Shown here piece by piece: positions 1 to 64,000 of a stretch of DNA of 64,000 nucleotides. A model generated the notes under the pieces. It saw only the letters and a list, made by a program, of their open reading frames with translations, had not been told where the DNA came from and searched no databases. Source of the DNA: an uncultured Actinomycetota bacterium (GTDB lineage Bacteria > Actinomycetota > Thermoleophilia > Gaiellales > F1-60-MAGs149); contig CAVYFW010000023.1 in NCBI GenBank assembly GCA_963767885.1, forward strand, positions 74,231 to 138,230. Direction: 5' to 3'. A program made the translations under genes and the position numbers. How positions within the stretch are numbered: position 1 is the first letter of the stretch; the number at the start of each line of letters is the position of its first letter.

Positions 1-89
1 GCGGCGTCGCCTCCGCCAGGTTCTCGTGGCTGACGCCCGGCGCGGCTGGCTACGTCGTCGTGCCCGCCGGCGCGCTCCGCACCTCCTAG
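1..89 (+). CDS. C-terminal end of an unidentified protein-coding gene (partial; continues upstream of the window)
   Basis: Frame 3 is open from the window edge to TAG 87-89. 27 of 28 codons end in G/C, unlike the other frames. The visible peptide ...GYVVVPAGALRTS* is too short for a product call. Confidence 0.4.
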   Translation, partial: GVASARFSWLTPGAAGYVVVPAGALRTS

Positions 90-168
90 CCGCCGACGCG
101 GCTGCCAAGACGCGGCGCCTCCGCCTCACGCCCCCGGGGCGGGGGCGCCGTGAAGCGCGCACCCCAGC

Positions 169-194
169 GGGCCGGCTCCTCCGGGAGCCGGCCC
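169..194 (+). terminator. GC hairpin downstream of the partial CDS (possible terminator without U-tract)
   Basis: Perfect 11-bp stem GGGCCGGCTCC/GGAGCCGGCCC with 4-nt loop TCCG, about 80 nt after the TAG. Confidence 0.35.
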
Positions 195-197
195 GGC

Positions 198-255
198 GTG
201 CATTTGCACCGTCCCGCGGCGGCGCGACCTGGTCGGCCGAGAGGTGCAATTGCAC
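198..255. repeat. Paired-palindrome intergenic element, copy 1
   Basis: GTGCATTTGCAC (198-209) + 34-nt GC spacer + GTGCAATTGCAC (244-255). The spacer cgtcccgcggcggcgcgacctggtcggccgagag is homologous to the spacers of the copies at 20075-20131 and 28898-28964. Confidence 0.8.
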
Positions 256-311
256 GCTCCGGCGGCCACCCGGAGCCCGCCACACGTGTCGGGCGCTACC
301 CTCTCCGCCAC

Positions 312-878
312 ATGGCAGAGATGGTCTCGACGAACCAGTTCAAGAACGGCATGCACATCGACGTGGAGGGCACCGTCTTCCGGATCGTCGAGTTCCAGCA
401 CGTCAAGCCGGGCAAGGGCGGCGCCTTCGTGCGCACGAAGCTCAAGGCCTTCGAGAGCGGCGCCGTCATCGATCGCACGTTCCGCGCCGGCGAGAAGTTC
501 CCCCGCATCATCACGTCGGTCGACGACATGCAGTTCCTGTACGACGACGGCGCCGACGTCGTCCTGATGAACACCGAGACGTACGAGCAAGTGCACCTCG
601 CGCGGGCCATCTGCGAGGACGAGCTGCGCTACGTCAAGGAGGGCGACACCGTCCAGCTCCTGTCGGTGGACGGGAAGCCGGCGACCATCCAGCTGCCCGC
701 CGCGGTCGAGCTCGAGGTCGTCGAGACCGAGCCGGGCGTGAAGGGCGACACCGTCTCCAACGTCACCAAGTCCGCGCGCCTCGAGACCGGCGCCACCGTG
801 TCCGTGCCCCTCTTCGTGAACGTCGGCGACCGCATCCGGGTCGACACCCGCGAGGGCCGCTACATCGCTCGCGCGTAG
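312..878 (+). CDS. efp: Elongation factor P
   Basis: 188 aa, MAEMVSTNQFKNGMHIDVEG..., with the KPGKGGAFVRTKLK loop typical of EF-P. ATG 312 is preferred over the in-frame GTG 150, which would cover the repeat element. TACCCT box at 297-302. Confidence 0.95.
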   Translation: MAEMVSTNQFKNGMHIDVEGTVFRIVEFQHVKPGKGGAFVRTKLKAFESGAVIDRTFRAGEKFPRIITSVDDMQFLYDDGADVVLMNTETYEQVHLARAICEDELRYVKEGDTVQLLSVDGKPATIQLPAAVELEVVETEPGVKGDTVSNVTKSARLETGATVSVPLFVNVGDRIRVDTREGRYIARA

Positions 879-893
879 TCGCGCCGCCGCACC

Positions 894-2659
894 GTGGCCC
901 GGCTGATCGACACCTCCCTCCGCCTCCTGTCGCAGGAGCCGCTCGAGGGCCGCGTGCCCACCGCGCGCCTGCTCGAGGTCGCCGCGGCGCTCGACCGCTC
1001 GGGCTACCACGCGCTCGAGGTGACCGGCGGCGGCTGCTTCCGCGCTGCTGTCGCCCGCGGCGTCGAGAGCCCGTGGGAGCGCATCCGCGCGATCAAGCTG
1101 CGCGCCACCCACACGCCCCTCGCCATGGCGCTGCGCGGCACGTTCCTCGTGTCCTCGCAGCCCGCCGCGCCCGACCTGGTGCGCCGCTTCATCCTCTGCG
1201 CCGCCGAGTCCGGGATCGACATCTTCCGGCTGCACGACCCCCTCAACGACGCCGACGACCTGGCCGCGGCGGCAGGCGCCGTGCGCGAGGCCGGCGCGCG
1301 CCTCTACGCCGGGCTCGTGTACGCCGACGGCCCGGGCGGCGACGACTTCCTGGTCGAGCGGGCGAAGGTCCTCGGCGCGCTCGGCGCCGACCGGGTGCTG
1401 CTGCACGACCAGGCCGGCTCGCTCGACGCCGCGGGCGTCGGCGATCTCGTGACGCGGCTCCGCGAGGCGGCCGGCGTGCCCGTCGGCCTCTACGTGCAGG
1501 GGCCGGGCGGCACCGCGCTGGCCGTGGCCGTCGAGGCGGCGCGCGCCGGCGCCGACCCGATCGCCGCCGCCGCCTACCCCGTCGCCGTGCCGACGCACCG
1601 CGCGTCGTCGGAGCTCCTGGCGCAGACCCTCGACGGCATCGGCTTCGACTCCGGCATCGACCAGGTCGCCGCCTGGGAGGCCGCGCTGCTCGTCGACCAG
1701 GCGCTCGGGGCCGGCGAGTCGCTGCCGCCGCCGCTGTCGGCCCACGTCTCGCTGCTCGCCGCGGTCAACCGCGTCCCGGCCGGCCTCGTGGCGTCCGCGG
1801 AGCGGCATCTCGCCGAGATCGGCGCGTCCGACCGCATGCAGGAGGTGCTGGCCGAGGTCAGCCGCATCCGCGACGAGCTCGGCCGCCCGCCGCTGGCGCC
1901 GCCGGTCGGGCTGATCCTCATGCGGCAGGCCATCGACCACGTGCTCAGCGGCCGCCGCTGGACCGGCACGTCGGAGGCCGTCCGCAGCATCGCGCTCGGC
2001 GAGTGGGGTCAGACGCCCGGCCCCGTCGACGAGGGCGTGCGCGCGCTGGCGGCGTCGCAGACGCCGGGCGACATCGAGCCGGCCGACTTCGACGAGGCGC
2101 GCGACGAGGTCGGCGAGCTGGCGACGTCCGAGGAGGAGCTCTGCCTCGTCGCCCTGTTCGGCGAGGCCGTCGTGCCGCTGCTCGAGCGCATGCGCAACCG
2201 CCAGCGGACGCCCGATCGCCGCGAGGGCGAGCCCGCCGAGGAGGCGCGCATCCGCCGGCTCGTGACGCTCCTCGAGGAGTCCGGGCTGTCGGAGCTGACG
2301 ATCGAGGAGGACGGCACCCGCATCACGCTGCGCAAGGAGGAGGAGCGGATCGTGCCCGTCGCCGCCGCGCCGCCGGCCGCGCAGCCGACGACCGCGCCGG
2401 ACGTCGCGCCGACGCACCTCGTCGTGGTCGAGAGCCCGATGGTCGGCACGTTCTACTCCGCCCCGACGCCCGACGACCCGCCGTTCGTCTCCGTCGGCGA
2501 CCAGGTCACCGTGGGGCAGACGCTGTGCATCCTCGAGGCGATGAAGCTGTTCAACGAGCTCAAGTGCGACGTGGCCGGCGTCGTGCGCCGCGTCCTGGTC
2601 GAGAACGCCGCTGCCGTGGAGTACGGGCAGCCGCTGTTCGAGCTCGAGCCCGTCCTGTC

Positions 2660-2663
<4 letters not shown>
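894..2663 (+). CDS. accB: Fusion protein: degenerate OadA/PycB-type carboxyltransferase-like domain + complete biotin carboxyl carrier protein (AccB)
   Basis: 589 aa. The N-terminal ~440 aa align with the oxaloacetate decarboxylase alpha / pyruvate carboxylase B TIM-barrel but lack the metal ligands (see finding). The C-terminal ~150 aa are a full AccB (IRRLVTLLEESGLSELTIEE..., SPMVGTFY, biotinyl-Lys motif CILEAMKLFNEL). Sits in the classic efp-accB-accC-nusB position. Confidence 0.85.
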
Positions 2664-4014
<1,351 letters not shown>

Positions 4015-4018
<4 letters not shown>

Positions 4019-4443
4019 GCTCGCGCCCGACACGCGGCCCGTCCCGCCGGCAGGCTCGCCGCGCGGCCATGATGCTGCTCTACCAGCGGTCGCTGACCGA
4101 GCGGCCGCTGGAGGAGCTCATCGCGCGCTACGAGGAGGACGCCGGGATCGAGCTGCCGGCCTACGGGCGGCGCCTGGTCGAGGACGTGGAGGCGAAGCAG
4201 CCGGAGCTCGACGCCGAGATCGACGCCCACGCGCACGGCTGGACGTCCGACCGCATCTCGCCGGTGGAGCGCGCGGCGCTGCGCATCGCGACGCTGGAGC
4301 TGCTGGATCGGCCCGACGTGCCGGCCGGCGCGGCGATCGAGGAGGCCGTCCGCCTCGCGCGCCGCTACGCGTCGCCGGAGGCCGCCTCGTTCGTCAACGG
4401 CGTGCTCGGCGCGATCGCGCGCGCGCACGGCGTGGGACGGTAG
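4015..4443 (+). CDS. nusB: Transcription antitermination factor NusB
   Basis: 142 aa. ATG overlaps the accC stop (ATGA). NusB-like helices (...RAALRIATLELL..., ASFVNGVLG). Conserved accBC-nusB neighbourhood. Confidence 0.88.
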
Positions 4444-4454
4444 AGTCCCGGCCG

Positions 4455-4640
4455 GTGGAGGGCGTCGACCGCCTGCAGGAGCTTCTCGCCCGCATCGACG
4501 CCGCCACGGCGCGCCTGGAGGGCAGCGACGAGCCCGACGAGGCGGTGGCGGCGCTGGCGGAGCTCGACGCGCTCGCGCAGGAGCTGTCGTCCGAGGTCGA
4601 GCGGCAGCGGCGCGCGGCCGCCGACGAGGAGGAGCGGTGA
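4455..4640 (+). CDS. xseB: Exodeoxyribonuclease VII small subunit-like protein
   Basis: 61-aa helical acidic protein (LQELLARIDAATARLEG...AVAALAELDAL). Lies directly upstream of and overlapping a polyprenyl synthase, as in the xseB-ispA arrangement. TAGAGT box 4441-4446 lies 8 nt before GTG. Confidence 0.55.
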   Translation: MEGVDRLQELLARIDAATARLEGSDEPDEAVAALAELDALAQELSSEVERQRRAAADEEER

Positions 4641-5545
4641 GCGCGGGGCTGGCGGGCGCCGCGCGGCGCGAGGATCCGATGCCGTTCCCCGACCACCTCG
4701 TCGCCCTCGTCGACCGCGAGCTCGCCGTGCTGGCGGTGCCGGGCGGCGACGACGACCTCGCGCCGTTCGACCAGGCCCTGCGCTACCCGCTCGAGGCCGG
4801 CGGCAAGCGGCTGCGGCCCGTGCTGCTGCTGGCGACCGTCGAGGCGCTCGGCGGCGACGTCGAGGGCGCGCTGCCCACCGCCGTCGCGCTCGAGTGCGTG
4901 CACACGTTCTCGCTCGTGCACGACGACCTGCCGGCGCTCGACGACGACGACCTGCGGCGCGGCCGCGAGACCGTCCACCGCGTCTACGGCGAGGACGTCG
5001 CCGTGCTGGTGGGCGACGCGCTGCTGACGGTCGCGTTCCGCCTCGTCGCCGAGCGGCAGGGCGGCCCCGCGGAGCGCCGGCTGCGCGCCACCGCGACGCT
5101 GGCGCGCGCCGTCGACGGCATGATCCGCGGCCAGTACCTCGACGTCCGGCCGGTGGACGGCCTCGACGAGGCGGGCCTGCGCCGCCTCTGCTCGCTGAAG
5201 ACGGGCCAGTTGATCGAGGCCGGCGTCGGGCTCGCGCTCGATCTCGTGGACCCGGCCGACGAGGTCGCGGCCGCGTACCGCGCGCTCGCCGCCGAGGTCG
5301 GCCTGGGCTTCCAGATCGTCGACGACGTGCTCGACGCCACGGGCTCCGACGACGCGCTCGGCAAGCGGGCCGGCGCGGACGCGGCGGCGGGCAAGCGCAC
5401 GCACGTCACCGTCCTCGGCCTGCCGCGGGCGCGGGAGCTCGCGCGCGCCAGCGAGGAGCGTGCATTTGCACGTCTCGACGAGCTGCCCGGCCGCCCGCGC
5501 TCGCTCGCCGCGATCGTGGAGCGCGTCTACCGGCGGGACCGCTGA
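4637..5545 (+). CDS. ispA: Polyprenyl (farnesyl/geranylgeranyl) diphosphate synthase
   Basis: 302 aa. First Asp-rich motif LVHDDLPALDDDDLRRG, second FQIVDDVLD. GTG overlaps the xseB stop. Confidence 0.88.
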   Translation: MSAGLAGAARREDPMPFPDHLVALVDRELAVLAVPGGDDDLAPFDQALRYPLEAGGKRLRPVLLLATVEALGGDVEGALPTAVALECVHTFSLVHDDLPALDDDDLRRGRETVHRVYGEDVAVLVGDALLTVAFRLVAERQGGPAERRLRATATLARAVDGMIRGQYLDVRPVDGLDEAGLRRLCSLKTGQLIEAGVGLALDLVDPADEVAAAYRALAAEVGLGFQIVDDVLDATGSDDALGKRAGADAAAGKRTHVTVLGLPRARELARASEERAFARLDELPGRPRSLAAIVERVYRRDR

Positions 5546-6477
5546 TGGCCGCGGCCGTGGGGGCGATGCGGGCGCGCGCGACCGGCACGGCGTGGCCCGC
5601 GGTCACCGCCATGCTGCTGCTCTTCGCCCTCACCTTCCCGGCCATGAAGGCGGCGACGACCGGCCTCGGCGTCGGCACGGCGACGTCGCTGCGGTTCGTG
5701 ATCGCGAGCGCGGTGCTGCTGCCGCTCTGCTGGCGCCAGCTCGGCCACGTCGGGCCGGTCTGGCGCAAGCTCGTCTTCGCCGGGGTCGTCGGGCTCGGCG
5801 CGCAGGCGCTCTTCATGGTCGCCGGCGTCGACGCGGGGTCGGCCTCGCTCGCGGCGCTGATCCTCGGCCTGGAGCCCATCGGCATCGCCGTGTGCGCGGC
5901 CCTCGTCGGGGGCGAGCACCTCGACCGGCGCACCGTCGGCGCGCTCGCGCTCGGCTTCGCGGGCGTCGCAGTGGTCTCCGGGGCGCTGTCCGAGCCGCTC
6001 GGCGACATCCCGGCCGATGCGGTCGGCTTCCTGCTGCTCACGGTGGTGACGTTCTCCGGCTACACCGTCGCGATCCGCCGCTTCCGCGGGCAGGCCGACC
6101 CCCTGGTCATCGCGACCGTGACCACGCTCGGCGGGATGCTCGTGACGGCGCCGCTGCTCGTCCTCGACGTCGCGCGCGGGCAGGCGGTGGAGGACGTGGC
6201 GTCGCTCTCGACCGTCGTCGGCGTGACCTACATGGGCGTGGGCGCGGCGTTCGGCTACGTGCTCTTCGCCCACATCCTGGCCACGCGAGCGTCGTCGAGC
6301 CTCGCGGTCGTGCTCTACCTGCTGCCGCCGCTCGGCGTGCTGGCGTCCTGGGCGCTGCTGGGCGAGGAGCCGCACGCGCGCGACGCCGTCGGCGCGGTGT
6401 TCATCCTGTCCGCCGTCGCGCTCGCGGAGCGCGGCCGGCGACGGGCCGCCACCGCCGCGGAGGTGACCCCCACGTGA
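5545..6477 (+). CDS. EamA/DMT-family transporter
   Basis: 310 aa with about 10 hydrophobic segments arranged as two EamA-like halves. ATG overlaps the ispA stop (ATGA). Confidence 0.8.
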   Translation: MAAAVGAMRARATGTAWPAVTAMLLLFALTFPAMKAATTGLGVGTATSLRFVIASAVLLPLCWRQLGHVGPVWRKLVFAGVVGLGAQALFMVAGVDAGSASLAALILGLEPIGIAVCAALVGGEHLDRRTVGALALGFAGVAVVSGALSEPLGDIPADAVGFLLLTVVTFSGYTVAIRRFRGQADPLVIATVTTLGGMLVTAPLLVLDVARGQAVEDVASLSTVVGVTYMGVGAAFGYVLFAHILATRASSSLAVVLYLLPPLGVLASWALLGEEPHARDAVGAVFILSAVALAERGRRRAATAAEVTPT

Positions 6478-7447
6478 TCGAGCTCGAGGACGTCCGCGCG
6501 GCGGCGGGGCGCATCGCCGGCGCGGTGCACCGCACGCCCGTGCTGACGTCGCGCACGCTCGACGAGGCGACGGGCGCGCGCGTCTTCGTGAAGGCGGAGA
6601 ACCAGCAGCGCGGCGGCGCGTTCAAGCTGCGCGGCGCGACCAATCGCATCGAGGGGCGCAGCGACGCAGGAGCGCGACCGCGGCGTCTTCGCGGTGTCGT
6701 CGGGGAACCACGCGCAGGCCGTGGCCATCGCCGCGCGGCGCGCGGGGCTGCCCGCCGACGATCCTGATGCCCGAGGACGCGCCGCCGGCGAAGCTCGCGG
6801 CGACGCGCGGCTACGGCGCCGAGGTCGTGCTGTACGACCGCTACGGGCCCGAGGATCGCGACGTCATCGCCCGCGACCTCGCGGCCGAGCGCGGCCTCAC
6901 GTTCGTCCACCCGTTCGACGACGAGCTCGTGATGGCGGGGCAGGGCACGGTCGCGCTCGAGCTGCTGGAGGACGTGCCGGACCTCGACGTGCTGGTCGTC
7001 CCGGTCGGCGGCGGCGGGCTGGCGGCCGGGTGCGCCACGGCGGCCACGGCGCTCGCGCCCGGCATCCGCGTCGTCGGCGTGGAGCCCGCAGCGAGCGACG
7101 ACCACGTGCAATCGCTCGCCCGCGGGGAGCGCATCCGCGTCCCCGTGGGGCGCACGATCGCCGACGGGCAGCAGACCGACATGCCCGGGGAGCGGACGTT
7201 CGCGGTCAACAGCCGCCTGCTCGATCGCGTGGTCACCGTGGAGGACGCGGAGATCGTCGCGGCGATGGCGTTCCTGCTCGACCGCCTGAAGACCGTCGCC
7301 GAGCCCAGCGGCGCCTGCGCCCTCGCCGCCCTGCTGCAGGAGCGGGTCGGTCCGGTGGCGGGCCGGCGGGTCGGCGTCGTGCTGAGCGGCGGGAACGTCG
7401 GGGCGGCGCGGCTCGCGCGCCTCTTCGACGACTACCTCGGCCCGTAG
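6474..7447 (+). pseudogene. PLP-dependent threonine/serine ammonia-lyase family enzyme (IlvA / serine racemase-like), reading frame interrupted twice
   Basis: Motifs lie in three successive frames. Frame 0: VFVKAENQQRGGAFKLRGATNRI. Frame 1: GVFAVSSGNHAQAVAIAARRAGLPA. Frame 2: ILMPEDAPPAKL...VVPVGGGGL... Shifts are near 6650-6680 and 6752-6758, both +1. Confidence 0.8.
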
Positions 7448-7962
7448 TTGATGGCCTGGTTGGCCAGCGCGACCAGCGCGGCCTTCGGGCGGGCGACCGG
7501 ATCCTTGACCGAGAACTGGTAGAGGACGCCCTCGCGCACGAAGTGGATCTGCGCGGGCGAGCAGGACGCGCCGCAGGAGAGCGGGTAGTAGTGGCCCGGG
7601 ACGCCCTTCGCGAGCGTGACGTTGGCCGGGTCGAACAGGCGCCTGCGCTTGAGGGCGCTGAAGCTCGCCATCGCGCACGCGTTGGCCCCGTTGCAGTTGC
7701 GCACGTAGGCGAGGTCGAGCGTCCAGCTGCCCTGCGCGATCCCGGCCGTCGGGAACGCCTGGTGGCGGCCGTGGATGGTGAAGGCGTTCGGCAGGTAGAT
7801 CGCCAGCGGGCTGCGGGCGGCGATGCGCTCGATCTGCTTCGCGGCGACCGTGGGCACGTTGACGCGGGTCGTGGCGGCGCCGGCCGGTGCGGCGGCGGTC
7901 ACGGCGAGCAGGGCGAGCACGGCGACCGCCGCGACGGCGGTGCGGAGGCTACGGGTCGACAT
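7432..7962 (-). CDS. Secreted hypothetical protein (signal peptide, Cys-containing)
   Basis: 176 aa from ATG 7962. MSTRSLRTAVAAVAVLALLAVTAAAPAGA looks like a signal peptide. High GC3. No family recognised. Confidence 0.6.
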   Translation of the reverse strand: MSTRSLRTAVAAVAVLALLAVTAAAPAGAATTRVNVPTVAAKQIERIAARSPLAIYLPNAFTIHGRHQAFPTAGIAQGSWTLDLAYVRNCNGANACAMASFSALKRRRLFDPANVTLAKGVPGHYYPLSCGASCSPAQIHFVREGVLYQFSVKDPVARPKAALVALANQAINYGPR

Positions 7963-8198
7963 GCACGAAGCGTAGGTCGCGCCGTCCCGGACCGGCTGCA
8001 GGGCTCGGCGCGGCCCCGCCGACGACGTCGTCGCCCGAGGCGTCGCGCCACACCCACGACTCCCGCACGGTGCGGGCTGCGACGCTCGAGTTGAGGGACG
8101 TGGTCGGCATCCTGTCCACCAGAGCAGCGAGGCGCCGGCCGGATACGTGAGGCGCCCTGCCGGCGCGAGGGTGGCGGCCCGCCGCGGGCGCGGAGCAG

Positions 8199-8210
8199 GT
8201 GCAATTGCAC
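8199..8210. repeat. Single GTGCAATTGCAC palindrome upstream of the HesB-like gene
   Basis: Exact 12-mer. Its right flank gctcg..ggcc.acccgg resembles the right flank of the copy at 244-255. Confidence 0.75.
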
Positions 8211-8300
8211 GCTCGTGCCGTGCAAGGCCGGCCCACCCGGCGGGATTGAGTCTCGCGAGATCGGGCACCCCCGCCGGGACCCCGAGAGAGGAGATCATCC

Positions 8301-8579
8301 ATGCTCACCCTGACCGACACCGCACGCGACGTCGTGCGCGAGATGGTCGAGGCCGGCGGCGCGCCCGACGGCAGCGGCATCCGCATCAGCGCCGACGACG
8401 GCGGCGACGGCCTGTCGCTGTCGCTCGTGGCCGGCCCCGCCGAGGGCGACCAGGTCGTCGATGACGAGGGCACCCGCGTCTTCCTCGAGCCGCGCGCCGC
8501 GTCGCTGCTGGACGACAAGATCCTCGACGCCGACCGGCACGAGGACCACGTCCACTTCACGCTCGACGAGCAGGTCTGA
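8301..8579 (+). CDS. HesB/IscA-like small protein lacking all conserved cysteines
   Basis: 92 aa, MLTLTDTARDVVREMVE...GIRISADD...LSLVAGPAEGDQVVDDEGTRVFLEP... has an IscA/HesB-fold pattern but contains no Cys. RBS GAGAGGAG precedes the ATG. Confidence 0.65.
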   Translation: MLTLTDTARDVVREMVEAGGAPDGSGIRISADDGGDGLSLSLVAGPAEGDQVVDDEGTRVFLEPRAASLLDDKILDADRHEDHVHFTLDEQV

Positions 8580-8586
8580 CGACGCG

Positions 8587-8616
8587 CCTGCGGGCGTGCA
8601 ATTGCACGCCCGCAGG
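8587..8616. terminator. 30-bp perfect palindrome centred on GTGCAATTGCAC, immediately after the HesB-like gene (hairpin/terminator candidate)
   Basis: CCTGCGGGCGTGCAATTGCACGCCCGCAGG equals its own reverse complement. It starts 8 nt after the stop at 8579. Confidence 0.5.
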
Positions 8617-8623
8617 CGCCGCG

Positions 8624-8629
8624 TACGAT
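8624..8629 (+). promoter_or_regulatory. -10-like box TACGAT 6 nt upstream of the aroE GTG (leaderless-type promoter candidate)
   Basis: TANNNT hexamer, no Shine-Dalgarno between it and GTG 8636. Confidence 0.4.
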
Positions 8630-8635
8630 GCGGCC

Positions 8636-9481
8636 GTGACCGCGTCCGGCGTCTACGCCCTGCTCGGCCAGCCCGTCGCGGGCAACCCCACCCGCCAGAT
8701 GATCGAGGCCGCGTGGCGGGCGGCCGGCATCGACGCGCAGTACGTCGACCTCGAGGTCGAGCCGGCGGCGCTGCCGGACGCCTTCCGCGGCCTGCGGGCG
8801 CTCGGCTTCGACGGCGGTCACGTGACGCGGCCGCACAAGATCGCCGCCGTCGCCCTCGTCGACCGCCTGACGCCGTCGGCCGCGGCGGTCGGCGCGGTCA
8901 ACTGCCTGCGGCGCGAGGACGACGGCCTGGCCGGCGACAACACCGACGGCAAGGGCTTCCTCGCCTCCCTGCGCTCCGTCATGGACCCGCAGGGCGCGCA
9001 CGCAGTCGTGCTCGGCGCGGGCGGCGCGGCGCGGGCCGTCGCCGTGGAGCTCGCGCTGGCGGGCGCCGCGCGCATCACCGTCGTCACCCGCTCGCCGACG
9101 CCGGGACGGGAGCTCGCCGGCACCCTCCGCGAGCTCGGCACGGCGGCCGACGCCGCAGCCTTCGGCGAGGCCTACGCCGTCGGCGGCGACGTCGGGGTGC
9201 TCGTCAACGGCACGTCGGCGGGACAGGACGACCCGGACGAGGCGCCGCCCGTCGACTGGTCGTCCGCCGGGCCCGGTCTCGTGGCCGCGGACGTCGTCAT
9301 CACGCCCGGCACGCGCTTCCTGCGCGAGGCGGCGGCGGCCGGTGCGCGACCGCTCGACGGGCTCGGGATGCTGGTGGAGCAGGCCGTCGTCGGGCTGCGC
9401 TGGTGGCAGGGCCTCGAGGCCGACCGGCCCGCCATGCACGCCGCCGTGCGCGCCGCGCTCGGGCTCGACGGCGCGGCCTGA
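8636..9481 (+). CDS. aroE: Shikimate dehydrogenase
   Basis: 281 aa. ...GQPVAGNPTRQM..., VTRPHK, AVNCL...GDNTDGKGF, VVLGAGGAARAV are typical AroE motifs. Confidence 0.88.
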   Translation: MTASGVYALLGQPVAGNPTRQMIEAAWRAAGIDAQYVDLEVEPAALPDAFRGLRALGFDGGHVTRPHKIAAVALVDRLTPSAAAVGAVNCLRREDDGLAGDNTDGKGFLASLRSVMDPQGAHAVVLGAGGAARAVAVELALAGAARITVVTRSPTPGRELAGTLRELGTAADAAAFGEAYAVGGDVGVLVNGTSAGQDDPDEAPPVDWSSAGPGLVAADVVITPGTRFLREAAAAGARPLDGLGMLVEQAVVGLRWWQGLEADRPAMHAAVRAALGLDGAA

Positions 9482-10121
9482 GTCAGACGCGACACCGCCC
9501 AGCGCAGGTGTGAGCCAGCACACACAACCCCACGCCGGTCCGAACCGGTCGCGGCGGGCGCCCCGAACCACGCGCGGCTCGCCGCACCGGCGTCCCCCAT
9601 GAGATCGTGACCCTCCCACCGCGTCACCGATTCCTCCCACGGGCAGCGTCCGCCCCCGGCCGCGCCCGTCCTCGTGTTCGGCGCAGGCCCGACACCGTCC
9701 ACGGCTGGTGCACTGGGGATACCCGCCGTGGACTGCTCTCCCGGCCCGCGACCACGGCTGCCAACCCCGTGGTCGCGGCCGCCGGGACGGCTGCGTCGAT
9801 CCCGGCGCCGCCGGAGGCCTGTGCGCCTCCGGCGTCGTCCGGGCCGATCGATCAGAAGACGCTCGAGACCGGCTCCCATGGCGGGGGGCAGCCCGCCGCA
9901 GCCGCTGCGCCGACGGACGCGGCGGCTGCGGCAGGACGACCCCTCGTGCGCCCCCACCACCGGACGCGCGCCGGCGCCCCCGCCGCGCGCGACGTCCGGC
10001 CGTCGCGTCGCGCCGCGCCCATCGCCCGCGCGGTGTCGGCCCGACGGCCGTAGCCCCCTGCCGGCCCGGCCCGCGACCCTTGCGCGGGCCGGCGGCGGGC
10101 GGGCCGGAAGCGCTCCGCGCC

Positions 10122-10127
10122 TATCCT
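10122..10127 (+). promoter_or_regulatory. -10-like box TATCCT 6 nt upstream of the tlyA GTG (leaderless-type)
   Basis: TANNNT hexamer directly before GTG 10134. Confidence 0.35.
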
Positions 10128-10133
10128 GCCAGC

Positions 10134-10928
10134 GTGCCGCGGCTCGACCAGGTGCTCGTCGCGCGCGGGCTCGCCGAATCGCGGGCGCGCGCGCAGGCGT
10201 ACGTCATGGCAGGCCTGGTGCGCGTGGACGGGCGGCCGGCCGAGAAGGCCGGGATGCCCGTCGCCGAGGACGCCGCGATCGACCTGCGCGACCCGCCGCG
10301 GTTCGTCTCGCGCGGCGGCGACAAGCTCGCGACGATGCTCGACCGGCTGGGCTGGGACGTCGCCGGCGCCGAGGCGCTCGACGTCGGCGCGTCGACCGGC
10401 GGCTTCACCGACTGCCTGCTGCAGCGCGGCGCCGCACGGGTCATCGCGCTCGACGTCGGACGCGGGCAATTGCACGACCGCATCGCCGGCGACCCGCGCG
10501 TCACCCGCCTCGATCGCACGAACGCGCGCGAGCTCGAGCCTGCGCTCCTGCCGTTCATGCCGGACCTGCTGGTGGCCGACGTCTCCTTCATCTCCCTGCG
10601 GCTCGTGCTCGGCCCTGCGCTGGCGGTGCTGCGCCGTCCGTGGCGGGCGGTCGTGCTCGTGAAGCCGCAGTTCGAGGCAGGGCGCGACGAGGTGCGGCGC
10701 GGCGGTGTCGTGCACGACGACGAGGTGCGCGTGCGTGCGCTGGCCGACGTCGCCCGGTACGCTGCCAGTCTCGGCGCGGTGCTCGTGGACGCGTGCGACT
10801 CGCAGCATCCAGGCCCGGCCGGCAACCGCGAGTACCTGCTCGCCCTCGCCTCGCCCGACCACCCCGTCGCCCGTGCCCACCCCCATCTCGACGCAGACGC
10901 CCTCGCCCGTGCCGCCGTCGCGGACTGA
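10134..10928 (+). CDS. tlyA: TlyA-family rRNA (cytidine-2'-O)-methyltransferase
   Basis: 264 aa. S4-like N-terminus LDQVLVARGLAESRARAQAYVMAGLVRVDG and FtsJ-type SAM site ALDVGASTGGFTDCLL. Followed by nadK and recN as in mycobacteria. Confidence 0.88.
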   Translation: MPRLDQVLVARGLAESRARAQAYVMAGLVRVDGRPAEKAGMPVAEDAAIDLRDPPRFVSRGGDKLATMLDRLGWDVAGAEALDVGASTGGFTDCLLQRGAARVIALDVGRGQLHDRIAGDPRVTRLDRTNARELEPALLPFMPDLLVADVSFISLRLVLGPALAVLRRPWRAVVLVKPQFEAGRDEVRRGGVVHDDEVRVRALADVARYAASLGAVLVDACDSQHPGPAGNREYLLALASPDHPVARAHPHLDADALARAAVAD

Positions 10929-11769
10929 CAGCCCTGCCGCCACGCGGATCGCCGTCATCACGCACGGCGACGCCTCGCGCACCCGCGACGCGCTGATCGA
11001 GGTCGCGAGCATCGCCCGTGGCGCCGGCGTCACCGTGCTGCTGCCGCCCGACGAGTGCGTGAAGCACGCGTACCTGGAGCAGTGCGAGCCGCTGCCCGAC
11101 GAGGCGCAGGTCGACCTGGTGGTCGTGCTCGGCGGCGACGGGACGACGCTGCGCGCGCTGCACCGCTTCCTCCAGCAGCGCACGCCGGTCATCGGCGTCA
11201 ACTTCGGCCGCGTCGGCTTCCTCACCTCGATGGAGCCGGGCGAGCTGACGTCGCGGCTGCCGCGCGTGCTGGGCGGCGAGTACGAGGTCGTCGAGCTGCC
11301 GACGCTGGAGGTCGGCCTGCACGGCGAGCGCCACATCGCCGTCAACGACGTCCTCGTGACGAGCGCCGTCCAGGGCCGCATGGCGGTGCTGGAGTGGGAG
11401 GTCAACGGCACCAACATGGGCGAGCGCGGCTGCGACGGCATCGTCGTCGCCACGCCGTCCGGCTCGACGGGCTACAACCTCTCGGCCGGCGGGCCGGTGC
11501 TGAGCTGGGGCGTCGATGCGATGGTCTCGACCTTCATCGCCGCGCACGCCCTCGACGCACGGCCGCTGGTGCTGGCACGCGGCCACGTCATCAGCATCAG
11601 CTCGCGCTCCATCGGCTTCCCGTCGCGCGTCGTCGTCGACGGGCATCTCGTCGGCACCCTCGACGAGGCCGCCAGCACGACGGTGCGCATGGCGCCCGAG
11701 ACGGCGATCCTGGCGACGCTGCCCGATCGCCCCTTCCTGCGCCACTACCGCGACACGTTCTCGCGCTGA
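10909..11769 (+). CDS. nadK: NAD kinase
   Basis: VVLGGDGTTLRA and GVNFGRVGFL motifs. The start is uncertain (GTG 10909 chosen; GTG 10873 is also in frame). Confidence 0.85.
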   Translation: MPPSRTDSPAATRIAVITHGDASRTRDALIEVASIARGAGVTVLLPPDECVKHAYLEQCEPLPDEAQVDLVVVLGGDGTTLRALHRFLQQRTPVIGVNFGRVGFLTSMEPGELTSRLPRVLGGEYEVVELPTLEVGLHGERHIAVNDVLVTSAVQGRMAVLEWEVNGTNMGERGCDGIVVATPSGSTGYNLSAGGPVLSWGVDAMVSTFIAAHALDARPLVLARGHVISISSRSIGFPSRVVVDGHLVGTLDEAASTTVRMAPETAILATLPDRPFLRHYRDTFSR

Positions 11770-11776
11770 GACGCGC

Positions 11777-12988
11777 TCAGGCCGGGCGAAGCACGAGCCA
11801 GAGCGGGCGGAAGCTGCGGGCGACGAAGCCGAGGTAGCGCGGCTGCTCGCGCGTCGGATCGAGCTGCACGCGCGGGACGCGGCCGAGCAGCGCCGCCAAC
11901 GCCTCCGCCGCCTCCATGCGGGCCAGCGCGGCGCCGACGCAGTGCCGCGGGCCGACGTTGAAGGCCAGGTGCGACGCGTACCCGGGGCGGTCGATGTCGA
12001 GCTGGTCGGGTCGCGGGTAGCGCGCCGGATCGCGGTTCGCGGACGCGTTGACGGGGTGCACGCGGTCGCCGGCGCGGATGGTGACGCCGCCCAGCTCCAC
12101 GTCCTGCCGGGCCACGCGCACGCGCATGTGCACGACCGTCCACAGGCGCAGGGCCTCCTCCACGAGGCGGATCAGCGCGCGGTCCTCGGTGCGCACGCGC
12201 CGCTCCAGGGCCTCGTCGGCCGCCAGCAGCGCGACGCACGTGCCGATCAGGTGCGACGTCGTCTCGGACCCGGCCTCGAAGAGGACGCGGCACTGGTCGA
12301 GCACGTCCTCCTCGCTCCAGTCCGGGAGGATCGTCGGCCCGACGCGCCAGAGCTCGGAGATCAGGTCGTCGGCGGGCTCGTCGCGGCGCGCGCGGACCGT
12401 CGGCAGCAGGTCCTGCACGCTCGCCCGCGCGGCGACCGTCGCGGCCTCGACGATCTGCGGGTCCTCGCCGTACGTGTGGCGCCACGCGAGCACGGCCTCC
12501 ATCCAGGCCTTGCTGCGGGCGAGCATGGCGCGGTCGTGCTCCAGGCCGAGCACCCGCGCCACGACGGCCACCGGCAGCGGCGAGGCGAACCGCTCCCAGA
12601 GCTCGATGACGCCCTCGGGCTCGAGCTCGTCCAGCAGGTCTTCGGCGAGCGCGCGGATGGACGGGCGCAGCGGCTCGATGACGCGCGGCGCCATGGCCCG
12701 GGCCAGGAACTTGTGCAGCTCCGCGTGGGCCGCGCCCTCCATCGTCAGCACGCTGCGGCGGCCGGTGATCTCGACGGCGCCGCGCAGCGTGCCCATCCCG
12801 GGCCCGAACAGGTCCTCGCGCCGCTCGACGACCGCGCACGCGTCGTGGCCGGTGACGAGCCAGGCCCGCAGCCCCTCGTCCCAGGTCACGGGACCGGCGG
12901 CACGAAGCCGCGCGTAGAGGCCGTACGGGTCCTGATCGCGCATCGCGAGCAGGCTCACGGCTCCTTCCAGCTGCGCCGTGGAATCCAT
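11777..12988 (-). CDS. Cytochrome P450
   Basis: 403 aa. I-helix LFEAGSETTS, ExxR, and heme loop FNVGPRHCVGAALA. Confidence 0.9.
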   Translation of the reverse strand: MDSTAQLEGAVSLLAMRDQDPYGLYARLRAAGPVTWDEGLRAWLVTGHDACAVVERREDLFGPGMGTLRGAVEITGRRSVLTMEGAAHAELHKFLARAMAPRVIEPLRPSIRALAEDLLDELEPEGVIELWERFASPLPVAVVARVLGLEHDRAMLARSKAWMEAVLAWRHTYGEDPQIVEAATVAARASVQDLLPTVRARRDEPADDLISELWRVGPTILPDWSEEDVLDQCRVLFEAGSETTSHLIGTCVALLAADEALERRVRTEDRALIRLVEEALRLWTVVHMRVRVARQDVELGGVTIRAGDRVHPVNASANRDPARYPRPDQLDIDRPGYASHLAFNVGPRHCVGAALARMEAAEALAALLGRVPRVQLDPTREQPRYLGFVARSFRPLWLVLRPA

Positions 12989-13049
12989 TCCTCGGAGTCT
13001 ACCGGCGCCCGCCGGCGGCGACCGCTCGACAGTCCGCCGACGGGCACGC

Positions 13050-13055
13050 TAGGCT
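13050..13055 (+). promoter_or_regulatory. -10-like box TAGGCT 6 nt upstream of the recN GTG (leaderless-type)
   Basis: TANNNT hexamer, no SD before GTG 13062. Confidence 0.4.
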
Positions 13056-13061
13056 TCGCCC

Positions 13062-16449
<3,388 letters not shown>

Positions 16450-16463
16450 CAGCCGCTCGACGC

Positions 16464-17594
16464 GTGCCCTGCTCCATCGCTCCGGACGCCGTCGGCCTGT
16501 TCGTGCGGCTGGCCGCGCTCGTCACGCCCTCCGGGCAGGAGCGGGCGGCCGCGGACGTCTGCCTCGCCTACCTGCGCGAGCTCGGCCTCGAGCCCGACGA
16601 GGACGAGCCGCGGCGACCATCGACGGCGACGCGGGCAACATCTACGCCCACGTCCCGGGCACGGTCGAGGGCACGCCGATCTTCCTCTGCTCGCACCTCG
16701 ACACGGTGCCGGCCGTCGCGCCGATCGAGCCGATCACGTCGAACGGGCGCATCACCAACCTCAACGACGCGATCCTCGGCGCCGACAACAAGGCCTCCGT
16801 GGCGGGCATGCTCGACGGCGTGCGGCGCGTGCTCGACGAGGGCATCCCGCACGCGGGCATCGAGCTCGTGCTGACGCCGCAGGAGGAGGTCGGGCTGCAT
16901 CGGCGTGCGCGAGTTCGACACGACGCGGCTGCGCTCGCGCGTCGGCTTCGTCTACGACCACGGCGGGCCGATCGGCGGCATCATCACCCGGGCGCCGAGC
17001 CAGAAGGCCGTCAACCTCACGTTCACGGGGGCTTCCGCGCACGCCGGCATCGAGCCCGAGCTCGGCCGCAACGCCATCCTCGCCGCCGCGCGCGCCATCT
17101 CGCGCATGCGGCTCGGACGGCTCGACGAGGGCACGACGGCCAACGTCGGCATGGTGTCGGGCGGCGCGGCGCGCAACGTGGTGCCGGATCGCTGCACGGT
17201 CGTCGGCGAGGTGCGGAGCCTCGACCACGACCGCTGCGCGACGGAGGCGGCCGCGATGATCGAGGCGGCCACGGTGTCGGCGGCCGAGACCGGCTGCGGC
17301 GTCGACGTCGACGCGCGGGAGCTCTACCGCGCCTACCGCGTGTCCACGACCTCGACGGCGTACCGTCTCGCCGTGACCGCGCTGGAGGCCTCGGGCTACC
17401 GGCCGTACGACCGCTCGACGGGCGGCGGCGCGGACACCCACGTGTTCAACGAGCGCGGCCTGGAGTGCGTGAACCTCTGCTCCGGGATGGAGCGGATCCA
17501 CACGCCGGAGGAGTACATCGACGTCGCGGACGTCGAGGGGCTGTCGCGGCTCACGGTCGAGCTGGTCCGCGCGGCCGCCGGTGTGCGGCCCTAG
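16464..17594 (+). pseudogene. M20-family metallopeptidase (PepT/ArgE-like), reading frame interrupted
   Basis: Segments ...LYLRELGLEPDEDE (frame 0), IDGDAGNIYAHVPG..CSHLDTVP..GADNKASVAGML..EEVGL (frame 2), then GVREFDTT...HAGIEPE...GGADTH (frame 0). Shifts near 16607-16615 and 16898. Confidence 0.75.
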
Positions 17595-17635
17595 CGGCCG
17601 CACAGGCGTCGACCTAGTACCATGCCTGCTCAGAC

Positions 17636-18321
17636 ATGGACGGACTCGGGCTCTACCTCCTCTTCGTGATCCCGCCCCTCGTTCTGGGGCTGATCGTCCA
17701 GCACTGGCTCAAGACGACGTTCGCGAAGAACGCGAACATCCCGGTTCAGAGCGGGCTCTCGGGCGCGGACGTCGCGCGCACGATCCTCGACCGCAACGGG
17801 CTCACCAACGTCCCCGTCGAGCAGAGCCCCGGCGGTCCGCTCTCGGACCACTACGACCCGCGCAAGCGCGCGGTCTTCCTGTCCGAGCCGGTGTACCACG
17901 GCCGCTCGATCTCGGCCGCTGCCGTCGGCGCGCACGAGGTCGGACACGCGATCCAGCACGCCAAGGCCTACAAGCCGATGCAGTTCCGCTCCGCGCTCTG
18001 GCCGGCCGTCGTCGTTCGCGTCGCAGGGCTGGATGTTCCTGCTCCTGATCGGCCTCTTCTTCCAGCTCAGCGGCCTGTTCCTGTTCGCGATCATCCTCTA
18101 CGGCGTCGTGGTGCTGTTCCAGCTCGTGACGCTGCCGGTGGAGTTCGACGCATCACGGCGCGCAGGGGCGCAGCTCGCCGCAGCTCGGGCTCGTCACCGA
18201 GCCCGAGCGCGCCGGCGTGAAGAAGGTGCTCACGGCGGCGGCGCTGACCTACGTCGCGGGCGCGCTCGCAGCGATCACGCAGCTGCTGTACTTCCTCATG
18301 CTCTACAGCAACCGCAACTAG
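17636..18321 (+). pseudogene. YugP-type putative neutral zinc metallopeptidase (membrane), reading frame interrupted twice
   Basis: HEVGHAIQH zinc motif. Continuation FASQGWMFLLLIGLFF... is in frame +1 (shift ~18010). The final ...LGLVTEPERAGVKKVLTAAALTY...LYSNRN* is in the next frame (shift ~18178). Confidence 0.75.
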
Positions 18322-18365
18322 CGGTTCGCACCGAGCATCCGGGCGGGCCGCCGGTGCGGCAGCGA

Positions 18366-18720
18366 TCAGGCCGCCTCGCGGCGCTGGCGCATGGCGGGCG
18401 CGAAGCGGTCGGCGAGCGCCTCGGCAGCGAGGCACGCGCTGAGCGTGTCGCGGCGGTAGAGCGGCGACGTCGCCCCGTCGGTGAGGAAGGCGCGCAGCGC
18501 GGCGTGGAGGACGTCGGGCACCGGGCGCGCCGCGTCATGGAGCGCGGCGTCGATGCGCCGCAGCGCGGGCAGGCAGGCCCGGCAGGACCGACGGGTGCAC
18601 GATCGAGCGCACGCCGACCGGCAGGGGACGGCGCTCCGCCCCGTCGATCAGCCGACGCAGCCCGTGCGCGACGTCCGCGCGGTCGTCGACGGGAAGGCGG
18701 AAGAGGCGGCGCAGCAACAT
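18366..18720 (-). pseudogene. Hypothetical protein, frame interrupted once
   Basis: High-GC3 coding signal in two successive frames (MLLRRLFRLPVDDRADVAHGLRRLIDG... then ...LPALRRIDAALHDAARPVPDVLHAALRAFLTDG...RQRREAA*). Shift ~18570. No family recognised. Confidence 0.35.
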
Positions 18721-18930
18721 GGTGGGATCTCCGGAGCAACGGGTCTCACAGGTGCAAATGAACGTCGGACGGCCGGCTGCCGTGAGGTTCTATCGATGGG
18801 AGCGCCGGCGCCTGTCCGGAGATACGCGGCGTGGCTGACGCCCGGATTCCGGCGGGACGCCCGCATGGCCGCCGCGTAGACTCCGGCGCGTGATGCAGCA
18901 GCTCAGCAGCTCCGCCGCGGCGGCCACGCG

Positions 18931-20061
18931 ATGAAGGTCGGCGTCGTTCGCGAGATCAAGCCCGACGAGTACCGCGTCGCCCTCACGCCCGCCGGCGCCC
19001 GCGAGCTCGCCGCGCAGGGCCACGAGGTCGTCGTCGAGGCCGGCGCGGGCGTCGGCAGCGCCTTCCCGGACGAGGCGTACGTCGGGGCCGGCGCGCGGCT
19101 CGCCCGGGTCGACGAGGTGTGGCAGGCGTGCGACCTCGTGCTCAAGGTCAAGGAGCCGCTCCCCGACGAGTACGGGCGCCTGCGCCCCGGGCAGATCCTC
19201 TTCACCTACCTGCATCTCGCGCCGGCGCGGGAGCTGACCGAGGCCCTCGTCGCGTCGGGCGCGATCTGCATCGCCTACGAGACGGTCGAGACCGACGACG
19301 GGCGGCTGCCGCTGCTCGCGCCGATGAGCGAGGTCGCCGGTCGCCTCGCGCCGCAGATGGGGGCCCTGGCGCTGGAGAAGCCGATCGGCGGGCGCGGCAT
19401 CCTGCTCGGCGGGCTGCCGGGGGTGCCGCCTGCGCGCGTCGTCGTGGTCGGCGGCGGCATCGTCGGCTACAACGCCGCGCTCATCGCCGTCGGCATGCAG
19501 GCGGACGTGTGGATCGTCGAGCGCTCCGTCGACCGCATGCGCGAGCTCGAGATGATGCTCGACGGCCGGATCACGCTGCAGATCTCCACGCGCTCCTCGC
19601 TGGAGGAGGCCGTGCAGGACGCGGACCTCGTGATCGGCGCGGTGCTGGTGCACGGCGCCCGCGCGCCGAAGCTCATCACGCGCGACATGCTGCCGCTGAT
19701 GAAGCCGGGGGCGGCGATCGTCGACGTCGCGATCGACCAGGGCGGCTGCGTCGAGACCGCGCGGCCGACGACGCACTCCGAGCCGACGTACGAGGTCGAC
19801 GGCGTCGTCCACTACTGCGTCACCAACATGCCGGGCGCGGTGCCCATCACGTCGACCAAGGGCCTGACGAACGTCACGCTGCCGTACGCCGAGCAGCTCG
19901 CGGGCCTCGGCTTCGAGGAGGCGGTGCGGCGCTCGCGACCGCTCGCCCGCGGCGTCAACGTCATGCGCGGCCACATCACGAGCCGCCCGGTCGCGGAGAG
20001 CCACGCGCTCCCGCACGTGCCGCTGGCGCAGTTCGTCGAGGGCATCGACTCCGCGCTCTGA
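18931..20061 (+). CDS. ald: Alanine dehydrogenase
   Basis: 376 aa, [22 protein letters not shown]..., [13 protein letters not shown]. Confidence 0.95.
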
Positions 20062-20072
20062 GCCGCCCGACG

Positions 20073-20131
20073 AGGTGCAATTGCACCTTCGCGGCGCCGC
20101 GCGACCGGTTCGCCCAGAGGTGCAATTGCAC
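20073..20131. repeat. Paired-palindrome intergenic element, copy 2
   Basis: AGGTGCAATTGCACCT (20073-20088) + 33-nt spacer cttcgcggcgccgcgcgaccggttcgcccagag + GTGCAATTGCAC (20120-20131). Lies between the convergent ald and P-II stops. Confidence 0.8.
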
Positions 20132-20287
20132 GTCCGCGCACGCGATCCGCGAGGGGCGAGAACGGACCCGGCGCCCGGCATCCCCCGGATGGTGAGGGGC
20201 GCCGAGCGCCGGGGCATCACGCTCCGGCCTCGGCGTGATGCTCTTTGCACCCTGGGGTGCCGGATGGCGGACGGAAGGTCGCTGCGC

Positions 20288-20314
20288 GGGGGGAGCCGGT
20301 TACCGACTCCCCCC
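20288..20314 (-). terminator. Hairpin just downstream of the P-II stop codon
   Basis: 8-bp stem GGGGGGAG/CTCCCCCC with 11-nt loop, 8 nt beyond the stop at 20323-20325. No U-tract. Confidence 0.4.
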
Positions 20315-20322
20315 GCGGCGCA

Positions 20323-20700
20323 TCACGCTCCGGCCTCGGCGTGATGGTTCTCGTGATGGGCTTCGACGACCGTCGCTCCGTCCTCCCCGGTGCGGATGCG
20401 GACGGCGCGCTCGACGGGCAGCACGAAGATCTTCCCGTCGCCCATCTCTCCCGTGCGGGCGTGGTTCAGGATCACCTCGATCGCGGCGTCGACGTCCTCG
20501 TCGGCGACCACCATCTCGAGCTTCAGCTTGGGGCGCAGGAACAGCGTCTCGGTCGCGCCCCGGTAGTGCTCCACGATGCCGCCCTGGCGGCCCGAGCCGA
20601 GCGCCTCGACCACCGACAGGGACGGCAGGCCGATGGCGTACAGCTCCGCGCGGATCGCCTCGAACCGGTCGTGGCGGATGAAGGCCTCGATCTTCTTCAT
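20323..20700 (-). CDS. glnK: P-II family nitrogen regulatory protein (GlnB/GlnK-like, atypical T-loop, His-rich C-terminal tail)
   Basis: MKKIEAFIRHDRF...TGEMGDGKIFVLPVERAVRIRTGE. Has its own RBS GAGGAG 7 nt before ATG 20700. Position 51 is Glu instead of Tyr. Confidence 0.85.
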   Translation of the reverse strand: MKKIEAFIRHDRFEAIRAELYAIGLPSLSVVEALGSGRQGGIVEHYRGATETLFLRPKLKLEMVVADEDVDAAIEVILNHARTGEMGDGKIFVLPVERAVRIRTGEDGATVVEAHHENHHAEAGA

Positions 20701-22092
20701 GGTCATGCTCCTCAGTCCCCGGCCGGCGCGGCGCTCGGGGTGGGGGACGGAGAGCCCGCGAGCCGGACGCCGCGCGGGCGCCGGGATGTAGGGCTGGTAC
20801 TCCCCGTAGCCGGGCATGAACTGCTCGGGGTAGCCCCACATGCCGTGCTCGTGGATGTCGAGGCCCTCGATCTCGATCTGCGGGTCGACGCGCAGGCCGA
20901 TCGTGTACTTGATGGCGAGGAACACGGCCCCGGACGCGACGAACACGAAGGCGAAGACCGACACCACGCCCAGCGCCTGGACGCCCAGCTGGTGCAGCCC
21001 GCCGCCGTAGAACAGGCCCGCCTCGCCGACGGCGTTCGTCTCGGCCAGCGCGGCGGTGGTGAAGAGGCCGCAGGACAGCGTGCCCCAGATGCCTCCCATC
21101 CCGTGCGCCGCGATGGCGCCGATCGGGTCGTCGACGCCCACCCGGTCGACCAGCAGGACGGTGCCGACCATGAGGCCGCCGGCGATGGCGCCGATGACCA
21201 TGGCGGCCCACTCCTCGACGTACGCGCAGGGCGCCGTGATGGCGACCAGGCCCGCGATCGCGCCGTTGCCGGCGAGGCCGACGTCGACGGTGCGCTGCGC
21301 GAGGTAGCCGGCGAGCATGGCGCCGAGGACGCCGGTCGCCGCGGCGAGCGTCGTCGTCGTGGCGATGTCGGCGAAGCGCGTGCCGACGGCGGCGAGCGTC
21401 GAGCCCGCGTTGAACCCGAACCAGCCGAACCACAGGATGATGACGCCGTAGACGGCCATCGGCATCGAGTGGCCCGGGATCGGCCGCGGCTTGCCGTCGG
21501 CCGTGAACTTGCCGAGGCGCGCCCCGATGATGAGCGTTCCCGCCAGCGCTGCGGTCGCGCCGCAGAGGTGCACCACGGTCGAGCCTGCGAAGTCCTGCAT
21601 GCCGCGGCTGGTCAGCCAGCCGCCGCCCCAGATCCAGTGGCCGACGAGCGGGTAGATCAGGCCCGCGAAGAAGATCGCGAACACGACGTAGACCCGGAAC
21701 TTCGTGCGGTCGAGCATCGTGCCCCAGACGATCGCCAGCGACACGGCGCAGAAGACCACCTGGAACAGGAACTTCGCCTCGATCGGCACGTCGGACCACG
21801 ACAGCGACGCGAACACGTTGTCGACGTTGGCCGCCGAGACGTCCATGAAGAAGCCCTCGGTACCGAAGAGGTTGTTGCCGGTGCCGAACGCGATCGCGAA
21901 GCCGACGCACCAGAAGATGACGGTCGAGATCGCGAGGTTGACCATGATCTTGCCGACGACCGCCCCGACGTTCTTGCCGCGCGAGAAGCCGACCTCGAGC
22001 ATCGCGAACCCGAGCTGCATGAAGAGCACGAGCACCGCTGCGACCACCACCCAGACGGTGTTCACGGCGATCTGCACGTCTTCGACTGGCAT
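20323..22092 (-). CDS. amtB: Ammonium transporter AmtB; the ORF has no in-frame stop and runs on into the P-II coding sequence (fusion or undetected frameshift)
   Basis: ATG 22092 preceded by AGGAGG. Amt motifs LGFAMLEVG, FAGSTVVH, WFGWFGFNAGS, HGMGGIWG. The Amt domain ends near 20800. A +1 frame would stop at the TGA in GGGGACTGAGGAGC just before the P-II ATG. Confidence 0.85.
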   Translation of the reverse strand: MPVEDVQIAVNTVWVVVAAVLVLFMQLGFAMLEVGFSRGKNVGAVVGKIMVNLAISTVIFWCVGFAIAFGTGNNLFGTEGFFMDVSAANVDNVFASLSWSDVPIEAKFLFQVVFCAVSLAIVWGTMLDRTKFRVYVVFAIFFAGLIYPLVGHWIWGGGWLTSRGMQDFAGSTVVHLCGATAALAGTLIIGARLGKFTADGKPRPIPGHSMPMAVYGVIILWFGWFGFNAGSTLAAVGTRFADIATTTTLAAATGVLGAMLAGYLAQRTVDVGLAGNGAIAGLVAITAPCAYVEEWAAMVIGAIAGGLMVGTVLLVDRVGVDDPIGAIAAHGMGGIWGTLSCGLFTTAALAETNAVGEAGLFYGGGLHQLGVQALGVVSVFAFVFVASGAVFLAIKYTIGLRVDPQIEIEGLDIHEHGMWGYPEQFMPGYGEYQPYIPAPARRPARGLSVPHPERRAGRGLRSMTMKKIEAFIRHDRFEAIRAELYAIGLPSLSVVEALGSGRQGGIVEHYRGATETLFLRPKLKLEMVVADEDVDAAIEVILNHARTGEMGDGKIFVLPVERAVRIRTGEDGATVVEAHHENHHAEAGA

Positions 22093-22120
22093 AGCCCCCT
22101 CCTGTTGGCCGGTGTACCAA

Positions 22121-22147
22121 CGAAAAACGCCGCCCCGTAGGGCGGCG
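22121..22147 (-). terminator. Intrinsic-terminator-like hairpin + T5 run inside the amtB 5' leader (attenuator candidate)
   Basis: On the minus strand CGCCGCCC-TACG-GGGCGGCG is followed by TTTTTCG, about 30 nt before the amtB RBS. T-runs are very rare in this sequence. Confidence 0.55.
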
Positions 22148-22212
22148 CGCTGGCCCGGATAGGGGCGGCGTCCTCGCCTGGGGGTGAACAGCACTGCTCA
22201 CACCCCGTGCAC

Positions 22213-22242
22213 ATGTTGGCCCGACCGTCGGACGGATGTCAA
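22213..22242 (-). promoter_or_regulatory. Candidate amtB promoter (TTGACA - 18 nt - CAACAT)
   Basis: Minus-strand TTGACA at 22242-22237 and CAACAT at 22218-22213. An imperfect dyad GTGAAC-N6-GCTCAC at 22184-22201 lies just downstream. Confidence 0.4.
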
Positions 22243-22325
22243 GCAGGAGGCGGCGAAGCGGTGGCGTACGCGCGCACGCGAGCCCTACAGGGTCCGGCCG
22301 CGGATGCCGAACTCCTTTGATAGGC

Positions 22326-24188
22326 ATGGAACTACCGGCCGAGCTGCTTGCGCGCGTCCTCGCACGCGTGGACGACTACGTCTACGTCTGGGAGTACTGG
22401 CCCGACGGCTCGTCCGCGCCGCTGGTCGAGAACATCGGCTCGTTCGCGTTCTTCGGCGACGTCGAGGACGGCCGGCGGGCCGAGGACGTCTGGCGCGACA
22501 GCGTCCACCCGGACGACCGCGCCGCGTACGACGCCGTCACCGACGCGCAGGCCCGCGGCGAGGGCGGCGTCGCGGAGTACCGGCTGATGCGGCAGGACGG
22601 CACGCAGCTCGACGTCTTCGACCGCTGGCGCGGGCACGTCCGCGAGGACGGCGTCTGCATCGCCGAGGGGATCATCTCGGACGTCACGAAGCTCAAGGCC
22701 GCCGAGGCCGCACTGCGCGAGCAGCAGGAGCAGTTCCGGCTGCTCGCGACCTCGGCGCCGGTCGGCATCTACCTCGCCGATCTCGACGGCGGCCTGACCT
22801 TCGTGAACGAGCGCTGGCGCGAGATGTACGGCCTCGCCGGCGACACCGCGCTGGGCGACTCCTGGGCCGAGGTCGTGCACCCCGAGGACCGCGAGGCGTC
22901 GGTCGCCGCCTGGCTCGCGGCCGTGCGCGAGGGGCGCGACTTCGAGCACGAGTTCCGGCTCCTGCTCGGCGGCCTCACGCGCTGGGTGTCGTCGCGCGCC
23001 TGCCCGGTGCGCGACGCCGAGGGCCGCGTGACGGGCTACATCGGCACGGACTCCGACGTGACCGAGCGCCGGGCGGCCCAGACCGCGCTCGAGCGCCTGA
23101 CGCGCACCGACGCGCTGACCGGCCTCGCCAACCGCCGCCAGCTCTCGTCCTGGCTGCGCGACGGCCTGCGCCGCACGCCGACCGGCGTCGGGCTCGTGCT
23201 GCTGGACATCGACCACTTCAAGCGCATCAACGACACGCACGGGCACGGCATCGGCGACCGCGTCCTCGTCGAGGCCGGACGCCGGCTGAAGGCGGCGCGC
23301 AGGGACGCGTTCGTGGCTCGCTGGGGCGGGGAGGAGTTCGCCGTCGTGCTGCCGGCGACGGGCGACGAGGACGACCTGCTGCAGATCGCGGAGGCGATGC
23401 GGGCGACGATCGGGGCCGACGACATCGCGGGCCTGCACGTCACCGCATCGGCCGGCGCCGCGCGGACGGGCGACGGCATCGCGAGCTCGACCGAGCTCAT
23501 CGAATCCGCCGATCGCGCGCTCTACGCCGCCAAGCGCCGCGGCCGCGACCAGACCCGGCTCGCGTCGCGCCTGACCCCGCAGGACCTGATCCCGGAGGAG
23601 CCCGAGGCCGTGCGCGTGGCGCAGGGCCTGGCGCTCGCCGCGTCGGTGCGCGAGGGGGTCGCGGAGGTCGGCGCGAGCCGCGTCGCCGACCTGGCCAGCG
23701 AGGTGGCGCGGCGGCTCGGCCTGCCCGAGCACGTGCAATTGCGCTGCCGGCTGGGCGGCCTGCTGCGCGACGTCGGCAAGGTCGCACTGCCCGATCGCGT
23801 CCTGTTCGAGCGCGGCCCGCTCGACGACGAGGCCTGGGCCATCATGCGGACCCACAGCGCGATCGGCGAGCGCATCGTCCTGCAGAACCCGCTGCTGCGC
23901 GACGCGGCGCCGGCCGTGCGCCATCACCACGAGCGGTGGGACGGCAGCGGCTACCCGGACGGTCTGGCGGGCGACGCCATCCCCATCGAGGCGCGCGTCG
24001 TCGCGGCCTGCGACGCGTACGGCGCCATGACCAGCGACCGGCCGTGGCGCCGGGGGCTGGAGCACGAGGACGCGATCGCGGAGCTTCGCCGGGTTGCGGG
24101 CTCCCAGCTCGAGCCCGACGTCGCAGCCGCGGTCTGCGACGCCGTGGACGAGGGCCGGCAGTCGTCGCCCCTGCGCGGCGCCGCGTAG
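22326..24188 (+). CDS. PAS-PAS-GGDEF-HD-GYP signalling protein (diguanylate cyclase / c-di-GMP phosphodiesterase)
   Basis: 620 aa from ATG 22326. Two PAS-like segments, GGDEF domain with RWGGEEF, HD-GYP domain with HHERWDGSGYPDG. Confidence 0.88.
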   Translation: MELPAELLARVLARVDDYVYVWEYWPDGSSAPLVENIGSFAFFGDVEDGRRAEDVWRDSVHPDDRAAYDAVTDAQARGEGGVAEYRLMRQDGTQLDVFDRWRGHVREDGVCIAEGIISDVTKLKAAEAALREQQEQFRLLATSAPVGIYLADLDGGLTFVNERWREMYGLAGDTALGDSWAEVVHPEDREASVAAWLAAVREGRDFEHEFRLLLGGLTRWVSSRACPVRDAEGRVTGYIGTDSDVTERRAAQTALERLTRTDALTGLANRRQLSSWLRDGLRRTPTGVGLVLLDIDHFKRINDTHGHGIGDRVLVEAGRRLKAARRDAFVARWGGEEFAVVLPATGDEDDLLQIAEAMRATIGADDIAGLHVTASAGAARTGDGIASSTELIESADRALYAAKRRGRDQTRLASRLTPQDLIPEEPEAVRVAQGLALAASVREGVAEVGASRVADLASEVARRLGLPEHVQLRCRLGGLLRDVGKVALPDRVLFERGPLDDEAWAIMRTHSAIGERIVLQNPLLRDAAPAVRHHHERWDGSGYPDGLAGDAIPIEARVVAACDAYGAMTSDRPWRRGLEHEDAIAELRRVAGSQLEPDVAAAVCDAVDEGRQSSPLRGAA

Positions 24189-24197
24189 GCCGCGCGG

Positions 24198-24947
24198 CTA
24201 CGTCCGCACGACGAAGCCGTCGGTCGCGACCTCCGTCGCCGGGAAGACGGGGAGGGCGGCCTCGAGCAGCTCGGCGTCCGTCGCCGGCACGAGCGAGCGG
24301 TGCATCAGCACCAGCCGCTCCACGCCGGCGTCGCGGGCGATCGTGGCCGCCTCGCCCGACGACGCGTGGTCGGGGCGAGGGGAGCGCTCGCCGGCGTAGA
24401 CCGCCTCGTGCAGCAGCACCCGCGAGCCGCGGGCGAACTCGATCGTGGCGGGGTCGAACGCCGTGTCCGTGCAGTAGGTCAGGTCGTCGCCGAAGCGGTA
24501 GCCGATGGTCGGGTCGGTGTGGCGCTCCTGCACGCGCCACGTGAGCTCGAGCCCGGCGACGGCGAGCGGCGAGACCTCCAGGTCGCGCACCGCGGCGAAG
24601 GCGCGCTCGACCGGGACCGGGAAGAGCGGCGAGCGCAGCAGGTCGCCGAGGATCTCGAGCGACGGCCGGCCGTACGCGACGGCGCCCGGTCCGACGACCT
24701 CGACGCGGATGTCGCGCGGCAGCGCCGGGACGTAGGTCAGGCCGGCGGTGTGGTCGAGGTGGAAGTGCGAGAGCACGATGGTCACGTTCCGCACGCCGTC
24801 GAGCAGCGTGGGATCGGTCAGCAGGCGCCGCAGGCCGGTGCCCGCATCGATGACCAGCGCCTCGGAGCCCTGGCGGACGAGCGCGCAGCACGTCTCGCGC
24901 GTTCCTGTCGGGATCCAGCCGGCGCTTCCGAGGAGGACGAGTTCCAT
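24198..24947 (-). CDS. MBL-fold metallo-hydrolase (RNase Z/BN-like)
   Basis: 249 aa with LSHFHLDHTAGL metal motif. Confidence 0.8.
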   Translation of the reverse strand: MELVLLGSAGWIPTGTRETCCALVRQGSEALVIDAGTGLRRLLTDPTLLDGVRNVTIVLSHFHLDHTAGLTYVPALPRDIRVEVVGPGAVAYGRPSLEILGDLLRSPLFPVPVERAFAAVRDLEVSPLAVAGLELTWRVQERHTDPTIGYRFGDDLTYCTDTAFDPATIEFARGSRVLLHEAVYAGERSPRPDHASSGEAATIARDAGVERLVLMHRSLVPATDAELLEAALPVFPATEVATDGFVVRT

Positions 24948-24965
24948 CGAGGCGCAGACGATAGG

Positions 24966-25683
24966 TCAGCGGGGCGCCATGCGCAGCGCCCCGTCGAGTC
25001 GCACCGTGGTGCCGTTGAGCATCGCGTTGCCGACGATGGCGATCACGAGGTCGGCCACCTCGTCGGGGCGGCCCAGCCGGCGCGGGTTCGGGACCGCCTC
25101 CGCGAGCGCCGTACGCGCGGCCTCGGGCAGGTCGGCGAGGAGCGGCGTGTCGAACGTGCCCGGCGCGATGCCGACCACCCGCACGCCGCGGCTCGCCAGG
25201 TCGCGGGCGGCCGGCAGCACCATGCTCGCGACGCCGCCCTTCGACGCGGCGTAGGCCAGCTGGCCGATCTGGCCCTCGTACGCGGCGATCGAGGAGAGCA
25301 GGACGATCACGCCGCGCTGCCCGTCCGCGTCGGGCTCGTTGCCGCTCATCGCCGCCGCGGCCTGGCGCAGCAGGTTGAAGCTGCCCTGCAGGTTGACGCC
25401 GAGGGTGCGGGCGAAGAGGTCCGGGATCGTGCGGCCCCTCGCGGCCGAGCACGCGCGCGACCGGGCAGATCCCCGCGCACGCGACGGCCACCCGCAGCGG
25501 CCCCTGCGCGGTCGCCGCGTCGATCGCCCGCTGCGACGTCGGCGGGCACCTGCACGTCCCCCTGCTCGACGCCGGCCGCCGCGTTCAGGTCGAGACCCGT
25601 GACGGCGTACCCCTCGGCGGCCAGCCGCGCCGCGACGGCGGCGCCGAGGCCCGAGGCGGCGCCGGTGACGACTGCCGCGTCGG

Positions 25684-25687
<4 letters not shown>
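24966..25687 (-). pseudogene. Short-chain dehydrogenase (3-hydroxyacyl-CoA dehydrogenase type-2-like), frame interrupted twice
   Basis: [14 protein letters not shown] (first frame), ...[20 protein letters not shown]... (second), ...[11 protein letters not shown]...YAASKGG...[13 protein letters not shown] (third). Shifts ~25535 and ~25427. GTG overlaps the upstream stop (GTGA). Confidence 0.75.
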
Positions 25688-26829
<1,142 letters not shown>

Positions 26830-26834
26830 GCCCT

Positions 26835-27956
26835 CTACGGTAGCCAGCGCACGCTGCGCGCGTCGACGCGGAGTGCGGCGACCGGCCCGAGGGTTCCTGC
26901 ATCCACCAGCAGGATCGCGCCGTCCACCAGCACCGCGGCGTGCTCGCCGTCCGGGCTGAAGTCGACGTCGCCGATGCGCGCGCCGGCGATGCTCTCGACC
27001 GCGTCGACCGCGCCGCCGTCCCCGAGCTCCACGAGGCGCCAGACGCCGTTCACGTCCATGGCCGCCGTCTGCCCGGTCGACGCGACGCGCAGCGTCCGCA
27101 GGTCGGCGCCCGAATGGACGTCCTGCCACGCCCCGCGCGGCGTGCCGTCGACGTCGAAGATGGACAGGTCGACCTTGTCGAGGTTCTCCGTGCGCGACAG
27201 CACCCCCAGCAGGGCGCCGTCGGTCGAGCTCGCGAGCACGAGGTCGCCGCGCGACGGCCGCGGCAGGGCGCTGCGGGGCACGACGATCTCGCCGGCGCCG
27301 TCGCGCACCGCCGCCCGCGCGCCGCGGCTCGCCACCAGGAGGTCGGCGCCCGCGAACGCCGGCCGGCAGCCGGGCAGGCGATCCTCCCGGCCGGTGCGCG
27401 GGTCCTGCCGCGTCACGGTCGCCTCGTTCGTCAGCGGGTCGGTGCTGCAGACGGCGACCTCGCCGCGGTCGGACACCGCCGGCGGCCCGTACCCGGCAGG
27501 GCCGAGTGGCGGACCCGTGCCGATCTCCGAGGTGTCGTCGGGGCCGACGGCGTAGACCTCCGCGCCGACGCCTGCGCCGCGGCTGACGAGGCCGAACCCG
27601 CCCCGCGGGGAGAGGATCGTGGTGCACTGGGGCAGGTCGCTCGCGAGGATGCGCGTGCGCAGCGTCGCGAGATCGATGGCGGCGAGCCGGCAGTCGGCGT
27701 CGACGTACGTGATCCGGCCTTCGAAGCGGCCCTGGGCCGGCAGCGGGAGGGCCGCCAGCGAGCCGAGCGCCGGGCCGGTGGTAGCCGCGGACGCCTGCGT
27801 GCTCTCGGCCGTCCCGGTCGTGGACGGCAGGCCCTCGTCGTCGGCGTTCTCGCTGCCGCCCGTGATGCTCGAGGCGAGCGACAGCCCGGCCACGCCGGCC
27901 ACGACGACGACCGCCAGGACGCCGACGAGGCGCCCGCTGCGCGTTCCCGCCTCCAT
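26835..27956 (-). CDS. Membrane-anchored/secreted hypothetical protein (probably beta-rich)
   Basis: 373 aa. N-terminal anchor [20 protein letters not shown]. High GC3. No family recognised. Confidence 0.6.
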
Positions 27957-28012
27957 CCTGCGTGGAGCCTACTCCGGCAGGGTTCCCATACGCGCGCGCG
28001 AAGGGCGTTGGC

Positions 28013-28894
28013 ATGGAGGCGCAGATCGACGACTTCCTGACGGCGCTGCAGCTGGAGCGGGGGGCCTCGCGGCACACGGTCGCGGCGTACCGGCGCGACC
28101 TGCAGGCCCTGGCGGCGTTCATCGACGATGCGCACCTCGATCCCGATCGCCTGCGCGGCCCCGACCTGGAGCCGTATGCCGCGTCCCTGCGCGCCCAGGG
28201 CCTGGCGCCGAGCACCGTGCGCCGCCGGCTCGCGGCCGCGCGCTCGTTCCTGCGCCACCGCCTGCGCATCGGCGCGCGGGTGGAGGGCGTGCGCGACCTG
28301 CCGCTGCCGCGCACGCGCCGGGCCGTGCCGCGCGTGCTCGACGTCGAGCAGGTGCTCGCGCTGCTGGGGCAGCCGGACGGCACGCCGCGCGGGCTCCGCG
28401 ACCGGCTCGCCCTGGAGCTCCTGTACGGCGCGGGGCTGCGCGTGTCGGAGCTCGTCGGGCTGCGCCCCGGGGACGTCGACCGCGACCTCGCCGTCGTGCG
28501 CTGCGTGGGCAAGGGCGACCGCGAGCGGATCGTGCCGACGGGGCGCGAGGCCGTCGCCGCGCTCGACCGCTACCTGGCCCGCGGGCGCCCGTTCCTCGGC
28601 CGCACGCAGGCGCGCGACGCGCTCGTGCTCAACGCCCGCGGGCGCCGGCTCACGCGCCAGGGCGTCTTCGACCTCGTGCGGCGCCACGCCGCGGCCGCGG
28701 GCCTGCCGGCGTGGGTGACGCCGCACTCGCTACGCCACGCGTTCGCGACGCACCTCGTGGAGGGCGGCGCCGACCTGCGGACGGTGCAGGAGCTGCTCGG
28801 CCACCACCGCATCGCGACGACCGAGATCTACACCCACCTCGCGGGCACGCACCTGCGCGAGACGTTCCTGGGCGCGCACCCGCGCGCGCGCTGA
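28013..28894 (+). CDS. xerD: Tyrosine recombinase XerD/XerC
   Basis: [30 protein letters not shown]..., catalytic [11 protein letters not shown] and TEIYTHL. The ORF also opens at GTG 27962, but ATG 28013 fits the family N-terminus. Confidence 0.88.
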
Positions 28895-28897
28895 GGC

Positions 28898-28964
28898 GTG
28901 CAATTGCACCTCCGCGGCGGCGCGCTGTCGGCGTGCCGGCGCGCGCCGAGACGTGCACTTGCAC
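28898..28964. repeat. Paired-palindrome intergenic element, copy 3
   Basis: GTGCAATTGCAC (28898-28909) + 43-nt spacer starting ctccgcggcggcgcg and ending gccgagac + GTGCACTTGCAC (28953-28964). Fills the gap between the xerD stop (28894) and the convergent MFS stop (28980). Confidence 0.8.
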
Positions 28965-28979
28965 GTGCGGGGCGCGCCC

Positions 28980-30421
28980 TCAGGTCGCCGCGAGCCGCTC
29001 CGGGATGCGGCTCGCCGCCACTGCCGTGACCGCCGCGAGCGTCGCCTCGATGGCGAGCGCCGCGACCGTTGCGGTGCGCCAGCCCTGGTCGACCGCGAGC
29101 GCGGCGAAGATCGAGCCGATGACGGCGGCGCCCGTGGCCAGCGAGAGCTGGATGGTCGTCATCAGCACGCCGCTCGCCGCACCGGCGAGCGCCGGCGGGA
29201 TCGCGGACAGGACGACGTTCACGAGCCGCACGATGACGAGGCCCTGACCGACGCCGGTCACCGCCATCGGCACGGCGAGCCAGACGGGGCCGAGCTGGTC
29301 GTAGGCCAGGAGCGCCGTCAGCGCCTGCATGACGAGGCCGGCCGACATGATCAGCGCCGCCGAGCACGATCGAGCGGCGGCCGCCGAGGCGGTGGGCCAG
29401 CGGCGCGGCGGCGAGCGACACGCCGAGGAACGCGAGCGCCAGCGGCAGCATCGTCAGGCCCGAGGCGATCGGCGACAGGCCGCGGCCGCCCTGCAGCGTG
29501 AGGGCCGTGGTCAGGAAGAAGCCGCCGGCCGCCGTGAACACCGCCAGCCCGGCCAGCAGGCCGCGGCGCGTCGCCTCGTAGCGCAGCAGGGAGAGCGGCA
29601 GGAGCGGTGCCCGGCCCTCCCGCTCGCGCCGCGACTGCGTCCAGACGAACGCCGCGGCGGCGATCGGCGCCAGCGCCAGCGCCACGACGCACCAGAGCGG
29701 CCAGCCCTCCTCGCGGCCGAGGGCCAGCGGCACCAGGAGCAGGGAGACCGAGGCGGCGAGGAGCACGGTGCCGGGCACGTCGATGCGGGAGGCCGCCGGG
29801 GGGCGGGAGTCCGGCACGACCTTCATCGCCGCGATCATCGCCGGCGATGCCGAGCGGCACGTTGACGAGGAAGATCGGCCGCCAGCCGAGGCCGAGCAGG
29901 TCGAGCTCCACGATCGCGCCGCCGATCAGCTGGCCGGCGACGGTCGCCGCGCCGAGCATGGCGCCGTAGAGGCCCAGGGCGCGCTCGCGGGCGCTGCCGT
30001 GGAACGACGCCTGGATGACGGCCAGCACCTGCGGCACCATCAGGCCGGCGGCGACGCCCTGCAGCACGCGCGCCAGGATGAGCGCCGTCATGGTCGGCGC
30101 CGCGCCGCAGAGGGCGGAGGTCACGGTGAACGCGGCCATGCCGAGCACGAACAGGCGGCGGCGCCCGTACAGGTCGCCGAGGCGGCCGCCGGCGACGAGC
30201 GTGCAGGCGTAGCCGACGCCGTAGCCGGCGACGACCAGCTCGAGGCCGGACGCGCTCGCGCCCAGCGACGTGCCGATCGACGGCAGCGCGACGTTGACGA
30301 CGAAGAAGTCGAGGACGGCGAGGAACGCGCCGAGCAGCAGCACCGGCAGCGCGCGGACCTGGGTCGCATGGGCTGCCAGCGCACCGGTCGGGACGGTGGG
30401 GGCGACGGACATGGGCCGCAC
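28980..30421 (-). pseudogene. MFS transporter, DHA2 (EmrB/QacA, 14-TMS) type, frame interrupted twice
   Basis: N-terminal part ...LDFFVVNVALPSIG...GRLGDLYGRRR...; middle ...PLWCVVALALAPIAAAAF...; C-terminal ...GQGLVIVRLVNVVLSAIP... These lie in three successive frames, with shifts ~29840 and ~29350. Confidence 0.75.
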
Positions 30422-30515
30422 GGTCGCCGATCTCGTAGCCAGGTACTAGAGAGGTATCGATCCTGGTACTGGAAGCACCTGGCACCAGCATCGAGAACGC
30501 GGCATCCTGTGACCC

Positions 30516-31398
30516 ATGGCCGTCATCGACAGCGTCGACGAGCGCCGCCGCGAGCTCGGCGACGTTCCTCCGCTCGACCCGCGAGCGCCTGACGCCCGAC
30601 GCGCTCGGCCTCGCCGCGACAGGCCGCCGGCGCACCCCCGGGCTGCGCCGCGAGGAGGTGGCGCAGGACGCGGGCGTCGGGCTCACGTGGTACACGTGGC
30701 TCGAGCAGGGCCGCAGCATCAACGCGTCGCCGCAGGTGCTGGCGGCGCTCGCCCGCACGCTGCGCCTCGACCGCTTCGAGCGCGCGCACCTGTTCCGGCT
30801 CGCCGCCTTGGCGGACCCCGACGAGCCGCCCGAGAGCGAGTGCGTGCCCGCCAGCGTCCGGGCGACGCTCGCGCAGCTGGAGCCGTACCCCGCGTACGTC
30901 GTCACGGCGCGCTACGACCTGCTGGCCTGGAACCGCGCCTACGCCGCGCTCATGGGCGACGTCGAGGCCCTGCCGCGCGACCGGCGCAACGTGCTCCTGC
31001 TGCTGTTCCTGGAGCCGGCGTGGCGGGAGCTGCTGCTCGACTGGCGCCGCGACGTCGGCCACGTGGTCGCGCAGTTCCGCGCGGCGATGGCGGCGCACGC
31101 GCGCGAGCCGGCGTGGCTCGACCTGCTGGAGGAGCTCGAGGACGGCTCGGAGCACTTCCGCGAGCTCTGGTCGCGGCACGAGGTCGCCGGGCCGACGACG
31201 AAGCGCAAGCGCTACCTGCACCCGGTGGCGGCGCGGCTGGAGCTCGAGAGCACCAGCTACTGGCTGGCCGACCAGCCCGGCGTGCGCATGCTCGTCGCCG
31301 TGCCGGTGGACGAGGAGTCGCACGGCGGGCTCGACCGCCTCATGGACGCGCCGCCCTGGCGGCCGTGGCGCGAGACCGCGCTCGAGCTCGGCGCCTGA
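30516..31398 (+). pseudogene. XRE-family HTH transcriptional regulator with C-terminal effector domain, frame interrupted once near the N-terminus
   Basis: MAVIDSVDERRRELGD then +1 shift (~30563) into FLRSTRERLTPDALGL...RRTPGLRREEVAQDAGVGLTWYTWLEQGR. Divergent from the MFS gene. Confidence 0.7.
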
Positions 31399-31415
31399 GC
31401 CCTCGCGCCGCCCCG

Positions 31416-31421
31416 TACGAT
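31416..31421 (+). promoter_or_regulatory. -10-like box TACGAT 8 nt upstream of ATG 31430 (leaderless-type)
   Basis: TANNNT hexamer, no SD. Confidence 0.35.
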
Positions 31422-31429
31422 TGCGTTCG

Positions 31430-32704
31430 ATGGCGGCCCCGCGCGTGTTCCGCGACGAGCGCAAGCTGACGTACCTCAACGTCGTGGCCGCCGAGCGGCC
31501 GCTGGCTGGCCCGGTCTCGGCGGAGACCCACGCCGCCGCGCGCCGCTACCGGCTGTCGCGCCTGCGCGAGCAATTGGACGCGTTCGACTGCGCGGCGATC
31601 CTGCTCTACGACCCCGTCAACATCCGCTACGCCCTGGACGTCTCGAACATGGCGCTGTGGATGGCGCACAACCCGACGAACTACGCGCTCATCGTCGCCG
31701 GCGGCCCGGCCATCTACTTCGGCTACGCGGGCTCCGAGCACCTCGCCGCGGGCCTGGAGGGGGTCGACGAGGTGCGGCGCTCGACGGCGTACATGTTCCA
31801 GGACGTGCCGGGACGCGTGGAGGAGACGGCGCGGGCCTGGGCCGCCGAGATCGCCGAGCTCGTGCGCGCCGCGGGCGGTGCGGGCGCGCGGCTCGCGATC
31901 GACGTCTGCGACCCGGCCGGGCTGCAGGCGCTGCAGGCGCTGGACGTGCAATTGCTCGAGGGCCGCGAGCTGACCGAGAAGGCGCGGATGCTCAAGTCCG
32001 CGGACGAGCTCGAGCTGATGCGCTGGACGGTCAAGGTCTGCGACGCCGCGATCCAGCGCATGTACGACGTCTCGGCCGAGCCGGGGCGGACGGAGCTGGA
32101 GATCTGGGCCGAGCTGCACCACGAGAACATCCGCAACGGCGGGGAGTGGATCGAGACGCGTCTCCTGACCTCGGGGCCGCGCACCAACCCGTGGTTCCAG
32201 GAGGCGTCGCAGCGCATCACGGAGACCGGCGACCTGCTGGCGTTCGACACCGACATGATCGGCCCGTACGGCTACTGCGCCGACCTGTCGCGCTCGTGGA
32301 CGGTCGGACACGTGCCGCCGACGCCGCACCAGCGCGACCTGTACCTGCACGCCCGCGAGCAGGTGGAGCACAACATGGCGCTCCTGCGCGACGGGCTCAC
32401 GCTGCGAGAGTTCAACGAGCGGCAGTGGCAGGTGCCCGAGCGGTTCCAGGCCCGCGAGTACGGCTGGGCCTTCCACGGCGTCGGCATGGCGGACGAGTAC
32501 CCGTGCTCGCCGACGCCCTCGACGTTCGCGGGCTCGGCCTACGACCGGGCAGACGTCCGCCTGGAGGCCGGCATGGTCGTGTGCCTGGAGAGCCTCGTCG
32601 GCGAGGAGCAGCGGGGCGAGTGCGTCAAGCTCGAGGCGCAGGTCGCGATCACGCGGGACGGCATCGAGCGGCTCGATGCCTTTCCCTGGGAGGACTGGGG
32701 CTAG
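31430..32704 (+). CDS. M24-family metallopeptidase-fold enzyme (Xaa-Pro dipeptidase/creatinase-like)
   Basis: 424 aa. Creatinase-like N-domain plus pita-bread domain (...DLLAFDTDMIGPYGYCADLSR...FHGVGMADEYP...CLESLVGEE...KLEAQV). The ORF opens at TTG 31421. Confidence 0.8.
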   Translation: MAAPRVFRDERKLTYLNVVAAERPLAGPVSAETHAAARRYRLSRLREQLDAFDCAAILLYDPVNIRYALDVSNMALWMAHNPTNYALIVAGGPAIYFGYAGSEHLAAGLEGVDEVRRSTAYMFQDVPGRVEETARAWAAEIAELVRAAGGAGARLAIDVCDPAGLQALQALDVQLLEGRELTEKARMLKSADELELMRWTVKVCDAAIQRMYDVSAEPGRTELEIWAELHHENIRNGGEWIETRLLTSGPRTNPWFQEASQRITETGDLLAFDTDMIGPYGYCADLSRSWTVGHVPPTPHQRDLYLHAREQVEHNMALLRDGLTLREFNERQWQVPERFQAREYGWAFHGVGMADEYPCSPTPSTFAGSAYDRADVRLEAGMVVCLESLVGEEQRGECVKLEAQVAITRDGIERLDAFPWEDWG

Positions 32705-32808
32705 ATGGACGGCATGCCAGCCGTATCGCGCGGCCGGGCGATTGGTCCCGCGGGTGGCGGCCCGAGGGCCGGCGCGGCGGTCCGCACCGGCCCCCGTCCG
32801 CGCCGGGT

Positions 32809-33186
32809 CTACGCGTCGAACGCGCCGACCGACAGGACGTTGCCGGCCGGGTCGCGGAACCACGCGATCGTCGGGCCGTGGCCGCGCATGATGCCCTTCG
32901 CGTCCGTGCCCATGTCCGGGTACTGCTCGAAGGCGACGCCCTTCGCGGTCAGGGCGTCGACGGCGGCGTCCACGTCGTCGGCCGGGAAGTTGAGGATCGT
33001 GAACGTCGCCGGCGCGTGGTCGGGCTTCGGGTAGACCAGCACGCGGGCGCCGGTGCCGAGCGTGAGCTGCAGCAACCCGCCCGCGAGATCGTCCACTTGC
33101 ACGCCCAGGGTGTCGCCGTAGAACGCGCGAGCGCGGTCGATGTCGTCCACGGCGAACCCGGAGAAGGCCTTCGCGTCCCTGAACAT
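32809..33186 (-). CDS. VOC/glyoxalase-family protein
   Basis: 125 aa, [29 protein letters not shown]... RBS AAGGAG before the ATG. Confidence 0.75.
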
Positions 33187-33289
33187 CGGGACTCCTTTCG
33201 TCGGGCCGCGCGCCAGGGTGCTCGCGCGCGGCGTCGTCATTCCTGTAGACCGCGCCCGCGCGCCGGACTCATCGCGGACCGTGGCCCCG

Positions 33290-33295
33290 TAGCAT
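33290..33295 (+). promoter_or_regulatory. -10-like box TAGCAT 6 nt upstream of ATG 33302 (leaderless-type)
   Basis: TANNNT hexamer, no SD. Confidence 0.4.
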
Positions 33296-33301
33296 TCCCG
33301 C

Positions 33302-34666
33302 ATGGCCGAGGACCGAGACGTCGTCATCGTCGGCGCCGGCATCGCCGGGCTCGTCGCCGCGCACCGCCTGCAGGACCGTGCACCGCTGGTGCTGGAGGCC
33401 GGCGATCGCGTCGGCGGGCGCATGTGGTCGCAGCGGCGCGGCGACCTGGCGCTCAGCGTCGGCGCGCACATGTTCCCGCCGCCGGACTCCGTGATCGGAG
33501 GCCTCGTCGCCGAGCACGGGCTCGAGGTCATGCCGATCACGGGCTCCATGCTGAACATCCACTACGGCGGGCGGCTGGTGCGGGACACACGGCCGGAGCT
33601 CATGCCCTTCCGCCTGCCGATGTCGCTGCGCGGTCGCATCTCGTTCGCGCGCGCCGGGCTGAAGGTCAAGCGCGACGGCGACCGCTACATGAAGCTCATC
33701 CAGCACCGGCCGGGCGACACCGAGGCCGCGATCCGCATGCGCGGGCTGCAGCACGGCGGCGACCGGACGTTCGCCGAGTTCCTCGGGCCGCTGCACCCGG
33801 AGGCCGACGCGATCTTCCGCGCCCTCGCCAACCGCTCGATCGCCGAGCCGGAGGAGATCTCGCAGGGCGCCATGGCGGCGCTGTTCGGCCACGTCTGGGA
33901 CAGCGGCGACCTCGGGCGCAACATGCGCGGCGGCTCGGGCCAGCTGCCGGAGGCGCTCGGCGAGTCGCTGGGCGACGTGATCCGCCTGCGCTGTGGGGTC
34001 GAGAGCGTGCAATTGGACGGATCCGGCGTGCGCGTCCGCTACGCCGGCGAGGGCGGAAGCGGCGAGGTGCGCGCCCGCACCGCGATCGTCGCCGCGCCCG
34101 GTCCGCTGGTGCCGGGGCTGCTCGGCGACATCCCGTCCGACGTCGCGTCTGCCCTCGCCCTGATCCGCATGGGCCCGATGGTCGTCGTCAGCCTGCTGAC
34201 CGACGAGACCGAGCCCATGCCGTGGGATGGCCTCTACTCGGTGCTGACGCCGGACAAGCGCTTCAACATGATCTTCAACCACGCCGACTTCGCCCACGGC
34301 GCCGGGCTGCCGCGCACGGGCAGCGTGCTCATGGTCTACGGCGGGGGCGACCGCGGGCGCGCCTACCTGGAGCGCACGGACGACGAGCTGCGCGACGACT
34401 TCCTGGCCGACCTCTACACCGTCTTCCCACAGGTGCGCGGCCGCATCGTCGAGACGATGGTCAAGCGCTGGCAGTACGCCGGGCCGTTCGCGGCGCCCGG
34501 TCGCTGGCGGGCGCAGGCGACCCTGGAGCGCGGCATCGACGACCGCATCTTCTTCGCCGGCGACTGGGTCAGCGACTTCGTCTCGATGGAGACCGCCGCG
34601 CTGACGGCCGTGGACGCCGCGGCGAACGTGCGGCGCGTGCTGGGCGAGGTCGGCGCGCCCGTATGA
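33302..34666 (+). CDS. FAD-dependent amine oxidase / protoporphyrinogen-oxidase-like oxidoreductase
   Basis: 454 aa. Dinucleotide fold [18 protein letters not shown]...GGR, C-terminal FFAGDW. Confidence 0.8.
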
Positions 34667-34729
34667 GCCTCGGTCGGCGGTACGCCTCGGCGAACGGCGG
34701 GCCTGCCAGGTAGACGCGCTGCACCGGCC

Positions 34730-34735
34730 TAGAAT
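34730..34735 (+). promoter_or_regulatory. -10 box TAGAAT 7 nt upstream of the queF GTG (leaderless-type)
   Basis: Near-consensus TANNNT hexamer, no SD before GTG 34743. Confidence 0.45.
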
Positions 34736-34742
34736 ACGGCCC

Positions 34743-35123
34743 GTGACCGGCACCCGCTCGACCCAGTTCGTGGCCCTCGGCCAGCCCGGATCGGAGGCCT
34801 ACGCGGGCCTCGAGACGTTCCCCAACCCCGGCGTCCGCCGCGTGGAGATGACGAGCGACGAGCTCGCGGCCGTCTGCCCCATCACGGGCCAGCCGGACCT
34901 GTACGTCGCCACCATCGACTACGCGCCCCGCGAGCGCTGCATCGAGTCGAAGTCGCTGAAGCTCTACCTGATGCAGTTCCGCAACCAGGGCGAGTTCTGC
35001 GAGGCGCTCGCGGTGCGCATCCGCGACGACGTCGCCGAGGCGCTCGCGCTGCCGGTCGAGGACGTCCAGGTGACGCTGCGCCAGAAGCCGCGCGGCGGCA
35101 TCACCATCACGGCGTCCGTGTGA
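34743..35123 (+). CDS. queF: NADPH-dependent 7-cyano-7-deazaguanine (preQ0) reductase
   Basis: 126 aa. Catalytic Cys in [11 protein letters not shown] and the QueF motif ESKSLKLYL. Confidence 0.9.
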
Positions 35124-35430
35124 TCGGGTCCTCCGGAGGGACGGTTGTGGCTCGCGCCGCGGCGGTGATGGCCGCGGATCGACGGTCGACGGCGCGTCGC
35201 TCGAGCGGCCAACGCGCTCACTGGCGCTCGCTCAACTGCGGTCCCTCCTTCGTCTAAGACCGCTCCGCAGCACACAACTGCCGTGCTGCTGCGCTCTCGC
35301 CGGCTGCCAGCAGTCGCTCCGCTCCTACCGACGAGGGCTCCGCTCCTCCGTCGCTCCGCGCGGAGCCGGCTCACAGGAACTCCTGGCCGCACGGTCGGCG
35401 CCTTCGATTCGCCGGTGGCGGACGCTTGGC

Positions 35431-35436
35431 TACGAT
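35431..35436 (+). promoter_or_regulatory. -10-like box TACGAT just upstream of the deoB GTG GTG start (leaderless-type)
   Basis: TANNNT hexamer 3 nt before GTG 35440 and 6 nt before GTG 35443. Confidence 0.35.
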
Positions 35437-35439
35437 CAC

Positions 35440-36622
35440 GTGGTGCCGCGAGCGTGTGTCATCGTCCTCGACGCCGTCGGGGTCGGCGAGCTGCCGGACG
35501 CCGCGGCCTACGGCGACGCCGGGTCGTCGACGTTGGCCCACGTGGCCGAGGCGGTCGGCGGGCTCGAGCTGCCGCACCTGCAGGAGCTCGGGCTCGGCAA
35601 CATCATGCCGCTGCTGGGCTGCCCGCCCGCGGACGCGCCGCCGTCGATGGTCGGGCGCCTGACGACCCGCTCGGCCGGCAAGGACACCACCATCGGCCAC
35701 TGGGAGCTGATGGGCATCGTCACGCCGGAGCCCATGCCGACGTATCCCGACGGCTTCCCGCCCGACGTGGTCGACGCGTTCGCGGAGGCCACGGGGCGCG
35801 GCGTGATCGGCAACGTGCCGGCCTCGGGCACCGAGATCATCCAGCGGCTCGGCGACGAGCACGTGCGGACGGGCAAGTGGATCCTCTACACGTCGGCCGA
35901 CTCCGTCTTCCAGATCGCCGCGCACGAGGACGTCGTGCCGCTCGACGAGCTCTACGCCGCCTGCCGCATCGCGCGCGCGCAGCTGCACCGGGCCACACGC
36001 CGTCGGGCGCGTCATCGCGCGGCCCTTCACCGGCACGAGCGGCGCCTACGCGCGGACCGCCAACCGCCACGACTTCTCGCTCGCGCCGCCGCGGCCGAAC
36101 CACCTCGCGCGGCTCCGCGCGGCCGGCCACCAGGTGCACGGGGTGGGCAAGATCTCGGACGTGTTCGCCGGCCAGGACGTCGACACGTCGACGCCGACCT
36201 CGTCGAACGCCGAGGGCATCGCGCAGATCCTGCGCCTGCTCGGGGAGGTCGACGACGGGCTGATCTTCGCCAACCTCGTCGAGACCGACATGATCTACGG
36301 GCACCGCAACGACCCCGTCGGCTTCCACGGCAGCCTGCGCGAGTTCGATCGCGCCGTGCCCGACCTGCGGGCCGCCCTGCGACCCGACGACCTGCTGGTG
36401 CTGTGCTCCGACCACGGGTGCGACCCGACGACGCCGTCGACCGACCACTCGCGCGAGTACGCGCTGCTGGTGGCGCACACGCCCGGCGGGGTCGCACACC
36501 CGGGCGGCCGCCACGACGGCGACCTGGCGGACGTCGGCGCGACCGTCCGCACCTGGCTCGGCGACCGCGGCGCGGCGGCCGACGGCGAGGTCCCCGGCGC
36601 GCCGATCCCGCTCGAGGGCTGA
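35440..36622 (+). pseudogene. deoB: Phosphopentomutase, frame interrupted once
   Basis: [15 protein letters not shown]...[13 protein letters not shown]... then +1 shift (~35985) into ...GRVIARPF...[11 protein letters not shown]...DMIYGHRND...CSDHGCDPT. Confidence 0.8.
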
Positions 36623-36623
36623 C

Positions 36624-37933
<1,310 letters not shown>

Positions 37934-37969
37934 GGCCCCGGCGGCCGGGGCTGCTGGTACGGTCAGACG

Positions 37970-39325
37970 GTGGGATCCCGCCGCTGGCTGCTCGCGGTCG
38001 GCCTCGCGGCGCTGCTCGCGGGCTGCGGCGACTCCGGCGGCGGCGAGACGTCCGAGGAGCCCGAGCCCGCGCCGGACGCCGCAGTCGAGACGGACACCGA
38101 CGCGACGCCCGAGGACAGCGCGGAGGCCGCGCCGTCCACGAGCGCCGAGGCCCCGCCGGCCGCGCCCGGAACGTTCAATTGGACGCTCGTCGACACGGCG
38201 CCGCTCTACGCCGACGACAGCCACGCGCTCGGCGCCGCGTCGAACGGCGACGAGGTCCTCGGGGTCGGCTACCGCACGGGCGGGGGCGCGGAGGAGATCT
38301 CCCTCGCCTGGCGCACCCGCGACGGCCGGACGTGGGAGCGCAGCGAGCTCCCGCAGCCCGCCGGCGCCGGGCTCGGCGGCACGAACGCGCTCGCCGCCGC
38401 GGCGTGGTCGGGCGGCTGGGTGGTCGCCGGCGTGCTGCGGGGCGACGACCCGACGCTCGCGGTGTGGGTCTCGCCGGACGGCGAGACGTGGGCGGCCGTC
38501 GAGTCGCCGGCGTTCGCGGCTCCGGAGGGCCGGCTGGGCGGCGTCACGCCAAGTGGCGTCGCCGCGTCCGCCGACGCCATCGTCGTCGGCGGCAGCGCGG
38601 AGACCATCGACGACGGCGCGGCCGTCTGGCGCTCGACCGACGGGCGCGCCTGGGAGCGCGTGGACGACGACGACCTCCGCGTCACCTTCATGCGCGACGT
38701 CGCGTCGGACGGCGCGGGCTTCGTCGGCGTCGGCACCGCGATCCGGCCGGACCTGCGCAACGAGGGGGTCGTCTGGCGGTCGGAGGACGGCACGGACTGG
38801 CGCCGCGTCGCGTCGCCGGCGCTCGGCGCGGGCGGCGAGGACGTGTCGCTGGAGGCCGTGGCGTACGGCGACGGGCGCTGGTGGATCGCCGGACACCAGC
38901 TCATCGGCGACCCGGCCGACGCGTCGTCGCAGAGGGCCGCGCTGGCGATGTGGTCGTCGGCCGACGGCGAGACGTGGGAGCGCGAGCCGCAGGACGCCAT
39001 GCCGTACGACCTCGACGTGGAGGTCGACGACGTCGCAGCGCTGCCGGGCGGCGCGGTGGTCGTGATCGGCACGTCCACCGACCCCTCGCTGCCGCACCCG
39101 GCGGCCGTGAGCTGGACGCGTGCGGCGGACGGCACCTGGCGGCAGCAGTCGGGCGGCGCGCTCCAGGGGAACGGCAGCGTCACCGGCAACGGCGTCGCCG
39201 CGCTGGGCGACGTCCCCGTCGCGCTCGGGACGACCGTGATCCTGGACGAGCCCGGCGAGGAGGACGACGGCGGAGTGCTGAACTACGACGCCGTCGCGTT
39301 CGTGGGCAGCCCGCTCACCCGTTGA
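37970..39325 (+). CDS. Lipoprotein with six BNR/Asp-box repeats (six-bladed beta-propeller-like)
   Basis: Lipobox LLAGC. Repeats WRTRDGRTWE, WVSPDGETWA, WRSTDGRAWE, WRSEDGTDWR, WSSADGETWE, WTRAADGTWR. Confidence 0.75.
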   Translation: MGSRRWLLAVGLAALLAGCGDSGGGETSEEPEPAPDAAVETDTDATPEDSAEAAPSTSAEAPPAAPGTFNWTLVDTAPLYADDSHALGAASNGDEVLGVGYRTGGGAEEISLAWRTRDGRTWERSELPQPAGAGLGGTNALAAAAWSGGWVVAGVLRGDDPTLAVWVSPDGETWAAVESPAFAAPEGRLGGVTPSGVAASADAIVVGGSAETIDDGAAVWRSTDGRAWERVDDDDLRVTFMRDVASDGAGFVGVGTAIRPDLRNEGVVWRSEDGTDWRRVASPALGAGGEDVSLEAVAYGDGRWWIAGHQLIGDPADASSQRAALAMWSSADGETWEREPQDAMPYDLDVEVDDVAALPGGAVVVIGTSTDPSLPHPAAVSWTRAADGTWRQQSGGALQGNGSVTGNGVAALGDVPVALGTTVILDEPGEEDDGGVLNYDAVAFVGSPLTR

Positions 39326-39380
39326 CGCACGTTGCTGGTTCTTCACGCTGGACGGTGATCCCGTTCGCTCCCCGGGTGCC

Positions 39381-41729
39381 ATGCTCAGAGCGGTGCGCGC
39401 GATCCGCTTCGTCCCCGCCGACGGCACGCGCAGCCGACCGGTGGTCGGGCGGCTGCTCGGCTGGCTCGCGGCGCATCCGCTGGCGGCGGCGGCCCTGCCG
39501 GTGGGCGCCATCGCGGTGCTCGCGGCAGCCGCGGCGCTCGGCGCGGGCGCGCAGAGCACGCTCCTGCCGCTCCTCGGCGTCCCGCTGCTCCTGGCGACGA
39601 CCTTCCTCGCCTGGCCGGCGTGGCTGCCGTCGCTGGTGGCCTACGTCGTCGCCGCGGCGGCGGTGCTGGCGACGGACACCGCGGCGGCGGGCCAGCAGGT
39701 CGCCGCGCTCGTGGTCTGGGTGGCGGTCTCGCTGCTCGCGGCAGCCGGCGCCGCCCACATCGCGCGGGTGGCGCTGACCGCGCGGCTCGGCGCGGCGATC
39801 GCGGCGGCGCCGGACTCGGCGGCGGTCGAGGCCGCGCTGGCAGAGCTCGTCGACGGCGACGTCGTGTCGGCCGCGCTCGCGGTCGCCGACGACGTCCCGC
39901 CGGCGCTGGCCGAGATCGTGGCCGACGTCGGCGCGGCCGCCACGTGGACGGGCGTGACGATGCGGGTCGCGCCGGCGGACTCGTTCGCCCGCGCGCTCGT
40001 CGGCGGCCCGCTGGCGTTCGAGCCCGAGCCCGCGTCGGACGACGTCGGGCGCCGGACGTCGGCGGAGCGCGGGTACGGGTCGACGGCGGTGCTGCCCATC
40101 GGCGGGCGGGGCGTCCCGGCGCTGCTGGTGCTGGTGTCCCGGCGTTCGCACGCGTTCGGCGAGCGGCGCCTGCGTGCCCTGCGCCGGCGCTACGCCCCGC
40201 TGGCCGACGCCGTCGCCGCCCACCTGCTGCGGCGCGAGCACGAGCGGCGCCTGCTGGCCGCCGAGCGCGGGCGCGAGCTGTCCCGCGCGCTCGCGGCGGC
40301 GCCCGACGTCGAGGGCGTGCTGACGGCGGCGGCGCGCGGCGTGCAGGTGCTGACCGCCGCGGACGGGGTCGATGTCGCGGTCCGCGACGCCGAGCATCCG
40401 GAGCTGCTGTCCTGCCGCGCCACGGCCGGCGCGAGCGGCGGCCGCTACACGATCGACACGACGCACGAGCCGAGCGCGCTGCACGCGGCCATGGTGCGCG
40501 GCGAGCCGATGTGGATCCCCGACCGCCCGCGCTCGCGCATCGGCCACCCGGCGCCCGGCGACGTGGAGAGCGCGCTCTACGTGCCGCTGAGCGTCGGCGA
40601 CGAGGTCCGCGGCGGCTTCGCGGTCCTGTTCACGTCGCCGCGGATCATGCCGCCGGACGAGCTCGACCTGATCGCATCGGTGGCGGCGGAGATCGGGACG
40701 GCCTGGCAGCGCGCGGAGGCCGAGGAGCGGCTGCGCGACCAGGCCTCACGCGACGGCCTGACCGGTCTCCTCAACCACGCCGCGTTCCACGATCGCCTGG
40801 CCGCCGTGACGCGCGGCACGGCGCGCGGCGGCCGGCCGGTGGCGCTCGTCGTGGCCGACCTCGACCACCTCAAGCACCTCAACGACACGTACGGCCACCG
40901 CGTCGGCGACGAGGCGCTGCGTGCGGTGGCGCGGGCGCTCGGCGGCGCGGCGCGGACGGGCGACGCGATCGGGCGCGTGGGCGGCGACGAGTTCGCGTGG
41001 CTGCTGGCGGCGGCGAGCCCCGACGACGCGCTGGCCGCCGCGGGTCGCGTGGTCGAGGCGGTCGGCAGCGTCATCGTCGATCCGGCCGGCGCCATCTCGC
41101 TGTCGGCCGGCGTCGCCGTCGCCATCACGCCGACCGACCCGGATCGGCTCCTGGAGCGCGCGGACCAGGCCCTCAACGACGCGAAGGCGAGCGGCCGCGG
41201 CGTCGCGTCGCTGGCGCGGGAGGGCGAGGCGCTGCGGCTGCCCGGCGGCGAGCTGGTGCTGCCGGAGCCGCCGGGCGAGGGGTTCGCGAGCGCGGAGGAG
41301 GCGGCGCGCTGGCTCTCGCGCGAGTGGGTCGGGCTGTTCCGGGCGACGGCGGCCGCGGTGCTGCTGCTGGAGCCGGGCGGCGACGCGCTGCGGGTGGTGG
41401 CGTTCCACGAGCGCGGCCGCGACGACTGGCCGCTGTCCGACGAGCGCTACGTGCTCGCGGACTACCCGGCCACCACGCGGGCGCTGGAGACCGGCGAGGT
41501 GTACGCCTGCCGGGACGACGACCCGACGGCCGACCCGGCAGAGGTGCGCGAAGCACGACGGGACGGCTTCCGATCGCTCATGATCGTGCCCGTGCGCGCA
41601 GGCTCCCGTCCGCTCGGCTGCATCGAGGTCTTCGACGCCCGACCCCGCACGTTCGCGGCCGACGAGCGCCGCCTCGCCGTCGGCCTCGGACGCCACGCGG
41701 CGCTGCTGGTGGAGGGGCTCGCGCGTTGA
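39381..41729 (+). CDS. Membrane-anchored GAF-GGDEF-GAF diguanylate cyclase
   Basis: 782 aa. N-terminal TM helices, GGDEF domain (DGLTGLLNHAAF...RVGGDEFAWLL), flanking GAF-like regions. Confidence 0.8.
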   Translation: MLRAVRAIRFVPADGTRSRPVVGRLLGWLAAHPLAAAALPVGAIAVLAAAAALGAGAQSTLLPLLGVPLLLATTFLAWPAWLPSLVAYVVAAAAVLATDTAAAGQQVAALVVWVAVSLLAAAGAAHIARVALTARLGAAIAAAPDSAAVEAALAELVDGDVVSAALAVADDVPPALAEIVADVGAAATWTGVTMRVAPADSFARALVGGPLAFEPEPASDDVGRRTSAERGYGSTAVLPIGGRGVPALLVLVSRRSHAFGERRLRALRRRYAPLADAVAAHLLRREHERRLLAAERGRELSRALAAAPDVEGVLTAAARGVQVLTAADGVDVAVRDAEHPELLSCRATAGASGGRYTIDTTHEPSALHAAMVRGEPMWIPDRPRSRIGHPAPGDVESALYVPLSVGDEVRGGFAVLFTSPRIMPPDELDLIASVAAEIGTAWQRAEAEERLRDQASRDGLTGLLNHAAFHDRLAAVTRGTARGGRPVALVVADLDHLKHLNDTYGHRVGDEALRAVARALGGAARTGDAIGRVGGDEFAWLLAAASPDDALAAAGRVVEAVGSVIVDPAGAISLSAGVAVAITPTDPDRLLERADQALNDAKASGRGVASLAREGEALRLPGGELVLPEPPGEGFASAEEAARWLSREWVGLFRATAAAVLLLEPGGDALRVVAFHERGRDDWPLSDERYVLADYPATTRALETGEVYACRDDDPTADPAEVREARRDGFRSLMIVPVRAGSRPLGCIEVFDARPRTFAADERRLAVGLGRHAALLVEGLAR

Positions 41730-42146
41730 GCGTGCAGCCCGCGCCGGCCTCCGAGCGAGGGCACTGGCTCGTGGCGTTCCTCGTGCGCGCGGCGCTCAAC
41801 GTGGCCGCGATCTGGGCGGCCGACGAGCTGCTCAGCGGCGTGCAATCGAACGGCGAGCTGTCGACCTACGTGATCGCGGGCCTCGCGCTCGCCGCCATCA
41901 ACTCGCTGGTGCGGCCGGTCGTGGTGTTCCTGGCGATCCCGCTGATCGTGATCACGCTCGGCATCGCGTACCTGCTGGTCAGCGTGCTGATGATCGGCAT
42001 CGTCTCGTGGCTCGTGCCCGACTTCTCGGTCGACGGCTTCTGGAGCGCGGCCGGCGCGGCGATCATCGTGTTCCTCGTCAACTGGGGCTTCTCGGCCGTC
42101 CTGGGCCTGGACGCACGGCCGGCGCCGCGAGCAGGGCGCCCGCTAG
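41726..42146 (+). pseudogene. DUF360 / phage-holin-4_2-type small membrane protein; the 3' end needs a +1 shift
   Basis: ...NVAAIWAADELL...INSLVRPVVVFLAIPLIVITLGIAYLL... The in-frame ORF runs to 42430, antisense to the next gene, with falling GC3. Frame +1 from ~42100 has 100% GC3 and stops at TAG 42144-42146. Confidence 0.6.
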
Positions 42147-42149
42147 CGG

Positions 42150-43556
42150 TCAGCCGCAGCCCGGTCCGGCGAGGCGCGCGATCGGCTGCGGCAGGCGCGT
42201 GCCGGCGCCGACCCGCGGTCGGGTCGCGCTCGCCGTGCGCAGGCGCGCGATCGCGGTCCGCACGGCCACCCGCGGGCCGGTCAGGACGGCGACGACGCGC
42301 CCGGTCGGCACCTGCGTCCAGCCGCCGAAGCGGTAGGCGTCGACGCCGCGCACGCGGAAGCGCACGGCGTGCCGGGTGCGCGGACGGGCGCAGCCGAGGC
42401 GGGGTCGCCGGGGGTAGATCGCGATGGTGAGGCCCCGCGGGCACGTCGCGCGGTCGATCGAGCAGTCGTAGACGAAGGTGAGGGCCTGCGCGGTGCGGGT
42501 GACGCCGGTGAGCGCGTAGCCGGGCATCCGCGCGCCGGGCCAGAGCAGCGGGAACGCGCGGAACGCCCGCACGCCGGCGAGGGACAGCGCGCTGCTCGAG
42601 GCGTCGAAGCTCGGGCCCTCGCGGAGGCTCGCGGGGCCGACGCCGGCGGTGCAATTGGACGGTCCGGGCACGCTGCCGGGGCGCCAGGCGGGGCCGAGCT
42701 CGGACACGAGCGAGCGCGTGATCTGCGTCGGGCACGAGCCGTCGCGCCCGAGCGTCACCAGCTCGACCTGGTCGCGCCGCACGTCGAGGCGCTCGACGAC
42801 CAGCCGCGTCCCGTCCGCCGACCATGACGGCGCGCCCTGCACCAGCCGGCCGCTCGTGATGGGATGGAGGTCGTTGCCGTCCGCGGTGACGAGCATGACG
42901 GTGCCCTGCAGGCCGTTGGCGTGGGCGAACGCGATGGTGCCGCCGTCGGGCGAGACGGCGGGGTCGCCGTCGGCGCCGGATGCGGTCAGGCGGCGCTGTC
43001 CGGATCCGTCCAATTGCACCGTCGCGACGTTCGTCGGCCCGGGCAGGGCGTCCCTGCCGACCTCGAACTCGGTGAAGGCGAGGCGGTCGCCCGTGGGAAA
43101 CCAGCTCGGGGCGAGCGCGAAGTGCTGGTGCGGCACGGGCTGAAGGCCGGAGCCGTCCGGCGCGACGAGCCACAGCCGCGGCTCGAACCGCTCCGGGCCG
43201 CCCGTCGTGACGCGGACGACGGCGAGGCGCTGCCCGTCGGGCGACCACGCCGGCTGGCTGGCGCCGCGCAGCACGCGGTGGCGCCCGCTGCCGGCGGCGT
43301 TCGCGATCCAGAGCCAGCCGCCCTGCTCGTACGCGAGCCGCTGCCCGTCCGGCGACCACGCGGGATCGCGGGCGGATGCGTAGCTCGCCACCACGGGCGG
43401 CACGATCGTGCGCAGCGCCCGCCCGCTGCCGTCGACGAGGTCGATGCCGCCCGCGCGCGCGACCGCGATCTCGCCGCCGGCCGCAGCGGCGGACGCGGGG
43501 GCGAGCAGCGACGCGAGCACGGCCATGCCGAGCACGACGGCCAGGGGGCGACCCAC
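42150..43556 (-). CDS. Secreted TolB-like beta-propeller protein with C-terminal domain of unknown function
   Basis: GTG 43556 gives signal peptide VGRPLAVVLGMAVLASLLAPASAAAAG. PD40-type repeats PAWSPDGQRLA (x2), PAVSPDGGTIAF, PSWSADGTRLV. Confidence 0.75.
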   Translation of the reverse strand: MGRPLAVVLGMAVLASLLAPASAAAAGGEIAVARAGGIDLVDGSGRALRTIVPPVVASYASARDPAWSPDGQRLAYEQGGWLWIANAAGSGRHRVLRGASQPAWSPDGQRLAVVRVTTGGPERFEPRLWLVAPDGSGLQPVPHQHFALAPSWFPTGDRLAFTEFEVGRDALPGPTNVATVQLDGSGQRRLTASGADGDPAVSPDGGTIAFAHANGLQGTVMLVTADGNDLHPITSGRLVQGAPSWSADGTRLVVERLDVRRDQVELVTLGRDGSCPTQITRSLVSELGPAWRPGSVPGPSNCTAGVGPASLREGPSFDASSSALSLAGVRAFRAFPLLWPGARMPGYALTGVTRTAQALTFVYDCSIDRATCPRGLTIAIYPRRPRLGCARPRTRHAVRFRVRGVDAYRFGGWTQVPTGRVVAVLTGPRVAVRTAIARLRTASATRPRVGAGTRLPQPIARLAGPGCG

Positions 43557-43630
43557 GCCCGGGATGCTACGGCAGGGTGGCCCGCGGGACGCCCGGGGCG
43601 CCTGGGCGACGCGACGCCGAACGCCGTCCC

Positions 43631-43644
43631 TGCAATCGCCTGCA
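43631..43644. promoter_or_regulatory. LacI-family-type operator TGCAATCGCCTGCA
   Basis: Fits TGNAANCGNTTNCA with one mismatch. Lies in the divergent spacer upstream of the ABC-transporter operon. Confidence 0.5.
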
Positions 43645-43706
43645 TGCAAAAGCGACGTGAAAAGGCCGAATCTTGCCGTTCGGGCCGCGCTATCCCCGAG
43701 ATGCGA

Positions 43707-43720
43707 CGCAATCGCTTGCA
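43707..43720. promoter_or_regulatory. LacI-family-type operator CGCAATCGCTTGCA
   Basis: Fits TGNAANCGNTTNCA with one mismatch, 86 nt upstream of ATG 43806. Confidence 0.5.
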
Positions 43721-43805
43721 TTTGCCTGGACCGGTCGGCAAGCTACGCCGCACACGGCGCGGCGACGCCGCCGAGCCGACGCTCCGAAGGAGGAGGGAGA
43801 CGCGC

Positions 43806-45119
43806 ATGAGAAGGAACCCGTCGCGGTGGGCGTTGCTCCTGCTGGCCGCGCTCGTGGCCGCATTCTTGGTTGCCGCGTGCGGCGACGACGATGAGGGAGA
43901 CAGCTCCGCGGCCCCCGCCGAAACCGCGGCGGCGACGTCCGCGGCAGCAGACACGGCCGCGCCGGCGGAGTCGTCCGCCGCGGCAGCGGAGTCGTCCGTC
44001 GCACCGGTGGAGTCGTCCGTCGCAGGGGCGGAGTCGTCCGTCGCAGAGGCGGAGTCGTCCGCCGACACGGGCGGCGGCGAGGCCGTCAGCCTCGACGGCG
44101 GTGGCAAGGCCGTCACGGTCCTGATGCCGTCCACGACCAACAACTACCTCGCGGAGTGGGTGCGAGGGCTCCAGGCGGCCGCAGAGGCGAACAACTACAC
44201 CGTCAAGATCATCGAGAACAACTTCGACCAGGCCGAGCAGGACACGCAGGTCCAGCAGGAGATCGCGAGCGGCGAGAAGCCGGCCATCTACGTCTTCTGG
44301 CCCGCGGACTCCAAGGCCGGCGTCGCCTCGCTGCGCCAGCTCGCGCAGACCGACGTCCCGGTCGTCGTCGCGAACCAGCCTCCGCCGCCCGAGGCCGAGG
44401 AGTTCATGGCCTTCTACTCCGGCGTGGACGACTTCTTCAACGGGCAGGTCTCCGGCGAGCTGATGCTCAAGGCGCGCGACGCGGCGAAGGCCGCCGGCAA
44501 GCAGCTCTCCAGCGAGAACGGCAACCTGCTGGAGATCAAGTTCGCGCCGGGCTACCAGGCCTCCGAGGCGCGCACCGCCGGCTTCACCGACGCCACCAAG
44601 GACGCGCCGTTCGACGTCCTCGCGTCCGAGTACGCAGGCTTCGACAACGAGGCGGGCTACAACACGACCTCGCAGCTCATCGCGGCCAACAAGTCGAAGG
44701 GCATCGACTTCCTGTACGCCCACAACGACGCCCTCGCGGCCGGCGCGATCCAGGCCATCAAGGAGGCCGGGCTCGTGCCGGGCAAGGACATCTGGGTGGT
44801 CGGCGGCACCTGCCACGGCGACCTGTCCGCGCTCGAGGCCGGTGAGCAGTTCGGCTCCGGCCTGCAGGCCGCGCGCCTGGAGGGCCAGGGCGTGCTGCTC
44901 GACGTCGCGCGCTACTTCGCCAACGGCGAGACCGTCAACGACGGCAAGTTCTACGGCGAGCCGACGGCGGAGCCGCCGACGGAGACGGGCCCGATCTCGC
45001 GGTACAACTACATCCCGAACCCGGGCGTGCAGTTCACCTCGGATCCGGCCGAGAACAAGCGCCTGCTGGACGAGACCATGCTCTGGGGCGACAGCATGCG
45101 CAACCTCTGCACCTACTAG
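43806..45119 (+). CDS. Sugar ABC transporter substrate-binding lipoprotein (RbsB/type-1 periplasmic binding fold)
   Basis: 437 aa. RBS AAGGAGGAGGGAG. Lipobox LVAAC. Low-complexity linker, then VTVLMPSTTNNY...AHNDALAAGAIQAIKEAG. Confidence 0.85.
   Translation: MRRNPSRWALLLLAALVAAFLVAACGDDDEGDSSAAPAETAAATSAAADTAAPAESSAAAAESSVAPVESSVAGAESSVAEAESSADTGGGEAVSLDGGGKAVTVLMPSTTNNYLAEWVRGLQAAAEANNYTVKIIENNFDQAEQDTQVQQEIASGEKPAIYVFWPADSKAGVASLRQLAQTDVPVVVANQPPPPEAEEFMAFYSGVDDFFNGQVSGELMLKARDAAKAAGKQLSSENGNLLEIKFAPGYQASEARTAGFTDATKDAPFDVLASEYAGFDNEAGYNTTSQLIAANKSKGIDFLYAHNDALAAGAIQAIKEAGLVPGKDIWVVGGTCHGDLSALEAGEQFGSGLQAARLEGQGVLLDVARYFANGETVNDGKFYGEPTAEPPTETGPISRYNYIPNPGVQFTSDPAENKRLLDETMLWGDSMRNLCTY
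43965..44069 (+). repeat. Five tandem 21-bp in-frame repeats (G[C/T]GGAGTCGTCCG[T/C]CGC...) encoding the (A/V)ESS(V/A)Axx linker of the binding protein
   Basis: Units start at 43965, 43986, 44007, 44028, 44049. Confidence 0.85.
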
Positions 45120-45197
45120 CTCGACCGAAGGCAGTCCCGGGCCCGGGTCGGGCCGCCGCGACCGGCGGTCCGACCCGGGCCCTCTATCCGGCTCCAG

Positions 45198-45994
45198 GTG
45201 GAGGACATGGGGAAGCTCGACAATCGCGTCGCCCTCGTCACGGGCTCGGCCCGCGGCCTCGGCGCCGGCATCGCCCGCGCGCTGGCCGCGGAGGGCGCGA
45301 CCGTGGTCTGCGCCGACGTGATCGACGCCGTCGGAGACCGCGGCCAGCCTGCCGGCGCGGCTCCGGCGGCACCGCGGCCGAGGCCGCCCGACTCGACGTC
45401 ACCGATCGCCAGGCCTGCTTCGCGCTGGTCGACGACATCGTGGCGCGCCACGGCCGGCTCGACATCCTCTGCAACAACGCGGGCGTCGCGCAGCCCATCG
45501 AGGACATCGTCGACTCCGCGGAGGCGACGATCGACCGGGTGCTGGCCGTCAACGTCAAGGGCGTGATCAACTGCACGGCCGCCGCGGCGCGGCCGATGAA
45601 GGCGCAGGGATACGGCCGCATCGTCAACACGGCGTCGCAGGTCGGAAAGCGCGCCTGGCCGGGTTGGGGCGTCTACTCGGCCTCGAAGTTCGCGGTCATC
45701 GGCGTGACCCAGGTGGCGGCGCTGGAGCTGGCCAAGGACGGCATCACCGTCAACGCCATCTGCCCCGGCACGATGGTCACGGACATGATGTACACCGGGT
45801 TCGGCGAGGCCGCGCAGACCGCCGGCGCCGACCGCGACGAGCTCATCGCCACCCACGCCGCGGGCATCCCGCTGGGCCGCATGGGCACCGCCGACGACAT
45901 GGGGCGCATGGCCGCGTGGATCGCCTCCGACGACGCCGGCTACACCACGGGCGCGCAGTTCAACCTGACGGGCGGCGAGGCGGTCTTCTTCTGA
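45198..45994 (+). pseudogene. Short-chain dehydrogenase/reductase, frame interrupted twice within ~30 nt
   Basis: ALVTGSARGLGAGIA...VVCADVIDAV (frame 0), ETAASLPA (frame 1), GSGGTAAEAARLDVTD...NNAG...YSASKFAV (frame 2). Shifts ~45335 and ~45357. Confidence 0.75.
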
Positions 45995-46467
45995 TGGCGA
46001 CGCCGCCGTTCGACCATCTCGGCATCCTCGTCGACGACCTCGACGAGGCCATCCCGCGCTGGGAGCGGCTGCTCGGCGTGACCTTCATGGCCGCACGCAC
46101 CGTGCACGTCGACCGGATGGTCGAGGCGGACGGCAGCGAGGGCGAGCTCGACCTGCGGATCGCCTTCAGCGTCGACGGCCCGCCGCGCTACGAGCTGCTG
46201 GAGGTCGTCGGGGACGGGGTCTACGGCCCCGGCAACGCCGGCGGCCTGCACCACGTCGCGATCCTCTGCGACGACGTCGAGGGCGAGCGCGAGCGCCTGG
46301 TCGGCCTCGGCGCCCGGGTGATCGGCGGGCAGTACCGGCCGGACGGCAGCGCGATCGTGTCGTACCTCGATCGCGGCGTCCTCGACGGGCTGCCGGTCGA
46401 GCTGCTCGACGCCACGGTCGCCGACGCCATCGGGGCCTGGGTGCGCGGCGAGGAGGCGACGCCGTGA
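45994..46467 (+). CDS. VOC/glyoxalase-family protein
   Basis: 157 aa, [15 protein letters not shown]...[15 protein letters not shown] overlaps the upstream stop (ATGA). Confidence 0.75.
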
Positions 46468-48037
46468 GTGCCGACGGCGCGCTGCTGGTGGCGGCGCGGG
46501 GCATCTCGAAGCACTACGGCCCGGTCCGGGCGCTCGACGACGTCTCGTTCGAGCTGCGCCGCGGCGAGGTCATGGCCCTGCTCGGCGAGAACGGCGCCGG
46601 CAAGTCGACGCTGGTGAAGATCCTCGTCGGGCCTCGTCGATGCCGGACGACGGCACCATCGAGATCGACGGCCAGCCCGCCGATCTCTCCAGCGCCCGCC
46701 GCTCCCGGGCGGCCGGCATCGCGGTGGTGCAGCAGGAGCTGAGCCTCGTGCCGACCCTCACGGCCGGCGAGAACGTCTTCCTCGGCGGGCGCTTCGGCGG
46801 CCTCTGGACGGGCCGGCGGGTGGCCGAGCGGGCGCGGCCCGTACCTGGCGCAGGTCGGGCTCGGCGACCTGAACCCGCGCACCTACGTCGTCGTCGCTCT
46901 CGGTGGCCGAGCGCCAGCTCGTCGAGATCGCGCGGCTGCTGGCCCGCGACGCGCGCATCCTGATCCTCGACGAGCCGACGGCGGCGCTCTCCGACGTCGA
47001 GATCGCGCGCGTGAACCGCGTCGTCCGCTCGCTGGCCGACGCGGGCAAGGGCGTGATCTACGTGACGCACCGCCTGGGCGAGGTCTTCGACATCGGCGAC
47101 CGGGCGACGGTCTTCCGCAACGGCAAGAGCGGCGAGCCGCCGTCCGCGTCGCCGAGCTGACCATCGACAGCCTCGTCGAGCGCATGCTCGGACGGCCGCT
47201 GGAGGCGATGTTCCCGCCGCGCGCGGAGACGTTCGGCGACCTGCGCCTCGAGGTCGAGGGCCTCGAGGCGCCCGGGCTCGTGGAGCCCGTCAACCTCACG
47301 CGTGCGGCAGGGCGAGATCCTCGGCCTCGCCGGACAGATCGGCTCCGGTGCGCCGACGCTGCTGCGCGCGGTCGCCGGCATCGCGCTCACGGCCACGGGC
47401 ACCGTGCGCGTGGACGGCGAGGACGTGCCGAGCCACTCGCTGCAGCGCGCGATCGCCCGCGGGATCGCCTACTGCTCCGACGACCGCAAGCGCGACGGCG
47501 TCTTCCAGATCAAGACCGTGACCCAGAACCTGACGGCGCCGGCGCTCGATCGCGTGAGCCCGGGCGGCATCATCTCCCGCTCCAAGGAGCGCGCCCTGGC
47601 CCGGCAGCTCGCGTCCTCGTTCGCCATCGACCAGAGCCGCCTCGGGTTCTACGCCCGCACGCTCAGCGGCGGCAACCAGCAGAAGGTCGCTCTCGGCAAG
47701 TGGCTCGGCGTGGAGCCGCAAGGTCCTGCTGGTGGAGGAGCCGACGCGCGGCGTCGACGTCGGCGCCCGCGCCGAGATCTACAGCCACCTCCGGCGCCTC
47801 GCGTCGGAGGGCATGGCCGTCGTGTTCGCGTCGACCGACCTCCCGGAGGTGCTCGGCCTGGCGGACACCGTGGCGACCTTCTACCGGGGGCGCCTCGTCC
47901 GCGTCGCGCCCGCGGCCGACCTCAGCCAGGCGGAGATGATGCGCGACGTGACGCACGAGCGGGCGGAGGCCGCGCCCGCGGCGGGCGCGCCGTCCGCGAC
48001 CGCAGTGCTGCCCCCGTTCTCCGGCGGCAGCGCATGA
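46464..48037 (+). pseudogene. Sugar ABC transporter ATP-binding protein (tandem ATPase domains, RbsA/MglA-like), frame interrupted about eight times
   Basis: [87 protein letters not shown] all lie in frames advancing 0,1,2,0,1,2,0,1,2. Confidence 0.8.
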
Positions 48038-49020
48038 GTGCCGAGACCACGATCCGCTCCGAGGGGATGCTGGACAGGGTCGACCGGCGCAAGCTCGTCG
48101 GCCCGGCCGTCATCGGCGGGGCCGTGGTGCTGCTGCTGATCGTCGGCGGCATCCTCGAGCCGAACTTCCTGTCCTACGACAACCTGCTCGCCGTCGTGCG
48201 TGCGGCGTCGATCGTCGGCATCGCCGCCGTCGGCATGACCTTCATCACGCTGACCGGCAACTTCGTCTCGCTCTCCACCGAGCAGACCGCGATCATCTCC
48301 GGGATCCTGTTCGCGCTCGCGCTGTCCAACGGCTGGCCCGTGGCGCTGGCGGCGCTGGTCACGTTCGCCGCGGCGATGGCCATCGGACTCGTGCAGGGCG
48401 CGATCGTCGCCGCTCGGCATGAACCCGATCGTGACGACGCTCGGCGCCGGCGCCGCCATCTTCGGCCTCGCGAACGTGCTCACGGACAACCGCACGCGTC
48501 AACACGCGCACCGACGCCGGCCGACTGGATCGGCACCGCGCGGCCCGCCGGCATCCCCACGCAGGTCATCGCGTTCGCGGTGCTGACGGTGGTCACGATG
48601 CTCGTGCTCTCGCGCACCCGCTTCGGGCGCCGCGTCATGCTGACGGGCGCCAACCGCGCGGCGGCGACGGCCACCGGCCTCCGGGTCGCCACGACGACGA
48701 TCCTGGCCTTCGTGATCGCGAGCGGCTTCGCGGCCCTCTGCGGGATCATGGTCATCTCGCAGGTCGGGCAGGCGAAGACCACCAACTTCGAGGGCTTCAC
48801 GATCGACGTCGTCGCCGCGGTGCTCGTCGGCGGCACGGCGATCCAGGGCGGCGAGGGCTCGACGCTGCGCACCGCGATGGGCGCCATCTTCATCGCCCTG
48901 CTCGCCAACTTCATGCTGATCCGGGACTACTCGTACGGCGTCCGCCTCGTGATCACGGGCATCGTCGTGGCGGTAGCGGTCGTCGGCTTCCACCTGCTGC
49001 GGACGAGGAACGCCGGATGA
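48034..49020 (+). pseudogene. Sugar ABC transporter permease (RbsC/AraH type), frame interrupted about three times
   Basis: The ORF is open, but 48415-48520 reads as Arg-rich nonsense. Shifted frames give LGMNPIVTTLGAGAAIFGLANVLTDNRT / VNTRTDAG / ADWIGTARPAGIPTQV. Confidence 0.7.
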
Positions 49021-50042
49021 CCTACCGCTTCCTCACGCCCGCGCTCATCGGGCGCCTCATCCTGCTCGCGCTCGTCTGGCTCAGCTTCGCGGTCACCACC
49101 GAGCAGTACCGCGTCGTTCGACAACCTCTACGCGATGCTCGAGGGCTTCGCGCTGCTGGGCCTCGTGGCGCTCGGCGTCGCCGTGACCATGATCGCCGGC
49201 GAGCTCGACCTCTCCGTCGCCTCCGTGGCCGCCGTGGCCGGCATCATCGCCGTCGAGCTGTCGGAGCTCGGCCTCGTGCCGTGCGTGCTCGTCGGCCACC
49301 CTCTGCGGCGCTCGCCTTCGGCGCGGTGCAGGGCTTCGTGATCGCCCGCACCGGCATCAACTCGCTGGTGTTCACGATCGTCGACGCTGATCGGCATTCG
49401 CGGCGTGGCGTTCGTGTCTGGCGCCGACCCCGACGCTGCTCCCGCTCGACCGCATCGACATCAGCGACACGATCGTGCAGCGGTTCTGGATCTTCTCGCC
49501 GTTCAGCCTGACGACGATCGCCGTGATGGTGGTGGTCGGGTTCTTCCTGGCCTACACGACGTGGGGGCGCGAGATCTACGCCATCGGCGGCGGCCGGCAC
49601 GAGTCGGCGCGGTGCCGGCGTCTCGCACGGCCGGGCGATGGTGCTGGCCTTCGCGCTCTCGGCCGGCTGCGCGTCGCTGGCCGGCTCGCTGGCCGCGCTG
49701 AAGTCGGCCTCGGCGGCGCCGTTCGCCTTCGAGCCGCTGCTCCTGTCGGCCGTCACGGCGGCGCTCGTCGGCGGCATCTCGCTGTACGGCGGTCGCGGCA
49801 ACGTGTTCTCGCTCGCGGTCGGCGTGCTGACGCTGCGGTTCCTCATCTCCGGCTTCTCGGCCCGCGGCGCGCCGATCTACATCGAGAGCCTGGCCACCGG
49901 CCTGCTGCTGCTGGGGGTGCTCGTGGTCGAGTTCTCGACGGAGAGCCGCCAGGTGGCGGAGTGGCGCGAGCGGCGCGCGCTCAGACGTACGCTGGCCACG
50001 CCGACGGCGGGCCCGTCACCACCGGCGCAGCCGTCGACATGA
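49017..50042 (+). pseudogene. Second sugar ABC transporter permease, frame interrupted about six times
   Basis: Hydrophobic permease segments lie in frames 0,1,2,0,1,2,0 (e.g. ...MLEGFALLGLVALGVAVTMIAGELDLS, ALAFGAVQGFVIARTGINSLVFTI, FWIFSPFSLTTIAVMVVVGFFLAYTTWGREIYAIGG, MVLAFALSAGCASLAGSL...). Confidence 0.7.
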
Positions 50043-50809
50043 GCGGCGGGACCCACGAGGGCGCGGTGGCGATCGTCACCGGAGCCGGCAGCGGCCTGGG
50101 CCGGGCGGCGACGCTCGCGCTGGCGGCCGAGGGCGCCACGGTGCTGGGCGTCGACCTGCAGCCCGACGCGGTCGCGGCGCTGGAGCCGGCCGGGGGCCGG
50201 ATCGTGGCGCACGGCGCCGACGTGACGCAGGCGACGAGGTGCGCGGCTACGTGGCGCGGGCGCGCGGACGAGCTCGGCGGCGTCGACCGCTTCTTCAACA
50301 ACGCCGGCGTCGGCGGCTTCCACAAGGACCTGGTCGACCTCGAGGACGACGAGTGGGACGCCCACATGGCGATCAACCTCCGCTCCGTGTTCCTCGGGTT
50401 GAAGCACGTCATGCGCGCGATGATCGACCAGGGCCGCGGCGGCACGATCGTCAACACCGGATCGCTGCTGTCGCTGAAGGCCGCGCCGGGCCGCGGCGAC
50501 TACACGGTGGCCAAGCACGGCGTGGCCGGCCTGACCCGCACGGCCGCCGCGGAGGGCGCCCGGCACGGCATCCGCGTCAACTGCATCTGCCCGGGGCCGA
50601 TCGACACGCCGCTGATGGCGGAGTCGGAGCGCCTCGTGAACCCCGGCGATCCGGGCTGGGAGCGGCGCCGCTTCGAGGAGGGCACGCCGCTCGGCCGCTA
50701 CGGCCGGCCCGAGGAGGTCGGCGAGGCGGTGTCGTGGCTCCTCTCCGACCGCGTCCCGTACATGACCGGATCGCTCGTCGTCCTCGACGGCGGCATCCTC
50801 GCCGTCTGA
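50039..50809 (+). CDS. Short-chain dehydrogenase/reductase (open ORF with a short internally frame-scrambled patch)
   Basis: AIVTGAGSGLGRA, NNAG, YTVAKHGVAGL, PGPIDTP. ATG overlaps the permease stop (ATGA). See the finding on 50229-50268. Confidence 0.8.
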   Translation: MSGGTHEGAVAIVTGAGSGLGRAATLALAAEGATVLGVDLQPDAVAALEPAGGRIVAHGADVTQATRCAATWRGRADELGGVDRFFNNAGVGGFHKDLVDLEDDEWDAHMAINLRSVFLGLKHVMRAMIDQGRGGTIVNTGSLLSLKAAPGRGDYTVAKHGVAGLTRTAAAEGARHGIRVNCICPGPIDTPLMAESERLVNPGDPGWERRRFEEGTPLGRYGRPEEVGEAVSWLLSDRVPYMTGSLVVLDGGILAV

Positions 50810-50823
50810 TCGGAAGGCCGCCG

Positions 50824-51231
50824 ATGGACCTGTTCAACGTCGACACCGTCCCCGAAGACCCGACGATCGCCGGCCGTCCCGGCTGGGAGGGCCTCCACGT
50901 GTGGTGGCTCGTCCACCGCGAGACGTGCGGCGCCCGCGGCCTCGTCGTCAACCAGACGACGTTCCCGCCGCAGAAGTGGCACAGCCTGCACCGCCACCCG
51001 CACGCCGAGGAGGCGCTCTACATCCTCTCCGGCTCCGGCCTGCACCTCTCCGAGGGCGAGCCGGTCCGCCAGCGCGCGGGCGACGTCGTGTACATCCCCG
51101 CCGGCGAGTGGCACGGCTTCGCGAACGACACCGACGAGCCGACCACCGTGATCGCGTTCTTCGGCGGCGTCGGCTCCTACGCCGACGCCGGCTACGAGGA
51201 GCACCCCGGCGACCCCGATCCCACCACCTGA
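50824..51231 (+). CDS. Cupin-domain protein
   Basis: 135 aa, HRHPHAEEALYILSG...GDVVYIPAGEWHGF. Confidence 0.8.
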   Translation: MDLFNVDTVPEDPTIAGRPGWEGLHVWWLVHRETCGARGLVVNQTTFPPQKWHSLHRHPHAEEALYILSGSGLHLSEGEPVRQRAGDVVYIPAGEWHGFANDTDEPTTVIAFFGGVGSYADAGYEEHPGDPDPTT

Positions 51232-51250
51232 GACGAAAGGCAGCCAGCGG

Positions 51251-52162
51251 ATGCCCCAGCCCCGCCGCGTCGAGTTCACCAGCGAGGGCGAGACGATCGC
51301 CGCCGACCTGTACCTCCCCGACGGCGTCGAGGGGCCGCTGCCGATCGTCGTCATGGCGGGCGGCTGGTGCTACGTCAAGGAGCTCATCCAGCCCCACTAC
51401 GGCGCGTTCTTCAACGACGCCGGCTTCGCCACGCTGATCTTCGACTACCGCCGCTTCGGCGACAGCACGGGCACGCCCCGCCAGCACATCGACCCCAACG
51501 ACCAGATCGAGGACTACCGCAACGCGATCTCGTTCGTCGCCACGCTGCCGGAGGTCGATCCCCAGCGCATCGGCGTCTGGGGCATCTCCTACTCCGGCGG
51601 GCACGCGCTGGTGCTGGCGGCGACCGACAACCGCATCCGCTCGGTGGTCGCCAACATCCCGGTGGTCGACGGCTACCGCAACATGCGGCGCGTCCACGGC
51701 ACGGTCGGCTTCCGCAGCCTGATGCAGGCGATCCGCGACGACCGCGAGGAGCGCTACCGCACGGGCGCCGGCGGCATGATCAAGCACGCGACGCTCGACT
51801 ACGCGACCGAGCTCTCGACGTGGCCGTTCCCGGAGACGTACGAGACGTTCCTCGACCTCAAGGAGCGCGAGGCGCCGGCCTACCAGAACGCGAGCACGAT
51901 CCACTCGACGGAGCTGCTCCTGTACTACGACGTGCGGCCGTTCCTGCAGCGCATCCTCGACGTGCCGACGCTGATGGTCGTCGCCGAGGAGGACGACCTC
52001 ACGCTCTGGGACCTCGAGATCGAGGCCTACAACGCGATCCCGACGACCAAGAAGCGCCTCGTGGTCGTGCCCGGCTCGACGCACATGACGCTCTACAGCG
52101 ACCTGACGAAGCTCGAGATCGCCGCGGGCGGCGCCCGCGACTGGTTCCTCGAGACGCTCTGA
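51251..52162 (+). CDS. Alpha/beta-hydrolase (CocE/NonD- or dienelactone-hydrolase-like)
   Basis: 303 aa. Nucleophile elbow GISYSGG (GxSYxG). Confidence 0.7.
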   Translation: MPQPRRVEFTSEGETIAADLYLPDGVEGPLPIVVMAGGWCYVKELIQPHYGAFFNDAGFATLIFDYRRFGDSTGTPRQHIDPNDQIEDYRNAISFVATLPEVDPQRIGVWGISYSGGHALVLAATDNRIRSVVANIPVVDGYRNMRRVHGTVGFRSLMQAIRDDREERYRTGAGGMIKHATLDYATELSTWPFPETYETFLDLKEREAPAYQNASTIHSTELLLYYDVRPFLQRILDVPTLMVVAEEDDLTLWDLEIEAYNAIPTTKKRLVVVPGSTHMTLYSDLTKLEIAAGGARDWFLETL

Positions 52163-52177
52163 CACGGAACGAGAGGA

Positions 52178-52979
52178 ATGGACATGGTGGGCACGGAGCA
52201 GTTCCGCGATCGCGTCGTGCTCCTGGTGGGCGCGGCGACCGGCATGGGGCGCGCGACGGCCGACGCGTTCGCCGGCGGTCGGGGCGACCGTCGTCATGGG
52301 CGACGTCAACCCCGCGATCGACGCGGCGTGGGACGAGGTGCAGGCGGCCGCGCCCGGGACGAAGGGCTTCGCGACGCGCATCGACGTCACCGACCTCGAC
52401 TCGTGCCGGGCGGCGGTCGAGCGCACCGTCTCGGAGTTCGGCCGCATCGACGTCCTGGCCAACTTCGCCGGGGTGATCCAGGAGGCGCACGACGTCGAGT
52501 CGCTGCCGGTCGAGGAGTGGGACCGCGTGATCGGCATCAACCTGCGCGGCCACTTCCTGATGGCCAAGGCGGCGGTGGGGCAGTTCAAGGCGCAGCGCTC
52601 GGGGCGGATCGTCCTGATCACGTCGATCTGGAGCCACGAGGGCTTCGACCTGTTCTCCGCCTACTGCGCCTCGAAGGGCGGCCTCAAGCTCTTCACGCAG
52701 TCGCTGGCCAAGGAGATGATCCCGTACGGCGTCAACGTCAACGCGATCGCGCCGGGCATCATCAACACGGAGCTCCACCAGAAGGCGCTGCGCGACGAGG
52801 CCACGGCGCGGGGCTGGTCGTACGACGACGTGCGCGAGAAGGAGTGGGGCAAGATCCCGACCAAGCAGGCCGGGTCGCCGGAGGACGTCGCCAAGGGCGT
52901 GCTCTACCTGTCCTCGGACGAGGCGAGCTACGTCGTCGCCGCGACCCTCGACATCAACGGCGCGATCCTGATCCGCTGA
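52178..52979 (+). pseudogene. Short-chain dehydrogenase/reductase, frame interrupted once
   Basis: VLLVGAATGMGRATADAFAG then +1 shift (~52278) into ...VVMGDVN...NFAGV...YCASKGGLKL...PGIINT. Confidence 0.75.
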
Positions 52980-53036
52980 GGGCGGGGAGCCCCCGGGCCC
53001 GGCCGTCGCGCCGGGCCCCGGGACACGGGCGTCGTC

Positions 53037-53852
53037 TCAGCCGGCCGGGTTGGCCGACATCCCGAAGACGGTCTGGTCGAAGTCGACGACGCTGCCGGTC
53101 ATCAGGCCGGACTCCGGCGACGCGATGAAGGCCAGCGCCCGCGCGACCTCCTCGATGCGGATCAGCCGCCCGAAGGGCTGCCCGGCGTTGGCCGCCTCGA
53201 TCCAGGAGCCGTCCGTGTCGCCGTAGAACTGCTTGCGCACCTCGTCCTCACCGGGCGTGTGCGTCCAGCCGATGTTCAGGCCGTTGACCCGGATCCGCTC
53301 GCGGGAGAGCACCACCGCGAGCGTCTTGGTCATGTTCACCATGGCGGCCTTGGAGGCCCCGTACGCGATCAGGTCGGGCCACGAGATGTGGCTCGCCTGG
53401 CTGATCACGGTCACGATCGAGCCCTCGATCCGGCGCTCGCGCATCGTCTCGACCGCGCGCTGGATGACGAGGAACGGCGCGCGGGCGTTGACGTGGAAGA
53501 GCATGTCGAACACCTCGGGCGTGGTGTCCTCGAGGGTGCCGCGGTGGCTCGAGCCGCCGCAGTTGACGACGACGTCGACGCGGTCGAAGCGCTCGATCGC
53601 AGCGTCGATCACCGCCGGCGGGCCATCGGCGCTGGCGAGGTCGACCTGCACGAACGTCGTCGGACAGCCGGCCGCCGTGATGTCGGCGGCGACGCTCTCG
53701 CCGCGCTCGGCGTTGCGGCCCGCGATCACCAGGCCGGCCGCGCCGCGCTCGGCGAACAGGCGCGCGGCACCTTCGCCGAGGCCCTGCGTGGCGCCGGTGA
53801 TGACGGCGACCTTGCCGTCCAGGCCGTGGGCTGCGCCGCCCTCGGAACGCAT
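53037..53852 (-). CDS. Short-chain dehydrogenase/reductase
   Basis: 271 aa from ATG 53852 (RBS GGAGG). VAVITGATQGLG, YGASKAAM. Confidence 0.82.
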   Translation of the reverse strand: MRSEGGAAHGLDGKVAVITGATQGLGEGAARLFAERGAAGLVIAGRNAERGESVAADITAAGCPTTFVQVDLASADGPPAVIDAAIERFDRVDVVVNCGGSSHRGTLEDTTPEVFDMLFHVNARAPFLVIQRAVETMRERRIEGSIVTVISQASHISWPDLIAYGASKAAMVNMTKTLAVVLSRERIRVNGLNIGWTHTPGEDEVRKQFYGDTDGSWIEAANAGQPFGRLIRIEEVARALAFIASPESGLMTGSVVDFDQTVFGMSANPAG

Positions 53853-53908
53853 GCGAGACCTCCGGGTCGTCAGCGGGAGCCGCAAGCCTCGCACACGCCG
53901 CCGCGTGA

Positions 53909-53922
53909 TGCAATCGCGTGCA
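53909..53922. promoter_or_regulatory. LacI-family-type operator TGCAATCGCGTGCA
   Basis: Lies between the MFS stop (53953) and the SDR start (53852). Same core as the sites at 43631, 43707 and 59306. Confidence 0.45.
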
Positions 53923-53952
53923 TCGAAGGCGCACCCGCGCGCCGCCACACGG

Positions 53953-55105
53953 TCACGCTGCCACCACCGGGGCAGGGACGCGGCTCCGCCAGACCCCCGC
54001 GACGACCACCAGCGCGGGGACGACCAGCGCCCCGACCGCGTGCTGGAGCCCCACGACGGGCTCCAGCACGACCGTGCTCGCCGGCAGCGCGATCGCCGTC
54101 AGCGCCCCGCACGCCATCACGGCGCTGGCCGCCAGCCGGTCGTCGTGGGTCGCCGCCGCGAGCCGCGCCATGCCGAGCGCGAGGATCGGCCCGATGCTGC
54201 CGCCGATCAGCGCGGCGGCCGCCACCACCATGGCGGCGTCCGGCGCGGCGCCGAGCAGCAGCAGCCCGACCACGACGCCGCCGGAGCACACCGCGAGCAC
54301 GCGCGCCTCGCCGAGCCGCGTGAGGAAGGCGGCGACGGTCAGCCGGGAGAGGAACAGCGCCCCCATGTAGACCGCCGTCAGGGCGCTGGCGGCGGCCACG
54401 GAGACGGCGAACTCGTCGTGCGCGAGCTGCGCCAGCCAGAGCGGCACGACGTTCTGGATGCCGAGCGAGAGCGACGCCACGGCGAGCGCCCAGCGCGCCC
54501 GGGCCGACAGGTGGCCCATGCGGAGCGTCATGCGCGGCGACGGCCAGCCGGCCCCAGCGACCCGCCCAGGGGACGTAGAGCAGCAGCCCGACGGCCACGA
54601 GCACGAACCCCGCGCGCCAGGAGACCCCGGCCTCGAGCAGCGCGGCGATCGCGAGCGGGGCCACGAAGGCACCGGCGCCGCCGCCGACGTGGAACAGCGA
54701 CAGGGCGCGCGCCCGGAACGGGCCGGCCAGCGCGGACAGCTCCGACTGCGCGCGGGCGTTGAGGGCGTAGATCCCCACGCCTGCGAACGTCATCGCGGCC
54801 ACGAGGCCGGGGAAGCCGCCCAGGGTCGCCGCGACGAGGGCCGCCGCCGCGACGAGCGCCATGGGCCGGGGGCGGAACACGCGCCGGTCGGACAGCCCGA
54901 CGGCGAGCGCGCCCGCGATCATGCCCGCCGTCTGGGCGACGTAGAGCAGCGCGATCTGGCCGTAGCCGATCGACAGGTCGGGCCGCATGTCGGGCGCCGT
55001 CGTGCCGACGAGCCCCAGCACCGCGGCGGCCAGCGGGCTGGGCGGGAAGAGCCACCAGGGGAGCCGCGGGCGCGTCCCGGCCGGCTCCCGGGTCGTCAGC
55101 CCCAC
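53953..55105 (-). pseudogene. MFS transporter, frame interrupted once
   Basis: The N-terminal half (...IALLYVAQTAGMIAGALAVGLSDRR...) and C-terminal half (...LAVASLSLGIQNVVPLWLAQL...) are in successive frames, with the shift ~54550. Confidence 0.7.
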
Positions 55106-55884
55106 GCGACCACGCCGTCGGGGTGCCGCTCGTGCACGCGCGGGTCGTGGCTCGGCAGGAACGTCCCGCCCTGCGCCCGCGTCCAGGCCATCGCCTCCAG
55201 GCAGCGGGCGACGTCCTCCAGGGCGCCCACGGGGTGGTCGTCCTCGAGGTTGCGGTACGTCCAGACGGTGTCGCCCGGGTGCACGACCGGGCCGTCGCCC
55301 GTCGCGATCACGACCCCCGCGCTGTCGACGGCGTGCCCGCCGAGGTAGCGGATCGCGATGCCGTCGAGCGGGGTCGGCCCGTCCTCGCACGCCTGCACCC
55401 GCCCGCCGCGCTCCGCCCGCAGGAAGCGCAGGGCGTGCGCGGGGTACAGCGGGTCCGGCAGGAGCTGCGGCAGCCGGGCGGCGACGTCGTCCAGCCGCGC
55501 CAGCGCCTGCGCCGAGACGAGGACGCGGGCGCGGGGGAAGCGGTCGATGTTCCACACGTGGTCGGCGTGCGCGTGCGTGAGCACGATCGCCTCGACGTCG
55601 TCGGGCCGCACGCCGTGCCGCGCCAGCAGGGTCTCGACCGGGCGGTCGGGCACGGTCGCCCGCACGAGCCCGCGCTCGCCGACCGTGCCGCGCAGGAAGC
55701 CGTTGAACGGGTCGAGGTCGTCCATCCCGCAGTCGACCAGCACGCGGCGGTCGCCGGACTCCAGCAGCAGCACGTGGTAGTCGAACCGCTCCCAGGCGTC
55801 GAAGCCGGCCTGCAGCCGCACCTGCGCCCCCGGCACGTCCTGCGACGCGTAGTGCAGCAGGCGCACCGTCCACGTCGTGGTCAT
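55096..55884 (-). CDS. MBL-fold hydrolase (lactonase-like)
   Basis: 262 aa with LTHAHADH motif. Confidence 0.78.
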   Translation of the reverse strand: MTTTWTVRLLHYASQDVPGAQVRLQAGFDAWERFDYHVLLLESGDRRVLVDCGMDDLDPFNGFLRGTVGERGLVRATVPDRPVETLLARHGVRPDDVEAIVLTHAHADHVWNIDRFPRARVLVSAQALARLDDVAARLPQLLPDPLYPAHALRFLRAERGGRVQACEDGPTPLDGIAIRYLGGHAVDSAGVVIATGDGPVVHPGDTVWTYRNLEDDHPVGALEDVARCLEAMAWTRAQGGTFLPSHDPRVHERHPDGVVAWG

Positions 55885-57585
55885 CGGGCTCCGGGCGCGA
55901 GCACGTCGAGGTCGGCGCCGAGGTTGGCCTGCAGGACGCCGAGGGCGTGGATGCGCCGCCAGCCGCGCTCCGGCGGCACGGGCGGCGTCCACGCGGCGCG
56001 CCGGCGCTCCAGCTCCGCCGGGTCGACGAGCAGGTCGAGGCTGCCGGCGCGCGACGTCGAGCGCGATCTCGTCGCCGTCGCGCACGAGCGCCAGCGGCCC
56101 GCCGACCGCGGCCTCGGGGCGCGCAGTGCAGGACGATCGTGCCGTACGCGGTGCCGCTCATGCGGGCGTCGGAGATCCGCACCATGTCGCGCACGCCGGC
56201 CGCCGCGAGCCGCCGCGGCAGCGGCAGGGCGCCGGCCTCCGGCATCCCCGCGGCGACGGGCCCGGCGTTGCGCAGCACGAGCACGTCCTCCGGCATCACG
56301 TCGAGGGCGGGATCGTCGATGCGGGCGGCGAGGTCGGCCGGCGAGTCGAACACCCGCGCCCGTCCGCGGTGGCGCAGCAGCGCGGGCGTCGCCGCGGCGG
56401 GCTTCATCACCGCGCCGTCGGGCGCCAGCGAGCCGCGCACGACGGCGAGGCCGCCGGGCGGGCGCGACCGGGTCGTCGAGGCCGCGGATCACCCGCTGCC
56501 AGTCGCCGGGCGGCGGTGCCGCGTCGGCGATCGCGCCGAGCGTGGGGCCGGCGACGGTGCGCGCGTCGGGCTCCAGGAACGGCCGCAGGACGCGCAGCAG
56601 GGCGGGCACGCCGCCGGCGCGGTGCAGGTCCTCCAGGTAGCCCGAGCCGCTCGGCTTGCACGTCGACGAGCACGGGCACCTCGCGCGCCACGGCGCCGAT
56701 GTCGTCCAGCGAGAGCGGGACGCCGGCGCGGCGGGCGATGGCCAGCAGGTGCACGATCGCGTTCGTGGAGCCGCCGATGGCGGCCAGCACCACGAGCGCG
56801 TTGTGGAACGCGCGGCGGTCGAGCACGTCGGCGGGGCGCACGGGATCGACGGCGAGCCGCGCGGCCAGGCGGCCGGCCCGCTCGCCGTGCGCCAGCCGCT
56901 CGCCCGTCGGCGCCGGCGCGGTGGCGGAGCCCGGCGTCGACATGCCGAGGGCCTCGGCCAGGATGGCCATCGTCGAGGCCGTGCCCATGACCATGCACGT
57001 GCCGGCGGTGGGGCAGAGGGCGCCCTCGACGGAGGCGATGTCGTCGGCGCCCAGCACGCCCGCGCGGTGCTCCGCCCAGTACGCGCGGCAGTCCGTGCAC
57101 GCTCCGGTGCGCCGGCCGCGCCACTCGCCGGCCAGCATCGGGCCCGACACCACCTGCACGGCCGGCACGCCCGCGGAGGCCGCCGCCATCAGGTGGGCGG
57201 GCACGGTCTTGTCGCAGCCGCCCACCAGCACGACCGCGTCGAGCGGCTGGGACCGCAGCTGCTCCTCGAGCGCCATCGCCGCGAGGTTGCGGTAGAGCAT
57301 CGCGGTCGGCGAGAGCAGGGGCTCGCCCAGCGCCATGGTGGGGAAGACCATCGGCAGCGCCCCGCCCGCCGCGACGCCGCGCGCGATCGCCCGCACGAGC
57401 TCCGGCATCTGCCGGTGGCAGGGCACGTAGTCGCTGGAGGTGTCCGCGATGGCGACGACGGGCGAGGCGAGGTGCTCGTCGAGCCCCGCCGCGCGCAGGA
57501 AGGCGCGGCGCAGGAACCAGCTGAAGTCGCGATCGCCGTACTCCGTGAGCCCGCGCTCGAGGCCGCGGGCCTGCCCGTCGCTCAC
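55881..57585 (-). pseudogene. IlvD/Edd-family dehydratase (sugar-acid dehydratase-like), frame interrupted about four times
   Basis: VGGCDKTVPA, CPTAGTCMVMGTASTM (first frame); GVPALLRVLRPFLEPDARTVAGP...; GSLAPDGAVMKPAA...RISDARMSGTAYG; ...LVRDGDEIALDV...; LLVDPAELERRR... These lie in successive frames. Confidence 0.78.
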
Positions 57586-58497
57586 GTCGCGTCGTCCGCG
57601 GGGGCGCTGACCTCCCGGAGCGCGGCGAGCACGCTCGTGAAGTCGTCGTCGGCGTGCCCGCGGGCCAGCGCCAGCGTCATCTGCTGCGCCGCCGCCGCGC
57701 CGACCGGCACGGGGACGCCGCTGCGGGTGGCCAGACCCAGCGCCAGGCCGAGGTCCTTCGCGGCGAGCCGCGTCGCGAAGCCGGGGGTGAGGTCGCCGGC
57801 CAGCGCCTTCTCCTGGTACGTGACGGCGAGGTGGGTGTTGGCCGCCGCGCCGGCGAGGAGCACGCGCAGCACGACGTCCCGCGGCAGCCCGGCCCGCTCC
57901 GCGAGGGTCAGCGCCTCGGCGTTGGCGGCGACGATGGTGGTCGTCAGGAGGTTGTTCACGAGCTTCATGGTGCTGCCCGCGCCGGCCGGACCGCAGTGGG
58001 TGATGGTGGTGGCCATCGGCTCCAGCACCGGGCGCCAGGCCTCCAGGAGGTCGGCGTCGCCGCCCACCATCAGGCTCAGCTCGCCCCGCACGGCGTGCGC
58101 GGACGTGCGCCCGACGGCGGCGTCGAGCATGCGGCCGCCCGCGGCGCGCACCTGCTCGTGCAGCCGCCGGCTGGTGGCCGGGTCGATCGTGCTCATCTCG
58201 ATCAGGGTGCCGCCCTCGAGCGCCTCGAGCACGCCGTCCGGCCCCGTCACCGCCTCCATGACCGCCGCGTCGTCCGGCAGCATCGTGATGACGACGTCCG
58301 ACGCGGCCGCGACCGCCGCCGGCGTCGCCACGGTCACGGCGCCGCCGCCGCGCCGACTCGTCCGCCCGCTCGGCGACGCGGTCGCAGGCCACCACGGGGA
58401 AGCCGCCGGGATCGAGCAGCCGCGCCGTCATCGGCCCGCCCATGGCGCCGAGCCCGACCACGCCGACCGCGGTGCGCCCGTCAGCGCGGCGGGGCAT
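57582..58497 (-). pseudogene. NAD-binding 3-hydroxyisobutyrate / 6-phosphogluconate dehydrogenase-like oxidoreductase, frame interrupted once
   Basis: VGVVGLGAMGGPM Rossmann start, then shift (~58345) into ...SDVVITMLPDD...GAGSTMKLVNN... Confidence 0.75.
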
Positions 58498-58784
58498 CGA
58501 CGGCCTCGAGGTACACGGTGAAGCCCGCCCGGCCCGCCGTGAAGGTGGCCCCGGCGCCGCGCAGCAGCACCAGGGAGTTGCCGGCGGCGAGCGCGAAGTC
58601 GCCGACGCCGGTCTCCGCCGTGCCCTCGCCCTCGACGACGTAGGCCGCGTACTCGACGTCGCCGGCCGGGCAGCTGCTCCGCCGCGCCCGGCTCGAGCTG
58701 CAGCAGGCGCAGGTAGCGCCACGGGCCGGCGAGCACCGGGCGGGGGTCGTGCGGGCGCCCGTGGTTCAGGTCGACGACGTGCAC
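58481..58784 (-). pseudogene. Small cupin-like protein, frame interrupted once
   Basis: VHVVDLNHGRPHDPRPVLAGPWRYLRLLQLEPGAAEQLP then shift (~58660) into GDVEYAAYVVEGEGTAETGV...FTVYLEAVDAPPR*. RBS GAGGAGG. Confidence 0.55.
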
Positions 58785-58785
58785 G

Positions 58786-59190
58786 TCAGGCCTCCTCGGT
58801 GGGGCGGTGCGGCGGCAGGACGTCGGTGATCGGCGGCGGCAGCATCTCGGAGACGATGAGCTCGACGGGCTCGTCGCCGAGCGGCCGGAACGAGTGGCGG
58901 CCGTGGAGCGGCGTCAGCACGGCCTCGCCGGGACCGATCTCCCGCACCTCGTCGCCCACGCGCATCTCGCCGCGGCCGCGCACCACGAAGTAGACCTCCT
59001 CCGTGCGCGAGTGCACGTGCTCGCCGATCACGACGCCGGGCGGCACGACGACGTGCTCGAACGAGTCGAGGTCGGACCACATCATGTTCCCGGTCATGAA
59101 CCGGCTCCAGGTGAGGGCTCCCGAGCCGCCGTGGACGCCGTGGATGTGCACCGGCGTCGCGTTCGACCCGACCAGCACCGTCTCAGACAC
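58786..59190 (-). CDS. Cupin-domain protein
   Basis: 134 aa from GTG 59190 (RBS AAGGAG). GVVIGEHVHSRTEEVYFVVRGRGEM...GEAVLTPLHGRHSF. Confidence 0.78.
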   Translation of the reverse strand: MSETVLVGSNATPVHIHGVHGGSGALTWSRFMTGNMMWSDLDSFEHVVVPPGVVIGEHVHSRTEEVYFVVRGRGEMRVGDEVREIGPGEAVLTPLHGRHSFRPLGDEPVELIVSEMLPPPITDVLPPHRPTEEA

Positions 59191-59305
59191 CGGGGTCTCC
59201 TTGCAACGGATTGCGGAGCCCCGAGTGAAGCGGGAAAGCCGTTTGGTGTCAACCTTCCAGGCACCTGGCCTCTGCGCTTGCACCGGGCGGTTCGGGCCGG
59301 TAGCG

Positions 59306-59319
59306 TGCAATCGCATGCA
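59306..59319. promoter_or_regulatory. LacI-family-type operator TGCAATCGCATGCA in the divergent promoter region
   Basis: Fits TGNAANCGNTTNCA with one mismatch. Overlaps a TAGCGT -10-like box (59301-59306), 31 nt before ATG 59350. Confidence 0.5.
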
Positions 59320-59349
59320 AGTGAGCGTCGCTGCGCCCCGAGGCCGCTG

Positions 59350-60561
59350 ATGGCCCGCCTGCTCGAGCACGCCGCGAAGGCCGCGCTCGCGGGGCAGGGC
59401 GTACGCGTGCCGGAGGGCATCGTCGCGCGCTCGGCGGCGGAGGCCGAGGAGGCCGCCCGCCGGCTCGGCGGCGGAGCCTGCTTCGTCAAGGCGCTCGTGC
59501 CCGCGAACCGGCGCGGCATCGCGGGCGGCGTCCTGCGCGCCGACGACCCGGCCGCCGCGGGCGAGGCCGCGCGCGCGCTCATCGGCGCCCCGCTCCTGGA
59601 CGCCACGCCCGACGCGGTGCTGGTCGAGGCGGCGGCCGACATCGAGCGCGAGCTCTACCTCGCGATCGTGCTCGACGCCTCGGTCGGCGGGCCGGTCGCG
59701 CTGGCCTCCGTGCACGGCGGCACGTCGGTCGAGGCGGACGTCGCCGCGGGACGCGCCGCCGTCGCGCGCCGCCCGCTCGACCCCTGGGGCCGCATCCAGC
59801 CGTACGAGCTGCGGCTCCTGTGGGCCGAGGCGGGGCTGGACGGCCCGGCGCTCGCCCCGGTCGCCGCGGTCTCGACCGCCGTGGCGCGGGCCGCCCTGGC
59901 CCTCGACGCGACGCTGCTCGAGATCAACCCCCTGGCGCTCACGCCCGACGGCCCGATCTGCGTCGGCGCGCTGCTCGAGGTGGACGACGACGCCCGCTGG
60001 CGCCAGGGCTGGCTGCCGCCGGAGGACGACTGGTCGCCCGCCGCCTGGCGCCCCGCCACCGACCGCGAGCGGCGGGCGCGCGCCTCGGCGGACGCCGATG
60101 CGCACCGCGGCACCGCGCGCTTCGTGGAGATCGACGGCGGCGGCGACATCGGCCTGGTCACGGGCGGCGGCGGGGCGAGCCTCGTCGTCTTCGACGCCGT
60201 GCGCCGCGCCGGCGGCTCGCCCGCGGCCTACACCGAGGTCGGCGGCAACCCGACCGCGGCCAAGGTGCAGGGGCTGACCCGCGAGGTGCTCGACTGCCCC
60301 GGCGTGCGCGGGCTCCTGGTCGCGCACAACCTCACCAGCAACACGCAGGTCGACCTCGTGGCCGAGGGCGTGCTCGCGGCGCTGGCCGAGCGGGGCCTCG
60401 ACGCGGCGAGCTTCCCGGTCGTCGCCCGCGAGGTCGGCACCCACGACCGCGCGGGCCGAGCGGCGCTCGAGGCGGCGGGCGTCGAGACGCTCGGCGAGGA
60501 GGTGGGCCTCGAGGCGGCGGCGGCCCGCATCGTCGAGCGCGTCGCCGGAGCGCCCGCGTGA
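59350..60561 (+). CDS. ATP-grasp succinyl-CoA-synthetase beta-subunit-like protein (acid-CoA ligase, ADP-forming)
   Basis: 403 aa. MARLLEHAAKAALAGQGVRVPEG..., ...LEINPLAL..., C-terminal ligase-CoA-like domain. Confidence 0.75.
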   Translation: MARLLEHAAKAALAGQGVRVPEGIVARSAAEAEEAARRLGGGACFVKALVPANRRGIAGGVLRADDPAAAGEAARALIGAPLLDATPDAVLVEAAADIERELYLAIVLDASVGGPVALASVHGGTSVEADVAAGRAAVARRPLDPWGRIQPYELRLLWAEAGLDGPALAPVAAVSTAVARAALALDATLLEINPLALTPDGPICVGALLEVDDDARWRQGWLPPEDDWSPAAWRPATDRERRARASADADAHRGTARFVEIDGGGDIGLVTGGGGASLVVFDAVRRAGGSPAAYTEVGGNPTAAKVQGLTREVLDCPGVRGLLVAHNLTSNTQVDLVAEGVLAALAERGLDAASFPVVAREVGTHDRAGRAALEAAGVETLGEEVGLEAAAARIVERVAGAPA

Positions 60562-61537
60562 TCGAGCGCGGCGCCCGCGTCGTCATCCAGGGGGCGACGG
60601 GGCGCGAGGCCCGGATGGTCGTCCGCCACATGCTGGCCTACGGCACCCCGGTCGCGGCCGGCGTCACGCCGGGGCGGGGCGGGGAGGACGTGGAGGGCGT
60701 GCCGGTCCACGACAGCGTCGAGGACGCGGTCGCCGCCGGCGGCCCGATCGCGGCCTCCCTCGTGTCCGTGCCGCCCGCGGCCACCCTCGACGCCGCCTGC
60801 GAGGCACTCGCCGCCGGCGTCGGCGCTGCTGGTGGTCGCGACGGAGAACGTGCCGCGGCTCGACGCCGCCCGCCTCGTCGCGCGGGCCCGCGAGCACGGG
60901 GCGACCGTCGTCGGGCCCAACTCCGTCGGCCTGATCCGGCCCGGCGAGCGCATGAAGCTCGGCGCGATCGGCGGCGACGACGCCGACCGCGCGTTCGCTC
61001 CGGGGCCCGTCGCCGTGATCTCGCGCAGCGGCGGCCTCACCGTCGAGACGGCGCTGGGCCTGCGGCTGGCCGGCCTCGGGGTCTCGACCGCCGTGTCCGT
61101 CGGCGGCGACGCCATCGTCGGCACGCCGCCGGCCGGGCTCGCCGAGCGCCTCGCCGCCGACCCGGGCACGCGCGCCATCGTCGTCGTCGGCGAGCCGGGC
61201 ACCCGCCACGAGCTCGACCTGGCCGACGCCATCGCCGCGGGCCGCATCGGGGTGCCGGTGGTGGTGCACGTGCCCGGCCGCTTCATGGAGGACTTCCCGC
61301 AGGGCATGCGCTTCGGGCACGCCGGCGCCGTCATCGGCGGGCGACGACGAGCGGCCCGGCCCCAAGCTGCGCGCGCTGGCGGCGGCCGGCGCGCTCGTCG
61401 CCGAGACCTACGGCGAGATCGTGCCGCTCGTGCGCGACGCCCTCGCCCGAGACCACGTGCCGGCGCCGTCGATCGACGCGGCACCCATGGCCGCCGGCCC
61501 GCCCGCCGGCCGCGTTCGCGCATCAGGAGGACGATGA
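60558..61537 (+). pseudogene. Succinyl-CoA-synthetase alpha-subunit-like CoA-binding protein, frame interrupted twice
   Basis: VVIQGATGREARM (frame 0), ...VISRSGGLTVE...FGHAGAVIGG (frame 1, shift ~60825), ...PKLRALAAAGALVAETYGEIV... (frame 2, shift ~61338). TGA 61535-61537. Confidence 0.72.
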
Positions 61538-61538
61538 G

Positions 61539-62872
61539 ATGGCGCTTCCGACCTACGGGGCCAACGCGGTCGACTGGGAGGCCCGGATCGACCACCAGAA
61601 GCTGCGGGAGGACCGCCTGGCGCGCGCCCGCGCGGCGATCGAGCAGGCCGGCATCGGTGCCTTCCTCTGCTTCGACAACGCGAACATCCGCTACATCACG
61701 GCCACCCAGATCGGCACGTGGTCGGAGGGCAAGGCCGGCCGCTACTGCCTGCTGCCGCGGGGCGGCGAGCCGCACCTGTGGGACTTCGGCTCGGCGGCGC
61801 GGCACCACCAGATCTACTGCCCCTGGCTCGGCGACCGCTCCCAGCCCGGCATCGCGACCCAGCACGGCGCGATGCCCCGCGAGGCGAAGCGGCCGGAGGT
61901 CATCGCCAACCGCATCGCCGAGGTGCTGCGCGAGCACGACCTCATGGACGCGCCGCTCGCCGTCGACATCGCGCACCCGCCCGTGCTGTTCGCGCTGCAG
62001 CGGCTGGGGCTCGAGATCGTCGACGGCCAGGAGCTGCTGCTCAAGGCCCGCGCGGTCAAGACGACGGAGGAGATCCGGCTGCTCACGCAGGCCTGCACGC
62101 TCGTCGACGCCGCGTACGAGGCGCTCTACGAGCTGATGCGGCCGGGCGTGCGGGAGAACGACTGCGTGGCGGAGGTCAACCGCGTCCTCTACTCGATGGG
62201 CTCCGAGTTCGTCGAGGGCGTGAACGCCATCTCCGGCGAGCGCTGCAGCCCGCACCCGCACAACTTCTCCGACCGCGTGCTGCGGCCCGGCGACCCCGTC
62301 TACTTCGACATCATCCACTCCTACCAGGGCTACCGCACCTGCTACTACCGGACGCTCGCCATCGGCTCCGCCTCGCGCCCGATCGTCGACGCCTACAAGC
62401 GCTGCCGGTACTACCTCGACATCGCGATCGACGCGCATGCGCCCCGGCATCACGACGGCCGACATCGCCAGCCTGTGGCCGAGGCGCCGAGGAGTTCGGC
62501 TTCCCCAACGAGGAGGCCGCGTTCGCGCTGCAGTACGGCCACGGCGTCGGCCTCGCGGTGTGGGAGAAGCCGCTGATCAGCCGCATGGTCTCGCTCGACC
62601 ACCCCGAGCCCATCGAGGAGGGCATGGTGATCGCGCTCGAGACCTTCTGGCCGTCCTCCGACGGCTGGAGCGCGGCGCGCATCGAGGAGCAGCTCGTGGT
62701 GACGAAGGACGGGTGCGAGGTCATCACGCGCTTCCCGGCCGAGGAGCTGCTGGTCGCGGGGCACCGCTACTACACGACGGGCGGCGCGCTGCCGCTGGAG
62801 CGGGACCACGAGTCGCACCGCAACCGCGACGGCGCCGCCATGCCGGCTGCGCACTCCGGGGCGCCGTCGTGA
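61539..62872 (+). pseudogene. M24-family metallopeptidase-fold enzyme (creatinase/Xaa-Pro dipeptidase-like), frame interrupted twice
   Basis: RBS AGGAGG. ...GDPVYFDIIHSYQGYRTCYYRT... (frame 0), PGITTADIASLWP (frame 1), ...FALQYGHGVGLAVWEKP...VIALETFW...RIEEQLVVT (frame 2). Shifts ~62437 and ~62480. Confidence 0.75.
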
Positions 62873-62914
62873 TGCGCCGGGTGCCCGCGCCGGGAGCCAG
62901 GGAGGAGCACGCCC

Positions 62915-64000
62915 ATGAAGGCCGCCGTCTACCACGGGCAGCGCGACCTGCGGATCGAGGACGTCCCGAAGCCGCAGGCGGGCCCGGGCGAGCTGCTGCT
63001 CGAGGTGCACAGCGTCGGCGTCTGCGGGACCGACGCCGGCGAGTGGGAGCACGGGCCCGTTCATCTACTCCGTGCCGGGCCCGCACCGCGTCACCGGGCA
63101 CACCGGCCCGCTGATCCCGGGCCACGAGCTCTCCGGGCGCGTGGTCGAGATCGGGCCGGGCGTGGAGGGCTTCGAGATCGGGGCCGTCGTGACGTGCGGC
63201 GCGGGCTACACGATCGACACCGACGAGGAGGTGCAGCGCGGCCGGCCCGAACCTGTCGTCCGCACTACGCGACGGTCGGCCTGCAGCGCCACGGCGGGCT
63301 CGCGCAGTGGGTGACGGTGCCGGCGGAGATCTGCGTCGACGTGCGGCCGTACGGCCTCGGCGACGACGGCGCGGCGCTGGCCCAGCCGGTGGCCATCGCC
63401 GTGCACTCCATGCGCCGCGGCCGGCTGCAGCCGGGCGAGCAGGCGCTCGTGATCGGCGCCGGCGGCATCGGCGTCTTCCTGCTCTACGCGGCCGTCGAGC
63501 TCGGCGCGCGGGTCGCCGTCGCCGACCTCGACGAGGTGCGCCTCGGCATCGCCCGCGACCTCGGCGCCCACGACCTGATCGACGCCCGCGAGGGGCCGCT
63601 GCCGGAGCTCCTCGCGGCGCGCGGCATCCGCCCGGACGTCGATCTACGAGGTCACGGGCAGCGACGCCGGCCTGCGCAGCGCCATCACGTCGGCGCCCGA
63701 ACGGCTCGCGCGTCGTGCTCGTCGGCCTCCACGAGCACCCCCGCGAGATCGACGTCCGGCGCGTGACGCTCGGCGAGATCGACCTGCTCGGCACGAACGC
63801 GCACGTCTGCGACGTCGACCTGCCGGAGGCGGTGCGCGTGCTGTCGACGCGGCCGCAGGGCTGGGCCGACATCGCGCCGACGGCCTTCCCGCTCGAGCTC
63901 CTGCTGGAGGAGGGGATCCTGCCGATCGTCGAGCGCCGGGCGACGCGCATCAAGACGCTGATCGATCCCTGGGCGGATGCGCCGCGGGACGCGCTGACGG
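62915..64000 (+). pseudogene. Zn-dependent medium-chain alcohol/polyol dehydrogenase, frame interrupted about five times; runs off the window end
   Basis: MKAAVYHGQRDLRIEDVP..VGVCGTD, PGHELSGRVVEIG, HYATVGLQRHGGLAQ..VIGAGGIGV, IYEVTGSDAGL, GSRVVLVGL... lie in frames 2,0,1,2,0,1. No stop before 64000. Confidence 0.75.

Follow-up and report, generated by a model that had tools for sequence, protein, structure and literature searches.

The 12-bp palindrome GTGCAATTGCAC is very probably a word particular to one lineage, built up at the level of DNA along the chromosome of an uncultured, Gaiellales-like soil actinobacterium, irrespective of gene boundaries. Between genes it stands as exact copies, within genes it relies on the handful of codons able to spell it, and it is kept while the neighbouring non-coding DNA diverges. 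In the stretch of DNA analysed here (the window, 64 kb), we found six exact copies (positions 244, 8199, 8596, 20075, 20120 and 28898) and nine copies with one mismatch (198, 5460, 10464, 23733, 28953, 31946, 34007, 42649 and 43008). An earlier note on this DNA had listed the six exact copies and the mismatched ones at 198, 5460 and 28953, all of which were confirmed; the six further one-mismatch copies had been overlooked. Dinucleotide-preserving shuffles gave an expectation of 0.06 for these 15 sites, a count that not one of 100 shuffles attained. At up to one mismatch the word is thus more than 200-fold above expectation in the window, and the excess over a composition-corrected expectation for which the earlier note had asked holds there. 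The G+C content is ~75% rather than the ~72% assumed. The CAATTG core was 16-fold over a first-order Markov expectation and the next 6-bp palindrome 2.3-fold, making CAATTG the only outlier palindrome.

Because the window is extremely GC-rich and of low complexity, we considered chance, compositional bias or an assembly artefact as the source of the word. No point in support of this was found. Three mutually independent null models were all exceeded, and the same sites recur in independent assemblies from four other samples, so that we count this explanation as already refuted. The density is ~1 copy per 4 kb across the first 43 kb of the window. The block from 44 to 64 kb holds zero copies, and a gene sampled from it has few close homologues. 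The genome-wide density and the contrast between core and island are extrapolated from these values, since the sequence of the lineage behind the enrichment data amounts to ~100 kb.

The word had been described as an intergenic element, which is only part of the picture. Coding sequence contains nine of the 15 CAATTG cores and seven of the 15 exact or one-mismatch copies, and they are written in rare codons. In 300 synonymous-codon shuffles the expectation was 0.10 for the nine coding cores and 0.007 for the seven coding copies. CAA accounts for 11 of 431 Gln codons in the window and TTG for 16 of 1782 Leu codons. Although both codons are nearly unused otherwise, together they spell 7 of 44 Gln-Leu pairs as CAA-TTG. 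Most coding copies are read in the frame V-Q-L-x (GTG CAA TTG), others as R-A-F-A-R or S-N-C-T. On the plus strand, a near-copy with two mismatches at 2783..2794 reads GTG CAA TTG GCC (V-Q-L-A), and near-copies read GGG CAA TTG CAC (G-Q-L-H) at 10464..10475, GTG CAA TTG CGC (V-Q-L-R) at 23733..23744 in an HD-domain gene and GTG CAA TTG CTC (V-Q-L-L) at 31946..31957. Another near-copy lies within a 20-nt patch, GTGCAATTGGACGGATCCGG, at 34007..34026 of the plus strand, where an amine-oxidase-like gene encodes V-Q-L-D-G-S-G. A minus-strand PD40-repeat gene contains two more, GTGCAATTGGACGGTCCGGG at 42649..42668 of the plus strand, which in that gene gives S-N-C-T, and, at 43000..43019 of the minus strand, the same 20-nt patch as at 34007, again V-Q-L-D-G-S-G. 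The coding copy GTGCATTTGCAC at 5460..5471, at the 3' end of a polyprenyl synthase gene, is read cGT GCA TTT GCA Cgt (R-A-F-A-R), every codon of which is rare. An additional CAA-TTG Gln-Leu pair is present at 31571-31576.

Comparison with relatives makes the route to these codons visible. At 2783, the series runs from GTC CAG CTC in motif-free relatives (GTC CAG CTC and GTC CGG CTC in L037 and L038) through GTG CGA CTG in the relative L035 to GTG CAA TTG in the window. Similar series were seen at 23733, 31946 and 34007; the more distant relative L039 has GTG CGA TTG CGC at 23733 and GTG CAA CTG GTC at 31946. The L035 orthologue of the 5460 copy is GTGCACTTGCAC, which changes F to L and yet keeps the rare GCA and CTT codons and the arms of the motif. 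The codons orthologous to the coding copies are ordinary in the motif-free relatives, and ~72 kb of relatives with EF-P 81-96% or XerD 84% identical held 0 sites and 1 CAATTG. The pyrG V-Q-L-H at 15703 is still written GTG CAG CTG CAC, so any drive would be far from saturating. Methyl-cytosine deamination of CAGCTG to CAATTG was rejected as a route, as CAGTTG occurs once and CAACTG not at all against seven CAATTG. This is not how a REP or MITE would behave, with its copies spelled out in rare codons of genes, and it fits a word of the uptake-signal or HIP kind.

Sites are also kept among close relatives. All five window sites that overlap L035 are found there too, some as islands of identity amid diverged spacers. 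Contigs of motif-positive lineages, besides the window's own contig of 143,686 bp, are ENA ERZ25039586 contig_5078, ERZ25039580 contig_98007, ERZ25039504 contig_18887 and GenBank JBBQFB01; one of the motif-negative sisters is ERZ25039488 contig_6518 (2.47 Mb). Gene calls in several of these ENA assemblies are fragmented, as is typical of long-read data. All sites are kept in strain L040, with partial turnover in L039, and a third related lineage, L047, has one exact copy. The single exact copy at 8199..8210 belongs to the promoter region shared by two divergent genes, one on the minus strand (start ~8109) and the other HesB/IscA-like (8301-8579); compared with L035, AGGTGCAATTGCACG forms an island of identity there in an otherwise diverged spacer. 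The pair of copies at 198 and 244 is 110 nt past the stop of the upstream gene and, as had been noted earlier, 5' of efp (312-878), and both of its 12-mers are conserved in two other assemblies while the spacer has diverged. Palindromic 12-mers conserved both ahead of efp and between divergent promoters are what an ordinary transcription-factor operator would look like, with a regulon including efp and the HesB/IscA-like gene, and the half-site TTGCAC also serves as the -35-like hexamer of a conserved promoter-like site at 59278. We nevertheless think an operator very improbable: most copies are past stop codons or in genes, the density is too high for a regulon, and three pairs of copies have a spacer sequence in common. 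Sigma-70 promoter scans at 1-400, 8050-8700 and 20000-20400 found none.

Within the 12-mer, variation affects the central two bases and spares the arms, giving a tolerant core of GTGCA-NN-TGCAC, and the variants are never compensated. On other Gaiellales contigs the motif is extended to the 20-bp palindrome TTCCGTGCAATTGCACGGAA, which recurs in arrays with a 22-bp phase, equal to two helical turns. The right arm of these arrays is invariant and the left arm variable, and the arrays follow stop codons in sense orientation; a coding copy on such contigs is in a G-A-I-A-R frame. A metagenome scan for paired copies returned three contigs only, all with 22-bp arrays and none with pairs, and these are informative on the motif and not on the pairing. 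The conserved arms, varying centre, uncompensated variants and phased palindromes elsewhere suggest that a two-fold symmetric (dimeric), sequence-specific protein would read the word as double-stranded DNA.

Six of the 15 sites form three inverted pairs, or doublets, all on the plus strand. The first (198..255) consists of GTGCATTTGCAC at 198-209, a 34-nt GC-rich spacer and GTGCAATTGCAC at 244-255, with a perfect hairpin at 169-195 on one side and efp on the other. The second (20075..20131) has two exact copies (20075, 20120) around a 33-nt spacer, 13 nt past the stop of the alanine dehydrogenase gene (ald). The third (28898..28964) has GTGCAATTGCAC at 28898 and GTGCACTTGCAC at 28953, separated by 43 nt. 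The centre-to-centre distances of 46, 45 and 55 bp given in the earlier note are correct, and its paired repeat unit of ~60 bp is real: the units, ~58-67 bp long, align with each other over the repeat and not over the flanks. Their spacers are homologous, as it had also claimed, with similarity above shuffled controls at z = 5.0, 3.7 and 2.5. Two of the doublets had been said to exactly fill gaps between convergent stop codons. This is true for the third, which occupies the gap from an xerD-like stop (28894) to the convergent stop (28980), but not for the second, since 20075-20131 ends 191 nt before the stop at 20323. A covariance model of the doublet, the construction of which had been proposed, scored the three at 81 (33 on the minus strand), 83 and 73.6 bits on the plus strand and found no further degenerate doublets in the window; its matches in other lineages are due to the 12-mers only. 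We also rejected the possibility that a doublet derives from a 22-bp array of three units, the middle one having decayed, since inspection gives 3 of 12 matches.

The doublets raise the possibility of a REP/REPIN element, in which the doublet would be the replicative unit, moved as a single-stranded hairpin by a RAYT (an IS200/IS605-like Y1 transposase) encoded elsewhere, and single copies would be decayed remnants. REPs carry a GTAG-like 5' tetranucleotide by an imperfect palindrome of 20-40 nt, and the cognate RAYT gene is usually flanked by REPs. The likeness is considerable: intergenic palindromes, long hairpins formed by three homologous doublets (each folding as one, z = -2.0 to -4.1, with -4.1 for the second), single copies beside them, positions past stop codons (20075 and 28898) with all doublets co-oriented with the upstream gene, and clustered arrays in related lineages. 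At the xerD locus the single and double states alternate between strains, with two exact copies in L040 and one in L039, and spacers are more alike within the genome (z = 5.0) than the efp spacer and its orthologue in L035 (z = 3.1). However, REPs are extragenic, unlike the seven coding copies and nine coding cores here, and neither those seven copies, with their rare codons, nor the stepwise synonymous change toward the word would be products of REP transposition. The unit is much shorter, the bases flanking the 12-mer are not conserved, no GTAG head was found, and no target duplication flanks any doublet. As the earlier note had observed, no transposase or RAYT domain appeared in gene tables and Pfam scans covering most of the window, nor in ~75 kb of syntenic relatives. 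Finally, the doublets occupy the same three loci in diverged strains, and therefore there is no sign of recent movement; the second position in L039 has only a degenerate CTGCAATTGCCG and spacer-like sequence. We thus consider it unlikely that the word is a REP/REPIN, and mobility of the REP/RAYT type, to which the earlier comparison with REPs pointed, was not borne out. For a MITE, the 12-mers could act as terminal inverted repeats, but there is no target-site duplication and no transposase was found. The segment 42649-43019, with inverted 20-mers at its ends, was rejected as an inserted MITE, because its 371 nt are not a multiple of 3 while the PD40-repeat reading frame and GC3 signal continue through it.

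Copies just past stop codons also form hairpins. The 36-bp perfect palindrome GCGCCTGCGGGC-GTGCAATTGCAC-GCCCGCAGGCGC at 8585..8620 of the plus strand begins 6 nt past the HesB/IscA-like stop and carries the 12-mer (8596-8607) at its tip; it folds at -43.2 kcal/mol (z = -7.6). In L035, 16 of 16 pairs are kept, two compensatory changes and one U-G wobble included (the latter can pair in the sense strand only), and similar apex hairpins lie past recO in L047 and past xerD in L039. The conservation of the hairpin at 8596 shows that some copies at least are under constraint as single-stranded structure. A reading of the word purely as double-stranded DNA does not call for this, and it counts against our preferred explanation. 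It is what would be expected if the word acted at the RNA level, forming the apex of hairpins at transcript 3' ends that stop transcription or shield the mRNA from 3' exonucleases, the doublets being bidirectional terminators between convergent genes; the sense orientation of the doublets and of the Gaiellales arrays behind stops agrees with this. The 12-mers do fold as the earlier note described. However, no U-tract terminators were found around 1-400, 8050-8700 and 20000-20400, which cover three of the five loci between genes, the hairpins lacking T runs, and this supports the earlier note's view of the element as not simply an operator and not, in the canonical sense, a terminator. The copies at 8199, 198 and 244 sit upstream of genes, and coding copies have a 4-bp stem only. 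In addition, loop and stem sequence is conserved and not merely pairing, and neither the uncompensated 12-mer variants nor arrays with one variable and one invariant arm fit an RNA structure. An RNA-level element is accordingly an improbable account of the word as a whole.

The 20-nt patch at 34007 is identical to 43000-43019 on the opposite strand, and the two host genes are unrelated. The L039 orthologue of the 34007 patch differs at 7 of 15 nt, the differences being clustered, with 78.5% identity over a 135-nt comparison that includes the patch. It looks as if the patch had been copied between unrelated genes. Short-patch copying between sites would also explain why the doublets within the genome are closer to each other than the efp doublet is to its own orthologue; the basis for such conversion is this one clear case together with spacer similarity in low-complexity GC-rich DNA. 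The efp spacer of L035 was examined as an inversion between the palindromic arms, and this was rejected (direct z = 3.1, inverted z = 1.4).

These observations bear on the possibility that the copies are chromosome-organisation sites, kept by selection for a nucleoid-organising or division-positioning protein in the style of SlmA-SBS, MatP-matS, Noc-NBS or ParB-parS. SlmA-binding sites (GTGAGTACTCAC) and MatP matS (GTGACRNYGTCAC) are 12-13 bp palindromes of GTG and CAC arms around an A/T centre, read by dimers; they are scattered in coding DNA under chromosome-level selection, with tens of sites in a genome and no duplication that includes flanking sequence. The word here has the same layout and coding location, and its coding sites were reached through synonymous changes. 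Conservation between close relatives, clustering at 0-43 kb with absence from 44-64 kb, and the 22-bp-phased arrays in related lineages also favour such sites. In contrast, ~1 per 4 kb is roughly ten times the density of known systems of this kind, sites turn over rapidly between lineages ~15-20% diverged, and independently selected sites should not show homologous doublet spacers or patch copying. We know of no SlmA-type TetR-family protein or MatP in the lineage of the window. On balance, we regard this explanation as rather unlikely.

Searches against known elements gave no described family, as had been suspected. Rfam returned no match at gathering score over the whole window, relaxed E-values giving noise 25-60 bits under threshold. 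There was no match in a plasmid BLAST with the element or in two viral scans, a literature search for the 12-mer word found no relevant paper, and a generic repeat search of the whole window gave GC-rich noise only. An exact-pair scan of 185,579 species genomes, a set outside which the window's own genome lies, returned two groups of matches that were rejected as relatives. Those in Acidithrix stem from a 25-bp sequence duplicated in tandem within a transposase ORF, where it encodes GAIAHNLAR. Those in Bradyrhizobium belong to a separate REP-like family, GATGTGCAATTGCACATC-N(14-50)-GATGTGCAATTGCACATC, with the same 12-mer core and doublet architecture but with unrelated flanks and spacer, in another phylum and at ~two copies per 8-kb locus; the common 12-mer is probably convergent.

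The word resembles cyanobacterial HIP1 and the uptake sequences of Neisseria and Haemophilus, with REPIN-like doublets, and on our best reading its function would be of that kind. HIP1 and alternate HIPs (GCGATCGC) are short palindromes, 15- to 300-fold over-represented, that occur both inside ORFs and in the DNA separating them. Related genomes share their sites, yet each such word is specific to a lineage and can be replaced; they have no gene-level function, and repair, chromosome structure and transformation have been proposed as mechanisms (PMC5861425, PMC4390886). The order-of-magnitude excess reported here and the conservation of sites within and between ORFs are similar. Unlike the GC-rich HIP 8-mer, the word is 12 bp long with an AT centre in an actinobacterium of 75% G+C, has a lower density, and comes with homologous ~60-bp doublets and, in relatives, 22-bp arrays. 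HIPs go with a matching orphan DNA methyltransferase, and scans of the genes available from this incomplete genome showed no methyltransferase domain. The changes that create the word appear to run from GC to AT, which would be opposite to a methyl-C-dependent T:G repair model. No binding protein, competence gene or nuclease was identified either, and nothing in the window points to one.

The DUS of Neisseria and the USS of Pasteurellaceae are lineage-specific words of 9-12 nt that occur at high density, with coding copies in tolerant frames and hairpin pairs past stop codons, and their accumulation is best explained by drive rather than by per-site function. Within the ~100 kb available, the word studied here is similarly over-represented in coding and non-coding DNA, has a frame bias set by tolerated peptides, and forms intergenic hairpins at gene 3' ends (20075, 28898 and 8596). 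Unlike DUS and USS, which are asymmetric and make hairpins as inverted pairs, it is itself palindromic, and DUS and USS do not share its apparent copying from one paralogous site to another.

Collectively, these results are consistent with an accumulated word that a dimeric protein would read as double-stranded DNA, with new copies arising and being homogenised through short-patch copying between sites (gene conversion). A copy that lies just past a stop codon may serve in a hairpin at the 3' end, either at its tip, as at 8596, or in its stem, as in the doublets. The least certain step is the role, most likely that of a self-DNA tag for uptake or recombination, by analogy with Neisseria DUS, Haemophilus USS and, according to recent preprints, cyanobacterial HIP1. 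To our knowledge, uptake sequences are not palindromes, and we know of no documented natural transformation in Thermoleophilia. We give the whole chain, from accumulated word to self-DNA tag, somewhat less than an even chance. Tentatively, and as more doubtful still, we suggest that the word tags DNA as self for a hitherto undescribed recognition system in Gaiellales, in which a dimeric protein, possibly nicking or uptake-coupled, would read the AT-centred palindrome and drive short-patch conversion, so that the tag is written into genes and spacers alike.

HIP1, DUS/USS and REP words are common, and their origin and function are still disputed after decades. The word described here, apparently an undescribed example of iterated palindromes or uptake-signal-like genome tags, offers a clean case: it is essentially impossible by chance at the composition of the window, motif-free sister lineages make the direction of change legible codon by codon, and patch-wise copying may be visible. 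We know of no such element, competence system or chromosome-organising site in Thermoleophilia, an abundant and almost uncultured soil class. The word provides a sharp lineage marker for binning and a defined bait for its cognate protein. If it is indeed a self-DNA tag, it would be the first molecular drive of the USS or HIP type described in Actinomycetota, with its copying tract (~20-60 nt) directly visible.

The 12-bp palindrome GTGCAATTGCAC (core GTGCA-NN-TGCAC) was found with at most one mismatch at 15 sites in the 64-kb window, compared to 0.06 expected from dinucleotide-preserving shuffles. Six copies are exact (244, 8199, 8596, 20075, 20120 and 28898). The earlier note had these and correctly added one-mismatch copies at 198, 5460 and 28953, but overlooked 10464, 23733, 31946, 34007, 42649 and 43008. 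The G+C content of the window is ~75%. The central hexamer CAATTG was 16-fold above first-order Markov expectation and was the sole outlier among all 6-bp palindromes, the runner-up being 2.3-fold. Half-sites of the 12-mer taken alone showed no enrichment in the window.

Coding frames comprising 16,900 codons were assigned from the G+C content at third positions. CAA accounts for 11 of 431 Gln codons and TTG for 16 of 1782 Leu codons; seven of 44 Gln-Leu dipeptides are written CAA-TTG, five of them preceded by GTG. Coding near-copies are also found at 5460 (cGT GCA TTT GCA Cgt, R-A-F-A-R) and at 42649 in a PD40-repeat gene (S-N-C-T). Against 300 codon shuffles that left all encoded proteins and total codon usage unchanged, coding CAATTG was observed 9 times (0.10 expected) and coding 12-mers with at most one mismatch 7 times (0.007 expected). 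This indicates that DNA-level selection or drive acts on the word itself. Such a coding excess would not be expected of a REP, a MITE, an operator or a terminator. At 15703-15714 in pyrG, V-Q-L-H is spelled GTG CAG CTG CAC, an ideal position at which the motif has not been acquired; the drive is therefore short of saturation.

Two 12-mers and a GC-rich spacer form doublets near efp (198-255), ald (20075-20131) and xerD (28898-28964). The proposal that these are homologous paired units was borne out: the three are mutually alignable across the unit, the alignment stops at the unit edges, and spacer similarity exceeds shuffled controls (z = 5.0, 3.7 and 2.5). A covariance model derived from the doublets recovered exactly these three in the window, with zero additional degenerate doublets; its scores were 74-83 bits on the + strand and far lower, 28-36 bits, on the - strand. 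Every doublet (3/3) lies 3' of a + strand gene in the orientation of that gene, and each folds into a single long hairpin whose stem is made by its two 12-mers.

The window's own genome was absent from the 185,579 species representatives scanned, and the nearest named EF-P homologues ('MAG: Gaiellales bacterium') were 81% identical, which places the window in an uncultured, Gaiellales-like lineage within the Thermoleophilia. Closer sequences were L031 (1 kb, 97% nucleotide identity), L040 (XerD 99% identical, ~98% nucleotide identity across 500 nt), L035 and L039 (separate stretches of a single 124.9-kb ENA contig) and L047 (a third lineage, 78% protein identity). All were assembled independently and represent the window's lineage or close ones. 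L035 and L039 are ~81-92% identical to the window in 130-nt segments around the sites near efp and ~79-95% further on. L036-L038 and L041-L046 are more distant (EF-P 81-96% or XerD 84% identical).

All five window sites that overlap L035 are retained there. The 8199 copy is an identity island within a strongly diverged divergent-promoter spacer. In the efp doublet of L035 both 12-mers are intact, the spacer is changed at ~13 of 34 positions, and the flanks beyond it are near-identical; inversion of the spacer was ruled out as the cause by comparing both orientations. At 5460, Phe (TTT) in the window is Leu (CTT) in L035, and both keep the arms of the motif and the rare GCA codons, showing that the two central bases are free. 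In the more distant L039, the ald doublet has decayed to the degenerate CTGCAATTGCCG, the xerD doublet is represented by one copy, and the sites at 23733 (CAA TTG in the window), 31946 and 34007 read CGA TTG, CAA CTG and CAG CTC. At 2783, motif-free relatives read GTC CAG CTC or GTC CGG CTC, L035 GTG CGA CTG and the window GTG CAA TTG. The ~72 kb from the EF-P- or XerD-matched distant relatives contained zero motif copies and a single CAATTG. Collectively, retention in L035, decay in L039 and absence from the distant relatives indicate that the word is young and lineage-specific, both maintained and turned over.

Several neighbouring features were also recorded. The efp doublet's left 12-mer is directly preceded on its 5' side by a perfect hairpin at 169-195 (GGGCCGGCTCC-TCCG-GGAGCCGGCCC), which is unchanged in L031 and L035 and is probably the 3'-end hairpin of the upstream gene. 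A 27-nt direct repeat, GCATCACGCTCCGGCCTCGGCGTGATG, comprises the final codons and stop of the minus-strand ammonium-transporter/P-II gene (20321-20347) and a copy 106 bp away in the intergenic gap (20215-20241); a G/C hairpin (GCGGGGGGAG...CTCCCCCCGC) separates the two. L039 has both copies as well, so the duplication of the 3' end of that gene is old. Towards the 5' end of a periplasmic-binding-protein gene (43806-45119), a 21-bp unit (CGC.CCGG.GGAGTCGTCCG-like) is repeated five times in tandem (43958-44062) and probably specifies a linker of 7-residue repeats.

The motif is missing from the block at 44000-64000, with its short-chain dehydrogenases, hydrolases, ABC transporter and citryl-CoA synthetase-like gene, and from the syntenic L047 1-19000. 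The synthetase-like gene, the one gene of the block that was searched, has few close homologues. The block may be an older acquired island. Upstream of this citryl-CoA/succinyl-CoA synthetase-like gene, a promoter-like TTGCAC-N17-TAGCGT followed by GTGCAATCGCAT (two mismatches to the motif) lies at 59278-59316 and is conserved in L047 (9927-9965), where the orthologous protein is 78% identical. In this organism the half-site TTGCAC could plausibly serve as a -35 hexamer as well.

A perfect 36-bp palindrome that starts 6 nt past a stop codon has the 8596 copy at its tip (folding energy -43 kcal/mol, z = -7.6). The L035 version keeps 16/16 pairs: two differ by compensatory changes and one is a U-G wobble, a pairing possible only in the sense transcript. 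Comparable apex hairpins were found 3' of recO in L047 and 3' of xerD in L039. Some copies are thus also constrained as gene 3'-end hairpins. A pure RNA role would account for such subsets of copies only; variants within the 12-mer are never compensated. An ordinary operator likewise explains only subsets. Scans of three intergenic loci (1-400, 8050-8700 and 20000-20400) revealed no sigma-70-type promoters and no U-tracts, the latter being the defining feature of an intrinsic terminator, which the window element lacks.

The 20 nt at 34007-34026 in an amine-oxidase-like gene, GTGCAATTGGACGGATCCGG, are identical to 43000-43019 on the opposite strand in a PD40-repeat gene, and 42649 is a third, near-identical copy. 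Compared to the L039 orthologue, 7 of 15 nt differ in the 34007 patch, causing two amino-acid changes, within a 135-nt comparison of 78.5% identity. This looks like short-tract replacement rather than seven independent substitutions. Doublet spacers inside the window are also more alike (up to z = 5.0) than the efp spacer and its L035 orthologue (z = 3.1). These few cases in GC-rich DNA hint at copying between sites.

The same arms occur in other Gaiellales-type contigs of 69-74% G+C (L009/L022 from one MAG, L032-L034 from soil metagenomes), with AT, AG or CT at the centre and often extended into the 20-bp palindrome TTCCGTGCAATTGCACGGAA. There they form head-to-tail arrays of up to 13 units, CGTGCA(AT/AG/CT)TGCACGG, repeated strictly every 22 bp, the linkers being variable and 3-10 nt long (L022 637-832 and 5866-6060, L009 57-135, L032 2295-2405, L033 1290-1815, L034 22-170). 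The arrays mostly begin a few bases past a stop codon in sense orientation; those of L033 alternate with a second repeat of ~60 bp. The right arm TGCACGG is invariant and the left arm varies without compensation. The L009/L022 MAG has one coding copy, GGT GCA ATT GCA CGG (G-A-I-A-R). The conserved sequence, free centre, uncompensated variants and two-turn phasing argue for a protein that would recognise the word as double-stranded DNA.

Matches elsewhere were considered as relatives and rejected. Bradyrhizobium and other alphaproteobacteria (L001, L002, L004-L008, L010-L013, L015, L016, L018, L020, L021, L023-L026, L029, L030) carry a doublet, GATGTGCAATTGCACATC-spacer-GATGTGCAATTGCACATC, often within the longer palindrome GAACTACGATGTGCAATTGCACATCGTAGTTC; the 12-mer core is the same but nothing else is in common, and in Bradyrhizobium the flanks are unrelated. 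The half-sites of this doublet resemble the TraR tra box, ATGTGCAGATCTGCACAT. In Acidithrix ferrooxidans (L003, L014, L017, L019, L027), a multi-copy transposase ORF carries at its 3' end a tandem run of three to six 25-bp units, GTGCAATTGCACACAACCTGGCACG, which repeats the peptide GAIAHNLAR out of frame. These are duplications within the gene, a slippage-prone transposase C-terminus.

The two main rival explanations are a REPIN/RAYT system and chromosome-organising sites of the SlmA/MatP type. REPs are defined by extragenic location and a GTAG head; the window element is not confined to extragenic DNA and has no such head. It also lacks the target duplication that defines MITEs, and matches no Rfam family. 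It shares every testable sequence-level feature of HIP and DUS/USS, a likeness of sequence to families whose defining biology is a methyltransferase (HIP) or competence and uptake bias (DUS/USS). For HIP1, conservation by selection has been reported, as have links to methylation and transformation. No comparable word was found described for Thermoleophilia or other Actinomycetota in the literature searched.

Together, these results firmly support an iterated palindrome, specific to its lineage, on which drive or selection acts at the DNA level both inside genes and between them; a ~60-bp doublet repeat derives from it, and its use in 3'-end hairpins is secondary. A dimeric protein may read the word, which may spread via short-patch conversion. 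Most tentatively, given the HIP1 precedent and a resemblance to DUS/USS in each of several features (copies inside genes where the reading frame tolerates them, paired hairpins past stop codons, lineage specificity and absence from the 44-64 kb block), the word might be a self-DNA tag for uptake or recombination.

What the first reader, a model, noticed from the sequence alone, without database searches (positions are those of the whole stretch)
894..2663. AccB fused to a catalytically dead OadA/PycB-type carboxyltransferase domain
The gene in the accB slot of efp-accB-accC-nusB encodes 589 aa. Its C-terminal ~150 aa are a complete AccB. Its N-terminal ~440 aa align with the oxaloacetate decarboxylase alpha / pyruvate carboxylase B / transcarboxylase 5S TIM-barrel. 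Every residue I recall as a metal or catalytic ligand in that family is replaced. RD(A/G)HQS is RLLSQE (Asp and His lost). The carbamylated Lys in IKDM(A/S)G is LHDQAG. The H-x-H of LHLHCH is GLYVQG. It therefore cannot be a working two-subunit pyruvate carboxylase beta chain, and looks like a pseudo-enzyme scaffold attached to the BCCP of acetyl-CoA carboxylase.
Basis: partly seen in the sequence, partly recalled or inferred. Interest (0 to 1): 0.65.

Follow-up and report, generated by a model that had tools for sequence, protein, structure and literature searches.

The report
AccB carrying a dead carboxyltransferase domain
The biotin-carrier protein (AccB) of this Thermoleophilia bacterium carries a large extra domain that is a well-folded, strongly conserved but catalytically dead copy of the pyruvate-carboxylase-type carboxyltransferase, apparently descended from working versions that other bacteria still keep in the same gene slot.

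Summary
ORF 894-2663 (+) encodes one uninterrupted 589-aa protein. Residues ~1-440 form an OadA/PycB/5S-type carboxyltransferase (CT) fold. Residues ~448-589 are a complete AccB: N-domain, Pro/Ala linker, and thumb-type biotinyl domain with Lys551.

Every canonical CT catalytic residue is replaced: the metal Asp, the carbamylated Lys, His-x-His, the catalytic Thr and the gate Tyr. The same holds in all ~120 closest homologue clusters (Gaiellales/Thermoleophilia). The dead domain is nevertheless under purifying selection as strong as the biotinyl domain (dN/dS 0.07-0.27).

- The fusion is old and widespread.
- CT-AccB hybrids with intact active sites occupy the same efp-X-accC-nusB slot in Coriobacteriia and Syntrophomonadaceae.
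- In Bacteroidales and Fibrobacteres the live hybrids follow accD-accA.
- Thermoleophilia carry three divergent dead subtypes that cluster together.

The window's gene is therefore best read as an inactivated descendant of a live hybrid, not a new fusion. Its most likely present role is a non-catalytic assembly module for the AccB-AccC half of acetyl-CoA carboxylase. That role is inferred, not shown. The carboxyltransferase partner was not found in the window. I found no published description.

The parts
894..2663 (+). Gene for the 589-aa CT(dead)-AccB hybrid. GTG start; TGA stop at 2661-2663.
894..1703 (+). Residues 1-270: TIM-barrel of the OadA/PycB/5S carboxyltransferase fold, with all metal ligands replaced. 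The altered motifs are RLLSQE (921-938), LRGTF (1131-1145), FRLHDP (1224-1241), LLHDQAG (1398-1418) and GLYVQG (1485-1502).
   Evidence: Alignments. The model shows eight beta-strands with pLDDT above 90. Fold match. 76 of 270 positions are invariant across the family.
1704..2213 (+). Residues 271-440: helical C-terminal subdomain of the CT (Pfam PYC_OADA). The catalytic-Thr motif VTP(T/S)SQ is replaced by APPVGL (1896-1913).
2235..2333 (+). Residues 448-480: AccB N-terminal domain (helix plus two strands), sequence ARIRRLVTLLEESGLSELTIEEDGTRITLR. In E. coli this is the part of AccB that contacts biotin carboxylase.
   Evidence: TIGR00531 covers model positions 5-155. 4hr7_B matches at 449-584. 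Secondary structure.
2334..2423 (+). Residues 481-510: Pro/Ala-rich flexible linker (pLDDT below 50).
2424..2660 (+). Residues 511-589: biotinyl domain with the AccB-type 'thumb' (YSAPTPDDPPF, 2454-2486). The biotin-attachment Lys551 lies in EAMKL (codon 2544-2546).
   Evidence: Pfam Biotin_lipoyl. K551 is invariant. Thumb versus thumb-less alignment.
2660..4018 (+). accC, biotin carboxylase, 452 aa. Its GTG start overlaps the hybrid's TGA stop (GTGA), which suggests translational coupling.
   Evidence: Pfam Biotin_carb_N, CPSase_L_D2 and Biotin_carb_C. NCBIfam PRK08591 scores 643.8 against a cutoff of 597. Junction sequence.
321..878 (+). efp, 15 nt upstream of the hybrid. It marks the conserved efp-accB-accC-nusB neighbourhood.
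4069..4443 (+). nusB, the downstream marker of the conserved neighbourhood. It is followed by a 61-aa ORF and a polyprenyl synthase, as in the arrangement I recall from B. subtilis.

Best explanation
The gene is the AccB (biotin carboxyl carrier) ortholog of a Thermoleophilia bacterium.

SHOWN:
- It is a complete, biotinylatable AccB preceded by a well-folded pyruvate-type carboxyltransferase domain.
- That domain has lost the metal site, the carbamylated Lys, the catalytic Thr and the biotin/gate residues.
- The loss is universal in the clade.
- The dead domain is under purifying selection as strong as that on the biotinyl domain.
- The gene is translationally coupled to accC.

INFERRED FROM COMPARATIVE DATA:
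- It descends from a catalytically live CT-AccB hybrid. Such hybrids still exist in the same chromosomal slot in Coriobacteriia and Bacillota.
- The CT activity (pyruvate <-> oxaloacetate carboxyl transfer) was lost once, early in Thermoleophilia.
- The now-useless ligands then decayed differently in three sublineages.

INFERRED, NOT TESTED:
- The domain is kept because the BC-BCCP module had become structurally dependent on it. CT domains of this family form the dimeric cores around which PC, OAD and transcarboxylase holoenzymes assemble.
- Today it would therefore act as a non-catalytic oligomerisation and assembly module. It would present the tethered BCCP to AccC and to a separately encoded acyl-CoA carboxyltransferase.
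For: Dead site:
- The substitutions appear in the alignments to 5ks8, 2nx9 and 1rqb.
- They map, with matching residue spacings, onto R. etli PC D549, K718, H747, H749, T882, S885 and Y628.
- Thr882 is catalytically essential according to PMC5895798.
- The protein falls below the curated cutoffs for PycB, OadA, 5S and HMGL-like.

Fold intact: pLDDT 87.6; TM 0.81-0.85 to OadA and 5S CT.

Constraint:
- All 117 alignable homologues lack the ligands, and the replacement residues are themselves invariant (L12, P16, F84, P116, Q202, G198, Y/F200).
- dN/dS is 0.07-0.27 for the CT against 0.09-0.24 for the biotinyl domain, in 7 genome pairs.
- Every Thermoleophilia locus fetched keeps the domain.

True AccB:
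- TIGR00531 is above its cutoff over the whole model.
- The thumb and Lys551 are present.
- Synteny efp-X-accC-nusB-ispA-NADK-recN-pyrG holds in more than 35 genomes.
- In Syntrophomonadaceae the live hybrid sits in efp-spoIIIA-X-accC-asp23-nusB-folD-xseAB-ispA, where I recall accB sitting in B. subtilis.

Descent from a live hybrid:
- L022, L024, P0136, P0151 and the 120 Coriobacteriia clusters have all catalytic residues invariant, together with a full AccB tail.
- They are the best-scoring live relatives of the window's domain.
- The three dead subtypes group together with 98% NJ bootstrap and share Leu12 where live enzymes have Gly/Ala. Each keeps a different relic ligand: Asp11, Lys171 or neither.

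Not a bacterial PycA/PycB-type assembly: AccC is 452 aa and lacks the helix at residues 454-472. No BT-like segment aligns to the hybrid.
Against: - No direct evidence exists for oligomerisation or scaffolding.
- The invariant residues concentrate at the C-terminal ends of the barrel strands, i.e. around the former active site. In the window's subtype the three pyruvate-binding residues (R10, Q14, R81; RePC R548, Q552, R621) are 100% retained. That pattern fits a preserved ligand pocket at least as well as a passive scaffold.
- The carboxyltransferase partner (AccA/AccD or PccB-type) was not found in the window or in any ±10 kb flank, so 'ACC' is assigned by orthology and synteny only.
- The monophyly of the dead subtypes rests on a distance tree that is prone to long-branch attraction.
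Confidence: 0.55

Rival explanations
1. The dead CT domain is a ligand-sensing regulatory domain. The remodelled, metal-free pocket still binds pyruvate, oxaloacetate or a related carboxylate, or it binds the protein's own biotin/carboxybiotin. Occupancy would then control how available the tethered BCCP is to AccC or the carboxyltransferase, tying malonyl-CoA synthesis to central carbon status.
For: - R10, Q14 and R81 are invariant in all 117 homologues of the window's subtype, alongside invariant E42, D115 and D172 and new invariant H114 and Q202 around the old pocket.
- Invariant positions cluster at the strand C-termini.
- dN/dS is as low as in a functional domain.
Against: - The other two dead subtypes in the same genomic slot have lost Q14 and/or R81. 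The triad is therefore not a shared requirement of dead hybrids.
- The biotin-pocket residues (Thr, Ser, Tyr) are gone.
- These Arg/Gln/Asp residues may be kept simply as a buried structural network.
- No binding data exist.
Confidence: 0.2
2. The domain has taken on a new, metal-independent catalytic activity: a different carboxyl-transfer or decarboxylation reaction, or a different substrate.
For: - Very strong conservation of a specific new residue set in the pocket (H114, Y200, Q202, P173, F84).
- The BCCP is still tethered in cis, as in working enzymes.
Against: - All residues known to stabilise the enolate and shuttle the proton in this family are absent.
- I know of no metal-free member of the DRE-TIM/HMGL-like superfamily.
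- Several new residues are hydrophobic fillers (L11, L12, F84, P116, P173).
- The three dead subtypes share no alternative catalytic set.
Confidence: 0.07
3. It is still a working beta subunit of a two-subunit pyruvate carboxylase (or an OadA) that uses non-canonical ligands.
For: - Overall PycB-like architecture, next to a BC gene. PRK09282 aligns end to end.
- Live relatives in the same slot probably are such enzymes.
Against: - Asp, the carbamylated Lys, both His and the catalytic Thr are all replaced, mostly by residues that cannot ligate a metal.
- Scores fall below every curated cutoff.
- The BC lacks the PycA helix.
- No oadB or oadG among the 40 largest window genes.
Confidence: 0.03
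4. It is an artefact or a decaying pseudogene: assembly read-through of two genes, or a relic domain drifting neutrally.
For: The window does contain frameshift-split genes, so the assembly has indel errors or pseudogenes.
Against: - The same uninterrupted architecture occurs in more than 100 independent clusters and more than 35 genomes.
- dN/dS is 0.07-0.27.
- 76 of 270 barrel positions are invariant.
- The fold is predicted with high confidence.
Confidence: 0.01

Closest known systems
E. coli-type AccB (BCCP of multi-subunit acetyl-CoA carboxylase; TIGR00531; PDB 4HR7 chain B, 1BDO)
   Same: - The C-terminal ~140 residues match the whole AccB model above its cutoff.
- N-terminal BC-contacting domain, Pro/Ala linker, thumb-containing biotinyl domain and EAMK biotinylation motif are all present.
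- The gene sits directly upstream of accC, with overlap, in the efp...nusB neighbourhood.
   Different: - It carries a ~440-residue N-terminal domain that canonical AccB (about 156 aa) lacks.
- The partner carboxyltransferase has not been identified.
Beta subunit of two-subunit pyruvate carboxylase (PycB; Methylobacillus flagellatus 5KS8; NCBIfam PRK09282)
   Same: - Best sequence and fold match (E 6e-63; Foldseek 4e-39).
- Same order: CT, then linker region, then BCCP.
- Adjacent to a BC gene.
   Different: - All metal and catalytic residues are lost.
- There is no BT-like beta-sheet segment, and the BC has no C-terminal hydrophobic helix.
- The BCCP is AccB-type with a thumb.
- The score is below the family cutoff.
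Live-site CT-AccB hybrids of Coriobacteriia (e.g. Raoultibacter phocaeensis, Paraeggerthella), Syntrophomonadaceae and others. Databases name them 'acetyl-CoA carboxylase biotin carboxyl carrier protein' or 'oxaloacetate decarboxylase alpha'. I found no experimental study.
   Same: - Identical domain architecture, including the full AccB tail with thumb.
- Same chromosomal slot (efp-X-accC-asp23/nusB).
- They are the closest live relatives of the window's CT domain.
   Different: - Their RD(A/G)(H/Q)Q, KDM, HxH and VTPTSQ motifs are invariant (113-120 of 120 clusters).
- They pass the PycB model cutoff (744-823 bits).
- They share about 31-35% identity with the window's CT domain.
OadA (oxaloacetate decarboxylase alpha, Vibrio cholerae 2NX9) and transcarboxylase 5S (Propionibacterium shermanii 1RQB)
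   Same: Same CT fold (TM 0.81-0.85). In both, the CT dimer is a building block of the holoenzyme.
   Different: - No metal site.
- No OadB/OadG or 12S partner genes nearby.
- Equivalog scores are far below cutoff (278 against 756; 162 against 827).
BADC proteins of plant plastid ACCase (non-biotinylatable BCCP look-alikes). This comparison comes from my own knowledge.
   Same: A catalytically dead paralogue of a biotin-enzyme component that is retained inside the ACC system.
   Different: There the dead part is the carrier, and it acts in trans as a negative regulator. Here the carrier is intact and the dead part is a fused pyruvate-type CT domain.

Membership tests
AccB / BCCP of acetyl-CoA carboxylase (TIGR00531) | Full-length match to the curated equivalog model above its cutoff | tested here: met
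   130 bits against a cutoff of 115.2; residues 452-585 cover model positions 5-155 of 156.
AccB / BCCP of acetyl-CoA carboxylase (TIGR00531) | Biotin-attachment Lys in the (E)AMK(M/L) hairpin, plus the AccB-specific 'thumb' insertion | tested here: met
   EAMKL at 548-552 with K551 invariant. The thumb YSAPTPDDPPF aligns without a gap, whereas canonical PycB/OadA BCCPs show a 7-residue gap there.
AccB / BCCP of acetyl-CoA carboxylase (TIGR00531) | Encoded immediately upstream of accC in the conserved efp...accB-accC...nusB neighbourhood | tested here: met
   The stop overlaps the accC start. Synteny holds in more than 35 genomes, and in a Bacillota locus with spoIIIA-X-accC-asp23-nusB-folD-xseAB-ispA.
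AccB / BCCP of acetyl-CoA carboxylase (TIGR00531) | Delivers carboxybiotin to an acetyl-CoA carboxyltransferase (AccA/AccD or AccD/PccB-type) | not testable with these tools
   No Carboxyl_trans or ACCA gene among the 40 largest window genes. No tblastn hit with E. coli AccA/AccD in the window or the Thermoleophilia flanks. Whole genomes could not be scanned.
Two-subunit pyruvate carboxylase beta subunit (PycB) | CT-domain fold (TIM barrel plus helical PYC_OADA subdomain) | tested here: met
   Foldseek 5ks8_D E 4e-39; 2nx9 TMt 0.85; 1rqb TMt 0.81.
Two-subunit pyruvate carboxylase beta subunit (PycB) | Divalent-metal site: Asp of RDxHQ, carbamylated Lys of KDM, and His-x-His | tested here: not met
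   The four positions are L11, H171, Y200 and Q202. The same holds in 117 of 117 homologues.
Two-subunit pyruvate carboxylase beta subunit (PycB) | Catalytic Thr (RePC T882) and biotin-pocket Ser/Lys in VTP(S/T)S(K/Q) | tested here: not met
   The motif is APPVGL, with P336 at the Thr position; the family shows S/Q/A/P there. The essential role of T882 is stated in PMC5895798.
Two-subunit pyruvate carboxylase beta subunit (PycB) | Curated model cutoff (NCBIfam PRK09282 and equivalogs PRK14041, PRK14042) | tested here: not met
   335 against 402; 191 against 734; 202 against 1182. Live hybrids score 744-823.
Two-subunit pyruvate carboxylase beta subunit (PycB) | BT-like domain built from beta-subunit sheets around a hydrophobic C-terminal helix (residues 454-472) of a ~471-aa alpha subunit (PMC5059739) | tested here: not met
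   The window BC is 452 aa, and its BC domain ends at 441. 5ks8_C residues 442-540 find no counterpart in the hybrid. The paper was read.
Oxaloacetate decarboxylase Na+ pump, alpha subunit (OadA) | Equivalog score, and oadB/oadG partner genes | tested here: not met
   TIGR01108 scores 278 against 756.5. No OAD_beta or OAD_gamma among the 40 largest window genes.
HMGL-like / DRE-TIM metallolyase domain (Pfam PF00682) | Pfam gathering threshold | tested here: not met
   22.2 bits against a cutoff of 29.
Pseudoenzyme (operational definition) | Homologous and isostructural to an enzyme family, lacking the residues essential for its chemistry, yet evolving under purifying selection | tested here: met
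   homology, fold, lost residues; dN/dS 0.07-0.27; 76 of 270 positions invariant.
Pseudoenzyme (operational definition) | Experimentally shown lack of catalytic activity | not testable with these tools
   Requires an enzyme assay of the purified protein with AccC.

The most novel reading that the evidence does not exclude
The dead CT domain is not a passive relic. It would be a metal-free ligand-binding module built from the old pyruvate pocket, with the Arg-Gln-Arg triad kept and new invariant His114, Tyr200 and Gln202. It would gate the cis-tethered BCCP and so make acetyl-CoA carboxylase allosterically responsive to a central-carbon metabolite. This would be a new regulatory principle for bacterial multi-subunit ACC.

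More broadly, CT-AccB hybrids would show that a single AccB can serve two different carboxyltransferases (pyruvate-type and acetyl-CoA-type). That would include possible ATP-independent oxaloacetate:acetyl-CoA transcarboxylases in the accD-accA-hybrid operons.
Probability: 0.2. Interest if true: 0.8.

Novelty: new variant of a known kind. Interest (0 to 1): 0.6.

Why it matters
**A class-wide pseudoenzyme.** The AccB of an entire, poorly studied actinobacterial class turns out to be a ~590-aa protein. Three quarters of it is a conserved pseudoenzyme, and current annotation hides this: the same gene is variously called 'AccB', 'oxaloacetate decarboxylase alpha' or 'biotin/lipoyl-containing protein'. 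Metabolic reconstructions that read it as OadA or PycB would wrongly credit Thermoleophilia with pyruvate carboxylase or oxaloacetate decarboxylase activity.

**A natural series for studying enzyme death.** The data lay out live hybrid, then three differently decayed dead hybrids, all in one chromosomal slot. This could show how an enzyme domain becomes a retained non-catalytic part of a complex.

**Possible shared carriers.** The live hybrids suggest that one AccB/AccC pair may feed both pyruvate carboxylation and acetyl-CoA carboxylation. Where they sit in accD-accA-hybrid operons without a BC, they suggest a possible new transcarboxylase. Both ideas can be tested directly in cultured Eggerthellaceae.

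Tried and rejected
- **CT partner search.** I looked for a real carboxyltransferase in the window. Pfam scans of the 40 largest of 64 called genes found none. tblastn with E. coli AccA and AccD against the window and all loci found none in the window or the Thermoleophilia flanks. Whole genomes could not be scanned with these tools, so the partner remains unknown.
- **Two-subunit pyruvate carboxylase.** Rejected: ligands lost, curated cutoffs failed, and no BT-like domain or PycA helix.
- **Assembly artefact or pseudogene.** Considered because the window has frameshift-split genes. Rejected on conservation and dN/dS.
- **Literature.** Searches on BCCP with Thermoleophilia, pseudoenzyme with carboxyltransferase, inactive CT domain, and Gaiella with ACC found no description of the fusion.
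- **Third dead subtype.** I tried to place its lineage (L087) by its housekeeping neighbours. It was equidistant from everything. Only one family member carries a taxon name (Thermoleophilia).
- **Mapping conservation in 3-D.** Not possible, because model coordinates are not exposed. I used strand positions from the DSSP string instead.
- **Promoter and terminator scan of 1-4700.** It found nothing. This is uninformative for a 75% GC actinobacterium, beyond being consistent with one operon.
Full report
**1. What is in the sequence**

ORF 894..2663 on the + strand is a single open frame of 589 codons with a GTG start. Its codon-position GC pattern (0.79/0.51/0.98) is that of a real gene in this 75% GC window.

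It starts 15 nt after the efp stop codon. Its TGA stop overlaps the GTG start of the next gene (GTGA), which suggests translational coupling. No terminator-like site lies between efp and nusB.

The neighbours are as follows:

| Coordinates | Gene |
|---|---|
| 321-878 | efp |
| 894-2663 | the hybrid |
| 2660-4018 | accC |
| 4069-4443 | nusB |
| 4455-4640 | 61-aa ORF |
| 4637-5545 | polyprenyl synthase |
| further on | tlyA-like methyltransferase, NAD kinase, recN, pyrG |

**2. Domain content**

- Pfam finds PYC_OADA (292-434) and Biotin_lipoyl (511-584). It gives only a sub-threshold HMGL-like match (22.2 bits against 29) for residues 4-250.
- The NCBIfam AccB equivalog TIGR00531 is passed (130 against 115.2), with model positions 5-155 of 156 aligned to residues 452-585.
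- The tail is therefore a whole AccB: the N-terminal BC-contacting domain (ARIRRLVTLLEESGLSELTIEEDGTRITLR), a Pro/Ala linker, and a biotinyl domain with the AccB 'thumb' and Lys551 in EAMKL.
- The PycB model PRK09282 aligns end to end but scores 335 against a cutoff of 402. All OadA, PycB and 5S equivalogs fall far below their cutoffs.
- The best PDB sequence matches are the beta subunit of the two-subunit pyruvate carboxylase 5KS8 (6e-63), OadA 2NX9 and transcarboxylase 5S 1RQB.
- An AlphaFold2 model built on 62 family sequences is confident: pLDDT 87.6, low only in the two linkers. Its CT part superposes on 2NX9 and 1RQB with target-normalised TM 0.81-0.85.

**3. The active site is gone**

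In the HMMER and MAFFT alignments:

| Live motif | Window sequence |
|---|---|
| RD(G/A)HQS | R10-L-L-S-Q-E |
| LRGQNLLGY | LRGTFLVSS |
| IKDM(A/S)G | L-H171-D-Q-A-G |
| H-L-H-x-H | G198-L-Y200-V-Q202 |
| VTP(T/S)SQ | A-P336-P-V-G-L |

The residue spacings match the R. etli PC numbering I recall: R548/D549/Q552, R621/Y628, K718, H747/H749 and T882/S885/K886.

The lost residues are therefore:
- the metal Asp
- the carbamylated Lys
- both metal His
- the catalytic Thr (stated to be essential in PMC5895798)
- the biotin-pocket Ser
- the gate Tyr

Only the three substrate-contacting residues remain: R10, Q14 and R81.

**4. It is not a one-off and not decaying**

- The 120 best homologue clusters share 51-96% identity and are named Gaiellales, Thermoleophilia or Actinomycetota where named at all. 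They have the same architecture.
- All 117 alignable sequences lack the ligands, and the replacement residues are themselves nearly invariant: L12, P16, F84, H114, P116, P173, G198, Y/F200, Q202.
- The barrel has 76 invariant positions out of 270, a density like that of the biotinyl domain.
- Nei-Gojobori dN/dS in seven genome pairs is 0.07-0.27 for the dead CT, 0.09-0.24 for the biotinyl domain and 0.17-0.70 for the linker.
- Across more than 35 Thermoleophilia genomes the order efp-hybrid-accC-nusB-ispA-NADK-recN-pyrG is conserved, and none has lost the domain.
- A few long-read assemblies show frameshift-split copies, including L001.

**5. Where it comes from**

The genome scan and the exhaustive representative search show that CT-AccB hybrids are widespread. 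They fall into several classes:

- **(a) Live sites in the same slot.**
  - Examples are Eggerthellales UBA948 (L022), L024, and 120 Coriobacteriia clusters that include cultured Raoultibacter, Paraeggerthella and Rubneribacter.
  - All catalytic residues are invariant in this clade.
  - These proteins pass both the PycB cutoff (744-823 bits) and the AccB cutoff (138-139 bits).
  - In Syntrophomonadaceae the live hybrid sits in efp-spoIIIA-X-accC-asp23-nusB-folD-xseAB-ispA, the position where I recall accB sitting in B. subtilis.
  - A genome paper on Anaerosomatales (Coriobacteriia) annotates a two-gene pyruvate carboxylase (PMC9686372). I did not check whether that pair is this hybrid plus accC.
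- **(b) Live sites downstream of accD-accA.** In Bacteroidales, Fibrobacteres and two unnamed MAGs (L029, L031, L033, L037), no BC was detected within the fetched flanks.
- **(c) Three dead subtypes, all in the efp-X-accC slot**:

| Subtype | Asp11 position | Lys171 position | HxH positions |
|---|---|---|---|
| Window's Gaiellales type (R-L/I/V-L) | lost | lost (H/N/L) | Y..Q |
| Miltoncostaeaceae type (R-D-L-A-P/T) | kept | lost (S/A) | Q/I..Q |
| Third type (R-S-L) | lost | kept | D..D |

  One member of the third type carries the name Thermoleophilia.
- **(d) Further lineages degenerated independently.** Examples occur in Bacillota and Hydrogenedentota.

The three dead subtypes group together in a bootstrapped NJ tree (98%), with a long-branch-attraction caveat. 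They share Leu at position 12, where live enzymes have Gly/Ala. The best-scoring live relative of the window's domain (P0136) belongs to the accC-linked live hybrids.

The simplest history is as follows:
1. A live CT-AccB hybrid occupied the accB slot.
2. It was inactivated once, early in Thermoleophilia.
3. The unused ligands then decayed divergently while the domain itself was kept.

**6. What it is not**

- *A bacterial two-subunit PC.* Apart from the dead site, those enzymes assemble through a BT-like domain. That domain is made of beta-subunit sheets wrapped around a hydrophobic helix at residues 454-472 of a ~471-aa alpha subunit (PMC5059739). Here the BC is 452 aa with its BC domain ending at 441. 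It passes the ACC BC subfamily model PRK08591. The BT-like segment of 5KS8_C has no counterpart in the hybrid.
- *An OAD pump or a transcarboxylase.* No oadB/oadG, 12S or any Carboxyl_trans/ACCA gene is among the 40 largest of the 64 genes called in the window.
- *An artefact.* See section 4.

**7. How it most likely works**

Shown: the protein is a biotinylatable AccB, co-expressed with AccC, carrying a folded, constrained, catalytically dead CT domain.

Inferred: the domain survives because the BC-BCCP module depends on it structurally. In PC, OAD and transcarboxylase the CT dimer is the architectural core. The hybrid lost chemistry but not architecture, and it now presents its tethered BCCP to AccC and to a carboxyltransferase encoded elsewhere. 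I put about 0.55 on this composite reading. Within it I put about 0.9 on 'dead for canonical chemistry', about 0.8 on 'derived from a live hybrid' and about 0.45 on 'scaffold'.

The main rival, at about 0.2, is a ligand-sensing or BCCP-gating role for the remodelled pocket. It is suggested by the 100% retention of R10, Q14 and R81 and by invariant residues clustering at the strand C-termini. It is weakened because the two other dead subtypes have lost parts of that triad.

New catalysis (about 0.07), residual PC activity (about 0.03) and artefact (about 0.01) are unlikely.

**8. Novelty**

Databases hold thousands of these proteins under inconsistent names. In the searchable literature I found no description of the hybrid or of its dead form.

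It is a new variant of known kinds (AccB, and PycB-type CT): a class-wide pseudoenzyme domain fused to the ACC carrier.

A practical consequence is that 'OadA/PycB' annotations in Thermoleophilia MAGs should not be read as anaplerotic or decarboxylase capacity.

Noticed in passing
L029:826-4523, L031:8144-11941, L033:7456-11309, L037:8185-11932: In Bacteroidales, Fibrobacteres and two unnamed MAGs a live-site CT-AccB hybrid directly follows accD-accA, and no biotin carboxylase was detected within the fetched flanks. This looks like a candidate ATP-independent oxaloacetate:acetyl-CoA transcarboxylase, with AccAD and a 5S-type CT sharing one AccB.
   Followed up: partly
L087:8001-9911 (P0208) and relatives P0450-P0460: A third dead subtype sits in the same efp-X-accC-nusB slot. 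It keeps the Lys of KDM, replaces His-x-His with an invariant Asp-x-Asp, and has Ser/Ala in place of the metal Asp. The site may have been remodelled rather than emptied.
   Followed up: partly
L085:8001-11244 (P0152, Bacillota MAG): A CT-AccB hybrid with Asp and His-x-His kept but the carbamylated Lys changed to Met and the Thr to Asp. It is followed by a BC gene and sits among acyl-CoA dehydrogenase, 2-hydroxyacyl-CoA dehydratase (HGD-D/BcrAD) and AMP-ligase genes. It may be a carboxylase with a different substrate.
   Followed up: no
window:6471-7447: A PLP-dependent (threonine-dehydratase-like) gene is spread over three reading frames within about 300 bp. This means either two frameshifts in a pseudogene or assembly indel errors.
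   Followed up: partly
window:55885-57585 (- strand): An IlvD/Edd-family dehydratase gene is likewise broken across at least three frames. Together with the split genes in the related long-read contigs L001 and L082, this points to indel errors in the assembly.
   Followed up: partly
window:20326-22077 (- strand): An apparent 584-aa AmtB-P-II fusion. The P-II part begins with its own MTMKKIEAFIR after an Arg-rich spacer, so this is probably amtB-glnK read through without an in-frame stop rather than a true fusion.
   Followed up: partly
window:59350-60561: A 403-aa protein with ATP-grasp_2 and the ATP-citrate-lyase citrate-binding domain, i.e. like the large subunit of citryl-CoA or succinyl-CoA synthetase.
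   Followed up: no
window:22368-24188 and 39393-41729: Two large c-di-GMP signalling proteins: PAS-GGDEF-HD-GYP-type (HD_5) and GGDEF-GAF.
   Followed up: no

Follow-up and report, generated by a model that had tools for sequence, protein, structure and literature searches.

The window, the whole 64-kb stretch of DNA analysed here, contains about 50 same-strand changes of reading frame, nearly all of which amount to a single extra base, and these changes arrive in bursts between clean multi-kilobase runs. From comparisons at the sequence level, we attribute the breaks, with a probability of roughly 93%, to consensus errors in the assembly of long-read metagenome data; the organism's own DNA would not have them. 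This reading fits their genome-wide spread, the hits in essential genes, their privacy to single assemblies, the intact relatives, the purifying selection on the affected genes and the signature at third codon positions. The extra bases would be absent from the reads; both this and the sequencing platform we infer.

Results

Frames were called with a seven-state codon-usage Viterbi model trained on this same genome, which was used instead of a GC3 sliding-window frame plot whose strand calls were too noisy. In the window, the model placed 59 same-strand frame switches. Eleven of them have a stop codon within 12 nt and resemble ordinary gene junctions; the remaining 48 comprise 38 '+1' and 10 '+2' switches. 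The '+2' switches that we inspected at base level proved to be either gene junctions or pairs of nearby insertions (45328 and 45357; 46626 and 46639; 47138 and 47139). The switch at 36619 is the junction of the phosphopentomutase-like and thymidine phosphorylase genes (Table 1).

The model and the base-level comparison with close relatives together bear out the first-pass annotation of this DNA, which had described about 50 clustered single-base breaks and had taken the extra base to be typically a G or a C placed at C/G junctions. Its claim that the breaks are only +1 was slightly too strict: nearly all are, but a few single-base deficits exist (for example near 50232). The stretches it had named as clean are also clean in the model (303-6464, 10143-16446, 37979-41723, 43950-45116 and 59347-60546), which adds others such as 18904-25436 and 30564-35120. 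Where the relatives L009 and L010 cover one clean run (42462-45141), the comparison yields 2-3 indels, all intergenic. Two breaks said to lie about 10 nt apart near 46630-46645 correspond to extra bases at 46626 and 46639, 13 nt apart, and the roughly eight breaks claimed for the ABC ATPase gene are matched by eight extra bases placed against close relatives. For permease 2, where about six breaks had been claimed, about five extra bases were placed.

Table 1. Genes of the window affected by frame breaks, with one clean run as an example. Switches are model positions; extra bases were placed by alignment.
Feature	Coordinates	Strand	Frame breaks	Basis
PLP-dependent dehydratase-like gene (name assigned by eye, translation)	6465..7443	+	+1 switches ~6665, ~6759	Viterbi
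M20 peptidase gene	16485..17579	+	switches ~16607, ~16897	Viterbi; Pfam Peptidase_M20/M20_dimer span both once frame-corrected
Zn_peptidase_2 gene	17633..18318	+	+1 switches ~18013, ~18149	Viterbi; Pfam 1-217/218 once frame-corrected
Short-chain dehydrogenase gene	24975..25687	-	+1 switches ~25436, ~25534	Viterbi; frame-corrected Pfam
MFS transporter gene	28983..30367	-	+1 switches ~29355, ~29839	Viterbi; Pfam MFS_1 1-346/347 once frame-corrected
Phosphopentomutase-like and thymidine phosphorylase genes	35458..37930	+	+1 switches ~35995, ~37155, ~37422	Viterbi; frame-corrected Pfam
Clean run, five genes	37979..45116	.	zero frame switches	Viterbi
Short-chain dehydrogenase gene	45186..45991	+	extra bases 45328, 45357; '+2' switch 45347	alignment to L009; Viterbi
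Sugar ABC transporter ATPase gene	46464..47956	+	extra bases 46626, 46639, 46841, 46889, 47138-47139, 47300, 47718 (8 bases)	frameshift-aware protein-to-DNA alignment to intact Logan homologue
ABC permease 1 gene	48037..49014	+	extra bases 48410, 48496, 48519	comparison with close relatives
ABC permease 2 gene	49017..49997	+	extra bases 49113, 49294, 49380, 49417, ~49607	comparison with relatives
Short-chain dehydrogenase gene	50039..50806	+	one base short ~50232, one extra 50266	94%-identical intact L098 protein; four-way alignment
Short-chain dehydrogenase gene	52184..52976	+	extra base 52272	four-way alignment; 98% identical to intact L098 protein
MFS transporter gene	53974..55099	-	extra base 54540	four-way alignment; L098 protein
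Dihydroxy-acid dehydratase family (ilvD/edd) gene	55884..57459	-	extra bases 56052, 56116, 56460, 56659	four-way alignment; L098 protein
3-Hydroxyisobutyrate dehydrogenase-like gene	57588..58497	-	one extra base ~58344; switch 58350	L098 protein; Viterbi
CoA-binding (succinyl-CoA ligase alpha-like) gene	60615..61534	+	extra bases 60824, 61339	four-way alignment; L098
M24 peptidase gene	61539..62862	+	extra bases 62485, ~62832	four-way alignment; L098
Probable alcohol dehydrogenase gene (putative)	62915..64000	+	+1 switches ~63050, ~63640, ~63695	Viterbi; placed by synteny alone

The putative alcohol dehydrogenase owes its name to the ADH_N gene that comes next after the M24 peptidase in the sibling contig L100. 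The acyl-CoA dehydrogenase gene (25688-26835) adjoining the first short-chain dehydrogenase gene is clean. Also clean is the beta-like gene (59350-60558) upstream of the CoA-binding gene, to which a 403-aa cluster representative in the protein collection is 100% identical.

Apart from the breaks, the affected genes are well preserved, as the first-pass annotation had also judged. After frame correction, Pfam matches run from end to end of their domains and in-frame stops are absent from the window translations. In six of the seven genes tested, the corrected proteins are 92-98% identical to intact sibling proteins, and the MFS transporter is 82% identical. Compared with L009, a relative of 96.5% identity, the window carries 224 mismatches, of which 151 fall at third codon positions, most being G<->C exchanges; thus 6.2% of third-position sites differ, compared with 1.2-1.3% of first and second positions. 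The concentration of substitutions at third codon positions indicates purifying selection on the affected genes.

Relatives are broken at other places or not at all. An intact short JGI metagenome contig (L012, 87% identical) is without all eight ATPase and all three permease 1 extra bases. We also aligned the window with three sibling long contigs of 90-93% identity (L098, L099 and L100), and in this four-way alignment private 1-nt insertions number 14 in the window, 22 in L098, 25 in L099 and 18 in L100, with few deletions. The ilvD gene is an unbroken 524 aa in L098 and is split in the window, L099 and L100, at places that differ; the extra bases of the window copy are private, and skipping these four single bases restores 95% identity to the intact L098 protein. 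Private insertions co-localise between the window and L099 only (rho 0.53; about 0 for the other pairs). The extra base at 46639 is common to the window and L009, and represents either an artefact that recurred at a single polymorphic site or a genuine shared mutation.

Sibling genomes of the same family carry the same problem, so comparative work on the lineage should be frameshift-aware. Two family-level relatives (G004 and G010) were rejected as references because their orthologous loci (L002 and L003) are themselves garbled by frameshifts. An exact database search for the clean substrate-binding protein of the window returned no record, and near-identical cluster members were therefore used instead.

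The frame breaks are not peculiar to the window locus. The genome is metagenome-assembled (25 contigs, 5.0 Mb, 74.5% GC, estimated completeness 67%), and the codon-usage model finds 3,525 frame events on all 25 contigs at 3.4-10.8 per 10 kb, 2,894 of them (82%) being +1. The matches to rpoB (TIGR02013) and rpoC (TIGR02386) are each divided between two frames, with one +1 switch apiece in the model (C25:52023 and C25:47713, respectively). Across 5-kb bins, event counts have a variance-to-mean ratio of 5.5, and 202 bins are empty where 29 would be expected under a Poisson distribution. A set of 340 blocks (median 1.5 kb, maximum 8 kb), making up 13% of the genome, contains 75% of the events, and 202 clean runs extend for at least 6 kb. 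The first-pass view that uniform random error does not fit the pattern holds, as does the parallel view on ordinary pseudogene decay. The clean 6-kb runs, which it had held against sequencing error, count against uniform error alone; a patchy consensus artefact yields exactly such a pattern. Frameshift density bears no relation to local GC content across the genome (Spearman 0.002), and an explanation by GC-dependent coverage dropout is thus not supported.

Upon base-level inspection in the four-way alignment, 57 of 75 private insertions abut a third codon position. By itself this excess is modest (76% against 67% expected, p=0.05). The inserted base is unlike the adjacent third base in 55 of these 57, and the two form a C/G pair in 47; identity is seen in 2 of 57, where chance would give about 38% by a rough estimate from base composition that was not computed. 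Among all 75 private insertions, 20 repeat a neighbouring base. The four-base words at insertions are diverse (CTCG, GTCG, CCCG, ACGC, CCGC, GCCG, ATCG, GTGC and others), no methylation-type motif was evident at the insertion sites, and the breaks lie in no homopolymer tracts of the kind needed for transcriptional slippage. A context in which the third base and the next base read CG or GC occurs at 49% of normal codons, counted in five clean ORFs. At 46626, the window reads CTCG, L009 reads CTC and L012 reads CTG. At 48496, within one codon, the window has ACGC and L009 has ACCG, the same two bases in opposite order. The deletions of L009 in the ATPase gene fall at third codon positions in eight of eight cases. 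Affected third-position columns are not enriched for polymorphism among the 90-93% identical relatives (23% variable versus 21% background), and the correlation of insertion density with divergence between relatives is only weak (rho 0.29, p=0.06).

Discussion

If the breaks are artefacts, we lean towards an origin in a strain mixture of which both alleles were written into the consensus, a proposal built on the bases seen at the insertion sites. Co-assembled strains would differ at some sites, for the most part by synonymous G/C changes in third codon positions, and a consensus or polishing step may take two such alleles for an insertion/deletion pair and keep both. A codon present as CTC and CTG would thereby become CTCG, one base being gained; the low-coverage relative L009 displays the mirror error, loss of the third-position base. 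Bursts would then mark polymorphic stretches of the sampled population and clean runs uniform ones. With a modest third-position excess, no excess of polymorphism in the affected columns and a weak correlation with divergence, strain polymorphism is a plausible, though unproven, cause.

An artefact could also arise without strain polymorphism, the dirty blocks being regions of shallow read coverage or regions that polishing missed (for example long-read patches in an assembly polished only in part), in which residual insertions of the platform would persist. We consider this possible, though less likely. The kilobase size of the blocks approaches the scale of read lengths, error positions are largely uncorrelated among sibling assemblies, and the lack of polymorphism excess among relatives at affected columns points the same way. 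Random platform errors, however, favor homopolymers, whereas the inserted base here seldom repeats a neighbour and almost never the third base; nor would they be expected to put all eight ATPase deletions of L009 on third codon positions, or to make two assemblies err at codon 48496 with the bases reversed.

Readings that place the extra bases in the organism itself fare far worse. The bases do stand in the deposited sequence, and one of them (46639) recurs in a 96.5% identical contig, as real mutations in a massive, recent pseudogenisation would. Such decay is nevertheless very improbable, for it would have had to break rpoB and rpoC too, to proceed with an 82% bias towards +1 without in-frame stops, large deletions or domain loss, and to leave the 'broken' genes under strong purifying selection; moreover, sibling assemblies break the same genes differently, and intact versions exist in short metagenome contigs (L012 and the JGI cluster members of 403 aa). 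The nearly uniform +1 direction in genes otherwise perfectly preserved might instead suggest that the insertions are real and decoded, by genome-wide programmed +1 frameshifting, quadruplet decoding or correction at the transcript level. We find this scarcely credible: the four-base words share no signal, relatives of 87-96% identity do not have the same sites, and slippage-prone homopolymers are absent. Since the CG/GC context is found at about half of the ordinary codons in clean genes, nothing could tell a ribosome where to shift. It is just as hard to believe that a free-living bacterium of high GC content truly carries thousands of +1 insertions in its DNA, those in rpoB and rpoC included, and tolerates them by a context-independent correction at the level of RNA or ribosome.

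Sites known for programmed frameshifting lie in a defined shifty or stop context, and related organisms share them. The breaks described here resemble programmed +1 ribosomal frameshifting (for example bacterial prfB or the frequent +1 sites of Euplotes) only in their direction and preserved downstream frame, but they lack a common context and occur in a single assembly. A parallel for the consensus-error reading comes from collapsed long-read assembly, in which nearby allelic variants lead to INDEL errors and false frameshifts (PMC8445201). G and C alleles set side by side, and the mirror deletion in L009, fit the same cause as in that allele-specific assembly of Trypanosoma brucei Lister 427, although the latter is a diploid eukaryote with two haplotypes and here a metagenome strain mixture is proposed.

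Indel errors that cause frameshifts have been described as a general problem of long-read assemblies and of metagenome-assembled genomes (PMC9262707; also bioRxiv 10.1101/2021.08.23.457338). The present genome shares with them single-base indels that truncate otherwise intact genes genome-wide, and low marker-gene completeness despite high contiguity while relatives in short contigs are intact. Classic nanopore errors are errors of homopolymer length, mostly deletions. In contrast, the events here are overwhelmingly insertions unlike the neighbouring base, beside third positions and strongly clustered. IDEEL scoring, proovframe and short-read polishing all address long-read frameshift errors.

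On the artefact reading, the frame breaks hold no biology and their value is practical. What sets these events apart from the usual homopolymer errors is the added 'other strong base' next to a third codon position, with the events grouped in kilobase blocks; this signature could serve to flag and correct such errors in high-GC long-read genomes. In this genome, some 50% of the events would disrupt gene calls; they lower the completeness estimate (67%) and would create false pseudogenes and false fused or split proteins in databases. Of one 403-aa protein, the protein collection already contains several such fragments, at 63, 94, 191, 283 and 729 aa.

Frame breaks in the window and the genome

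Because many frames are open at 75% G+C, we called reading frames with codon log-odds, trained on 911 long, high-GC3 ORFs from the genome of the uncultured Actinomycetota bacterium, in a 7-state Viterbi model that comprises a non-coding state and three frames per strand. In the 64-kb window, the model placed 59 same-strand frame switches. In eleven of the 59, the old frame meets a stop codon at most 12 nt away, which makes them candidates for ordinary gene junctions; no stop lies near the other 48, which divide into 38 +1 and 10 '+2' switches. Where resolved at base level, the '+2' switches were paired single insertions (45328 and 45357, 46626 and 46639, 47138-47139) or junctions. After frame correction, Pfam matches run end to end across the switches, and the corrected translations contain no stops. 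The model and Pfam thereby bear out the first-pass annotation, which had described about 50 bursty breaks, nearly all of one extra base and with no other decay; the intervals that it had called clean are free of switches in the model, as are several further ones.

Features discussed in the text, with coordinates and the extent of Pfam matches on frame-corrected translations
Feature	Coordinates	Pfam match
ILVD_EDD_N		2-314/316
ILV_EDD_C		2-191/191
MFS_1		1-346/347
Zn_peptidase_2		1-217/218
Peptidase_M24		2-208/208
Acyl-CoA dehydrogenase		all domains recovered
Sugar-uptake operon	43806-50806	
Substrate-binding protein	43806-45119	
ABC ATPase	46464-47956	
Permease 1	48037-49014	
Permease 2	49017-49997	
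Segment with metallo-beta-lactamase-fold gene	55074-55866	
ilvD	55884-57459	
ATP-grasp protein	59350-60558	
rpoB and rpoC	G000:C25:45496-54103	

The frame breaks are not local to the window. Genome-wide, the same model found 3,525 events on all 25 of 25 contigs (3.4-10.8 per 10 kb), 2,894 of them +1. Clustering is strong throughout: the variance-to-mean ratio is 5.5 in 5-kb bins, 202 bins are empty against 29 expected, and 340 blocks (median length 1.5 kb, maximum 8 kb) make up 13% of the genome yet hold 75% of the events. There are 202 clean runs of at least 6 kb, the longest of 30 kb, and across the genome event density has no relation to local G+C. Both rpoB and rpoC carry one +1 break each, near C25:52023 and C25:47713. 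Contigs C25 and C4 have the lowest error density in the genome.

The genome comprises 5,003,979 bases in 25 contigs at 74.5% G+C, with an estimated completeness of only 67%; the window lies in it at G000:C23:74231-138230. Few contigs combined with low marker completeness is a profile typical of a long-read MAG with indel-broken genes, and several same-family relatives have a like profile (10 contigs and 61%; 10 contigs and 66%). The frameshift problem extends to other genomes of this family. Loci orthologous to the window's ABC transporter in two few-contig assemblies (G010:C8 and G004:C1) are also frameshift-garbled, their long ORFs switching back and forth between Arg/Pro-rich nonsense and genuine protein sequence. 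The names of the contigs, and the fact that there are large nanopore soil projects with Flye+Medaka (PMC12313526), hint at platform and pipeline, and are only suggestive.

Comparison with related contigs

The clean substrate-binding protein gene has a 99%-identical relative on L009, a 7.9-kb ENA contig 96.5% identical to window 42462-50371, from which 41 single bases of the window are missing. Since L009 is itself fragmented, a third sequence was required to assign the error at each site. By frameshift-aware protein-to-DNA alignment to an intact reference operon from L011, a Logan short-read-run contig, the window ATPase needs six single-base skips and one double skip, and the L009 ATPase eight single-base fills and one skip, at positions that differ between the two except for one common insertion at 46639. 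In L012, a short JGI metagenome contig 87% identical, the ATPase and permease 1 are free of frameshifts. L012 lacks the window's extra bases at 46625/6, 46638/9, 46841, 46889/90, 47138-40, 47300 and 47718, and further at 48410, 48496/8, 48519, 49113 and 4928x, and it equals the window at every L009 gap position; the window therefore holds insertions and L009 deletions. L009 shows the mirror error of the window, with single bases deleted, in its ATPase always at codon third positions (8/8). Mismatches between the window and L009 are mostly G<->C, and 151 of the 224 fall at third codon positions (6.2% of sites; 1.2-1.3% at first and second positions), a bias that indicates that the 'broken' genes evolved under purifying selection.

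The same pattern recurs at 48.5-64 kb, where three long ENA contigs (L098, L099 and L100; consecutive analysis accessions, Flye-style names) are 90-93% identical to the window. Four-way alignments gave 14 private one-base insertions in the window, 22 in L098, 25 in L099 and 18 in L100, with few private deletions; those of the window at 52272, 54540, 56052, 56116, 56460, 56659, 58671, 60824, 61339 and 62485 fall at switches of the model. The ilvD gene is intact in L098 (524 aa) and split in the window, L099 and L100, in each at a different place, and with four single bases skipped the window copy reaches 95% identity to the L098 protein. The ATP-grasp protein, clean in the window at 403 aa, falls in a cluster (90% identity) whose other members are 402-403 aa on short JGI contigs and 63, 94, 191, 283, 365 and 729 aa on long ENA contigs. 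Errors of sibling long-read assemblies are already in public protein databases as fragments and fusions of this protein. As a biological history, separate +1 mutations that hit the same well-conserved genes in each lineage, next to short metagenome contigs that are intact, are not credible; assembly-specific error credibly accounts for the breaks private to each assembly.

Error signature and competing explanations

The four-base words at the breaks consist of N1N2 followed by two unlike strong bases (CTCG, GTCG, CCCG, ACGC, CCGC, GCCG, GTGC, GCGC and others). Of 75 insertions private to one of the four assemblies, 57 adjoin the third position of a codon; for 55 of the 57 the inserted base is unlike the third-position base (chance identity of about 38% being a rough estimate from base compositions, not a computed value), and in 47 the two form a C/G pair. 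The inserted base equals either neighbour in only 20 of 75, which sets these errors apart from homopolymer errors. The reading at 46626 is CTCG in the window, CTC in L009 and CTG in L012, and at codon 48496 both the window (ACGC) and L009 (ACCG) carry an insertion, with the two bases in opposite order.

The frame breaks are very probably an artefact of long-read assembly (probability about 0.93), marked by a characteristic signature that is not of the homopolymer type, and are of no biological interest. The first-pass reasoning was sound as far as it went, and the relatives, like the model and Pfam, confirm its observation. Pseudogenisation is contradicted by the lack of stops and of domain loss, by the +1 direction bias, by purifying selection on the affected genes, and by the breaks in rpoB and rpoC. 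The contexts of the breaks are diverse and the sites are not conserved in relatives, both of which contradict programmed +1 decoding; in clean genes, a third base and next base that form CG or GC, as at the breaks, are seen at 49% of ordinary codons. Transcriptional slippage is contradicted too, since the breaks have no homopolymer tracts.

A possible origin in collapsed polymorphism

For the assembly artefact, we infer a consensus step in which a substitution difference within the read set would be resolved as an insertion/deletion pair; keeping both members would give +1, and dropping both -1. The error signature is what such a step would be expected to leave, and the commonest real differences in the lineage, from window against L009, are G<->C at third positions. 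There is precedent in a collapsed long-read assembly, where allelic variants lying close together gave rise to INDEL errors and spurious frameshifts (PMC8445201). The bursts would then be stretches polymorphic in the sampled population. A patchwork in coverage or polishing is a viable alternative explanation for the bursts. Among the 90-93% relatives, the affected columns show no greater variability (23% vs 21%), insertion density correlates weakly with divergence (rho 0.29, p=0.06), and the third-position excess of insertions is modest alone (76% vs 67%, p=0.05). Divergence from L009 in the dirty block at 45.3-50.3 kb is about fourfold that in the clean stretch at 42.5-45 kb.

Gene content and order

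The sugar-uptake operon encodes a substrate-binding protein, a short-chain dehydrogenase, a glyoxalase-like protein, the ABC ATPase, two permeases and a second dehydrogenase. Its order is unlike that of homologous operons of 62-68% identity (L011 and one JGI/NCBI contig), in which the genes for the dehydrogenase and the glyoxalase are at other places. In the window, a segment of about 0.8 kb with a metallo-beta-lactamase-fold gene separates the MFS transporter from ilvD; it is missing in L098, L099 and L100, where the MFS gene directly adjoins ilvD, and looks like a real small difference in gene content.

Follow-up and report, generated by a model that had tools for sequence, protein, structure and literature searches.

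A clade-specific, hyper-abundant palindromic word that appears to be written into Gaiellales genes by point substitution

SlmA–SBS (GTGAGTACTCAC), Noc–NBS, MatP–matS and ParB–parS are lineage-specific systems in which dimeric proteins bind palindromes of 12–16 bp. Such sites number in the tens per chromosome and are often restricted to one region; many lie within genes and are therefore under selection at the DNA level. Other lineages carry words that are far denser. HIP1 sites of cyanobacteria are conserved in ORFs as well as between them, and a connection with chromosome structure has been drawn (PMC5861425); they include the targets of two orphan methyltransferases (PMC4390886) and were recently tied to transformation (bioRxiv 10.1101/2024.09.10.611283), and chromosome structure, methylation and transformation have all been proposed as the function of HIP1 (PMC5861425, PMC4390886). 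Uptake sequences gather in coding DNA and are missing from genes that lack homologues in relatives (PMC2817400). The origin of hyper-abundant words such as HIP1 and the uptake sequences, and the purpose of HIP1, have been a puzzle for decades, in part because the known examples are old and saturated.

We analysed a 64-kb stretch of DNA (the window) from a Gaiellales (Thermoleophilia) MAG in which the 12-mer GTGCAATTGCAC, which encloses the hexamer CAATTG, recurs. The hexamer is present in 15 copies between positions 247 and 43011, against 0.92 expected from dinucleotide shuffles (shuffle maximum, 4). An earlier note on this DNA had reported these 15 copies and a GTG or CAC flank adjoining 13 of them, both of which we reproduced, and an expectation of about three, which the shuffles lower; its coordinates, sequences and gene calls (accC, tlyA-like, GGDEF/HD-GYP, M24 peptidase, amine oxidase and PD40/TolB-like) were all correct on re-check. 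The excess of about 16-fold makes CAATTG the sole outlier among the 64 palindromic hexamers (the runner-up reaches 2.3-fold) and lies above the at least 10-fold over-representation relative to composition of HIP-type words. With up to two mismatches allowed, GTGCAATTGCAC has 25 matches in the window (0.85 expected). As with HIP-type words, copies are found within and between ORFs, nine intragenic and six intergenic, at a density of about one per 4 kb (about 0.27 per kb in the motif-bearing clade). The perfect 12-mer occurs six times in the window, always in intergenic DNA, where we estimate from base composition that well under 0.1 would be expected.

The isolated half-site GTGCAA occurs 12 times outside CAATTG (8.6 expected), and GTGCAG 62 times (40 expected), which rules out a general conversion of GTGCAG to GTGCAA; GGATCC is not a second enriched word (13 copies, 24.6 expected). 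A literature search returned no description of GTGCAATTGCAC or of CAATTG enrichment in high-GC bacteria, and exact look-ups of the window proteins matched no record. A scan of viral contigs for CGTGCAATTGCACG gave 117 single matches and no multi-copy contig, and the matches listed in a metagenome scan for paired palindromes were mostly unrelated repeats. GTGCAATTGCAC is almost certainly a real, clade-specific and hyper-abundant DNA word made by substitution.

The symmetry of the word extends beyond the hexamer. Position 6 is C in 30 of 30 half-sites of the window copies, which gives the invariant frame GNNCAATTGNNC, and in all 38 half-sites of a wider set, and the extended consensus is roughly CCGGAC-GTGCAATTGCAC-GTCCGG. 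This symmetric 12-mer with outer arms has the palindromic architecture of SBS-type chromosome sites. A TCCGG arm lies 7–11 nt from the centre in 5 of the 38 half-sites (0.37 expected, p = 3e-5); because this arm is itself enriched, the extra 8 nt of a 20-mer that recurs in two genes are not independent of the motif. The offset of the arm varies by 0–2 nt, which suits a rigid protein footprint poorly and sits uneasily with the explanation that we prefer below.

Inside genes the word is usually approximated by Val-Gln-Leu, written GTG CAA TTG. Seven of the nine intragenic copies are read as CAA-TTG, in keeping with the earlier note's statement that Gln-Leu is the main reading; in the two exceptions, at 38176 and 42652, the frame is xxC-AAT-TGx. 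With its AT-rich centre, the word forces rare codons in a genome of 75% GC: CAA makes up 15 of the 411 Gln codons in the window and TTG 18 of the 1,909 Leu codons. CAA-TTG nevertheless accounts for 8 of 45 Gln-Leu pairs, against 0.004–0.015 (about 0.01) expected, alongside 23 CAG-CTC and 13 CAG-CTG. This tally is based on our approximate coding segments, each lengthened by 60 nt, and since eight pairs were tallied and seven in-frame sites located, one pair may fall just outside a gene. The rare-codon usage described in the earlier note is thus borne out, as is its view that the signal belongs to the DNA and not to the protein, given the codon contrast and the other residues found in orthologues. 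Coding copies made by substitution, a favoured frame and a raised encoded peptide are also what USS/DUS-type words display.

We compared the window with loci of about 21 kb from each of several relatives: L153, L155 and L156, at about 89–93% nucleotide identity, and the outgroups L154 and L274, at about 80–85%. The ENA assemblies are ERZ25039586, ERZ25039588 and ERZ25039510 (motif-bearing) and ERZ25039565 and ERZ25039476 (motif-free). CAATTG occurs five, seven and eight times in the L153, L155 and L156 loci, respectively, bringing the clade to 35 copies in 129 kb (about 1.9 expected); these relatives carry the motif at sites shared with the window and have lineage-specific gains as well. The word is found neither in L154 and L274 nor in 32 more distant loci (429 kb, more distant Gaiellales). 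Within the clade, 167 of 180 motif columns are identical compared with 687 of 900 flanking columns, an excess that outgroup L154 does not show; conservation of sites between related genomes above background is a further HIP-type trait. On these comparisons, the word arose after this Gaiellales clade parted from relatives at about 80–85% nucleotide identity, and the motif is clade-specific and conserved once formed, with new copies still being gained in single lineages. The earlier note had reasoned that the same nucleotides in distant orthologues would point to ancestral coding sequence; the distant orthologues lack them. A search found no synteny in distant relatives, which limited the comparison there to the amine-oxidase site.

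An accessory block at 43.1–64 kb holds no copies (p about 0.003 under uniform sites by our calculation, for this single region), the stretch of it covered by L153 (43.1–53.5 kb) is likewise motif-free in L153, and in L154 the TolB-like gene does not have this block next to it. Two synonymous transitions would make the pyrG site (Table 1) a perfect copy, and it is unconverted in every clade member, an observation that runs against the explanation preferred below.

Table 1. Copies, variants and comparison sites of the word in the window, with the corresponding sequences in relatives
Feature	Position	Strand	Description
Double-palindrome element A	198..255		GTGCATTTGCAC, 34-nt spacer, GTGCAATTGCAC (perfect, 244..255); intergenic, upstream of efp
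accC copy	2783..2794	+	GTG CAA TTG GCC, Val-Gln-Leu-Ala; relatives V-R-L; outgroup L274 GTC GAG CTC
Variant GTGCATTTGCAC	5460..5471	+	Polyprenyl synthetase gene, R-A-F-A-R; outgroup L274 CGC GCC ACG GCC CTG
Perfect 12-mer	8199..8210		Intergenic, about 100 nt upstream of HesB/IscA-like gene
36-bp perfect palindrome	8584..8619		Centred on 12-mer 8596-8607; between HesB-like stop and aroE start
tlyA-like copy	10464..10475	+	GGG CAA TTG CAC
pyrG control site GTGCAGCTGCAC	15703..15714	+	14-nt context as in motif copies; CAGCTG in window, L155, L156 and L274
Double-palindrome element B	20075..20131		Two perfect 12-mers 45 bp apart, between convergent ald and amtB-glnK
PAS-GGDEF-HD-GYP copy	23733..23744	+	GTG CAA TTG CGC; outgroup L274 GTG CGC GTG CGC
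Double-palindrome element C	28898..28964		GTGCAATTGCAC, 43-nt spacer, GTGCACTTGCAC; directly 3' of xerD-like stop
M24 peptidase, first copy	31568..31579	+	GAG CAA TTG GAC; L154 GAG CAG CTC GAG
M24 peptidase, second copy	31946..31957	+	GTG CAA TTG CTC; 378 bp from the 31568 copy
Partial copy, glyoxalase gene	33091..33102	-	Minus strand GTG CAA GTG GAC; L153 GTG CAG GTG GAC
Amine oxidase 20-mer GTGCAATTGGACGGATCCGG	34007..34026	+	V-Q-L-D-G-S-G; no indel relative to orthologues
BNR-like lipoprotein copy GTTCAATTGGAC	38173..38184	+	Out of frame, F-N-W; kept in L153
Partial copy	41840..41851	+	GTG CAA TCG AAC; L153 GTC CAG TCC AAC
TolB-like 19-mer GTGCAATTGGACGGTCCGG	42649..42667	+	Minus-strand reading ..P-S-N-C-T..; identical in L153, absent from L154
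TolB-like second 20-mer copy	43000..43019	-	T-V-Q-L-D-G-S-G; identical in L153; L154 GTG CAG GTG GAC GGC AGC

Three of the six perfect copies are held by elements A, B and C, which are mutually homologous, about 70 bp long and intergenic. Two of them separate the ends of convergent genes. Element B folds into one long hairpin, and L156 keeps both of its 12-mers despite a diverged spacer; element C, together with the 2.5 kb that follow it, is missing from L154. The perfect 12-mer upstream of the HesB/IscA-like gene is also kept in L155 and L156, and its flanks diverge. Homologous intergenic palindromic doublets that form hairpins are characteristic of REP/REPIN sequences, a description that fits only these three double elements, and no RAYT (IS200/IS605-like) transposase was present among the Pfam matches for the window and the relatives' loci. 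The hairpin of the 36-bp palindrome is predicted at −43 kcal/mol (z = −8). Across the window, four independent pairs of copies are spaced 355–400 bp apart, a post-hoc observation on few pairs.

The in-gene copies differ from their orthologues in letters and not in length. At the sites, the amine oxidase, AccC and TolB-like genes are collinear with their orthologues and unchanged in length, and the copies were formed by clustered directional substitutions that include transversions and amino-acid changes. Such gains replaced E/R by Q in accC, R-V by Q-L at 23733, R-R by V-Q at 7106 and T by F at 5460; in relatives they replaced Gly by Cys at L155:2524, starting from CAACGG, and D-Q-L by E-Q-L at L153:16810. 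Some intermediates are preserved. In tlyA, for instance, the series runs from CAGCTG (L274) through CAGTTG (L155) to CAATTG (L156 and the window), and the partial copy at 41840 carries three synonymous changes, all toward the motif and two of them C>G. From these alignments, in-gene copies are made in place by point substitution, at the cost of rare codons and amino-acid replacements.

The 20-mer GTGCAATTGGACGGATCCGG is identical in the amine oxidase and, on the minus strand, the TolB-like gene, and a third copy without one A lies at 42649–42667, all as the earlier note had described. Its further suggestion of an insertion does not hold, and the identity does not speak for a copied element. 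At the amine-oxidase site L153 reads GTGCAATTGGACGGTGCGGG, L154 reads GTCCAGCCGGACGGCGCCGG and distant orthologues have V-x-L-D-G-A-G; the window lineage changed GGTGCG to GGATCC there, which created the TCCGG arm and explains the match. Because these three changes also build an independently enriched arm, convergence on the consensus suffices. By this comparison, the two genes converged independently on the core with its outer TCCGG arm, at a peptide that was ancestrally L-D-G-x-G, and the shared 20-mer is not an insertion.

Rival accounts of how the copies came about have to be set against this picture. Selection or insertion at the DNA level had been proposed, a miniature insertion among the candidates; the DNA level stands, whereas insertion fails because the orthologues are collinear and of equal length at the sites. 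A version of that proposal in which the in-gene copies, especially the inverted 19/20-mers of the TolB-like gene, are the ends of a MITE or another inserted sequence, or owe their identity to transposition or ectopic gene conversion, is improbable. It draws on the resemblance of the inverted repeats of 19/20 nt at 42649 and 43019, 371 bp apart, to terminal inverted repeats, on the existence of a mobile-looking intergenic repeat family with the same palindrome, and on the three changes in six nucleotides from GGTGCG to GGATCC, which a short conversion tract could provide. However, a MITE brings extra DNA with inverted ends and a target duplication, and the 371-bp interval is ordinary in-frame PD40 coding sequence, collinear with L154, which has the same PD40 DNA and neither copy; an identity of 14 nt is also very short for homologous conversion. 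It is more improbable still that the word is an ordinary transcription-factor operator or terminator hairpin whose in-gene copies are chance or Val-Gln-Leu coincidences. All six perfect copies are intergenic, some copies lie upstream of efp, the HesB-like gene and aroE, the 8584–8619 palindrome and the double elements fold as strong hairpins, and one L156 substitution in the hairpin sequence retains pairing as G-U on the sense strand. Against this, 9 of 15 copies are inside genes where codon usage predicts about 0.01, and the different frame of two of them means that the copies share no peptide; orthologous proteins elsewhere carry other residues. Sites are not confined to regulon promoters (two of the three double elements separate convergent genes), direct reading found no T-run 3' of the hairpins of the palindrome and double elements, and an Rfam search matched no family. 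As a complete explanation this account is refuted for the in-gene copies; operator or terminator function may be a secondary use of the intergenic ones. Because the assembly is ridden with frameshifts, and given the palindrome and codon tallies, we also took seriously an artefact in which the central AATT is a modified CAGCTG miscalled (G>A, C>T) by a nanopore basecaller or polisher. The motif-bearing assemblies are all long-read MAGs in which 1-nt indel errors are frequent (they make up 84 of the 110 indels that separate the window from L153, and many genes are broken into several frames), and R10.4.1 assemblies are documented to contain C2T and G2A errors at modified motifs (PMC11610603). 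CAA-TTG encodes the same dipeptide as CAG-CTG, the Gln-Leu pairs divide between CAG-CTC, CAG-CTG and CAA-TTG as given above, and CAGCTG stands at 1.0-fold compared with about 1.9-fold for its sister palindromes, a figure that adding the 15 CAATTG copies would raise to 1.87-fold. Yet pyrG GTGCAGCTGCAC, in the same 14-nt context (C-GTGCA..TGCAC-G), is CAGCTG in four independent assemblies while other sites are CAATTG, and assemblies never disagree between CAATTG and CAGCTG at shared sites. A single step separates the variants GTGCATTTGCAC, GTGCACTTGCAC and CGATTGCAC from AATT, and two or three steps separate them from AGCT; the partial copies GTGCAAGTGGAC and GTGCAATCGAAC have CAA without any CAGCTG, L155:2524 derives from CAACGG, and an AGCT centre would still leave the 12-mer and its flanks enormously enriched. 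Mainly on the unconverted pyrG site and the non-CAGCTG ancestors of sites, a methylation artefact is disfavoured and unlikely in the extreme as the source of CAATTG, although in practice any CARYTG-type signal in long-read MAGs must be told from methylation-induced basecalling errors.

As to function, the word is probably a protein recognition site. Because perfect palindromes flanked by symmetric outer arms mark the targets of dimeric DNA-binding proteins, we infer such a protein, and hypothesize that the word is a candidate chromosome-wide binding site for a double-strand DNA-binding dimer of the nucleoid- or chromosome-organising type. Sites would arise by mutation and be kept by selection, and might act in pairs, 355–400 bp or about 45 bp apart. 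We hold this explanation as a whole, a young HIP1- or USS-like recognition word of a dimeric nucleoid- or chromosome-organising protein, at somewhat less than even confidence; a nucleoid-organising role specifically is plausible at best. The window and the relatives' loci of about 21 kb yielded no cognate protein, methyltransferase or competence gene. A doubtful alternative, with a modest chance of being right, is a USS/DUS-like bias in uptake or recombination, by which motif-improving mutations are preferentially transferred and fixed (molecular drive) at no benefit to the cell from the individual site. It accommodates copies in coding and intergenic DNA, a frame bias toward a common dipeptide, point-mutation origins that fall partly at poorly conserved residues (x in V-x-L), continuing single-lineage gains, intergenic pairs between convergent genes reminiscent of USS/DUS terminator pairs, and the copy-free accessory block, a pattern that agrees with that of known uptake sequences (PMC2817400); HIP1 itself has a link to transformation (bioRxiv 10.1101/2024.09.10.611283). 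But known uptake sequences have an asymmetric, oriented core and USS favour preferred codons, whereas this word is a perfect palindrome, its isolated half-sites are not enriched and it uses the rarest codons; competence genes are missing from the loci examined. We know of no description of natural competence or sequence-specific uptake in Thermoleophilia. A link to methylation or repair, in which the word is the target of an orphan methyltransferase that the clade gained and is kept through a required minimum density of methylated sites or a regenerating repair bias, an idea also raised for HIP1, is unlikely. The core is palindromic, CAATTG is the MunI/MfeI specificity, and the abrupt clade-specific origin resembles that following the acquisition of a gene. 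At 75% GC the expected frequency of CAATTG is about one per 70 kb, so a system requiring sites would select new ones everywhere, and HIP1 with its two orphan methyltransferase targets provides a precedent (PMC4390886). Against this link, conservation spans 12–24 bp, well past a hexamer target; short-patch repair bias cannot convert CGC-GTG or GAG-CTC to CAA-TTG; no methyltransferase gene lies in the window or the relatives' loci; and hosts usually avoid the sites of type II restriction–modification systems, whereas CAATTG is 16-fold enriched.

A dimeric recognition activity also underlies a broader reading, possible if rather doubtful: that within roughly 10–15% nucleotide divergence the clade gained such an activity (uptake, recombination or nucleoid-associated), which is driving its palindromic target of 12–24 bp into hundreds of sites genome-wide as a young 'genome-writing' system. 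The target would override codon bias and even conserved residues (such as Arg to Gln in AccC), with intermediates visible in sister genomes. If this is true, the word would be the first iterated word of the HIP/USS type in Actinomycetota, and the first with a birth that can be reconstructed step by step. Intermediate steps and gains confined to single lineages can still be seen, so the ancestral and the derived state are both open to direct reading. The protein cost, in rare codons and amino-acid replacements, becomes measurable, selection becomes distinguishable from molecular drive in this clade, and the gene content of motif-bearing and motif-free sisters could reveal the responsible protein.

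Among described systems, the SBS has the same GTG....CAC architecture over 12 bp. The density of our word is about 10 times above those of the SBS, NBS and matS systems and below those of HIP1 or USS. The three elements of about 70 bp resemble RAYT-mobilised REP/REPIN doublets in being homologous and folding as one long hairpin; REPs, however, are essentially intergenic and spread by insertion, whereas the in-gene copies of the word are made by substitution without change of length. With the USS of Pasteurellaceae and the DUS of Neisseriaceae the word has in common that a lineage-specific 9–12-mer arises by point mutation in coding and non-coding DNA, with a frame bias to tolerated peptides and pairs downstream of genes (PMC2817400). 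USS/DUS are also depleted in genes without homologues in relatives (PMC2817400), and the copy-free accessory block, a single region, may be a case of this kind. They are asymmetric and oriented, occur about once per kb and use mostly preferred codons, in contrast to a palindrome built from the rarest, in a phylum for which uptake specificity is not known to have been described.

HIP1 (GCGATCGC) is likewise short and perfectly palindromic, exceeds expectation by one to two orders of magnitude, is found inside ORFs and in the DNA between them, and is better conserved among related genomes than its surroundings. The sequence and the phylum are different, as HIP1 is GCGATCGC in cyanobacteria and our word is GTGCAATTGCAC in a Gaiellales (Thermoleophilia) MAG, and the word has no known cognate methyltransferase. 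It is longer, with a 12-bp core and up to about 24 bp of symmetry, it has an AT-rich centre in a genome of 75% GC, and it occurs about once per 4 kb compared with once per 0.3–1 kb for HIP1. The two also differ in age: the word is recent, being absent at about 80–85% identity, whereas HIP1 is ancient and phylum-wide.

The CAATTG excess claimed in the earlier note is real: the window contains 15 copies, whereas dinucleotide-preserving shuffles predict 0.92 (at most 4). Under a dinucleotide model no other hexamer is as over-represented, and among the 64 palindromic ones CAATTG is the sole outlier (16x; runner-up, 2.3x), in DNA with 75% GC overall and approximately 96% at third codon positions. 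The hexamer forms the centre of the 12-bp palindrome GTGCAATTGCAC (hereafter, the word), which has 6 perfect copies in the window and 25 copies with up to two mismatches (0.85 expected). Position 6 of the half-site is C in 30/30, giving the frame GNNCAATTGNNC, and positions 4, 5 and 7 are C in 23, A in 25 and G in 21 of the 30. An outer TCCGG arm, 7–11 nt from the centre, accompanies 5 of 38 half-sites (19 unique sites; 0.37 expected, p = 3e-5), which extends the consensus to approximately CCGGAC-GTGCAATTGCAC-GTCCGG.

Through the amine oxidase gene we collected 32 distant loci (429 kb; at most 71% amino-acid identity) from uncultured Gaiellales and Thermoleophilia MAGs. Here CAATTG is at expectation (19 versus 22.6), GTGCANNTGCAC with any centre occurs only once and the perfect 12-mer does not occur. 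Close relatives were found through the TolB-like protein and RecN. Three of these loci are enriched in CAATTG: L153 (approximately 91% nucleotide identity to the window, syntenic; 5 versus 0.41 expected), L155 (approximately 89%; 7 versus 0.31) and L156 (approximately 92.5%; 8 versus 0.27). Two outgroup loci, L154 (approximately 85%) and L274 (approximately 80%), have none (0.21 and 0.30 expected). Because of this distribution, we infer that the word is confined to a narrow clade, covered here by approximately 150 kb of entirely long-read DNA, and is of recent origin.

The gene assignments in the earlier note hold, but its suggestion that the in-gene copies were inserted is ruled out by the orthologues. 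Thirty amine oxidase orthologues align without gaps and have V-[A/R/S]-L-D-G-A-G at the site, encoded, for example, by GTG GCG CTC GAC GGC GCC GGC; distant orthologues with the same nucleotides as the window, which would have marked ancestral coding sequence, were thus not found. AccC has the length of its relatives, and its V-Q-L is limited to the window and one JGI protein from the same 90%-identity cluster; the other relatives shown have V-R-L, save one V-R-M and one V-A-L. In three- and four-way alignments the in-gene substitutions are clustered and directional towards the motif, and many of the motif-making steps are transversions or amino-acid changes (Table). Gains restricted to one lineage include GTC AAC GGC to GTC AAT TGC (Gly to Cys) in L155, GAC CAG CTC GCC to GAG CAA TTG GCC in L153 and GTC CAG TCC AAC to GTG CAA TCG AAC in the window. 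Between window positions 32000 and 53600 and L153, 61% of 1786 substitutions are C<->G transversions, which reflects the limitation of synonymous change to G/C third positions in an extreme-GC genome and provides the baseline for weighing A/T-creating changes in the motif.

Table. Positions and sequence states of copies of the word and associated features (window coordinates unless a locus is named)
Feature	Position	Outgroup or sister state	Motif-bearing state or description
accC	2783	GTC GAG CTC (L274)	GTG CAA TTG
In-gene copy	5460	CGC GCC ACG GCC CTG	CGT GCA TTT GCA CGT
In-gene copy	7106	CAC CGC CGC TCG	CAC GTG CAA TCG
tlyA	10464	CAG CTG (L274), then CAG TTG (L155)	CAA TTG (L156, window)
In-gene copy	23733	GTG CGC GTG CGC	GTG CAA TTG CGC
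In-gene copy	31568	GAG CAG CTC GAG	GAG CAA TTG GAC
TolB-like gene	43019	GTG CAG GTG GAC GGC AGC	GTG CAA TTG GAC GGA TCC
20-mer, amine oxidase gene	34007-34026 (+)		GTGCAATTGGACGGATCCGG
20-mer, TolB-like gene	43019-43000 (-)		GTGCAATTGGACGGATCCGG
20-mer minus one A	42649-42667
Extended consensus	L155:17000		GTGCAATTGCACGTCCGG
Extended consensus	L156:17073		GTGCAATTGCACGTCCGG
Extended consensus	L153:10888		CAATTGCACGTCCGG
pyrG site	15703-15714		GTGCAGCTGCAC
Double-palindrome elements A, B, C	198-255, 20075-20131, 28898-28964
36-bp perfect palindrome	8584-8619		centred on the copy at 8596
Motif pairs, 355-400 bp apart	8202/8599, 31571/31949, 42652/43011, L155 2524/2879

Both the window and the relatives' loci come from noisy long-read assemblies in which genes are broken across frames, and 84 of the 110 indels between the window and L153 are of 1 nt, rarely in homopolymers. 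Frame-split genes at 35440-37933, 46903-49020 and elsewhere (phosphopentomutase, pyrimidine-nucleoside phosphorylase, ABC transporter/permease genes and several SDRs) point to long-read MAG consensus errors, not pseudogenes; the pyrimidine-nucleoside phosphorylase is intact in L153 (435 aa). At modified motifs, R10.4.1 assemblies are known to contain C>T and G>A errors (PMC11610603), and CAGCTG misread as CAATTG would be exactly such an error, synonymous in frame. Two tallies are in keeping with such misreading: CAGCTG is at 1.0x in the window, versus approximately 1.9x for its sister palindromes, and Gln-Leu pairs are encoded by CAG-CTC 23, CAG-CTG 13 and CAA-TTG 8 times. We nevertheless reject this artefact, because the pyrG site, which has the same 14-nt context as motif copies, has remained CAGCTG in L155, L156, L274 and the window, whereas all clade assemblies have CAATTG at the other sites, with zero CAATTG/CAGCTG disagreements. 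Moreover, a single step separates variants and partial copies from AATT but not from AGCT, ancestral states include CAACGG, CGCGTG and GAGCTC, and GTGCAG in general is not depleted. The enrichment of the 12-mer would persist even with an AGCT centre.

Nine copies are intragenic, seven read as CAA-TTG and two as xxC-AAT-TGx. This bias alone is unremarkable, because Asn-Cys/Trp is a rare pair and reading in the middle frame takes A or T at two third positions. In the window, 15 of 411 Gln codons are CAA and 18 of 1909 Leu codons are TTG, yet CAA-TTG encodes 8/45 Gln-Leu dipeptides (0.004-0.015 expected from independent codon use). It is this excess that shows a DNA-level cause, in line with the codon contrast described in the earlier note. 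The tally used approximate coding segments, each plus 60 nt, and the pair beyond the seven located in frame may lie at a gene edge.

The 20-mer is, as first described, identical in the amine oxidase and TolB-like genes, with a further copy one A short. Both genes ancestrally encode L-D-G-x-G at the site, and D-G-S-G is repeated within the PD40 repeats of the TolB-like gene. L153 already has the full 20-mer in the TolB-like gene but ...GGACGGTGCGGG in the amine oxidase gene; in the window lineage, GGTGCG became GGATCC in the amine oxidase gene, making TCCGG. GGATCC alone is not enriched in the window (13 versus 24.6 expected). Given the enriched arm, the shared ancestral peptide and this late change, the identity is best read as two permissive sites converging on one extended word, although a short ectopic conversion tract could also have made them identical.

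Within the clade, motif columns are identical in 167/180 cases versus 687/900 in 30-nt flanks; against the outgroup L154 there is no motif excess (34/48 versus 183/240). Intergenic copies have stayed intact even where the sequence around them has gained indels and substitutions, as seen at 8199 and, in L156, for the 20075/20120 pair. On these facts, the word is a clade-specific iterated palindrome that colonises coding DNA by substitution and is retained thereafter. The pyrG site (V-Q-L-H), two synonymous transitions short of the perfect palindrome, is still CAGCTG in every clade member and in the outgroup; either the process is not deterministic, or pyrG does not tolerate rare codons.

All six perfect copies in the window are intergenic. 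Three homologous elements of approximately 70 bp each contain two palindromes 45-55 bp apart, joined by related spacers (CCTyCGCGGCGsCGCG...GGTTCGsCC.AGAG), and fold as a single long hairpin, an architecture that resembles REPIN elements; two of them are flanked by convergent gene ends. Element C is exactly at the left edge of approximately 2.5 kb (28890-31404) of MFS transporter fragments and an MmyB-like regulator, between xerD-like and M24 peptidase genes that are approximately 100 bp apart in L154, which lacks this DNA. The 36-bp palindrome (-43 kcal/mol, z = -8) separates the HesB-like stop from the aroE start; in L156 one arm has a C>T change after which pairing survives only in the sense strand, as G-U, which hints at RNA-level hairpin use of this copy. 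No T-runs follow the intergenic motif hairpins in the window, and an Rfam search returned no family for them. In metagenomic DNA, the same 12-mer occurs downstream of a secreted dehydrogenase-like gene on an unrelated contig (L064 2290-2420; JGI Ga0170475_116180645, 69% GC), in an iteron-like tandem array with a 22-bp period, GTGCAA[T/G]TGCACGGAACGnnnn, and within inverted-repeat elements on contigs L135 and L145 (61% GC).

Four independent motif pairs are 355-400 bp apart, and none has a spacing of 60-340 or 401-600 bp; the gain at 2524, specific to L155, is 355 bp from an older site. This spacing, with a within-window probability of approximately 0.002 before correction for bin choice, may reflect cooperative binding or looping. 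The last 21 kb (43100-64000) contain no CAATTG (p ~0.003 if sites were uniform), and the first ~10 kb of this stretch are motif-free in L153 too. Part of it, an ABC-transporter/SDR block, has a lower GC (0.72-0.73), and L154 has core genes (peptidase S58, glutaredoxin, recO and glyQS) after the TolB-like gene in its place. This block probably represents accessory DNA.

The perfect two-fold symmetry of the word, which spans 12-24 bp, points to a dimeric protein that binds double-stranded DNA, and we consider it reasonably probable that the word is a protein recognition site in the general sense. Our preferred but more tentative reading is that the putative protein would bind chromosome-wide as a nucleoid- or chromosome-organising factor, with copies kept by selection. 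A search of the 64-kb window and of the loci from relatives revealed no obvious cognate gene. The main rival, an uptake or recombination drive, shares nearly all of the evolutionary signatures (PMC2817400), but the palindromic form and codon preference of the word do not fit it, and we regard it as unlikely; a methylation-linked role ranks after it, as improbable.

Our literature search found no paper naming this word. In behaviour, the closest parallels are HIP1 (PMC5861425, PMC4390886) and USS/DUS, which differ from it in sequence and lineage, the USS also being asymmetric; unusual in this word are how young it is, the visible cost to proteins and an AT-rich core within a genome of 75% GC.
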